Virus record (IMG/VR): IMGVR_UViG_3300022893_000003
Span: 1-35,687 of that record
Length of the DNA: 35,687 nucleotides
Strand: one strand, 5' to 3'
Source of the DNA: a virus
Taxonomy: Duplodnaviria; Caudoviricetes
This document shows, in pieces, positions 1-35,687 of this stretch. Positions within the stretch are counted from its first letter, which is position 1. Each line of letters begins with the position of its first letter. Below the pieces are notes generated by a model. The model was not told the DNA's origin and did no database searches. It worked only from the letters and a program-made list of their open reading frames with translations. A program made the position numbers and the translations under genes.

Positions 1-10
1 GGATACTCTT

Positions 11-457
11 ATGGATGCTTATTACGCAAAGCAGCGCCATAAGCGAGAGGCGTGGCTGGACTCCTGGCTTCCAGTAACAAACATGAAAACTGTCTTTTGG
101 CCCTTGCAACAAAAGTGGATGCCTAACACCGGGGCACCTCCCTACGGGGCTAGCGCTGTCGGGCACTTTGGAGGCTTGGGGGGTGTATACCCAAACTCAT
201 ACCAGTTATCTGTAGGGTTATGCATCCCAGCGTCGGTGGTTTATCGGAATGAGAAAAACCCGCAGGCGCAGAGTAACGCGATTAGGGCTGCCATGGGAAC
301 CTTAGTAGAGTACGTGGAAAGTGGAAGGTTCCTGGCGGCTAACCTTAGTGCGGTGGACGCACAGCGAATTGAACTTGCAGTAATTCGAATTGCGGAGGAA
401 GAAGGATGGAAGAAGCCAGCGGAGACAAGCCAGCAGCAACACAGCCAAGCAAGTTAA
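11..457 (+). CDS. Hypothetical protein
   Basis: 148-aa ORF co-oriented with the operon. It overlaps the next ORF by about 50 nt and has no recognisable motif. Confidence 0.45.
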   Translation: MDAYYAKQRHKREAWLDSWLPVTNMKTVFWPLQQKWMPNTGAPPYGASAVGHFGGLGGVYPNSYQLSVGLCIPASVVYRNEKNPQAQSNAIRAAMGTLVEYVESGRFLAANLSAVDAQRIELAVIRIAEEEGWKKPAETSQQQHSQAS

Positions 458-1179
458 CGGCAGAGCAGTACGCGCTGGTAAGGTTCCTGGAACAAGCATT
501 TTGGCGTACAAGTGCGTTGCCTAGTTATGAAGCAATTGCTGCGGAGGGGACAGAACTAGACCAACAGTTGTACTTGGAAAGTTGGGAGAACCCTAGGTTT
601 GTTGACGCCTTGAGGGCTAGAGGGTTGCCTGAGCACGTCCTTAATACTAAGAGCGCGACAGGGCTGTCGGGTCGGAGTCTTACTGAACAGCAAATGACGG
701 TTGCTAATGTGCTACTGGATGTTTTGGACACTAGGAGCCGTATTAAGAAACTTACTGAACTTGGAGTACCGACTAGTACGTATAATTTGTGGTTACGTGA
801 TCCAGTGTATCGACAGTACTGCTTGGACCGTGCTGAATCTTTACTGGAAGATAACCAGCCAGTTGCACACATGAGTTTGATTAACCGCGTAAGTAGTGGA
901 GACTTAGGAGCAATTAAATACTTTAATGCAATGACTGGACGTTACCGGGAACGAGAGCGTGCTGCTGTCGAGGTCAACGTTAACCAGTTCGGAAGCGATA
1001 AGTTGATTCAGATTGTGGAAATTATTCAAAGGCACGTTAAAGATCCCGCTACCCTTGAGGCAATAGGAGCCGACATCTTATCCCTCAACAACCCAGCACA
1101 GGCGGCACGGCTGTCGGGCCCTTCCTATATGGGCGAACTTGTATACTCAAAGGATGAAGTGAATGACATCGCCATTTGA
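406..1179 (+). CDS. Helix-turn-helix protein, probable terminase small subunit
   Basis: LTEQQMTVANVLLD...KLTELGVPTSTYNLWLRDPVY resembles an HTH. It is followed by LINRVSSGDLGAIKYFNAMTGRY, as in TerS-like phage proteins. It lies upstream of TerL. Confidence 0.68.
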   Translation: MEEASGDKPAATQPSKLTAEQYALVRFLEQAFWRTSALPSYEAIAAEGTELDQQLYLESWENPRFVDALRARGLPEHVLNTKSATGLSGRSLTEQQMTVANVLLDVLDTRSRIKKLTELGVPTSTYNLWLRDPVYRQYCLDRAESLLEDNQPVAHMSLINRVSSGDLGAIKYFNAMTGRYRERERAAVEVNVNQFGSDKLIQIVEIIQRHVKDPATLEAIGADILSLNNPAQAARLSGPSYMGELVYSKDEVNDIAI

Positions 1180-1432
1180 TAGTAAAGAAAACTTAAATAA
1201 GCGTAATCATCCAACTGAGCCAGATTTGAGTTTTGATAGTCTGCACCACACGTTAGGACATGGTGCAACTCAGGCTGCACCGGGAAATCATAAGCATAAC
1301 GTTAAAGAGATTACAGGATTAGAAGAGACAACAACATTACTTGCTATTGTGCATGATGCTTTAAAGTCCTTACCGGGTGGGGCTGCTGCTCTTTCACAAG
1401 CCGCTTCTAGGATTAAAAAACCTACTAAGTAG
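1163..1432 (+). CDS. Small protein with a His-rich tail-fibre-type motif
   Basis: LHHTLGHGATQAAPGNHKH closely matches the LHHTIGTGANQAAAGNHTH repeat of 13689..14903. Confidence 0.68.
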   Translation: MTSPFDSKENLNKRNHPTEPDLSFDSLHHTLGHGATQAAPGNHKHNVKEITGLEETTTLLAIVHDALKSLPGGAAALSQAASRIKKPTK

Positions 1433-1457
1433 GGGGCTACATGTTGGGAGTTTATAA

Positions 1458-1793
1458 GTGCACAGGAATAGTGTTGGGCAGATTCTGGCAGGTGAATACT
1501 TATTTCTAGCATCAATGCCTAGTTTAGAAGGTGCACTTTGTTACGAAAACTCGATTAACCCAGAGTCTTACTTCCCTGTCAATACGCTTACTGGTGATAA
1601 TCGAGCGGCTCGAAAAGTTTGTAAGGGTTGTCCTGTACAAGAAGCGTGCCTGGATTACGCTTTAGAAAACCATATTAAGCATGGAATCTGGGGTGGATTT
1701 ACAAGCCCAGAGCGTGAAAGAATTCGATGGAAAAGGAGGCACAGTGAAGGAGGTAGCGCCATCCGAATCGGACTTCTTTCGGAGGATAGGTGA
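1458..1793 (+). CDS. whiB: WhiB-family Fe-S transcriptional regulator (start may be ATG 1515)
   Basis: Four Cys (ALC...KVCKGCPVQEAC), LDYALE and the GIWGG turn, followed by ERERIR and a basic tail. Confidence 0.92.
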   Translation: MHRNSVGQILAGEYLFLASMPSLEGALCYENSINPESYFPVNTLTGDNRAARKVCKGCPVQEACLDYALENHIKHGIWGGFTSPERERIRWKRRHSEGGSAIRIGLLSEDR

Positions 1794-3297
1794 AGAACTA
1801 AAGCGACAAGCCAAAGCACCCAATATCAATGGATATGTACCCCACCAGAAGCAGGTGGATTTTCACACTAGTACCTCTAAGACACGGCTCTATGTGGGAG
1901 GCAACCGATCTGGTAAATCTTTTGGTAACGTCGCTGAGTGCGTCTATTGGCTCACAAAGCGCCACCCTTATAGAGAAATCCCTGTTGGAGAATTTGAGCC
2001 AACTAGAGGGCGTATTAACACAGTTGACTTTGTTAACGGAGCCGACAAAATTCTACTTCCATTGTTCAAACAACTTATGCCACCTTCTTTTCTTATTGAC
2101 GGATCGTGGGATAGAAGTTACCACCGTGCTTCCCGAATCCTTACTCTCTCCAATGGATCATTTATTGAATTTCTTTCATACGAGTCTGATTTGGATAAGT
2201 TCGCTGGTACTTCTCGGCACTTTGTTAGTTATGATGAGGAACCACCTGAAGTAATTTACACAGAGAATTTGGCTCGTCTAATCGACACAGGAGGCCATCA
2301 GTGGTTTTCTATGACCCCTGTCGAAGGAATGAGTTGGGTGTACGATGCAATCTATCTCAAAGGGAAAGCAGGCGATCCTGCTTATAGTGTTACTGAAATC
2401 TCCATGGAAGAGAATCCTTACCTTAATCAGAGTGAAGTCACATCTTTCCTCGAAGGACTCGACGACAACGAACGAGAAGCCCGAGGACATGGAAAATTCA
2501 TCGAAATGGGAGGTCTTATATATAAGAAATTTGACCCTAAGCCCGGAGGACTCCACGTCATTGATAAAGACAACCTCAGATTCCCCTCTAATGTCCCAAT
2601 CGGTATTTCCCTTGACCACGGTTACAATAACCCTACAGCCGTACTTTGGCACGCCTTACTACCCGAAGGACGAGTTATAACTTTTCACGAACACTACCTG
2701 TCGGGAGAAACGGTAAGTTATCATGCCAGAGCCATTCATGAATTCAATAGAGCACACAGGATTGTACCTACCATTCTTGTCGCAGACCCTTCAATTAAGA
2801 ATACCGATCCCATTACAGGAACATCAATCCTCCAAGAGTACATTAAGTTTGGTGTACCTTTCATGCTTGCAAACAATGATGTTAAAGCAGGTATCGAGCG
2901 GGTCATCGGATATCTCAAACCTCGTACTGGCGGAGCGCCTATGTGGCAATGCACAAGAGATTGCAAGAATCTTATCCGAGAAATGGGAAGATACAAGTGG
3001 AAAACTTACACCAGTAAAAAACTCAACGCCAGATACAACAACTGGGAGGAGCCTCACAAATTAAATGACCACGCCTGCGACTCACTACGCTATTTCCTTA
3101 TGTCACGACCCAACTTGGATGACGTCTTCTTTGACGCCAACAATCATGAAAACCCCTTGGTATTTTTTGACGGTATGCCTAAAGTCTATGGTGGAGACTT
3201 CACAGTCCGAGAGTTAAGGGCTGATGAAGCCAGACACTACCAGAATTCTGAGTACGTTCAGAATGCATCAGACGATATGATGGGTGGTTTGTGGTAA
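1744..3297 (+). CDS. terL: Terminase large subunit (alternative start ATG 1681)
   Basis: PHQKQ adenine-binding motif, Walker A GGNRSGKS, Walker B VSYDEEP, coupling motif SMTP, and nuclease motifs ISLDHG and NDHACDSLRY. AAGGAGG at 1733-1739 precedes GTG 1744. Confidence 0.93.
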   Translation: MKEVAPSESDFFRRIGEELKRQAKAPNINGYVPHQKQVDFHTSTSKTRLYVGGNRSGKSFGNVAECVYWLTKRHPYREIPVGEFEPTRGRINTVDFVNGADKILLPLFKQLMPPSFLIDGSWDRSYHRASRILTLSNGSFIEFLSYESDLDKFAGTSRHFVSYDEEPPEVIYTENLARLIDTGGHQWFSMTPVEGMSWVYDAIYLKGKAGDPAYSVTEISMEENPYLNQSEVTSFLEGLDDNEREARGHGKFIEMGGLIYKKFDPKPGGLHVIDKDNLRFPSNVPIGISLDHGYNNPTAVLWHALLPEGRVITFHEHYLSGETVSYHARAIHEFNRAHRIVPTILVADPSIKNTDPITGTSILQEYIKFGVPFMLANNDVKAGIERVIGYLKPRTGGAPMWQCTRDCKNLIREMGRYKWKTYTSKKLNARYNNWEEPHKLNDHACDSLRYFLMSRPNLDDVFFDANNHENPLVFFDGMPKVYGGDFTVRELRADEARHYQNSEYVQNASDDMMGGLW

Positions 3298-3371
3298 TGG
3301 ACTTTCGTGATTTCATTTTAATTGCTATTCTCATTATGGTTATTGTTTTAACCGTAGTGGCTTTTACGTGA
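3297..3371 (+). CDS. 24-aa single-pass membrane peptide (not in ORF track)
   Basis: TAATG overlap with the terL stop. Translates to MDFRDFILIAILIMVIVLTVVAFT*. Confidence 0.55.
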   Translation: MDFRDFILIAILIMVIVLTVVAFT

Positions 3372-3372
3372 C

Positions 3373-3409
3373 TTGACTGATTTAATTTTTTGTGTTAGTA
3401 TTAACTAAC
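3373..3409 (+). promoter_or_regulatory. SigA-type promoter with an overlapping palindrome
   Basis: TTGACT (3373-3378), 17-nt spacer, TAGTAT (3396-3401) in an AT-rich gap. The inverted repeat GTTAGT-ATTA-ACTAAC (3394-3409) covers the -10 element. Confidence 0.65.
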
Positions 3410-3424
3410 GATGGGTGTATATCT

Positions 3425-3847
3425 ATGATTCGTTTTAATTCAGCCGGCCGAGTGCAGGCAATCGAAGGAATGTATTTGGTGCATCCCGGAACTTGCTTGT
3501 TATGCGGTAAGGTTCCTGATAACGGTCAAGAGTATTTCGCTAGTCTTGGAGTAGAGTTAGAGTATTTCGGAGCGTGCTATTTATGTCAGGCTTGCTGTGC
3601 TGAAATTGCAGACTTTGTAGGGTTTGTCTCATCTGATAAGGCAGATGAACTTCAGATCGCTAATAATAACCTCTATGAGGCTAACAAGAAATTACATAGG
3701 TCATTGTTAACCGCTAAGGGGTTAGTAGATGCCAGAATTGATTCTGCTAGCGACGATCTGCCTGACGAGCATGGCTCTCCTAGTATTCCTCTTTTTGAAA
3801 CTGAACCAGACACAGATTTCATTGATCGTATCCTTAACCGAGACTAA
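3425..3847 (+). CDS. Cys-rich (probable zinc-binding) protein with coiled-coil C-terminus
   Basis: CLLC...CYLCQACC followed by a helical segment. ATG 3425 is preferred over GTG 3392 because the latter lies inside the promoter. Confidence 0.7.
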   Translation: MIRFNSAGRVQAIEGMYLVHPGTCLLCGKVPDNGQEYFASLGVELEYFGACYLCQACCAEIADFVGFVSSDKADELQIANNNLYEANKKLHRSLLTAKGLVDARIDSASDDLPDEHGSPSIPLFETEPDTDFIDRILNRD

Positions 3848-4058
3848 CCAGAGTTTGCTTAATCAGGTACGCGCAAGAGACATCGGCGCCCTGTCGGGTC
3901 TTCAAAGTGCTACATTGAGAGATATACCTAACGATGAGTATATGTCTACAGATGATAGAGAACTTTTGGCTTGGCAACAGTCTATGGCTGCTAATCATGA
4001 ACTCGGTGAAGTTGAGTTTGATGAGGAAGATTTGATGTATCTTAGGAGTGGCTTATGA
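3729..4058 (+). CDS. Membrane-anchored hypothetical protein
   Basis: N-terminal hydrophobic helix (LILLATICLTSMALLVFLFL) and acidic C-terminus. ATGA overlap with the portal start. Confidence 0.68.
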   Translation: MPELILLATICLTSMALLVFLFLKLNQTQISLIVSLTETNQSLLNQVRARDIGALSGLQSATLRDIPNDEYMSTDDRELLAWQQSMAANHELGEVEFDEEDLMYLRSGL

Positions 4059-6109
4059 GCGTTGATACTGCTCAAGGTATAACTCCTGATTTATTACAAG
4101 CAATTATGCGGCAGAAAGAAGATAAGGCTCTTATTGCTTGGGTTGAGGATCAGTTTAAAAAGTGTAAGCAAGCACGGATTGAAACTGAAAATCAATGGTA
4201 TATGAATCTTGCTTTTTATTTTGGTAATCAGTATATTAAAAAGATAGGGCTGACTAATCTTACTGGTTCGGCCCAATTTTTGACTCCTAAAGCCCCACCA
4301 TGGCGGGTTAGACTTGTGGTCAATCGGGTCAGGCCGATTGTTCGTACTGAGATTGCGAAACTAACAGCACAGCGTCCTACTGCTTATGTAGTGCCTGCAT
4401 CCGGTGAGGAACAGGACAAGGCTGCCGCTCGCGCCGCTGAACAGATTTGGAACAGTGCTTATCGTGACCTTGGTATTCACAAGTTGATGCGTCGTACGCT
4501 ATGGTGGGGCACTATTTGTGGTAATGCATTTTTAAAGGAGTATTGGGATCAAGGCGCAGAAGAGGGTTTAGGGGCTGTCAAACTAGAAGTTGTCAGCCCC
4601 TTTCATTTGTTTATCCCTGATTTAACTGTTGAAGAAATTGAAGAGCAGCCTTTTATCATTCACTCAACTGTAAAGAATATTGATTATGTGAGGCGTACAT
4701 ACGGTACAAGTGTGCAGCCGAATGCTACTGCACAAGAAGAAATTATTAATATTAGTTATCTTAATATTAATACAGAAAGTAATACACAGAAAAAAGATTC
4801 AGTTATTTGTCATGAGGTTTGGATTAAACCTGGTGGCCATAAATTATTTCCTAAAGGTGGACTTCTGACAGTTATTGGTGGTCAGATGGTGCAGAGGATG
4901 GATAATTATCCATATCCTCATGGTGAATACCCATTTGCTAAATTTGACCATGTTCAGACGGGAAAGTTCTATAGTGACTCTGTCGTTACTGATCTTGTCC
5001 CTCTTCAACGGGAATTGAACCGCACGCGCTCGCAAATTATTGAGGCCAAAAACCTAATGGCTAAGCCTCAACTTATCGCCGCAAAGGGTTCGGTCAATCC
5101 ACGGAAGATTACTTCTGAACCCGGTCAGGTTATTGAGTACACACCGGGATTAGCACCCCCAACGCCACTGCCAATTCAGTCACTCCCTTCTTATGTACTT
5201 CAAGAAGTTGATCGTCTTGTGCAGGATATGGACGACGTTTCGGGTCAGCACGAGATTTCTCGTGGGCAGAACCCTTCACAGGTGACTGCTTATTCGGCTC
5301 TGTCGTACTTACAGGAGCAAGATGAGTCAAAACTCGCTGCATCTGTATCTTCAGTTGAGGAATTCATTGAGAAAGTTGCGCGTCTTTACCTTAAATATGT
5401 TGTATATTTTTGGGATTTGCCCAGAACTGTACGTATCGTAGGTAGAGATAAAATGGTGGACGCTGCTGCTTGGAAGGGTAGCGACCTACGAGGCAATACG
5501 GATATCCGTGTCGAAGCCGGTTCCGCGATCCCATTAGGTAAGCAGCAGAAGCAGAGTTTCTTGCTTGATCTGTTTAAACTTGGGGCTATTGCTCCTGAAA
5601 TGTTGTTTGAGTTACTTGAAATGAATGATGTTCAAGATGCTCAGCAGGACTTCTTGGTAGATAAGCAACAGGCTATGCGTGAGAATATTATGATTTCTGA
5701 ACTTGGCGATCAGATGCCACCAGAAATTATGCAGCCTAGTGTTGATCCTAATACTGGAGCACCCATTCCTCCACAGATTCCACAGATTTTCTTGCCTAAC
5801 TCATTCGATAACCACGAAGCACATATTCAATACCACAATAACTTCCGTAAATCTCAGGAGTTCGATAGGGCTTCTGACATGGTGAAGCAGTTATTTGAGC
5901 ATCATGTTATGCTTCATCAGTACGCGCTAATGGGTGGTGTTACGCCTAATACATTAGCGTCGGGTGGACAGGCTGGTCCCCCTATTGGTGGTCCTGAGCA
6001 ACAAGCAGCACCTCCGGGTGCAGCACCACCAGAAGAAGAAGCGCCGCCCCCTCCGGGTGGGCAGACAGAAGCCCCATCTAACACACAACCGGGAGGTCAG
6101 GGGCAATGA
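4055..6109 (+). CDS. Portal protein (P22-like)
   Basis: 684 aa between TerL and scaffold, with VVNRVRPIVR, VSPFHLF, YPFAKF...GKFYSDSVVTDLVPLQRELN, DDVSGQHEISRG and a Pro/Gln-rich tail. AGGAG RBS. Confidence 0.9.
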   Translation: MSVDTAQGITPDLLQAIMRQKEDKALIAWVEDQFKKCKQARIETENQWYMNLAFYFGNQYIKKIGLTNLTGSAQFLTPKAPPWRVRLVVNRVRPIVRTEIAKLTAQRPTAYVVPASGEEQDKAAARAAEQIWNSAYRDLGIHKLMRRTLWWGTICGNAFLKEYWDQGAEEGLGAVKLEVVSPFHLFIPDLTVEEIEEQPFIIHSTVKNIDYVRRTYGTSVQPNATAQEEIINISYLNINTESNTQKKDSVICHEVWIKPGGHKLFPKGGLLTVIGGQMVQRMDNYPYPHGEYPFAKFDHVQTGKFYSDSVVTDLVPLQRELNRTRSQIIEAKNLMAKPQLIAAKGSVNPRKITSEPGQVIEYTPGLAPPTPLPIQSLPSYVLQEVDRLVQDMDDVSGQHEISRGQNPSQVTAYSALSYLQEQDESKLAASVSSVEEFIEKVARLYLKYVVYFWDLPRTVRIVGRDKMVDAAAWKGSDLRGNTDIRVEAGSAIPLGKQQKQSFLLDLFKLGAIAPEMLFELLEMNDVQDAQQDFLVDKQQAMRENIMISELGDQMPPEIMQPSVDPNTGAPIPPQIPQIFLPNSFDNHEAHIQYHNNFRKSQEFDRASDMVKQLFEHHVMLHQYALMGGVTPNTLASGGQAGPPIGGPEQQAAPPGAAPPEEEAPPPPGGQTEAPSNTQPGGQGQ

Positions 6110-6360
6110 CATACGCACTTAACTCAATATTTGAAGTTCAGATTACTGATGCTAGGTTAGTCGGATCGCCTACTACTACTTTTAGTAGTAACTACAGGGA
6201 TGAAAATACGATTGATGCTCTGCTTGTCACGGCTAACGCAGGACTCTATACGTCTGCTATGCTTGCTACTATGACGCAGAATGATAAAGTTTATGCAAAT
6301 CGTATGTATAATGATCCCGCTAGTTTTGGCACTCCGGGTACTACTAGTGGAATGAGTTGA
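6106..6360 (+). CDS. Hypothetical protein (possible minor head protein)
   Basis: ATGA overlap with the portal stop; 84 aa. Confidence 0.7.
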   Translation: MTYALNSIFEVQITDARLVGSPTTTFSSNYRDENTIDALLVTANAGLYTSAMLATMTQNDKVYANRMYNDPASFGTPGTTSGMS

Positions 6361-6362
6361 TT

Positions 6363-6590
6363 ATGGCTGATGAGGTTAAAACTATGAGTGACAACATTGT
6401 TGATCAGTATAACCGTGAGGCAGTTCAGAAGGGTCTTGAACTTAAAGACCAGCGTGCGAAGGAAGATGCTCTTATTGCATTAGCAGATGAGTATCTTGCT
6501 TCACAGGCACCACCCCCGCCAGAGCCAGAGCCAGAGGCAACTAAAACAGTGAAGCAGCCGGAGAAGAAGCCGGACCTTCATCATAAGTAG
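6363..6590 (+). CDS. Hypothetical protein with a Pro-rich C-terminus
   Basis: Fills the gap in the head operon. Start is ATG 6363 or 6384. Confidence 0.65.
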   Translation: MADEVKTMSDNIVDQYNREAVQKGLELKDQRAKEDALIALADEYLASQAPPPPEPEPEATKTVKQPEKKPDLHHK

Positions 6591-6603
6591 ATAGGAAAAC
6601 TAG

Positions 6604-7464
6604 GTGGCAGATGACACCGAAGTGGAAGGTCAGCAGATTTCGATCGAAGACCTAGCCGCTCAGATGTTGGGTTTGACTGAAAACAATGAAAGTGACGAAG
6701 AGGAAAAGGAAGAGGAAGAGACTTATAGGCCACAGGTCGGACATCCGGCATGGCGACAAATCCTTGATACTATTCCTAAAGAATATCACGAACAAATCAT
6801 TCCAACCTTACAGGATTGGGATAGAGGTGTTAGTCGTCGCTTTCAGCGTATTCATGATGAATATGCCCCTTATAAAGAGTTAGGTGAAATTGAGCCGGAT
6901 TCTATTAAAGAGGCATTAAACGTCTACAATGCCTTAACAAGTAATCCGGCTGAAACATGGGAAGCGATTGGGAGGGTCTACGGACTTAGCCCGCGGCAAG
7001 TTTCTCAGGCAGCCTCACAAGATGAGGATTTTGATTTGGAAGATTTACCTGCGCCTATTCGGGAGCGGTTAAACCGTTTAGACGAACATGACCGAACCCT
7101 AATGCAGTTGTCACAGCAGATTCAGCAGCAAAATGCTATTTCGCAAACACAGGCTGAGGATGAAGCATTAGATCAGTATTTAGAAGAACTCCGGGAAGAA
7201 TATGGGGAGTTCGATGAGGATTATGTTGTTGGTCTTATAGCATCAGGTATGGATGGGGAAGATGCGGTAGAACGCTTCCAGGCCCTACTCTATAATATTG
7301 CTGATAATATTTCTTTTGAAAAAGACGACAAACAGAATTATCCTCAGGTTATGTCCGGTGGCGGTGGAGTTCCTGATTATGGACAGGTAGATACTTCTAA
7401 GATGTCCAATCAAGATACGCAGGCTCTAATCGCGGAGATTTTGCGTCTTAGCCACGATCAATAG
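6604..7464 (+). CDS. Capsid scaffolding protein
   Basis: Very acidic, helical/coiled-coil 286-aa protein directly upstream of the major capsid gene. Confidence 0.8.
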   Translation: MADDTEVEGQQISIEDLAAQMLGLTENNESDEEEKEEEETYRPQVGHPAWRQILDTIPKEYHEQIIPTLQDWDRGVSRRFQRIHDEYAPYKELGEIEPDSIKEALNVYNALTSNPAETWEAIGRVYGLSPRQVSQAASQDEDFDLEDLPAPIRERLNRLDEHDRTLMQLSQQIQQQNAISQTQAEDEALDQYLEELREEYGEFDEDYVVGLIASGMDGEDAVERFQALLYNIADNISFEKDDKQNYPQVMSGGGGVPDYGQVDTSKMSNQDTQALIAEILRLSHDQ

Positions 7465-7476
7465 GAGGAACCTACT

Positions 7477-8787
7477 GTGGCTAGTCAGGCGACACTCACT
7501 GTTGTTAATGCTTTAACCAAGGAGATTTATCAGGGTAAGATTCGAGAGCAGTTACAGGATGAAGTTATTGGTCTTAAGCGGTTGACTCGTTCTTCTGCTG
7601 GGGTGTCGTCTGAGGTTGGTGGTAAGTACGTTACCTTCCCAATCCGGGTGTCACGTAACTCTGGTATTGGTTATCGTCAGGAAGATGAAGTTCTTCAGGA
7701 TGCCGGTACGCAGGGTTATGCGCGAGTTAACATTGGCCTTAAGTATGGCTATGGTCGTGTTAAACTTACGGGTCAGGTTATGGAGTTAGCGGAGACGAAT
7801 TACCAGTCTTTCGCTTCTACTCTTGATCGTGAGATGTCGGGTCTTAAGAACGACATTGCTAAGGATTCTGCTCGTATCTTCTACGGCGATGGTTCTGGCG
7901 CATGGGCTACCATTGGTGTTGTTGGTACTGCTGGTGCATCTGCAACTTATGGTGTGAATAACCCACAGTACTTCTTTGGGCAGATTGGTGCTGTCGTTGA
8001 TATCGTGGCTCCGGCTTCTAACGCTGCTGTTGCCGGTGCAAATGGTCCGGCTTATGTCGAACCTAATACGACTAACCCTGCTCTTCTTAATGCCCCGCTT
8101 TATGCAGCACCGCCTACGGTTGTTAACACGGTTCCTTTGGTTGTTACGGGTGTCGATGTTGCGGCTAAAACCGTGACTCTTTCGGGTGTCGGTGGTAACG
8201 CGCCTGCGGGCACGATTGGTAACGTTATTACCCGTCGTGGTAACTATGGTCGTGAGCCTTACGGTCTTGGTGCTCTTGTTGGCCAGCAGACGATTTTCAA
8301 TGTGGATACCGCTGTGTATCCTGTGTGGAAGTCTGTGCTTAACGCTAACGGCGGTACCGCTCGCCCCCTGTCGGAGGGCTTGATGATTAAGATGACGGAT
8401 GACGTTCGTGTTATGGGCGGTGTTACGTCTCTTATTCTTACGTCTCTCGGTGTCCGTAGGGCTTACTTCAACCTGCTTACTCAGCAGCGTCGCTACACGA
8501 ACACTAAGGAGTTCGGTGGTGGTATGACTGGGCTTGCGTTCAATAATGGACGTGAAATCCCTGTCGTTGAGGATGTTGATGCGCCTCCTGGAATTATGCA
8601 CTTCCTTCAGGAGTCTGACTTCACTGTGTATCGGGACAAGGATTGGTCTTGGCTTGATACTGATGGCGGTATTTGGAAGTGGGTCCAGAATAAGGATGCT
8701 TTCGAGGCTGTCAACAAGCAGTACTGGCAGATTGGTATTGAGCGCCGTAACTCACAGGGTAAGTTGTCTGATATCTCAGAGGCATAA
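7477..8787 (+). CDS. Major capsid protein
   Basis: 436 aa with a strong AGGAGG RBS and biased codon use. GGKYVTFPI...GIGYRQE, RIFYGDGSG, EPYGLGALV, IPVVEDVDAP and RRNSQGKLSDI are typical of HK97-fold capsids. Confidence 0.9.
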   Translation: MASQATLTVVNALTKEIYQGKIREQLQDEVIGLKRLTRSSAGVSSEVGGKYVTFPIRVSRNSGIGYRQEDEVLQDAGTQGYARVNIGLKYGYGRVKLTGQVMELAETNYQSFASTLDREMSGLKNDIAKDSARIFYGDGSGAWATIGVVGTAGASATYGVNNPQYFFGQIGAVVDIVAPASNAAVAGANGPAYVEPNTTNPALLNAPLYAAPPTVVNTVPLVVTGVDVAAKTVTLSGVGGNAPAGTIGNVITRRGNYGREPYGLGALVGQQTIFNVDTAVYPVWKSVLNANGGTARPLSEGLMIKMTDDVRVMGGVTSLILTSLGVRRAYFNLLTQQRRYTNTKEFGGGMTGLAFNNGREIPVVEDVDAPPGIMHFLQESDFTVYRDKDWSWLDTDGGIWKWVQNKDAFEAVNKQYWQIGIERRNSQGKLSDISEA

Positions 8788-8792
8788 TTAAT

Positions 8793-8854
8793 AGGAGAGG
8801 GGGGCTTGGCGCCCATAGATTATGCCCCCCTCTCCTCCCCTGTCGGGAGGTTTT
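8793..8854 (+). terminator. Overlapping stem-loops after the capsid gene (terminator/attenuator)
   Basis: AGGAGAGGGGGGC (8793-8805) pairs with GCCCCCCTCTCCT (8824-8836). A second hairpin, CCTCCC-CTGTC-GGGAGG (8834-8850), is followed by TTTT. Confidence 0.7.
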
Positions 8855-9025
8855 ATGGCTACGATTGCAGACCTTGAAAGGCAGTTTTATTTAGCGACTG
8901 TGACGACACCAGACGCTACTACTTCTATTTCAGACTTAGAGCGTAGGTATTATGTTCAGGTGCTTGGCCTTACTGAGCCGGTTGCTAGGTCCATTTCGGA
9001 CTTGAAGCAAGATAAACTGGATTAG
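8855..9025 (+). CDS. 56-aa protein with a triple (T/S)I(A/S)DL(E/K) repeat
   Basis: GGAGG at 8846-8850 precedes ATG 8855. Repeats are TIADLERQFY, SISDLERRYY and SISDLKQ. Confidence 0.7.
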   Translation: MATIADLERQFYLATVTTPDATTSISDLERRYYVQVLGLTEPVARSISDLKQDKLD

Positions 9026-9033
9026 GAGTAGGT

Positions 9034-9615
9034 GTGGCTACGCTGACGTACATCACCGTAACCGGCACTTACTTACGTCCGGACGGCATTACACCTAAAA
9101 TTGGATATGTTGAATTTCGTCCGACTGTACCACTATCTGTTAGTGGTACAGGCGTTATTGTTTCTGAACCTCTTCGGGCACAATTAGATATAAATGGACA
9201 TTTTGAAATTGAATTACTTTCAACTGGTGCTATTGATAATCCTGACTTATCTCCGACAGGGTGGCTTTGGTTTGTAGATGAAAAGATTCAGAATGGTAAT
9301 ATATGGTATTTAGGTTGTGACTCTAGTGGTCCTGACCCATTTGATATTAGTTATGGTTTTTACCCTCCGGGTGCTGCTGTCAGTCCTCCTGCTGTTATAG
9401 AGCCTGGTCCTGCTGGTATTAAGGGTGATAAAGGCGATAGAGGGTCGTTATGGTATGCAGGAGATATTGATCCGGTAGATGGTTCTTATAGACCGCAAGA
9501 TATGTATTTGAATGCTGTAAATGGTGATGTATGGTGGTATGCAGGCACAGGTGTAGAAGATGAGTATCCTTATGGATTCTACCCTTATGGCTCTGGTCCT
9601 TATGGAGGAAGTTAA
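9034..9615 (+). CDS. Tail fibre/minor tail protein, N-terminal part
   Basis: VTGTYLRPDG...G.V.F.P beta-sandwich start common in actinophage minor tail proteins, a short collagen stretch GPAGIKGDKGDRG, and DMYLNAVNGDVW. Confidence 0.72.
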   Translation: MATLTYITVTGTYLRPDGITPKIGYVEFRPTVPLSVSGTGVIVSEPLRAQLDINGHFEIELLSTGAIDNPDLSPTGWLWFVDEKIQNGNIWYLGCDSSGPDPFDISYGFYPPGAAVSPPAVIEPGPAGIKGDKGDRGSLWYAGDIDPVDGSYRPQDMYLNAVNGDVWWYAGTGVEDEYPYGFYPYGSGPYGGS

Positions 9616-12600
9616 TGGCTGTTCAGTTGCCGACTCCCGGTGAGGAGCCGTGGGGTGAAGAACTAAATGCTGCGATCAATAGTATTGACAGTAGGTTAGT
9701 TGTTGTAGAATCGGGTGTTGGAGGAGGGGGAGTTACTGACCATGGAATGCTTAGTGGATTAGCAGATAATGACCATCCTCAGTATCAAGTAGTTTCACAA
9801 AAAGGTATCGCTAGTGGTTATGCTTCTTTAGGTACTGATGGAAAGGTTCCTACAGGACAGTTACCAACTTCTAGTTCTGGGGGAACACTTCCTGCTGATT
9901 TATCTGGATCGTGGTATGCGGGCAGATATTGGTATTCTTTAGGAACGTCAATTACAATTGATGGTTCTTATACTAATAAACTTCGTGATGCTTCTGGTAT
10001 GGTTTTATTTAACAAAGGTGCAAGTGGTGGCACACTTTCTACAGCATCAAATGGTACTATATGGAATGCATTAGTAAATCAAGTTGGTACCGATGCAGAA
10101 GTTATTACAATTGAAACTATTAATGATTTTAGATTAAATGTACCTCTAGGAACTATAGGTGATGTTGCAGACCCATCTGTTTCTTACTATGGTGCATTAA
10201 GTGCTGCATGTGAGTGGACTTTATTTAATAGACCTGCTGCTCGTTTGTTTTTTCTTACAGCATATGGTGATGCCTATACTGGTGGTTATCCTAATGGTGC
10301 AACTCCAAATGCAAATGGTGATTGGTATTTTGACTTTAATGATGCAATGCATAAAGTTGGAAGTGTATACGGTGTTCCTGTTTTAAAGGTAGGTGAAGAA
10401 TCTGGAATTAATTATTATACTTGTCAGTTTTTTACTACTGACATGATTCATATGAATGCAAATGGTGGAACTCGTTATACAGAATATGTTTGGGCTAAAA
10501 TGCGTTCTATGGGTTGGATGACTTCTCGTCCAACTGCTCCGGGTGCAGCATCTCCTGTTCCTGTTACTGGAGTGAGTATTGTGCAAGGTTCTGTTGTTGC
10601 TATTGCACCAACACAGACTATGCAATTATCTGCTTCAATTACTCCATCTAATGCATCCAATAAGGGTGTAACATGGTCTACTAGTGATGCTACTAAGGTT
10701 ACAGTATCTTTGGATGGTTTAATTACTGGTGTAGCAACAGGTAGTGCTAATATTACAGTTACTACTGCTGATGGTGGATTTACTTCTGTTTGTAGTGTTA
10801 CTTGTGCTAATGCTGCTGTATCTAGTGTAGCCATTGCTCCTAAGACGTTTACTTTATTACCCTTTGAGACTCAGCAGTTAACCCCTACAGTGTTGCCTTC
10901 AAATGCAACTAATAAAGCAGTGACATATGCTAGTAATGCTACAGGTGTTGCAACAGTTAATTCTTCTGGATTGGTAACGGCTGTCGCGAATGGTTCTGCT
11001 ACTATTACTGTAACTACAGTGGATCAGGCTAAAACTGATACGGCTGTCGCTACTGTATCCTCTACTGTTCCTGTTACAGGTGTTGATCTTGTTCCTGCTT
11101 CGATAAGTGTTGTTTTAGGTGGAACTAGTCAGTTAACTGCTACTGTTCTTCCTGCAAATGCAACCAACAAGACTGTTACTTATGCTAGTGATAATACTGG
11201 AGTAGCAACTGTTAATTCTTCTGGGTTAGTGACTCCTGTGGCTGCTGGATCAGCAATTATTACAGTTACTACTACAGATGGTAGTAAGACAGATACGACA
11301 GCAGTTACAGTAGCAGCAAGTGATTGGAATCTTCGTAAGGCTACTGCATATGTCTCATTAGGTGTTACTGGTTTGACTGTTGACGGTAATAATGATCCTA
11401 CATGGAGTGGTACAACATGGGCTTACCCAGTTGTGTTCTTTAATGATATATTGGCTGGTGATAATGCTTGTGAGTTTGTTACAACTGGAAGTCCTGGACC
11501 AGGTGGATGGGTAGTTGTTGGTACAGATGGTGAGACATGTTTTGCTGCTATAGGTGACATTAATCCTGGTATTACACTAGAGGCTGTTCCTTCTGCTGCT
11601 GGTTTAGGTTCTACTTCTCCTGCTACTGGTCCAGATTATATTATTAACTCGCCAGCCGGACCATTAAGTAATGGTGTTAAATTCCGTATGGCCCGTGTTG
11701 GAGATATGTTCCATTGTTGGAAGTGGAGTGGAACAGTTTGGACTGAAATTACTCGTGTTGATCTTTCCGGTGCTAATCCTTCTGTTATTGCGTATAAAGG
11801 TCTTGGATTAATGATCGGAGGATCATACTCTAAGGTTCGTGATGTTTGGACTGGTACGTATCTTGCTGGGGCTCAGGTTCCATTAACAGGTATTTCAGTA
11901 GATCAACCTACATTAGGAATTACCGTAGGTGGTACTTCAGGTCTTAGTGTAACTTATAGTCCTGCTAATGCTACTAATAAATCAATGTCATGGTCTTCTA
12001 ATACGCCTTCTGTGGCTACAGTGAATGCAGCAGGTACAGTTACTGGAGTATCTGTAGGAACTGCTACTATTACTGGAACATCAGTAGATGGTAATTTTAC
12101 TGATACTTGCGTAGTTACTGTTACTAATCCTGCTTCTGAATGGGCACTCTCAGCACAGACTGTTTTCCGTGATAATAATTTAAATGGTGTAACTGCAACT
12201 GGTAGTGATCCTACTTATACTAGTGTAACTGCAGGAACTTATGGTGCATTATTAATTAATACGCCTGGACAAAATGCAATAGAGTTTACTATTGCAAATG
12301 GTGCTAACGGGCTTTGGCTTGTCCATGGTACTCATGCTACAGATGGTAATTTTGTAGGATTCGGAGACCTGACTGCAAGCGGTATAACTACTAATGGAGT
12401 GTTTACAGGTGGTGGTATTGGTTTAATTGGTATATCACCTGCTCAATCAACATCACCAGCATATGCTACCGGAAAGGTTTATCGCTTAGGGCGAAGCGGT
12501 ACAAGAGTTAAATTAGTACGAGTTGATCCAGGACCAACACTTGTAACTATTTGGGATGGTGATTTGGCTACTAATTTCCCAAGTAATGCAGCATGGTATG

Positions 12601-12683
12601 CTAACCTTGATCTTGGTGTTATGCAGAACTCATCTTATAGTCTTGTGACTAACTGCAAGACTGGAAGTTGGACACCGGCATGA
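9615..12683 (+). CDS. Tail spike/fibre with SGNH(GDSL) esterase, four Ig-like (Big_2) domains and two copies of an unknown domain
   Basis: SGNH blocks LGTSIT, KGASGG, TIND and DMIH. Four VPVTGV...P.NA(S/T)NK.VT(W/Y).S...VATV...G.VT.V..G.A.IT-type units. Confidence 0.82.
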   Translation: MAVQLPTPGEEPWGEELNAAINSIDSRLVVVESGVGGGGVTDHGMLSGLADNDHPQYQVVSQKGIASGYASLGTDGKVPTGQLPTSSSGGTLPADLSGSWYAGRYWYSLGTSITIDGSYTNKLRDASGMVLFNKGASGGTLSTASNGTIWNALVNQVGTDAEVITIETINDFRLNVPLGTIGDVADPSVSYYGALSAACEWTLFNRPAARLFFLTAYGDAYTGGYPNGATPNANGDWYFDFNDAMHKVGSVYGVPVLKVGEESGINYYTCQFFTTDMIHMNANGGTRYTEYVWAKMRSMGWMTSRPTAPGAASPVPVTGVSIVQGSVVAIAPTQTMQLSASITPSNASNKGVTWSTSDATKVTVSLDGLITGVATGSANITVTTADGGFTSVCSVTCANAAVSSVAIAPKTFTLLPFETQQLTPTVLPSNATNKAVTYASNATGVATVNSSGLVTAVANGSATITVTTVDQAKTDTAVATVSSTVPVTGVDLVPASISVVLGGTSQLTATVLPANATNKTVTYASDNTGVATVNSSGLVTPVAAGSAIITVTTTDGSKTDTTAVTVAASDWNLRKATAYVSLGVTGLTVDGNNDPTWSGTTWAYPVVFFNDILAGDNACEFVTTGSPGPGGWVVVGTDGETCFAAIGDINPGITLEAVPSAAGLGSTSPATGPDYIINSPAGPLSNGVKFRMARVGDMFHCWKWSGTVWTEITRVDLSGANPSVIAYKGLGLMIGGSYSKVRDVWTGTYLAGAQVPLTGISVDQPTLGITVGGTSGLSVTYSPANATNKSMSWSSNTPSVATVNAAGTVTGVSVGTATITGTSVDGNFTDTCVVTVTNPASEWALSAQTVFRDNNLNGVTATGSDPTYTSVTAGTYGALLINTPGQNAIEFTIANGANGLWLVHGTHATDGNFVGFGDLTASGITTNGVFTGGGIGLIGISPAQSTSPAYATGKVYRLGRSGTRVKLVRVDPGPTLVTIWDGDLATNFPSNAAWYANLDLGVMQNSSYSLVTNCKTGSWTPA

Positions 12684-13123
12684 CTTGGGCTAAAGTTGGA
12701 AATATTAAGGGTCCAAAGGGAGACACTGGTCCAGCGTCCACTGTTCCTGGACCTCCGGGTGTAGATGGTGTAGATGGTGTAGATGGTGTAGACGGTATAA
12801 ATGGAATAGATGGTGCAGATTCTACTGTTCCTGGGCCAAAAGGCGATAAAGGTGACAAAGGCGATAAAGGTGACAAAGGTGACAAAGGTGACATAGGTGC
12901 AGACTCTACTGTTCCTGGACCTCAAGGACCGATAGGGCCTCAACAATTCTTTGCTGATCCTGCTGAACCAGCATTAGGTACTGTAGATTTAATTTGGGTA
13001 GATATTGATGATACATCATTAGAAGCCTATGGTCCCACGTTTTGGAAGAAGTGGTCTGGTACACAAGCACAATATGATGCTATTACACCTAAAGATAATA
13101 ATACACTTTATGTGGTGATCTGA
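12680..13123 (+). CDS. Collagen-like tail fibre protein
   Basis: ATGA overlap, a long Gly-X-Y run, and C-terminal KWSGTQAQYDAITPKDNNTLYVV, a common tail-fibre motif. Confidence 0.82.
   Translation: MTWAKVGNIKGPKGDTGPASTVPGPPGVDGVDGVDGVDGINGIDGADSTVPGPKGDKGDKGDKGDKGDKGDIGADSTVPGPQGPIGPQQFFADPAEPALGTVDLIWVDIDDTSLEAYGPTFWKKWSGTQAQYDAITPKDNNTLYVVI
12758..12892 (+). repeat. 9-bp tandem repeats encoding collagen triplets
   Basis: (GGTGTAGAT)n from 12758 and (GGYGAYAAA)x5 at 12842-12886. Confidence 0.9.
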
Positions 13124-13689
13124 TGGTACTTCTTAATACTGCAACTAAGGTGTACTCAGGAAGTACAGCAGCAAAGAAAGTATATTTAGGTTCTCAGCAA
13201 GTTTGGACTAGTGCTCCTGCTGTTACTGGTCCTACATCGTGGTTAAATATATCTTATACACCGGGATCAGATAGAAATGATTTTAATGGAGAAGTAGGTG
13301 TTAGATGGGGAATTGGTGTAACCAATATTTCATTTACTTGGATGGGTGCTCGTTGTCTTAAAACAGGTGATTCAGGTACACGTAAACTTAATCTTTATGA
13401 ATGGTTTTCTAGTAGTAAAGTGGCTACAGCAACAATAGATTTTACAGGTAAAAATGCTGGTGAATATGCTTGGGTACAGGTTCCTCAGTATACTATGTTG
13501 GCTAATGGTTATTATGCTTTATTGATGGAAGTGTCTGTGGGAATGCAGGTTTGGGCTAATCCAGGGCCTACTGTTTTTAATTCATCTATTGTAAATATAT
13601 ATGATAGTTATAAAGATGGTACTGCTGGTGCACTATCAACTGGTTTGGTTAATTCACAGTTTATTGGTGTAGACGTTGGGTGGAACTAA
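13123..13689 (+). CDS. Tail fibre tip/receptor-binding protein
   Basis: N-terminal KVYSGSTAAKKVYLGSQQVW motif, which commonly follows TQAQYDA-type fibre genes. Beta-rich C-terminus and TGATG coupling. Confidence 0.7.
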   Translation: MVLLNTATKVYSGSTAAKKVYLGSQQVWTSAPAVTGPTSWLNISYTPGSDRNDFNGEVGVRWGIGVTNISFTWMGARCLKTGDSGTRKLNLYEWFSSSKVATATIDFTGKNAGEYAWVQVPQYTMLANGYYALLMEVSVGMQVWANPGPTVFNSSIVNIYDSYKDGTAGALSTGLVNSQFIGVDVGWN

Positions 13690-14903
13690 TGAGTGTAACT
13701 CCTGAGAATGCACCTGTAAGGCCTGCGTATATTCGTGATAAGGCTACTGGTTTATACTATAAACTTGCTGTTCAGGGTTTACCAGGTAGTGGTAGTGAGG
13801 GTGGAGTAAGCGATCATGGCTCACTTAGTGGGTTAGCAGATGATGATCATTCTCAATATTTAAATAATGCTCGCGGTGATGCACGTTATTCTTTAATTGC
13901 CCATACTCATACGGGTTATGCAGCAACACTACATACACACTTACAATCAGAATCGCATAACTCTCCTGATACCGATACTGCTACTACTGCATTACATCAT
14001 ACAATCGGTACTGGTGCTAATCAGGCTGCTGCCGGTAACCATACCCATGCTGGCTATGCAGCAACTTCACATACACATACGCAAGCGCAATCGCACAACT
14101 CCCCTGATACTGATGCTTCTCCGACAGCCCTTCATCACACTATTGGTACAGGCGCTAATCAGGCAGCGGCAGGGACACATACGCACACGGCTGCGGCTGT
14201 CGGGGCTGAACCTGCTGGCGCTGTGGCTACACACGCTGCTACTGCCGGACATGAACTACTTTCTACTACGACTCCTGCTGCATTAGGTACGGCGGCTGTC
14301 GGGGTCGGAAATACGACAGCCCGTGCCGACCATATACATGCTATGCCTACGGCTGTTAATGTTGGTGCTGAACCTGCTGGTGCTATTACCACACATGTTG
14401 GTGCTGCTAATCCACATACACAATATCTTTTAAAGTCTGGTGGAGCACTTACTGGTGCTGTTACTGCGGCTGCTGACCCTACAGCAGCATTAGGATTGGC
14501 TACTAAGCAGTATGTAGATTTAAATGATCGTTTTTTTGGTTCAGTTAAATTAACTACAGTTCCTAATAATTCAGTTACATATTTAATCGCTAATAACACA
14601 ACTACTAGAGGCATTACTCATACTGGTGATGGTAATTATGTTGTTTCGAAAACTGGATTATATGTAGCCTCAGTAACAGGTTTATGGTCTACCAGCGTTT
14701 CAGGATTTATTCAATGGGAAAATACAGCAGGTTTAGTGTTTAAATTCTGGTTTACAGCAGCCAATGCTGTTAGTGCGGTTGCTTTCTATCAACTGTCTGC
14801 TGGTGATACTCTTGCTTGTTCTGTTCTTCAAACGTCTGGTTCTGCTGTTACTTTTAATTTATCAGGGTCTAATATCAACATTGTGAGAGTGAGTGAAGTG
14901 TGA
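13689..14903 (+). CDS. Tail fibre protein with HxH repeats
   Basis: DHGSLSGLADDDHSQY, repeated HTH (His-Thr-His), TARADHIHAMP, ANPHTQYL, GGALTG and ATKQYVD fibre motifs, then a beta-rich head. TAATG start. Confidence 0.82.
   Translation: MSVTPENAPVRPAYIRDKATGLYYKLAVQGLPGSGSEGGVSDHGSLSGLADDDHSQYLNNARGDARYSLIAHTHTGYAATLHTHLQSESHNSPDTDTATTALHHTIGTGANQAAAGNHTHAGYAATSHTHTQAQSHNSPDTDASPTALHHTIGTGANQAAAGTHTHTAAAVGAEPAGAVATHAATAGHELLSTTTPAALGTAAVGVGNTTARADHIHAMPTAVNVGAEPAGAITTHVGAANPHTQYLLKSGGALTGAVTAAADPTAALGLATKQYVDLNDRFFGSVKLTTVPNNSVTYLIANNTTTRGITHTGDGNYVVSKTGLYVASVTGLWSTSVSGFIQWENTAGLVFKFWFTAANAVSAVAFYQLSAGDTLACSVLQTSGSAVTFNLSGSNINIVRVSEV
13902..14186 (+). repeat. 138-bp (46-codon) tandem duplication in the tail fibre gene
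   Basis: HTH.GYAAT.HTH.Q..SHNSPDTD...TALHHTIGTGANQAAAG.HTH occurs twice, diverged largely at synonymous sites. Confidence 0.85.
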
Positions 14904-15151
14904 GTTACTACAGTGGTTGGCAGTTAGCCAATGATCAGTACTTTATGAATCGAGTTGGATTCTGTGCTGAAGTAGAAACGTTAGGCTACGATTGGGGTAT
15001 TGATAATCGTATGACTATTGCTGCTTCTCCTGGATTTGCTGAGGCGTACGAGTCTGCTCTTATTGCAGAAGTCTCTAATCCTGGTTTAGATCAAGCAGTC
15101 ATTAGTGATGCTCAGATTCTAAGTGCCGTGCAAACACTGTCTGGAGTTTAA
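14900..15151 (+). CDS. Hypothetical protein (possible fibre chaperone)
   Basis: GTGA overlap. Ends in ISDAQILSAVQ, a motif I recall from small proteins following actinophage fibre genes. Confidence 0.7.
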   Translation: MSYYSGWQLANDQYFMNRVGFCAEVETLGYDWGIDNRMTIAASPGFAEAYESALIAEVSNPGLDQAVISDAQILSAVQTLSGV

Positions 15152-15152
15152 T

Positions 15153-15473
15153 ATGTACTCCGAGTCACTATTATGGTGGGTCGGGGGTACTGTTGTATTA
15201 GTCGGTATTCTTGGACTTATTGGTATGTTTGCATGGTGGGTGGACAGCACATATAAGCAGCGTAATAAGAAAAGGAATTCTAAAGATAATGATGAAGGTC
15301 GTTCGTCCTTGTGGCTAGTGTTTGAAGCGTTCAGTGCTATTCTTGTCGTAACCTCAATGCTAGTTGCTATTTATAGTAGTAGTGCATTACTGCGAGCAGT
15401 AGCAGGGGTGTCTTTGATAGTGTTGGTATCTGCGGCTACTGTATCAATAATGAATCGAATCGGAGATGAATAA
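15153..15473 (+). CDS. Three-TM membrane protein, holin candidate
   Basis: Three hydrophobic segments, GGAG RBS before ATG 15153, TAATG-coupled to the endolysin. Confidence 0.62.
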   Translation: MYSESLLWWVGGTVVLVGILGLIGMFAWWVDSTYKQRNKKRNSKDNDEGRSSLWLVFEAFSAILVVTSMLVAIYSSSALLRAVAGVSLIVLVSAATVSIMNRIGDE

Positions 15474-16714
15474 TGAGTGAGCCGCGTGGAATCGAAGAGC
15501 GTATCGAATGGTTCCAAACCCACAGTCCTAGCGGTTCTGGGATGTGTGCTCAACATACTTGGCATGCTCTTGGCGGCAATAACGGCAACCCTCCTGCATG
15601 GGGTGCTGAGGACGCTAACGCTTGCGTGGACAAGGTAAAGGCGTCCGGACGTTACTGGACCCCGCAGACGTGGGATGGACCCCCTCCTAGGGGGGCGTGG
15701 GTGGGTTGGAAGTATGGTAATAATGGACATGCTGCTCTGAGCAACGGTGATGGAAAGATTAGCACTACGGACCCTAGTGGTAATCAGGGTATGTGTGGAA
15801 TTGAGCCATTGGATTATCCGAAGAAATGGGGTTTCGATGACTCTAATGGCGACTACACTGTGTGGACGGACCAATACAACGGCGTGCGCTTCCCTGTCGG
15901 AGTCGTGATGGAACCGGGCGAAGTATACCTAAGCAAGTTGGTTTATGCTACAGAAGATTCAGATAGTGTTAAGCGGCTACAGCAAGTGCTGAACGATCAT
16001 CCTCTGTCGGGTGGAGAGCCTCTACCGATCACTGGGAATTATTATGATGAGACAGACGAAGAGGTACGTCTCTGTCAGCAGCAGCACGGTTTCGGTAACG
16101 ATGCTGCCGGTCATTCTTCTGTCGGACCAAGCCAAGCAGAACATTTATTTGCTGGTACAGGGAATACTGTTATTGATGATATTTCTACTGATAGCGGTAG
16201 TCCTGGACCTACTCCTCCTAAACCCCCAGTCTCCGAAACTAAAACCTTCCCTTTGGGCATTGAGTATCATTATAGCAATAAGCCTGCTGGTACTTTTACT
16301 TTTTCAGGAAGTTATAAAAAGTTAGACGTAGCATCTTGGGGTCCGAAGAAAGATGGCTTGACTCTTGGTATGCTTTATGCTAATGTTGATGGTAGCGGAG
16401 AGTTTAGATCACGATTAATTAGAGAAGATTTTAATGGGTCTGGTGAAGACCCTACTGCTTATCAGACTCACTATCCTAAGTCTGGTGACAATTACCTGTT
16501 GACTCATGTGTGGTTTGAGTCTGGTGAAGCAAATCGTAAGTTGCATTATGAATTGTGTACTATGGATGGCGAGACTATGAATGTCGGTACTCGCTATGCT
16601 AAATTTGTTACGATTCCATGGGAAGTAGTTGTTGTGGTTACTGAGGCATTGGCGGTGTACTCAGCAGTTCGGACTCCTGTCGTGAAAGTCTTAAATTGGC
16701 TTAAGGCGTCCTAA
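15473..16714 (+). CDS. Endolysin: CHAP/NlpC-like Cys-His peptidase, peptidoglycan-binding domain and C-terminal domain
   Basis: GMCAQHT...PPRGAWVGW...GHAALS catalytic Cys/His pattern. DSVKRLQQVLN...ITGNY...VRLCQQQHG...VGP resembles PG_binding_1. Pro-rich linker. Confidence 0.78.
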   Translation: MSEPRGIEERIEWFQTHSPSGSGMCAQHTWHALGGNNGNPPAWGAEDANACVDKVKASGRYWTPQTWDGPPPRGAWVGWKYGNNGHAALSNGDGKISTTDPSGNQGMCGIEPLDYPKKWGFDDSNGDYTVWTDQYNGVRFPVGVVMEPGEVYLSKLVYATEDSDSVKRLQQVLNDHPLSGGEPLPITGNYYDETDEEVRLCQQQHGFGNDAAGHSSVGPSQAEHLFAGTGNTVIDDISTDSGSPGPTPPKPPVSETKTFPLGIEYHYSNKPAGTFTFSGSYKKLDVASWGPKKDGLTLGMLYANVDGSGEFRSRLIREDFNGSGEDPTAYQTHYPKSGDNYLLTHVWFESGEANRKLHYELCTMDGETMNVGTRYAKFVTIPWEVVVVVTEALAVYSAVRTPVVKVLNWLKAS

Positions 16715-16860
16715 TGCCGTACAACATTGTTAAGCGTGGTGGCAATTATGCCATTGTGCGTAAGGAAGATGGTAAAACTGTAGGAACATCTAAATCAAAA
16801 CTTCAGGCTGCTGCATCAGCCAGAATTAGAATGGCAGCCGCACATAGAAAGAAGAAGTAA
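16714..16860 (+). CDS. 48-aa basic protein (not in ORF track)
   Basis: TAATG overlaps at both ends. MPYNIVKRGGNYAIVRKEDGKTVGTSKSKLQAAASARIRMAAAHRKKK*. Confidence 0.8.
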   Translation: MPYNIVKRGGNYAIVRKEDGKTVGTSKSKLQAAASARIRMAAAHRKKK

Positions 16861-17288
16861 TGTTTGACGTTGATCTTCCGACAGCCCATGACGACGGACA
16901 TTTCGTCTCTGCTAAGGTTAGTAGGGTGGTAGAGTTAATTCGTGAATACGATTCTCGGCTGGATGTCAAGTGGGTGCCGCCTGACCAGCGAGGCCCTACT
17001 GATCCGGCTTTTGCCATTACAGAAAGACTTGCTGATGGAAGAGAAGTTATCGCATTCTACGTTGACTCAGAAGAGTCTTTTGACGAGGACGTGCTTGCAC
17101 GGGTGTATGCAGGTGACAATGCGAAAAACGACGTACAATCGAGAGTTGATGCACAGAATGAAGCAGCGAAACGAGTACAAGAAGCCAAACACAGGGAAGA
17201 ACTAGAGCAGTACTATTCCCTCTTAGGCTCTATGATTACTAGTAAAAAGCATACATACAGGCATGATGGTAAGAAGTATATTCTTTAG
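16860..17288 (+). CDS. Hypothetical protein
   Basis: 142 aa, coupled start, globular N-terminus and coiled-coil C-terminus. Confidence 0.78.
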   Translation: MFDVDLPTAHDDGHFVSAKVSRVVELIREYDSRLDVKWVPPDQRGPTDPAFAITERLADGREVIAFYVDSEESFDEDVLARVYAGDNAKNDVQSRVDAQNEAAKRVQEAKHREELEQYYSLLGSMITSKKHTYRHDGKKYIL

Positions 17289-17296
17289 GAGGCGTT

Positions 17297-17671
17297 ATGC
17301 CTGATTGGAAAGCATTACAGCGTGCTGCTAGTACTAGAGGTAAAGAAATGCATACTAAACCTAAAGTTGCTATTCCTAAATCACGAAGTAGGGATGCTGT
17401 TAGACGTAGGGCTTTAAAAAATATAGAAGAAAGAGGAAGAAGTAATCCAGAGTACAATAAGCGTTTCTATAAAAATAAAGGTGATTTTGGACCTAGGAGA
17501 ATTACTTCTAAAGAAATGGAGAAAGAGCCTAGAGGTATTTGGGAACATCTTTCAGAAAGTGGTAATGATAGATTTACACGACGAGAATTTAAAGCAGAAA
17601 AGGGAAGAGTTAGGTCACAATATTTGAATGAAGAAGCGAGAGCCAAACGTCGTAAGAAGCGTAGTAAGTAG
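17297..17671 (+). CDS. Highly basic hypothetical protein (possible DNA-condensing core protein)
   Basis: AGGAGG RBS; very K/R-rich 124 aa. Confidence 0.72.
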   Translation: MPDWKALQRAASTRGKEMHTKPKVAIPKSRSRDAVRRRALKNIEERGRSNPEYNKRFYKNKGDFGPRRITSKEMEKEPRGIWEHLSESGNDRFTRREFKAEKGRVRSQYLNEEARAKRRKKRSK

Positions 17672-17680
17672 GAGGGCGCT

Positions 17681-18313
17681 GTGAAACTTGGCGACATTAT
17701 CAAGCGGGTGCAGCGTCAGTTTGGTGACGACGTTGAGGCTCAGATTACGGAAGAAGATATTGTTCGCTGGGTCAATGATGCCTGCTTAGAGATTGCTGTT
17801 ACTAATGCAACAAATCAAGGTTATTTCCTTGGTACGACACCTGTAACAAATGGTGTCAAGGAATATGAACTCCCTGCTGATTTGCTTACGCTTCGTTCTA
17901 TTAGATTAGAAAACTCTAAATTAATAGGAACAACGTATGAACAAATCACAGAAATAGATGAGTATTCAGATGCAACTACTGGTAAGCCTACGCATTATTA
18001 TGTGTATGGTGGGAAAGTAGTTTTGTATCCTATACCTAGTCAAGATTATCCAACCTTGACTATTATGTATGTTAAAACTCCTGACCTTCTTTCTTTTGAA
18101 ATGAAAAATATTGAGCCTGACGTTCCGGTTCAATATCATCCTCGTATTGTAGAGTATTGTATTGCTCAGGCTGCTGAATTAGATGATAATTTAGGTCATT
18201 ATCAGCAGAAGATGGGTCAATTTCAACAAAACCTTATGGCACTTAAACAAAATAATGAACAGCCTGAGAGTGAGAGTTATTATGCTTCTGTTATTTATAT
18301 AGAGGAATACTAA
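17681..18313 (+). CDS. Head-tail adaptor (tail tubular protein A-like)
   Basis: DIVRWVNDACLEIA, EYELPADLL, GKPTHYY, LYPIP and VPVQYHPRIVEY are typical of podoviral adaptors. AGGAGG RBS. Confidence 0.82.
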   Translation: MKLGDIIKRVQRQFGDDVEAQITEEDIVRWVNDACLEIAVTNATNQGYFLGTTPVTNGVKEYELPADLLTLRSIRLENSKLIGTTYEQITEIDEYSDATTGKPTHYYVYGGKVVLYPIPSQDYPTLTIMYVKTPDLLSFEMKNIEPDVPVQYHPRIVEYCIAQAAELDDNLGHYQQKMGQFQQNLMALKQNNEQPESESYYASVIYIEEY

Positions 18314-20109
18314 TGCCTACTAAGACTCTTGGCCCATGGCCTGCTGGTTTGAACCTGTCTACTAACCGTAGCCAGTCAGTATATTTGGCTGATAGTGAAC
18401 TTGGTGAGGCAAAAAATTTAATCTATTCTACAGAAGGTTTTCTTTTACCTAGGCCCGGCTGTAAGACATTACTTAGTAATGGTTTAGTTGATCTTTATGA
18501 GCATATGTCTGCTGGTGAGTTTAGTCTTATCGGTATGGTAGATACTGGTGTTTATGGGATTTGGACTATAGTTCAGGTAACAGTTGGTGTAGATACATAT
18601 TTATATAAAATTAGGGATCAAGATAAAGAATTACTTGATGAAAATATTAGATTAATTGCTCATATCAATACAGGTGCTAAATTTACACATCTGATTGTTC
18701 ATTCAGGATTTGTTACAGAATATACTGATATTGATCCTTCTGAGCCTACTAATGTTTATACTTACCCAGCAGATACTGGGGTTTTACTTTTTACAGATAC
18801 AGATAATGAATCTTATATTACATCAATGAATTTAGATCAACCTATTACAATGATTGATCCTGCATTACAAATTCCTTCAAGTCATTATGGATTGATTGTT
18901 AAGGATAGGTTATTCTTATTCCATCATAATAAGAATAAAATGATTTGGGGACCGGCTGTTTATATTTTAGACTTTAGAACTAACCTTGTCTATTCACCTT
19001 TTGGTATTGATGCAATGGGCGTAGAGATTATTGAACCTACGACACCTGATGATACTATTAGATGTGTAGAATTTTACAATAATAATTTTTATATCTTTAA
19101 ACGTGCCGCTACTTTTATGTTTACTTATCAATTATCTCCATATACAGATGGGTATATGCGTAAGATTAGTGCAGAACAAGGTGCATATGCTAGTACTATT
19201 TTCCGAGAAAATATCATTGTAATTAATAATAAGGGTGTTTTTAGTGTAGTAGGTACTGAGTTTGTTGATCTTCAACGGAAGATGAACTTCCGATTTGAAA
19301 TTCCAATTGATCACCCTAATATTACTAATAGAGATATATTTATTACTAACTTCAATAATAATGTATTATTTGGTTTTAGAGATATAGTTACAGATCCTGC
19401 CTTTCCTAAATATTATTATTATAATATGGACGCTACAACAGGAGCCTGGAGTAACTGGTCTTATACATATGCGGATAATATTGCCGCTCCCGGTAGTGAA
19501 TACTTTCTTATTCAAAATACTAATACTACTACACTTAAGATGTTGTTTGTAACTTGGAATAGAAGGCATGTAGTATTTATGCATTGGAAACCCCATCCTA
19601 CTCTATATGATTATCATATGGATGGAGATATTGTTAGTACAACTAACAATCTTTTTTATTATCTTCCAAATGTAGAAATTAAAACTACAGCCAATGTTGG
19701 CGATAGCATTCTTAAATATAAAAAACTTTATAGATATTATGTTAGACTTTATCTATCAGAAATCCCTGTATCAGAAAATGAAGAGCCTTTATGGACACTT
19801 AGTTTAAATTATAATTCTTATAAATTTGATAGTGTTATGAATCCAATCTTTGGTCTTTATCCTACAAAACAACCTTTCCCTGATCCTAAATCTAATGTAA
19901 TAGATACTGCTGTATATACTAGAACCTATCAAGTACGTATTCCTCAACAGAGAGTTAAAGAATTTGTATTTGAATTAAAACGTAGATTTAGTAAAATTAA
20001 TGCAGATGATATAGTTATTAATCCTGATGGTGATAGGCCCCTTAAAACTGGATACTATTGGCAATTAGCAGGTATCTGGTTTGATTACCAGGATAAGGCA
20101 GGTATTTAA
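18313..20109 (+). CDS. Tail nozzle/stabilisation protein (tail tubular B or P22 gp10-like)
   Basis: N-terminal AGLN...AKNL...G.L.PRPG, a beta-propeller-like body, and position after the adaptor. Confidence 0.75.
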   Translation: MPTKTLGPWPAGLNLSTNRSQSVYLADSELGEAKNLIYSTEGFLLPRPGCKTLLSNGLVDLYEHMSAGEFSLIGMVDTGVYGIWTIVQVTVGVDTYLYKIRDQDKELLDENIRLIAHINTGAKFTHLIVHSGFVTEYTDIDPSEPTNVYTYPADTGVLLFTDTDNESYITSMNLDQPITMIDPALQIPSSHYGLIVKDRLFLFHHNKNKMIWGPAVYILDFRTNLVYSPFGIDAMGVEIIEPTTPDDTIRCVEFYNNNFYIFKRAATFMFTYQLSPYTDGYMRKISAEQGAYASTIFRENIIVINNKGVFSVVGTEFVDLQRKMNFRFEIPIDHPNITNRDIFITNFNNNVLFGFRDIVTDPAFPKYYYYNMDATTGAWSNWSYTYADNIAAPGSEYFLIQNTNTTTLKMLFVTWNRRHVVFMHWKPHPTLYDYHMDGDIVSTTNNLFYYLPNVEIKTTANVGDSILKYKKLYRYYVRLYLSEIPVSENEEPLWTLSLNYNSYKFDSVMNPIFGLYPTKQPFPDPKSNVIDTAVYTRTYQVRIPQQRVKEFVFELKRRFSKINADDIVINPDGDRPLKTGYYWQLAGIWFDYQDKAGI

Positions 20110-20342
20110 TGAAGCCTTATTCAGTTAATAAGGTTTATAAAACAGGTTCCCCTGTCGCTCATAAGGGTGGTGCTCTCAACCCGACAGGGTATATTAATAG
20201 GGAGGTTAACAAGGGTTCTCTTATTAAACCTTCTAATAGGCGTTCGAGACTAGCCTCTAAAAGTCTTGAACGTGCTGCTCAAAGACGACAAGCCAATAAA
20301 CAGCAGATTCTTATGTATAAGAAGAAAGGAGGGGTGCGATGA
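20109..20342 (+). CDS. Small basic protein
   Basis: TAATG and ATGA couplings; K/R-rich. Confidence 0.7.
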   Translation: MKPYSVNKVYKTGSPVAHKGGALNPTGYINREVNKGSLIKPSNRRSRLASKSLERAAQRRQANKQQILMYKKKGGVR

Positions 20343-21034
20343 CAGTTAAAATAGGTGGAAAAACTTATAAAGGTAAGTATAAAGGTCCGGATAAATTTAA
20401 AGGCGACGAGAAAAAATTAGCCGTTTACTATGCAGCAAAACGTAAGGCTGCTTCTGCTCCTAAAACTACTGCCAAACCTGCTACTACTGCATCTAAACCT
20501 ACCACTACTGCTACTCCTCTTAAGCAAGTAACTGCTCCTACTGGCAGTGTTTCATCTAATAGTAGTGGAAATATTCAGTTACAGACAAATGCAGATATTG
20601 AGAATCAGGCTCTTGAGGCTAGTCAGACATTAAAAGATGAAGAAGAAAAAGCAACTCAACTTCAGCAACAAGGTCTTATAGCAGAAATGGCTAACAAATA
20701 TAAAGCACGAAATTCTTTTGATACTCAACGTAGTAGATCAAATCAAATTATGGCAAGTCGTGGTATGCGAGGTTCCGCTGCCTTACAACAGAATGCTTTA
20801 GATAAGAGAGACTACGGGACAGCATTACAAGATATTGCTGCTGCTAGAGCCGCTTCAGATAAAGAAGCAGAAAATATTAAAACTACTGCAAAAAATTGGT
20901 GGGATACCAGACAAGGACAATTAAATCTCTCTCGACAGCAGTACACTAATGAGAGGTCTAAGAGTAGCCCTACTTCTGGTAGTACTCCTGTTAATAGTGG
21001 AGTAAAAGCAACTACTCCTTATAAAAAGTCCTAG
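20339..21034 (+). CDS. Probable internal virion/ejection protein; true end may be 21071 via a +1 shift
   Basis: Ala/Gln-rich coiled coil with MASRGMRGS. Shares its N-terminus with 21772..22836. Confidence 0.78.
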   Translation: MTVKIGGKTYKGKYKGPDKFKGDEKKLAVYYAAKRKAASAPKTTAKPATTASKPTTTATPLKQVTAPTGSVSSNSSGNIQLQTNADIENQALEASQTLKDEEEKATQLQQQGLIAEMANKYKARNSFDTQRSRSNQIMASRGMRGSAALQQNALDKRDYGTALQDIAAARAASDKEAENIKTTAKNWWDTRQGQLNLSRQQYTNERSKSSPTSGSTPVNSGVKATTPYKKS

Positions 21035-21070
21035 CAGTTACGCAGCCAAACGAAAGGCAGGAAAAAAGTA

Positions 21071-21763
21071 ATGTCTAGTGATTACACTAGGAATGATAGT
21101 GGTTGGAGGCCAAGCGCCGGTAAGAGTAGGGCACAGATTGAAAAAGAAAAAGCAGCAGAACTTGGACGTCGTAAGCGTGGGGGTCATGGAGCGTCTGCTC
21201 CTAGTGGACCATCAAGGGGTAGCGGTTACGGCACTGAATCTTCTAAGAGGCCTGAAGGCGGTAAGCGTAAACCAGATAAGCCAAAAAAGCCTAGGGGTCA
21301 TGGTGCGTCTGCTCCTTATGGTCCTATTAGGCCCGGTGGTTATGGTACTGAGAAGTCTAAGAAGCCTGGTGGTGGACATCAGGATGCTGCTGGACGTAGG
21401 CTTTCTGGTGGTGGAACTTTTGGCGGTGGTAGGACTTCTGGTGGTGGGACTTTTGGTCATAAGTCTCCTAAAGGTTTACAGTGGAGGTCAGAGCATAATC
21501 CTTGGGGTTCTTATACTCCTTATGATAATGAAAAAGATTCAAAAGGCGGTACTGATTGGTCACGACGTCCTACTAGTGCAAATAAAAGGGATAAGACTAA
21601 AACCTATATTTACAGCGCTGGGTCAGGGGCTTCTTGGGGAAAGATTGCTAAGGAGTCAGGCGTTTCTGTCGCTGACTTAAAGAAGGCTAACCCTTGGCAG
21701 ATGAGAAGGCGCAATGGGGTTATTTACCGTAACTCTAAGATTCGTATTCCTGGTACTAACTAG
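21071..21763 (+). CDS. Gly/Lys/Arg-rich protein with a C-terminal LysM domain
   Basis: YIYSAGSGASWGKIAKESGVSVADLKKANP...IYRNSKIRIP fits the LysM consensus. Internal 114-bp-period repeat. Confidence 0.8.
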   Translation: MSSDYTRNDSGWRPSAGKSRAQIEKEKAAELGRRKRGGHGASAPSGPSRGSGYGTESSKRPEGGKRKPDKPKKPRGHGASAPYGPIRPGGYGTEKSKKPGGGHQDAAGRRLSGGGTFGGGRTSGGGTFGHKSPKGLQWRSEHNPWGSYTPYDNEKDSKGGTDWSRRPTSANKRDKTKTYIYSAGSGASWGKIAKESGVSVADLKKANPWQMRRRNGVIYRNSKIRIPGTN

Positions 21764-21771
21764 GAGTAGAT

Positions 21772-22836
21772 ATGGTTGTAATTAATGGAAAGACGTATAA
21801 GGGGAAATATAAAGGCCCCGATAAATATAAAGGCAAACCCCCTCCTGCTAAGACTGATAAATATTTAACTGAAGCAACTCAATTAGGTACGTCTAAATAC
21901 TCTCCTGTGTTTGCTCAAATTGCTGCTAATGAGGCAAGCAATAAGGGTGCTTATAGTACAGGTTCATCTCAGCGTATTAATGCACTCAATGCTGAGTTAG
22001 GCAGTATGGAGGCTGCCAACGCTACTACACAGAAAAAACTAGGAGATTTAGGTACTGAGTCTGGTACTATGTACCAGCAGGCATTAGCCAAAAGTCAATC
22101 TGATTTCCAAAATCAACAGTATAAAACGAATATTACTAATACTAACCTGATGTCTTCTCTCCAGTCGGAAATGGCCGCACGCGGACTCACAGGCACGACA
22201 GCCGGTCAGCAACGACTAGCGACTAATGCTGCATTTGGAAATAATCTTGCAGGTGCAGTTAATGAAATTAATCAAGGAGCATTAATGAGACAAGGTACTA
22301 ATGCTCAGGACACCTTTGGTCAAATGAAGGGGTCTGGACAAATGTTGCATCAGACTAGTACTTCTGGTGCTAGAGGCGAAGCACGCTCTGCATTAGATCA
22401 GTTATATAATACATATCTTGAAAAAGAATTAGAGATGCAGGGACAGAAGACAGTTACGGAAAAAGAGAAGAGTGATTACATCCTTCAAACTAGGATGACT
22501 CTTAAGGAGCAGGCTGCACAGGCTGCTGCGGCTAAGGCACAGGCTGCCGCTCAATCTGCTGCTGCGGCTGGTAATCTCAATTATAAATATGAGGCACTTA
22601 AGGTCGGCACGCAGTATAAGTATGACGCACTCGCATCTAAGACAGCGCAGAATGATATCGCTAACCAACTTAAGGAACGTGGCTTTAGCCACAAACAGGC
22701 TATGGACATCGCTAATCTGTCGGTTAAGAAGGGTGCTCTCGATCTTAACTGGGAGAAGTTCAAGTCTGGTGGTGGTACGAAGTCTGGTATGAGTAATGAG
22801 CGGGTTGCAGAGATTATCGCTTCGTTAGGGAGTTAG
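21772..22836 (+). CDS. Probable internal virion/ejection protein
   Basis: A/Q/G-rich helical protein with MAARGLTGT, AGGAG RBS, located before the giant virion protein. Confidence 0.78.
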   Translation: MVVINGKTYKGKYKGPDKYKGKPPPAKTDKYLTEATQLGTSKYSPVFAQIAANEASNKGAYSTGSSQRINALNAELGSMEAANATTQKKLGDLGTESGTMYQQALAKSQSDFQNQQYKTNITNTNLMSSLQSEMAARGLTGTTAGQQRLATNAAFGNNLAGAVNEINQGALMRQGTNAQDTFGQMKGSGQMLHQTSTSGARGEARSALDQLYNTYLEKELEMQGQKTVTEKEKSDYILQTRMTLKEQAAQAAAAKAQAAAQSAAAAGNLNYKYEALKVGTQYKYDALASKTAQNDIANQLKERGFSHKQAMDIANLSVKKGALDLNWEKFKSGGGTKSGMSNERVAEIIASLGS

Positions 22837-22838
22837 TA

Positions 22839-25800
22839 ATGCCGGGTGCGTATGGGACATCAAGTGGCGGGCAATACCGGCCTCCTAAAGGTAATACAAG
22901 TCTTTCTCCTTATATAGCAAAACCTGTTAAATCTGTTAAATCTGAATACTACGCTAAACCTACGGCTATGACTGATCTGCCTGGATGGGCTAAAGAAATA
23001 CGGGCAGGCGCTAATTTCATGCCTATGAAGGTTAAGCCTATGTCTTACAACTATATGGCTATTGCTGAAGGTCCAAACCGCGCTGTGCCTTATAGTGCTC
23101 CGACAGCCACGCAAACTACCATTGGTAGCGCGTACTTCAAACCTACAGATGATGTGGCTGGTGGGATTAAGAAAGAGCATAATCTATGGCAGGACATTAA
23201 GAATCTGGGTGGAAATATTGTCCATAAGGGCGGCTCCTTACTCATGGGCGCTCTGGATGTTATCTCACGTCCAGGATATATGGTACGGAATTTATACAAG
23301 TCTAACTTAGAGAATTATTATTCTCAAGATGGAGATATTAATGGTTGGGAAGCCTTATTAGGCGTTATTGATACTATCACTCCTGTCGGGATTGTTAAAG
23401 ATTTAGCGACAGGGCATATGGATGAAAGGCTTAAGGCAGGCTGGGAGGGGCTGTCGGGTCAAAAAAAGACTTCGATGAAAGATATACTCAATTTTACGAA
23501 TCCTGAGTTTACAGAAAAACATAAGACAGCGACTAATATTTTATCGGTTATAGGTGACATTGCTACTGATCCTATTACTTGGGTTACTATGGGTGCAAAT
23601 CCTGGTAGTATTGCTAGGTTAGGTGGAGCAGGCGCTAAGTTAGCCATGGGTGATAAGATGGCTGCTGCTCGTCTATGGGAAGAAACTATCTTTACTAAGA
23701 CAGGGCGTGCAGCAGGTTTAAATGTAGTTAAGAGTGATATTAGGAATAGGGAGGCACGTCGTCTTGCGCGTAAAGGGCGAGGCGTAGATAAGCAGTTAAC
23801 TAAGGCAGAACAAGGTAAGAAAACTAAGTTAGATGCAGATGCACTTAGGGCTAAGAAAGTAGAGATTACACAGAGCATTAAAGATAAAATGGATGAAGAT
23901 TTACAAGGTGCTGCATTAGCGGCAAAGATTTTTAAGAAGAGTCTGCCTACTTTAGGTTTGACTACGCTTAGTAGGTTTAATACTGGAGCAGGAGCCTCGA
24001 CAGCACTCAAAGGTGAGGAAGCCCTTAAAGTTCTTAGTAATAATTTTCATGCAGGAGTTGCTAATAATCTTGAAGGTACAGATCGTTGGAAGGCTTTTTA
24101 TGTAGCCAATCAAGGTAGAGATTTTAGATATACGACAGAAACAGGTCATGTAAAAACAGTTAAATTATCTGAGGCTAAAAACCTTAAAGATTTTATTAGG
24201 ATGGTTTCAGAAGAAGCAAGTCCTATTGCTCGATATGCAGAATCAGGTGCTAAGGCTGCACGGAGTCGTAAAGGACGTAATGTTGCTGTTAGTGCCCGTG
24301 GACATACTTTCTTAAATCAGTTCAAGACGCATGTTGAAGATAATATGCTTATTGCTTTAAGTGATGATGCTACTCAAAAAGCATTTGATTCACATAGGGG
24401 TCTTTTAAACTTTATTGATAGTACACCTGCGGCTACAGATGATATGAAAGGTACTGATAAATTAATTAGAGTTAGTCAAGAAGATTTACTTGATGATGCA
24501 GTTGATACCTCATTTGATGCACTTGAAAGAGCGGCTAAGGGAGCGCGAGAGGCTTCCGGAAAAACAAACTTTAAAAAAGATAAAGCACATATTATGGTTG
24601 AAGGTATAGATGGTAAGTATCGTAAGGTAAGTATTAAGGCTGCCCGCGCGGCTGCTGAAACTGATAGTATTATTAGAAAAGCACGAATCGAACGTAGAGT
24701 TACTTTAGCACAACGTACTAAAGAGCAGTTGGCTACTGATAGAATTTCTGGAGTTTCTGATAACGTTGCTGTTGCTCGCGCTAATTTCTTAAAGGCTGCG
24801 GAGGCTGTTCGTGTAGCACGGGAAACTGGTGCTGATAATTATGAGGCATTGGCTAAGGCTAGAGAGGCTCTTGGTACAGCATTAGCAGATGTATCAAAGG
24901 CTACTAAGGGAGCATGGGAAAGTAAAGTTCCTGAAGAAGCCAAAAAAGTTTATAATAGTATGCGTGAAGTTCTTTACGATTCAGGAAACTTTACGACTGC
25001 TGAGCGCACTAAATACATGGCTATTCTTAAAGATACTAGTATGCCAATGGAAGAGCGTATTGCACTTATCCTTAGAGATAAGGATATGTCTAACAGTGAA
25101 GCACAGGAACTTTTAGGGGATGCCTTTAAAATTCATATCGACGAGGATGGTGTTATTCATGTTACTCGCGGTGGCGATCTTAGTCATATCCCTGAAATTA
25201 TTAAGGCTGTTATTCGTGATCGGTTTGCCCAGCGCATTGCTGGCGGACAGTCTGGTGTTAAATTAGAAGATAACCCCTTAGAAAATATCTTCCGAGTTGT
25301 GGCTGATGGTAAAAACCCTGATGCACCAGCCTATCTTCGTGATGTTAATGGCGAATTAGGCATGATGATTTTAGATGGTTATCGTGCGGCTGCTGAATAT
25401 GCAATGAAGAATGATTTATGGTCTGATCCTGAAATTCTTTTTGCTACAATCCATAACTCGATGAGTGAATTCACTAACCTACTGTCAGCAGACATGAAGG
25501 CTCAGGTTGGACAATTTTTATACAACACGACAGGGCTGCGACTTCCTGACGAGTTCGTACCTAAGTTTACAGATATTATTGACTTATTAAGTAATAAAAA
25601 GATGGTGTGGAGAAATGCTGATGGTAAACCTGGTAATCAGGAGATACCATGGCAAGAATTCGGTATGCAGATGCAGCGTTGGTTAATTGGTAGTTCAAGT
25701 GAGAAAGGTTTATTCAAAGGTATTTTTGATGTAAGAACACTACCAGGCGCTAAAACTGGTCACGATATGGTAGACCTTTTAAATCAAATTACTTTTAAAG

Positions 25801-28800
25801 CACTTCATGTCGATATTGATGTTCCTGGAACTACTCCTGAACATATTAATGCTATTAATAGTATTACGGAAAGTATTAGGTATCTTGAAGGTTTAGTTGC
25901 TCCTGCTCCGGTCAATGGTGTGACTGGTTCTGTTAATCGCTACAGCATGACTGATTTTATGATGCATGCTAGGGAAATCATAGCAGCACATAAAAAGCCT
26001 ACCACTCTTCCTGGTGGTAAAGCAGGCGCAGGTCGGCTGTCGGCTCTTGATTCTTTTACATACGCAGATGAGAGAACTGTAGCAGCGCTAGAGAAATTAG
26101 ATCAACTTAGAGTACTTAGTGCTCAAAAGAATGACCCTATACTTGCTGAATTAGCACAACGACAGTTGTCAGCACTATTTATTAAGCATGGTGGTATTGA
26201 TATTGTTAAAAGTGTTACTATGCCTCCTAGCGGTAATTTGGCTGATCTTGATTTTGGTAAGCCCTTCAGTACACTAGGTGCACATGCGCGTATGAAAGAA
26301 GGAATGACTAATCGAACTGGCTTTGGTACTAAGCGTCATGCTGACTTAATGGAATCAATGTGGGGACAACAGACTCTTGTACATGAATGGCAGAAGGCTT
26401 TCCAGAATCAAATCTTGGATGAGGTCTTTGTAAAAGGTCGCACTATTCAGCAAGCAGGACGCAGACTTCAAGAGAATATTGATGCTGCCTTTGGTCCTTA
26501 TGAGAACATTAAGAAGCGAATCTATCCTACTAAAGGAGCCATCAATAAGGACTTGGCATTGGAAGGTAATGTTAGGCCCCCTGTCGGAGAGCCTGATATT
26601 GGCGCAAAAGCCGCAGCACCTCATGTAGAAGCCCTTATAGGTGTTAGGAAGGCTCAAGAGGATTTAGAGACAGCCCGAGCCAATCTTACTACTGCTGTTG
26701 ATAAGGTAAAGAATGCTGGACCGATTGATGATCCTACATTATTAGCCAATTTAAAGAAGGCTCAAACAGAATATGAAGAGGCTAAATTAGCAGAGAGTTC
26801 TAAGGCTGCTGCAACTGGTGAAGAAGGTAGTGTTGCTACAGGTCCGACAGAAGACCCTACAGATGTTGCTAATGTAGGTGTTGGACCACTTAATTTTACT
26901 GATGAAGAGAAGGAAGTAATCCGTAAGTATATCAGTTCAAGTTATGCGGGCGCTTCCCCACAGAAGGTTGCGAAGCAACTTCATGCGCTTAGCATGGCTA
27001 TTTCATCTGATGTATGGGCAGCACAAGCAGAACTTAATACAGCCCTTCAAGACTTTAGTATTAAATATGGTGCTAGTGTAAAATTTATGGGTATCCCATT
27101 CATGCCTATGGTTAACCCAATGAACGCTACTCATACTATTGCTGGTGTAATGCGTCTGGCTGAAGAAACTTCAAAGGCTACTAGATTCTTCGGTACTCTT
27201 TATGGTCCAGAGGCTAAGACTAGTTGGGGCGTACAGGCTCATAAATATCTGACTAAGCGTAGCCATGTTAATGAAGGTACGCTTGATCAACTCAGTACGT
27301 CAGTTATTAACTATGCTAGCATGACTAGGCAAAGAGTCTTTGCAGAGTTAGACGATCTATATAAGATTGCAGTTGAACAGACTGAATATTTAATTCCTCA
27401 AATTAATGCTATGAGCAGAAAAGATAAGTTTGCGTATATTAGGACACAGATTTTTACTCCTTCACAAGCAGGCGTACCTGACGCGCTTGAGCAATTTAAA
27501 TTAGCAGATGGTTCTAATCCAGTTCGAGAAATTGTTGCTAATATGGATACAAACGCTACCCGTGCGTTTGTTAGGTCAGCAGATGCAGGAACTAGAAAAG
27601 AGGAAATCTTAAAGTTTAATAGATATATGGATAAAGAGTATAGACTTGATGATATTATAGATATCAATATTATTGAGACTGCTATGAAGCCCGGAGGCGC
27701 TTTAAGTGATCCTACTCTTGTACCTTATACAAGAGAATGGTTCCAAAAGGTAGGACAACTTCCTGGTTCTGAAAAGTTTTCTACTAAGGAACTTTTAAAG
27801 ATTAATCTTGGGGCTCTTCAAACTGCTTTACATGATGCTAAAATCAAGATGTATGCAGGAGATAAACTACATAATGGTGTATTTGCACAGTTTTCATTTA
27901 AACGAAGTCCTACCGAAGTTGCAATGTATAATACTAAAGTTGTTCCTCAGATGTTAGATGTCAATGGAAAGCAATTACGTGGTAGATTAGTTAGTGTTGA
28001 TGATCTTCAAAGACTTGGTATTCCTGACAAGAATATCCCAGCAGCATTTAAAAAAGGTGGCTACTATATAGAAGAAGAGTTTGTTTCAGATATCAAAGTT
28101 TTGTTTGATTTTATGGATAACAAGCATAATCTAAATACAAATATTGATATGCAGGCTATAGATAAGATTCTTTCTAAGTTCAAGGCTAGTGTTACTATTT
28201 ATAAGGTTCCTACATACCCTGTACGTAACCTTATTGGTGATACTTTTATGTCAGCAATGGATGGATTGGTTGACCCAAGATATTATGGTGATGCTGCTGC
28301 TCTTATGCGTGATCACCATGAAGTTATGAAAGGTATTAATTTAGATGAACACGGTGAATTTATCAATCAATCATACTTGCAAAGAGAAATTGCTAGAGCA
28401 GCACACGATCCAGCAGTTGCCCCTGACGCACCTATTAACCCTACACCATTTAATCTTACACTTAAATTAATTGATGGTGATATTAAAATTAATGGCTCTC
28501 AGATTATGGATTCTTATTATCAATTAGGTTTAGGACAGAACCATACTTCTGGTGTTATTAATGAGTCTGTGGCTTCAGCACGACAAACACAGTGGGGTAA
28601 GAAGTTAGGTAAAGTCCATGATGGTTTAAGGGATTTGAATACAGTCCGTGAGGATTGGAGTAGGCTTTCTCATTTCCTTTATGCTATTGAGCGTGAAGCA
28701 CCTTTAGGTGGAACATACGAAGACGTTATTCGTAGGGCTGGTAATAGGGTAATTAAGTATCATTTTGATTATAATGATATTTCTATTTTTGATAAAGCAA

Positions 28801-29627
28801 CACTAGGTAGGGCTATCCCATTCTATAAGTGGGTTAAGAATATTGTTCCCTTTACTATTGCTAATTTAGTAACTAAACCTTGGGCTATTAAAGTTGAGTC
28901 GGGACTTAATAGTACTCTTAGTTATCTTATTGATGATGATAAAGGTGATACTCGTAAAGACTTCGTTGTTCCTGAATGGATTGAATTTGACTCGGCTGTC
29001 CCCATTGGATCATATAAAGATGAGAACGGCTATGAGTTTGGACAATGGGCTAGTATGTATCTTCCTATGTCAGATACTTTGAAGCGTACCCTTGGCCCTA
29101 TTTTCCAACCAGCAGTGGACCCCATGGTAAAAAATAAACCACTTGCTATAGGTGGAGGCGCCATTACTGTTGGTATGAGCATGATTAATCCTTTATACAA
29201 AGGTGCTGTTCAGGCTGCGACAGGTGAAGAAATTTGGCCAACAGGTGGAGCACCTGAAAAGGGTAGTTGGTTCTCTACTATGGCTAGTGTTATTCCTGGT
29301 TACTCAAGTATTGATCCTTACATCAAATCTATTGAAAAATATGCAGGTGATAAGAATGCTGGGATACAAGGTAAGAATACTCTAGGAAGTTTACTGGAGG
29401 AGTTAGGTGCTATCAATGTACACAATAATTCAGAAAATGCACAGTTAGGTGAACTCAAGCGCAGAGAAGACTATTACCGTCCACAGTTGAATCAGCAAAA
29501 AGCAGAGTTAATGAATAAGATTGGAAAGAAGTATCCAGAAACGACAGCCGATGAACGTAAAATGATTGTCGATGAGTTTCTTAAGATGACACGCAGCGCT
29601 GATCCAGAAAGGTTGACAGCACGCTAA
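22839..29627 (+). CDS. Large internal virion (ejection) protein, 2262 aa
   Basis: Size and position. ALDVISRPGY and IGDIATDPITW near the N-terminus; PTYPVRNLIGD, EDWSRL and HFDYNDIS...RAIPFYKW near the C-terminus, as in podoviral DNA-transfer proteins. Confidence 0.8.
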   Translation: MPGAYGTSSGGQYRPPKGNTSLSPYIAKPVKSVKSEYYAKPTAMTDLPGWAKEIRAGANFMPMKVKPMSYNYMAIAEGPNRAVPYSAPTATQTTIGSAYFKPTDDVAGGIKKEHNLWQDIKNLGGNIVHKGGSLLMGALDVISRPGYMVRNLYKSNLENYYSQDGDINGWEALLGVIDTITPVGIVKDLATGHMDERLKAGWEGLSGQKKTSMKDILNFTNPEFTEKHKTATNILSVIGDIATDPITWVTMGANPGSIARLGGAGAKLAMGDKMAAARLWEETIFTKTGRAAGLNVVKSDIRNREARRLARKGRGVDKQLTKAEQGKKTKLDADALRAKKVEITQSIKDKMDEDLQGAALAAKIFKKSLPTLGLTTLSRFNTGAGASTALKGEEALKVLSNNFHAGVANNLEGTDRWKAFYVANQGRDFRYTTETGHVKTVKLSEAKNLKDFIRMVSEEASPIARYAESGAKAARSRKGRNVAVSARGHTFLNQFKTHVEDNMLIALSDDATQKAFDSHRGLLNFIDSTPAATDDMKGTDKLIRVSQEDLLDDAVDTSFDALERAAKGAREASGKTNFKKDKAHIMVEGIDGKYRKVSIKAARAAAETDSIIRKARIERRVTLAQRTKEQLATDRISGVSDNVAVARANFLKAAEAVRVARETGADNYEALAKAREALGTALADVSKATKGAWESKVPEEAKKVYNSMREVLYDSGNFTTAERTKYMAILKDTSMPMEERIALILRDKDMSNSEAQELLGDAFKIHIDEDGVIHVTRGGDLSHIPEIIKAVIRDRFAQRIAGGQSGVKLEDNPLENIFRVVADGKNPDAPAYLRDVNGELGMMILDGYRAAAEYAMKNDLWSDPEILFATIHNSMSEFTNLLSADMKAQVGQFLYNTTGLRLPDEFVPKFTDIIDLLSNKKMVWRNADGKPGNQEIPWQEFGMQMQRWLIGSSSEKGLFKGIFDVRTLPGAKTGHDMVDLLNQITFKALHVDIDVPGTTPEHINAINSITESIRYLEGLVAPAPVNGVTGSVNRYSMTDFMMHAREIIAAHKKPTTLPGGKAGAGRLSALDSFTYADERTVAALEKLDQLRVLSAQKNDPILAELAQRQLSALFIKHGGIDIVKSVTMPPSGNLADLDFGKPFSTLGAHARMKEGMTNRTGFGTKRHADLMESMWGQQTLVHEWQKAFQNQILDEVFVKGRTIQQAGRRLQENIDAAFGPYENIKKRIYPTKGAINKDLALEGNVRPPVGEPDIGAKAAAPHVEALIGVRKAQEDLETARANLTTAVDKVKNAGPIDDPTLLANLKKAQTEYEEAKLAESSKAAATGEEGSVATGPTEDPTDVANVGVGPLNFTDEEKEVIRKYISSSYAGASPQKVAKQLHALSMAISSDVWAAQAELNTALQDFSIKYGASVKFMGIPFMPMVNPMNATHTIAGVMRLAEETSKATRFFGTLYGPEAKTSWGVQAHKYLTKRSHVNEGTLDQLSTSVINYASMTRQRVFAELDDLYKIAVEQTEYLIPQINAMSRKDKFAYIRTQIFTPSQAGVPDALEQFKLADGSNPVREIVANMDTNATRAFVRSADAGTRKEEILKFNRYMDKEYRLDDIIDINIIETAMKPGGALSDPTLVPYTREWFQKVGQLPGSEKFSTKELLKINLGALQTALHDAKIKMYAGDKLHNGVFAQFSFKRSPTEVAMYNTKVVPQMLDVNGKQLRGRLVSVDDLQRLGIPDKNIPAAFKKGGYYIEEEFVSDIKVLFDFMDNKHNLNTNIDMQAIDKILSKFKASVTIYKVPTYPVRNLIGDTFMSAMDGLVDPRYYGDAAALMRDHHEVMKGINLDEHGEFINQSYLQREIARAAHDPAVAPDAPINPTPFNLTLKLIDGDIKINGSQIMDSYYQLGLGQNHTSGVINESVASARQTQWGKKLGKVHDGLRDLNTVREDWSRLSHFLYAIEREAPLGGTYEDVIRRAGNRVIKYHFDYNDISIFDKATLGRAIPFYKWVKNIVPFTIANLVTKPWAIKVESGLNSTLSYLIDDDKGDTRKDFVVPEWIEFDSAVPIGSYKDENGYEFGQWASMYLPMSDTLKRTLGPIFQPAVDPMVKNKPLAIGGGAITVGMSMINPLYKGAVQAATGEEIWPTGGAPEKGSWFSTMASVIPGYSSIDPYIKSIEKYAGDKNAGIQGKNTLGSLLEELGAINVHNNSENAQLGELKRREDYYRPQLNQQKAELMNKIGKKYPETTADERKMIVDEFLKMTRSADPERLTAR

Positions 29628-30229
29628 TGGCTGACTATGCGGACTTCCTCCGACAGGTAGCATTACCGCAGAATGCTGCACGCCTTCAAGCCGGTGATGC
29701 GATTACTGAACAGTTAATACAATCTATTAAAAATAGGTCTGCCCCTGTCGTGTCAGGATCAAGTGGCGGGTCTAATAGAGGTGGTGGTGTTAGTGGTAGT
29801 TCGTCTTACAAAGGCCCTCTTAATTTACCCGCGATGGGTGGTAAGCGTCTTCCGACAGGGGCGCGTGTTAGTCAAGGCTGGGGTAAATCACGTATCTCAT
29901 ACGCTGCGGGTCGCCATACTGGAATGGATTTTGGCGGAGCCCATGGCTCTCGTATCAGTGCAGCCGCGTCTGGAGTTGTCACTAGGGCCGGAGGCGAAGG
30001 CGCTTATGGAAATGCTATCCACGTTCGCCATAAAGACGGCACGACAGCCTTATATGCTCATCTTTCTGGGATTAATGTCAAAGCAGGACAGCGAGTTAGC
30101 GCCGGACAAGCAATTGGTAGAATGGGAAGCACAGGACGTTCAACAGGTACACATCTTCATTTCGAAATAAGGAAGCAGGACCGTTACGGTGGAGACATTA
30201 ATCCGCGATCGTGGTTCGCTACCCGCTAA
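29627..30229 (+). CDS. M23-family metallopeptidase
   Basis: HTGMDF (HxxxD), YGN, YAHL, IGRMGSTGRSTGTHLHFE (HxH) and INP. Confidence 0.93.
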   Translation: MADYADFLRQVALPQNAARLQAGDAITEQLIQSIKNRSAPVVSGSSGGSNRGGGVSGSSSYKGPLNLPAMGGKRLPTGARVSQGWGKSRISYAAGRHTGMDFGGAHGSRISAAASGVVTRAGGEGAYGNAIHVRHKDGTTALYAHLSGINVKAGQRVSAGQAIGRMGSTGRSTGTHLHFEIRKQDRYGGDINPRSWFATR

Positions 30230-30231
30230 AT

Positions 30232-30276
30232 AGAAAAAGCCCCCTATCATTTCAATGAATGATAGGGGGCTTTTCT
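30232..30276. terminator. Bidirectional rho-independent terminator
   Basis: AGAAAAA-GCCCCCTATCAT-loop-ATGATAGGGGGC-TTTTCT between convergent operons. Confidence 0.92.
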
Positions 30277-30280
30277 GGTG

Positions 30281-30409
30281 TTAGCGTAGTTCAACGCTAA
30301 CATCCTTGTTCGTTATACGAACAATCTTAATCGGGTGATCCTTTTTGGGGACTGGCCGAGGTCGTCGAGTACTACGGGGTAGGGGCCTACGGGCTGTCTG
30401 AGTGCTCAT
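30281..30409 (-). CDS. 42-aa basic peptide (not in ORF track)
   Basis: MSTQTARRPLPRSTRRPRPVPKKDHPIKIVRITNKDVSVELR*. Fills the gap between the 30414 stop and the terminator. Confidence 0.5.
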   Translation of the reverse strand: MSTQTARRPLPRSTRRPRPVPKKDHPIKIVRITNKDVSVELR

Positions 30410-30413
30410 ACCC

Positions 30414-30869
30414 TCATTCTAGACCCAGACCCTTGAGAATGTCAAATACGTCCTGTGAGAGGGCTGGGACGGGCCTCTGGGGGGCCTCTGGGGGTGTCTC
30501 TGGGCTAACGGAAGGCAAACCATCAAGCAGTTCTAAAGCGTCAGGAGGAACTACTAACGGCTCAGCGTAGTTATAATTCCACTGCTTACCAGCATTAACG
30601 ACCCACTCCCATTTAATTCCAATTTTTTCGAGGGCTGCGGCTCGGCATATATTAGAACAATAAGCAACCTGTCCATACGTATGAGCGAACACGCGGTTGC
30701 AGATAGTACAGTGTTTGCGATTGAAGTAAGATGCATCTTTGAAATAAGCAAGTGTAGCCTCCGCTTGTCGTGAGATTTCTTCTTCTGAATCATATATAGT
30801 ACTGCTTGGTGGTGGTGGCTCAATACCTAGGATTGCTGCTAACTTTTCTGCATCACTTTGCTTGCTCAT
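30414..30869 (-). CDS. Zinc-finger-like hypothetical protein
   Basis: CTIC...YCSNIC; overlaps the end of the resolvase gene. Confidence 0.75.
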   Translation of the reverse strand: MSKQSDAEKLAAILGIEPPPPSSTIYDSEEEISRQAEATLAYFKDASYFNRKHCTICNRVFAHTYGQVAYCSNICRAAALEKIGIKWEWVVNAGKQWNYNYAEPLVVPPDALELLDGLPSVSPETPPEAPQRPVPALSQDVFDILKGLGLE

Positions 30870-31281
30870 CCTTCATCCTTTGGATTGCTGGGATTGGTAA
30901 TCCTAATACTTTATGGTTGTAATGTACTAAATGTGCATAGGCGTCTGTAGCGTGACTAAGATCGTGATCCTTCGGCACCTTAATTCCAGCCCATTTATAT
31001 CCGATGGACTTAATTGCTGGCTCTTGGAAAACTACCTTCACCCCTAATTCAAAAGCCCGAAACTCGATTGCACCAATGATTCGGATAGTGTTCATTTCAT
31101 TCCAGGAAAAGTTCACTCCCGGTCTGATCTTGAAGTTCTCTACAATAAAGAGACTAGGCTCGGTAGCAAGAAGGTGAACAAAAAATGCCTTCTTATCTAC
31201 CGAGCCATAACCAATTAATGTACCATTGTCTTCACACATGGCATAACCAGTAGTATCACCCGGATCGAGTGCTAGTCTCAT
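30853..31281 (-). CDS. RuvC-like Holliday junction resolvase
   Basis: LALDPGDTTGYA, IVENF and HATDAYAH acidic catalytic pattern. ATGA overlap with the polymerase stop. Confidence 0.82.
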   Translation of the reverse strand: MRLALDPGDTTGYAMCEDNGTLIGYGSVDKKAFFVHLLATEPSLFIVENFKIRPGVNFSWNEMNTIRIIGAIEFRAFELGVKVVFQEPAIKSIGYKWAGIKVPKDHDLSHATDAYAHLVHYNHKVLGLPIPAIQRMKDEQAK

Positions 31282-32993
31282 CCCCACTCCTTGCCTGACA
31301 CCTTGAATGGAACCTTGAAGAAGTCAGTAGGAAGGCTCTCCATTTCATGCGTGATTAATTTGGAGTAATCTTCCAGCATGTCTTCACGGATTTCAAACAC
31401 TAACTCATCATGGATCTGCAACAGCAGTATGCAGTTGTCGTCGCAAACATTCTTGTCAATGTTGACCAAGGCTCGCTTAACTACCTCTGCTGCTCCCCCC
31501 TGTAACAGGGCGTTCCATGCCTTATATGAATCGTCAGGGATCATATGACGCCGGCGCCCAGTCCAGTAGCGGATGTAGCCGCGCTGTCGTGCTTTTACTT
31601 CCGCTAACCGCTTTGCCTTCATAATTCCAGGAATAGTGTTGAGGAAGGTTAAGTAGTCAGGCTCAACTTCTTCTTGTGTCTTCCTGAGAATCTTGGCAGT
31701 CTTAGCCAGACCAGCGCCGTACATTACTCCGTAGGTAAAGGTCTTGGCTGTAAAACGATCTGTATTGATCCTTTGTGAGAGAGCCGTGAAGGGATCAGAT
31801 TCTTCCTTGCTAAACTCTTCAATAAGCCATTGCTCGTTACCATATGCCGCTGCCAAACGAAGTTCCAATTGACTGTAGTCAAATCCAACCAATCGGAATC
31901 CGGATCGTGCCTTAAACGCAGTTCGAATTCTACCATTCCAAGCCTTGTCAGACTGACGAGGTATTTGCTGGAGGTTTGGCTCCGCACAACTGAGGCGACC
32001 AGTGGATGTGCCATGCTGCTTGTAGTTGCAATGAATTTTAGATTGGGAATCTGCCAAACGCTGGAATGGTGTATAAAAACTGGTAGCAGCCTTTTGCCAT
32101 CCTCTGTAATCCAAGACAAGTTGTGCTCGATGGTCCCCAGTTTGCCCAAGGAGACGTTCATAATCCTCCATCACATTCTTTGTCATTGCTGGCTTACCAC
32201 CAGGGGTTTCTGCCAGTATTGGTAACTTGAGTTCTTCGAATAAAAACTTCGACAGCGCTGTAGACTTACTAGCCTCGAAGCCCAACTCTTCTGTAATTTG
32301 ATCCATTTCCATTTCTGCGATAGCAGCGTACTGGCGACAGAATTTTTGATCTACCTCGATGCCCCTTCTCTCCATCCTGAACAGTGCATCGTTCATAGCC
32401 AATTCCCATGACCATAGTTCATTTGCCTTCTCGCCAAACTTCTTCTGGAAGAGAGGCCAGACATGCTCCCATAATTCTAAGGTAACTTCGGCGTCTGCCT
32501 CAGCGTATGGTCCGATCAAATCAGGCGTAAGATTCTTCCAACCAAAGACCTTAGCAAACCGCGCTACCTCATCCTTAAGGTACTTGCCTCGCTTGATATA
32601 GGTTTTGCCACATGCATCCAGAGACTTCTCATAAGGACGATTCTCATTCAGCATATGGCATATAAGCATGGTATCGTAACCAGGCATAGGGCTAATAGGA
32701 AGTATCGTATTGAGGCTGTGAAGATCGAACTTACGATTATGGAATACAATAGACTTATCCAGAAGACATCCCATAAGGTCATCTAACACCAACCTATCAA
32801 GGTTCACCCCTGTCGGGTGTCGGAAGGGGAAGTACTGACTGTATACCTGTCCGTCAGCCCCACGGTAAGCCAACGACAGCCCCATGAGGTAGTCGTCACC
32901 TTCCTTAACACGTAACCCCGTTGTCTCCGTGTCAAGGGCTACAACAGTCGCATGCTGTAGCCCTGACAGGAAACCCTTAGTCCTTACGTCCAT
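31278..32993 (-). CDS. polA: DNA polymerase, family A, with 3'-5' exonuclease (571 aa from ATG 32993)
   Basis: Exo I DTETTG, Exo II FHNRKFD, Exo III YAEADA, TGRLSCAEPNLQQIP, motif A DYSQLELR, motif B RFTAKTFTYGVMYG, motif C QIHDEL. Confidence 0.96.
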   Translation of the reverse strand: MDVRTKGFLSGLQHATVVALDTETTGLRVKEGDDYLMGLSLAYRGADGQVYSQYFPFRHPTGVNLDRLVLDDLMGCLLDKSIVFHNRKFDLHSLNTILPISPMPGYDTMLICHMLNENRPYEKSLDACGKTYIKRGKYLKDEVARFAKVFGWKNLTPDLIGPYAEADAEVTLELWEHVWPLFQKKFGEKANELWSWELAMNDALFRMERRGIEVDQKFCRQYAAIAEMEMDQITEELGFEASKSTALSKFLFEELKLPILAETPGGKPAMTKNVMEDYERLLGQTGDHRAQLVLDYRGWQKAATSFYTPFQRLADSQSKIHCNYKQHGTSTGRLSCAEPNLQQIPRQSDKAWNGRIRTAFKARSGFRLVGFDYSQLELRLAAAYGNEQWLIEEFSKEESDPFTALSQRINTDRFTAKTFTYGVMYGAGLAKTAKILRKTQEEVEPDYLTFLNTIPGIMKAKRLAEVKARQRGYIRYWTGRRRHMIPDDSYKAWNALLQGGAAEVVKRALVNIDKNVCDDNCILLLQIHDELVFEIREDMLEDYSKLITHEMESLPTDFFKVPFKVSGKEWG

Positions 32994-33180
32994 AGTTCTC
33001 AATAGCCTCAACGATACACTTACCAGAGCAAGCGAAAACCTTACCTCCGCTGCCACCAAACTCATGGTGCCAGAAGAAATCAATGTGGATTCCAAGAGCA
33101 GGGTCGCCACCCTTACGTTCGATTGATTCACTGCCACAGGCATCACAAACCCAGACAATAACAGTTTCTCTCATCTTCAT
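32977..33180 (-). CDS. Small zinc-binding protein
   Basis: CDAC...ACSGKC with an AAGGA RBS just after the primase stop. Confidence 0.72.
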   Translation of the reverse strand: MKMRETVIVWVCDACGSESIERKGGDPALGIHIDFFWHHEFGGSGGKVFACSGKCIVEAIENYGRKD

Positions 33181-33189
33181 TACTCTTCC

Positions 33190-34923
33190 TTAGATTCCAT
33201 AAGGGTTAGTCTCTTCTTGAGACTTGCCAATTCTTGATTTACTAGTGATGATTGTGGCTACTTCATCCGCTGCAAGACGGGTGAAATGTAACCCTTCCGT
33301 GCGCTTGATGTACCAATCCTCTTCTTGCGGCGCGAGGCGCTTCTTAAGTTCTCGGACCTTAAGTACGTTAGTTTTAACAGGCCAGAGTGAGAGTATGGTT
33401 GTGGCGCGCGCAGTGATGTACTGCGATCCGTATACGTCAGCCAAACCGGATGGCTCTTTATTGTTTTCTGTTGCTTTACGGTTATGATGGATGAACCACG
33501 AAAAAACACCCATCTCTTTCCGAAAGGTGTCATTGAAATCCAAAAGAACTTTGGTGGATTCTTCGTCCGTGAGAGCCTTGTTTGTAGCCGATCCGAGTGA
33601 GTCGAAGATAATCCCATCAACTTTGAGTACATCTACAATCCTTTTCAACTTGTCTTGTTCTGGTTTAGTATTCAGATACATCGGCTCCCCTGTCGGGAGA
33701 ACGTAGAAGTGCTCCGACAGAAGCGCCTGTAGTTCAGGTGTGTCGTACTTCTTATTCATCTGTGAAATGAATACCTTAAGGTCAACCGGACCCATTTCTG
33801 CACTGATAAAAAGTATACGTCGTGGTTTTCCGTCGTCCGATGAGTAGCCAAGAACATCTTTTCCTGTGGCGAGCCCGTATGCAAAGTTAAGGGCAACTTG
33901 AGTTTTGCCGACACCAGGTGGTCCCACAAGGAGCATGTTACCCCCTGACTGTAAAAGGCTCGGGAGAAGCCAGTCAACTTCGATGGCAAGGTTATTGAAT
34001 GATACGACATCATATACGTCAATGGAGAATTCTTGTTCTTCCTCCAACTTAATCGGGTACTTAACTCGTACTCTTTCAATGATATCAAGTAGTCGTCGGT
34101 GACGATCTGTACGCTTAGTGTACTTGTGCCACCGATCATCGGCGTTTCGAATGATCGTATAAATTTCTTCATTAGTGCAACCTGCTTCCGCTGCCATGTA
34201 TCCCACACGCATCAGGCTGGATGATCTATGGCCTTCTGTTGGAGTTGAAGTGAATAGTTCTCTAAAGTGTTCAGGTAGTGTGTACTTGTAGATTACATCC
34301 ATCACATCAGGGATTTGCCCTAATTTGATGCTATCTTCTTCCAGTCTGTCCGGTGCTTGGAAAACAGAAAAGGCACCGATATTGTATACGGTGCCATTGA
34401 CTTCGCTAACTACAACAGGCATATCGCGCTTGTAGTTATGCGTTTCCGGTGGACGGAGGATTTGTGTACAATCCCAACCTGACTGGTCTGCGCTGAGACT
34501 AAAGGTTAGTGCCCGGTTGACTTCTTCCAAGTCTCTTGCGTTAGTTATAGGCTCATCCAAAACCCAGTAACTATGAGTATAACCGGCATTAGAAGAAGTA
34601 ATAACCACGCTAGGCACAGGATCAATGTTATCAGGAGCGTTCCCGTCGTGTTCGCACCAGACAACGCGGCTTGCTGCGAAACTTCCTTTTGTCGCTTTCG
34701 GAATCGAAAAGACAGCCGGTGCGAGATATACGTCAGTATGCTTCATTTGTTCTTTGATGTAGTCATATAATTTGTCCAACTTATCTGTTTTGACAAAGAC
34801 TTGATTGAATTCACCTGTTTCACGATTAAGGTTGGGGGCATAGATATAACCCTCAATCCCATGATAAAGCAGATTGAGCATGTTTTGTAGCGTGATCATG
34901 TTTGTTTGATGGACGGGTTGCAT
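33190..34923 (-). CDS. Primase-helicase: RepB-like (AEP) primase fused to a RecA/AAA_25-type helicase
   Basis: VYLAP, VWCEHD, PSVVITSS...HSYW and ILRPPETHNYK in the primase; Walker A GPPGVGKT, ISAE, IIFDSL, IHHNRK and YGS in the helicase. AAGGAGG RBS. Confidence 0.88.
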   Translation of the reverse strand: MQPVHQTNMITLQNMLNLLYHGIEGYIYAPNLNRETGEFNQVFVKTDKLDKLYDYIKEQMKHTDVYLAPAVFSIPKATKGSFAASRVVWCEHDGNAPDNIDPVPSVVITSSNAGYTHSYWVLDEPITNARDLEEVNRALTFSLSADQSGWDCTQILRPPETHNYKRDMPVVVSEVNGTVYNIGAFSVFQAPDRLEEDSIKLGQIPDVMDVIYKYTLPEHFRELFTSTPTEGHRSSSLMRVGYMAAEAGCTNEEIYTIIRNADDRWHKYTKRTDRHRRLLDIIERVRVKYPIKLEEEQEFSIDVYDVVSFNNLAIEVDWLLPSLLQSGGNMLLVGPPGVGKTQVALNFAYGLATGKDVLGYSSDDGKPRRILFISAEMGPVDLKVFISQMNKKYDTPELQALLSEHFYVLPTGEPMYLNTKPEQDKLKRIVDVLKVDGIIFDSLGSATNKALTDEESTKVLLDFNDTFRKEMGVFSWFIHHNRKATENNKEPSGLADVYGSQYITARATTILSLWPVKTNVLKVRELKKRLAPQEEDWYIKRTEGLHFTRLAADEVATIITSKSRIGKSQEETNPYGI

Positions 34924-34938
34924 CTTACCTCCTTAGCG

Positions 34939-35010
34939 TACCCCCAGCAGGATTCGAACCTGCGACCCACTGATTAAAAGTCAGTTGCACTACCGCTGTG
35001 CTATGGGGGC
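34939..35010 (-). tRNA. tRNA-Lys (anticodon UUU), CCA not encoded
   Basis: The minus strand folds into a cloverleaf: GCCCCCA/TGGGGGT acceptor stem, GCAC/GTGC D-stem, ACTGA-CTTTTAA-TCAGT anticodon arm, GCAGG-TTCGAAT-CCTGC T-arm. Confidence 0.93.
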
Positions 35011-35068
35011 AAAAAGACCCGACAGGGGCGGCTCGGGGAAGTAGCCAACCCCTGTCGGGAGTTCTTTT
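35011..35068. terminator. Long stem-loop with A/T tracts on both sides, abutting the tRNA 5' end
   Basis: CCCGACAGGGG (35018-35028) pairs with CCCCTGTCGGG (35049-35059), with an inner GGCT/AGCC pair. AAAAAGA and TTCTTTT flank the stem. Confidence 0.75.
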
Positions 35069-35300
35069 ATTCTTCTATAGCAGGCGCAAGATGAATAGCA
35101 ACTGCTGCATTAGCCCACATTTGGGCCTCCTGCAATGCAGTCAGCGCTAAAGACTTCTCACGGCTGTCGGGAAGAACTTTAGTGTAATGCTGCGCTAAGG
35201 ACTCACTCTTAATTCGAATTTCCCTATGCATAGGACCAGTAATATCAGTCCTTGCATGAAAAGCGAATCGGTTGTGGATTTCCTTATCGTCAGTGCTCAT
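35067..35300 (-). CDS. Acb2/Tad1-like helical-hairpin protein (putative nucleotide-signal sponge)
   Basis: PDSREKSLALTALQEAQMWANAAVA matches the conserved C-terminal helix pattern of Tad1 and Acb2 (SRE...ALT..EEA.MW). Confidence 0.7.
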   Translation of the reverse strand: MSTDDKEIHNRFAFHARTDITGPMHREIRIKSESLAQHYTKVLPDSREKSLALTALQEAQMWANAAVAIHLAPAIEE

Positions 35301-35687
35301 CAGAAGTTGCTCAGCAGCGGGTTAACAGTAGTAACTGTATCACGCAGAGCAACCTTGCGAATGTTGACATAAGTCTTATCGCCAACATTCTTGTTCTGAA
35401 TCGTCACGGAGACTTCAACTCCGATAATGTCAGCAGGCTCAAGAGTTGCAGACTGCTCATCCGTAACTCCAAGAGAGACGAGTCGGCGCTTAAGCCACAC
35501 TCGACGCTCGGAGGGAAGATTAGGATCGAGGTCGAAGAATTCGGAAGCGGAGCGTCCACCATAATCCTCAACATCCTGATCAAGAGTGTAAGTAATCTGC
35601 CACAACTGCTTGTTTGCATCCTTCTTGGGGTTCATAATCTTGCTATCACTAACAGTTGCAGGGTAGACACCATTTGCAATACTCCAG
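35300..35687 (-). CDS. Probable ssDNA-binding protein (DUF669-like), 5'-truncated by the window
   Basis: The frame stays open to the window edge (...WSIANGVYPATVSDSKIMNPKKD). G.YPATV, WQITY, DIIG.EV.VTI and YVNIRKV give an OB-fold-like pattern within the replication module. Confidence 0.65.
   Translation of the reverse strand, partial: WSIANGVYPATVSDSKIMNPKKDANKQLWQITYTLDQDVEDYGGRSASEFFDLDPNLPSERRVWLKRRLVSLGVTDEQSATLEPADIIGVEVSVTIQNKNVGDKTYVNIRKVALRDTVTTVNPLLSNF

Follow-up and report, generated by a model that had tools for sequence, protein, structure and literature searches.

The word CTGTCGG[AG], found throughout the analysed stretch of phage DNA (35,687 nt, hereafter the window), very probably represents the template recognition site of the RepB'-type primase-helicase encoded by the phage itself. 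An earlier note on this DNA had listed an AEP primase site as its first option. This was also the best reading here, based on the RepB' fold of the enzyme, on sister words tracking the primase family in other phages and on the frame of the word, which matches that of the sites measured for AEP enzymes (pRN1, NrS-1).

The full word was present in 19 copies on the + strand and 10 on the - strand, exactly as first counted by hand, while the core CTGTCG totalled 61 copies (34+/27-) against 9.0 expected from an order-2 Markov model; the core copies outside the full word amounted to 32 instead of the roughly 25 initially reported. Almost all core sites (59/61) were located inside genes (38 gene models). 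There, the full word was encountered 27 times, against 2.4 (maximum 8) in 1000 within-gene synonymous shuffles and 2.1 (maximum 7) in 1000 context-preserving shuffles, and the core 59 times against 11.7 and 13.9, respectively. Core enrichment concerned both the sense (33 versus 4.9) and the antisense strand of genes (26 versus 7.4), and the word is thus enriched independently of codons and of transcription direction. The earlier note had argued from the several reading frames of the word that protein sequence was not the driver and had suggested codon-preserving shuffles as a check; the frames were confirmed, and the enrichment survived both shuffle schemes. About 12-14 of the 59 core copies can be ascribed to background, but the probability of a compositional or codon artefact is practically nil, given z values of 12-47 across the two schemes and not a single shuffle out of 1000 at half the observed count.

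The 5' C was an integral part of the enriched unit: GTGTCG, TTGTCG and ATGTCG remained at shuffle level in genes, versus 59 copies for CTGTCG. The two bases preceding the core were CC or GG at 36 of the 61 sites, in line with the preference noted previously, and CG or GC at only three. After masking of the word, a second, weak motif was found in the window (AACACTA, 21 versus 5).

No significant strand bias was detected in the window, either for the full word (19:10, p=0.14) or for the core (34:27, p=0.44), and no lagging-strand asymmetry was apparent. The + bias formerly thought to persist in the minus-strand replication genes was not recovered, the core being balanced in that gene block (5+:5-); that the word is not transcription-oriented agreed with the sense and antisense counts. 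Mean spacing on the + and - strands was 1.9 and 3.6 kb for the full word and 1.05 and 1.3 kb for the core, the latter density being that of a T7-like lagging-strand array (one site per one to few kb per strand); the Okazaki-scale figure of about 1.2 kb given earlier had pooled both strands. Sites in the window were no more evenly spaced than random (core CV 0.94 and 1.29; one of ten per-strand evenness tests below p=0.05). Even spacing was seen in Jasmine (both strands) and on the + strands of Muddy, Hexbug and Shocker (CTGTCG), and was not found in DS1, Tlacuache, Lebethron and CPAS-15. Coding and strand effects were mixed in the word counts of pooled podoviruses (167:111 in + gene blocks, 91:81 in - blocks) and of other phages (188:61 and 91:79 by gene block); any replication-direction bias was confounded with the coding strand.

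An operator or stoperator for the WhiB or the TerS-like HTH protein, both encoded in the window, or a packaging signal, would be a highly improbable function for the word. One palindromic pair (661-/664+) could be cited in its favour, but this was the single case of CGACAG-NN-CTGTCG, which was rejected as the site unit, and opposite-strand pairs were generally close to chance (142 and 148 versus 125 expected). Sites were intragenic on both the sense and antisense strands rather than transcription-oriented and intergenic, as in a stoperator array, and starts showed no excess, nine of the 61 core sites lying 100 nt or less from one (background 21 %). Moreover, site positions turn over among relatives, sister words occur in phages with tape-measure and tail-sheath genes whose virion genes are unrelated, and podovirus ctLwi270, with a related capsid protein and no such primase domain, lacked the word.

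Table 1. Word sites and associated features of the window
Feature	Position	Strand	Remarks
Full word, + sites (1 of 2)	156, 664, 1111, 2698, 3891, 8368, 8840, 14197, 14296, 15894	+	first base
Full word, + sites (2 of 2)	16004, 16119, 23383, 23451, 26581, 32810, 33690, 35052, 35164	+	first base
+ strand array	156..35171	+	19 full and 15 further core sites; predicted priming sites, + strand being the single-stranded template
Full word, - sites	9259, 14127, 16884, 20187, 23106, 26850, 29656, 29858, 33720, 35025	-	5' C
strand array	9252..35025	-	10 full and 17 further core sites (661 to 32879)
Primase-helicase, 577 aa	33190..34923	-	RepB'-type AEP, helix bundle and RepA-type (SF4) helicase; proposed word reader
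AEP catalytic domain, residues 6-189	34357..34908	-	E91/D93, H117, D146 and R157 conserved
Helix-bundle domain, residues about 205-290	34054..34311	-	M238 codon 34210-34212; Y268 codon 34120-34122
RepA/DnaB-type helicase domain	33274..33981	-	AAA_25; Walker A GPPGVGKT
Family A DNA polymerase with 3'-5' exonuclease	31278..32933	-	start codon uncertain; putative primer extender
Intergenic hairpin	35011..35070		11-bp stem formed by two inverted full sites (35025-, 35052+); adjoins tRNA-Lys
Oligonucleotide sequence for the word			CCCTGTCGGG

The intergenic hairpin displayed a strong fold (z -4.5). Relatives did not support an origin at this place, since just 7 of 80 loci displayed an inverted pair in the 600 nt preceding the primase gene and opposite-strand pairs were near chance; given its position next to tRNA-Lys, the hairpin more probably serves as a terminator or as a processing stem. 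A mini-hairpin of the form CC-(CTGTC)-GG was also discarded, as GG-preceded sites in the site list were not followed by CC.

The putative reader of the word combines, in one protein, a RepB'-type primase, a helix bundle and a RepA-type helicase. Its N-terminal domain was not recognised by Pfam and was folded alone because a search with the full-length fold returned helicases only. The resulting model (pLDDT 94.7) had RSF1010 RepB' (3h20) as its best Foldseek match, which extended over both domains (E 4e-10, 310 columns). In structure comparison, the AEP domain gave VIA Z scores of 19.0 to S-2L PrimPol and 16.5 to RepB', and the all-helical bundle gave moderate scores to the bundle of pRN1 (Z 6.3) and to PriX (Z 6.0); similarity to NrS-1 was lower (Z 5.4). 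Across 98 homologues, residues E91/D93, H117, D146 and R157 varied little or not at all, and they probably represent motif I (acidic), motif II (His), motif III (acidic) and the Arg, respectively. The enzyme thus displayed the fold, the motifs and the PriCT-like bundle after the catalytic domain that characterise the AEP superfamily (RepB'/PrimPol-PV1-like). Its C-terminus matched RSF1010 RepA, the best profile match for the helicase among solved structures. M238 was weakly aligned to W314 of pRN1 (R233-S234...M238 to R309-S310...W314; probability 1.1 %, E 0.048), and the equivalent position was occupied by W in the six NTGTGG enzymes of siphovirus or myovirus type.

Words of the form NTGT[ACG]G were among the top three of 2080 hexamers in nine of ten GenBank phages with the enzyme, representing three host phyla, while their best rank was 11-299 in all seven control phages without the primase domain. 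CTGTGG was found in Jasmine (101 versus 16 expected), CTGTAG in ctEqG8 (98 versus 28) and CTGTCG in DS1 (116 versus 28). GTGTGG was shared by Serratia phage Tlacuache (58/15 expected), Pseudomonas phage Lebethron (90/23), Gordonia phage Hexbug (84/25), Microbacterium phage Martin (65/23) and Muddy (71/23), and Clostridium phage CPAS-15 displayed ATGTGG (55 versus 18); the top word of Shocker, CTGTAAAG, fell outside NTGTNG. As to the question raised earlier, whether related phages with this primase are enriched for the same k-mer, enrichment was present, for sister forms of the word as well as for CTGTCG itself. In 45 of 80 primase loci or genomes of at least 9 kb, near-duplicates included, CTGTAG came first out of 16 words, and ten of the 80 had no word at p<1e-3, a loose cut that four of the seven control genomes passed with some other word. 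GenBank records often name this primase family 'RecA-like recombinase'. No report of these words in these phages was found in the literature consulted (main texts of mostly open papers), nor were they mentioned in passages of PMC5513430 and PMC7302621.

A host signal, either a PafBC decoy or a host Chi-like protection site, is scarcely credible. The PafBC promoter element, tGTCgg(N10)tA(N3)T (PMC8635444), shares TGTCGG with the word, and the cultured phages most closely related to this one have actinobacterial hosts. However, none of the 38 TGTCGG sites, which are intragenic, carried the full consensus, TA being present at N10 in only two, both within a gene, and the enriched unit requires the 5' C; the decoy option raised earlier was accordingly abandoned. 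A Chi-like site set by the host, also suggested earlier, fared no better in the phage genomes scanned. Phages of one host strain differed in their words (Jasmine versus CapnMurica, Galaxy and Kitkat; Muddy versus D29): CTGTGG was counted 13/23, 20/15 and 18/33 times (observed/expected) in three other phages of the host strain of Jasmine, and GTGTGG 29 times versus 27 expected in D29. Conversely, GTGTGG was common to phages of Serratia, Pseudomonas and actinobacteria.

The primase gene travels together with genes for Pol A, a Cas4-like nuclease, an AAA ATPase and an SNF2 helicase in word-bearing genomes, so that co-occurrence alone cannot single out the primase. The word might then be read by another replication or recombination protein, as a Chi-like signal that attenuates the Cas4/RecB-like nuclease or protects the phage DNA from it, or as a helicase loading or pause site. 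It is asymmetric, lies on both strands and is not evenly spaced in the window, which moreover omits about 8.5 kb of the 44,180-bp contig and hence some of its genes. We nevertheless consider this unlikely: D29 (Pol A, Cas4 nuclease and DnaB-like helicase) and Kitkat (RecB-like nuclease and AAA ATPase) lacked the word, and the word follows the frame of measured AEP sites. In addition, the best columns separating C from non-C words in Pol A (MCC 0.68) and the RuvC-like protein (0.59) scored below Y268 of the primase helix bundle (0.85), the highest-scoring column of all seven protein families compared (the primase and six neighbours). The best SNF2 column (0.84, 36 rows) tracked one of two origins; nuclease, AAA and SNF2 alignments took in only two to three of the five C-word origins.

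The C form of the word had five origins on the primase tree. Tyr268 was found in 28/28 C-word loci versus 6/48 others, a link chosen post hoc from a discovery set in which all ten C-word rows displayed it. In fresh loci, for which the prediction was written beforehand, Y was associated with 16 C, one A and one G words, and F with six A, two without word and no C; 15 of these 16 C-word loci were split-primase or basal-group relatives, only L130 being clearly a new origin. An underpowered independent-pairs test gave a median p of 0.25. Tyr268 is not sufficient for the C word, as shown by the six non-C loci, and may rather allow C to be read at the variable position. There is about an even chance that a widespread family of phage RepB'-RepA fusion enzymes imprints its own priming map on both genome strands and that Phe-to-Tyr replacement at 268 permitted a switch from GTAG to GTCG, with at least five origins, followed by the rewriting of dozens of intragenic sites, enzyme and word thereby co-evolving.

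Word density is conserved while positions turn over. Of 16 sites, 12 were retained in the closest relative, which exceeds the background of 0.47 (p=0.02). When identity fell to about 71 %, density was maintained and most positions had shifted. Loci L007, L105 and L106 showed no excess conservation (1/8, 1/9 and 0/5).

On the model of the pRN1 and NrS-1 enzymes, the primase would bind 5'-GTCG(GR)-3' through its helix bundle and the primer would begin opposite the T just 5' of GTCG, as pppA-G-(GG or CC); in the register published for RepB', whose start is the T within its own GTG triplet, the primer would read pppA-C-A-G. With about one copy per kb per strand, single-stranded DNA exposed by the helicase could be primed at short intervals, and primer extension would fall to the phage Pol A. 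Since sites occur on both strands, both would be primed templates, which could stem from bidirectional forks, from forks that depend on recombination or from repriming.

Sequence specificity has been established for only a few AEP primases, always in vitro. If the primase reading is correct, recognition words GTCG, GTAG and GTGG are predicted for a large family of phage primases, including those of the cultured phages Jasmine, Muddy, Hexbug and Martin; Tyr268 becomes a candidate specificity residue, and a protein co-evolves with about 60 intragenic sites. Synonymous recoding could then delete priming sites, which matters for the engineering of such phages. Should the residue code also be true, primase specificity and its residues would be readable from genome composition alone.

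Among known systems, the T7 gp4 primase-helicase, whose primase is of the TOPRIM/zinc-finger type and not AEP, recognises 5'-(G/T)(G/T)GTC-3'. It shares with the phage enzyme the combination of primase and SF4 helicase, a Pol A partner and short sites with favoured 5' flanks. RSF1010 RepB' likewise places A opposite T as first primer nucleotide, and the spacing of its D134/R145 equals that of D146/R157 (PMC8567376). It uses two single 40-nt hairpin sites, ssiA and ssiB, in leading-strand mode and with separate proteins (PMC8567376), whereas the phage primase and helicase are fused and an ssi-type site with an upstream hairpin was rejected in favour of the 61 dispersed short sites, which display no conserved hairpin. 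The NrS-1 primase-polymerase prefers 5'-GTGG/GTGA-3', its sites also including 5'-TTTGGTTA-3', and begins synthesis on the base directly upstream (PMC8718748); it is itself the polymerase, and GTCG and GTAG are not among its reported best sites. The pRN1 ORF904 primase, also an AEP domain and helix bundle fused to a helicase, starts directly 5' of GTG on template C-T-G-T-G, of which its bundle contacts G5 (PMC2965215, PMC13469122). This C-T|G-T-N frame also accommodates the words of the phages, the contacted G5 being their variable position. In contrast to pRN1, the phage word is longer (SS-CT-GTCG-GR), displays C instead of G at the third recognition position and is spread genome-wide, the phage helicase is of RepA/SF4 type and Pol A is a separate protein.

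The hexamer CTGTCG was the most over-represented in the window, with 61 copies (34 on the + strand and 27 on the - strand) against 9.0 expected under an order-2 Markov model. The full word CTGTCGG(A/G) was present 19 times on the + strand and 10 times on the - strand, exactly as counted in the earlier note. In 38 hand-chosen gene models, the core occurred 59 times, against 11.7 (maximum 21) after synonymous shuffling within genes and 13.9 (maximum 27) after context-preserving shuffling, 1000 rounds each. Enrichment of the full word also withstood these shuffles (27 copies against 2.4 and 2.1, respectively). The core excess concerned both sense (33 versus 4.9) and antisense strands (26 versus 7.4) of the gene models and required the 5' C. 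The preceding dinucleotide was CC or GG at 36 of the 61 sites and CG or GC at only three. Core spacing averaged ~1.05 and 1.3 kb on the two strands and, tested per strand in the window, was no more even than random. The + strand bias previously proposed was not significant (p 0.14 for the full word, 0.44 for the core), and in the minus-strand gene block, where it was said to persist, cores were distributed 5:5. Site orientation followed the coding strand in part and the genome strand weakly at most; with sites all along both strands, the pattern does not point to a single unidirectional fork.

Relative L006, 87 % identical over 9.4 kb, kept 12 of 16 sites versus a fraction of 0.47 for matched hexamers (p 0.02); site 664 was lost there and replaced a few bases upstream. 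At ~71 % identity, L008, L009 and L010 kept 3/10, 4/12 and 4/12 sites (background 0.12-0.15) and held 10, 12 and 11 sites within the same stretches. In L007, L105 and L106, site conservation was not above background. Density counted more than position, which fits redundant priming sites, not operators; that the word is a phage operator or packaging signal is very improbable. Reading by a host factor is more improbable still: the full consensus of PafBC, for which the word had been suggested to act as a decoy, was found at none of the 38 TGTCGG in the window (consensus from PMC8635444).

The window covers most of the genome of a podovirus-like phage (35.7 kb out of a 44,180-bp contig), as indicated by terminase, P22/SU10-type portal, adaptor, WhiB, Pol A and tRNA-Lys. 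According to capsid, primase and polymerase, its closest cultured relatives were Arthrobacter phages Jasmine and Adat, Microbacterium phage Shocker and Cellulosimicrobium phage DS1, and its host is presumably actinobacterial. PMC5513430 describes Jasmine as a podovirus with terminal repeats. Restriction-type palindromes were avoided window-wide (GTCGAC, CTCGAG and GGATCC absent, CTGCAG once, GGTACC twice) and GGCC was under-represented. With the main motif masked, a weak second word, (C)TAGTGTT/AACACTA(G), displayed 21 copies against 5 expected.

Features of the window
Feature	Position	Strand	Remarks
2262-aa protein	22839-29627	+	M23 peptidase downstream; no Pfam match; likely ejection protein, judged by position
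Perfect 17-bp inverted repeat	30235-30274		between convergent gene blocks; likely bidirectional terminator
577-aa primase-helicase	33190-34923	-	candidate reader of the core
tRNA-Lys(TTT)	34938-35010	-	
Strong hairpin flanking tRNA-Lys(TTT)	within 34938-35070		stem formed by two word copies; z -4.5
77-aa protein with Acb2/Tad1 hairpin domain	35067-35300	-	E 9e-16; inside replication module; candidate anti-defence nucleotide sponge

Ten GenBank genomes were picked because they carry the primase (CPAS-15 as the first 50 out of 51.8 kb). Their best NTGTNG word ranked first among 2080 hexamers in seven, second in Martin, third in CPAS-15 and seventh in Shocker; the same type of k-mer is thus among the top three in nine of ten phages with a related primase. 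Podovirus words were CTGTAG, CTGTCG and CTGTGG; tape-measure phages infecting Serratia, Pseudomonas, Gordonia, Microbacterium and Mycobacterium had GTGTGG, and a Clostridium phage with a tail sheath had ATGTGG. In Shocker, CTGTCG (84 copies, 45 expected) was surpassed by CTGTAAAG(G), which shares the CTGT start of the main word and displayed 45 copies versus 0.13 expected, on both strands and sometimes immediately 5' of start codons; L159, Shocker's nearest primase relative, held one copy. Another enriched 8-mer family, around ACCGTGGC/GTGGCGGA, was found in L097 (~24 versus 1-1.5 expected).

Seven control phages without match to the primase-domain profile, including three of Jasmine's host strain and D29 (sharing its host with Muddy), gave best NTGTNG ranks of 11, 34, 36, 54, 98, 208 and 299, four being covered over 50 kb of 58-61 kb. 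Ten loci with helicase motifs only ranked 4-502, with -log10 p never above 3.0; L005, a weak helicase-only match, displayed TTGTAG (9 versus 1.3 expected). Among 80 primase loci or genomes at least 9 kb long, near-duplicates included, 70 had one of 16 words at p<1e-3 (CTGTAG in 45, CTGTCG in nine) and ten had none. This cut is loose because another word lets four of the seven control genomes through; the case rests on word rank and identity.

The predicted fold of the 577-aa product had a pLDDT of 91.7 (94.7 for residues 5-292 folded alone). The only structure matches of its N-terminal half below 1e-3 were RepB' (E 4e-10), S-2L PrimPol (E 7e-9) and RepB'-ssiA (E 1e-6). Exhaustive searches gave Z of 19.0 (S-2L PrimPol), 16.5 (RepB') and 16.3 for this half, and of 6.3 (pRN1) and 6.0 (PriX) for the helix bundle. 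The C-terminal half resembled DnaB and RSF1010 RepA, and D93, H117, D146 and R157 were invariant in 98 aligned out of 271 homologues. Judged by the RepB' and RepA matches and these residues, the modelled product combines a RepB'-type primase with a RepA-type helicase in one fusion protein. In GenBank, many homologues from phages of Microbacterium, Gordonia, Mycobacterium and Serratia carry the label 'RecA-like DNA recombinase'. A group of relatives (L091, L096, L163, L168-L171, L175, L177, L178, L180-L184, L186, L187, L190-L195, L197, L198, L200, L202, L205, L206, L212) displayed a natural two-subunit form, always divided at profile position 181/182: one gene encodes the AEP catalytic part and another the helix bundle plus helicase, in some cases with 250-450 nt between them. 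The TGTCG word was still present in those checked.

On a primase tree (70 out of 91, leaving out near-duplicate, partial or split ones), the middle letter of the word switched seven times. Helix-bundle position 268 was Y in all ten rows with a C word and F in 33 of the 37 with an A word in this first set. The Y268 prediction was set down before new loci were analysed: 107 in all, 88 of them with the bundle; 51 shared <85 % identity with the first set and fell into 35 clusters, of which 26 measured at least 7 kb. Among these 26, Y268 accompanied C in 16, A in one and G in one, and F268 accompanied A in six, no word in two and C in none. The 16 Y/C loci comprised 12 split-primase relatives and three from the basal C group; only L130 was clearly a new C-word origin. 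An 85-row tree built without column 268, from which split primases dropped out, gave five C-word origins, all with Y, and an independent-pairs test, with too few pairs, a median p of 0.25.

Over 76 labelled loci, Y268 was present in 28/28 C rows versus 6/48 non-C rows (MCC 0.85), and it set four of five C-word origins apart from their sisters; it therefore looks necessary but not sufficient for the C word, and the link is suggestive. Best columns elsewhere reached 0.78 in the helicase part and 0.72 in the catalytic domain. That another protein of the module reads the word is unlikely. Best columns were 0.68 for Pol A and 0.59 for the RuvC-like protein and, with fewer rows and origins, 0.77 (Cas4-like), 0.80 (AAA), 0.84 (SNF2) and 0.76 (small ORF). 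M238 was placed on pRN1 W314 by a weak alignment (probability 1.1 %), and this position is W in the six NTGTGG siphovirus/myovirus-type enzymes, all from one clade; no pRN1 contact could be assigned to position 268 from the mapping.

Enrichment, architecture and co-distribution were obtained directly; the further steps of priming are inferred. The helicase part would expose single-stranded template, the helix bundle would recognise GTCG(GR), the AEP domain would synthesise a short primer beginning with A, and Pol A would extend it. This priming reading as a whole is the most likely and very probably correct.

The phage word would work like the recognition sites of pRN1 and NrS-1, and like those of T7 primase; it is not of the RSF1010 ssi type. 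Searches of article texts found no paper on these words in this primase family, and PMC7302621 concerns different, intergenic motifs. PMC10250227 and PMC5862659 provide background on the RepB' family and on monomeric AEPs with sequence specificity. pRN1 primes exclusively at GTG, starting directly 5' of it (PMC2965215), and NrS-1 favours GTGG/GTGA, with its start on the first upstream base (PMC8718748), whereas RepB' begins synthesis at T32 of ssiA with dATP, within a GTG triplet (PMC8567376); the start at the phage word may therefore lie in either register. In the pRN1 NMR complex with template C1-T2-G3-T4-G5, as described in PMC13469122, G5 is held by S310, Y352, T356 and K359 and stacked on W314, and this template position 5 is the variable position among phage words.
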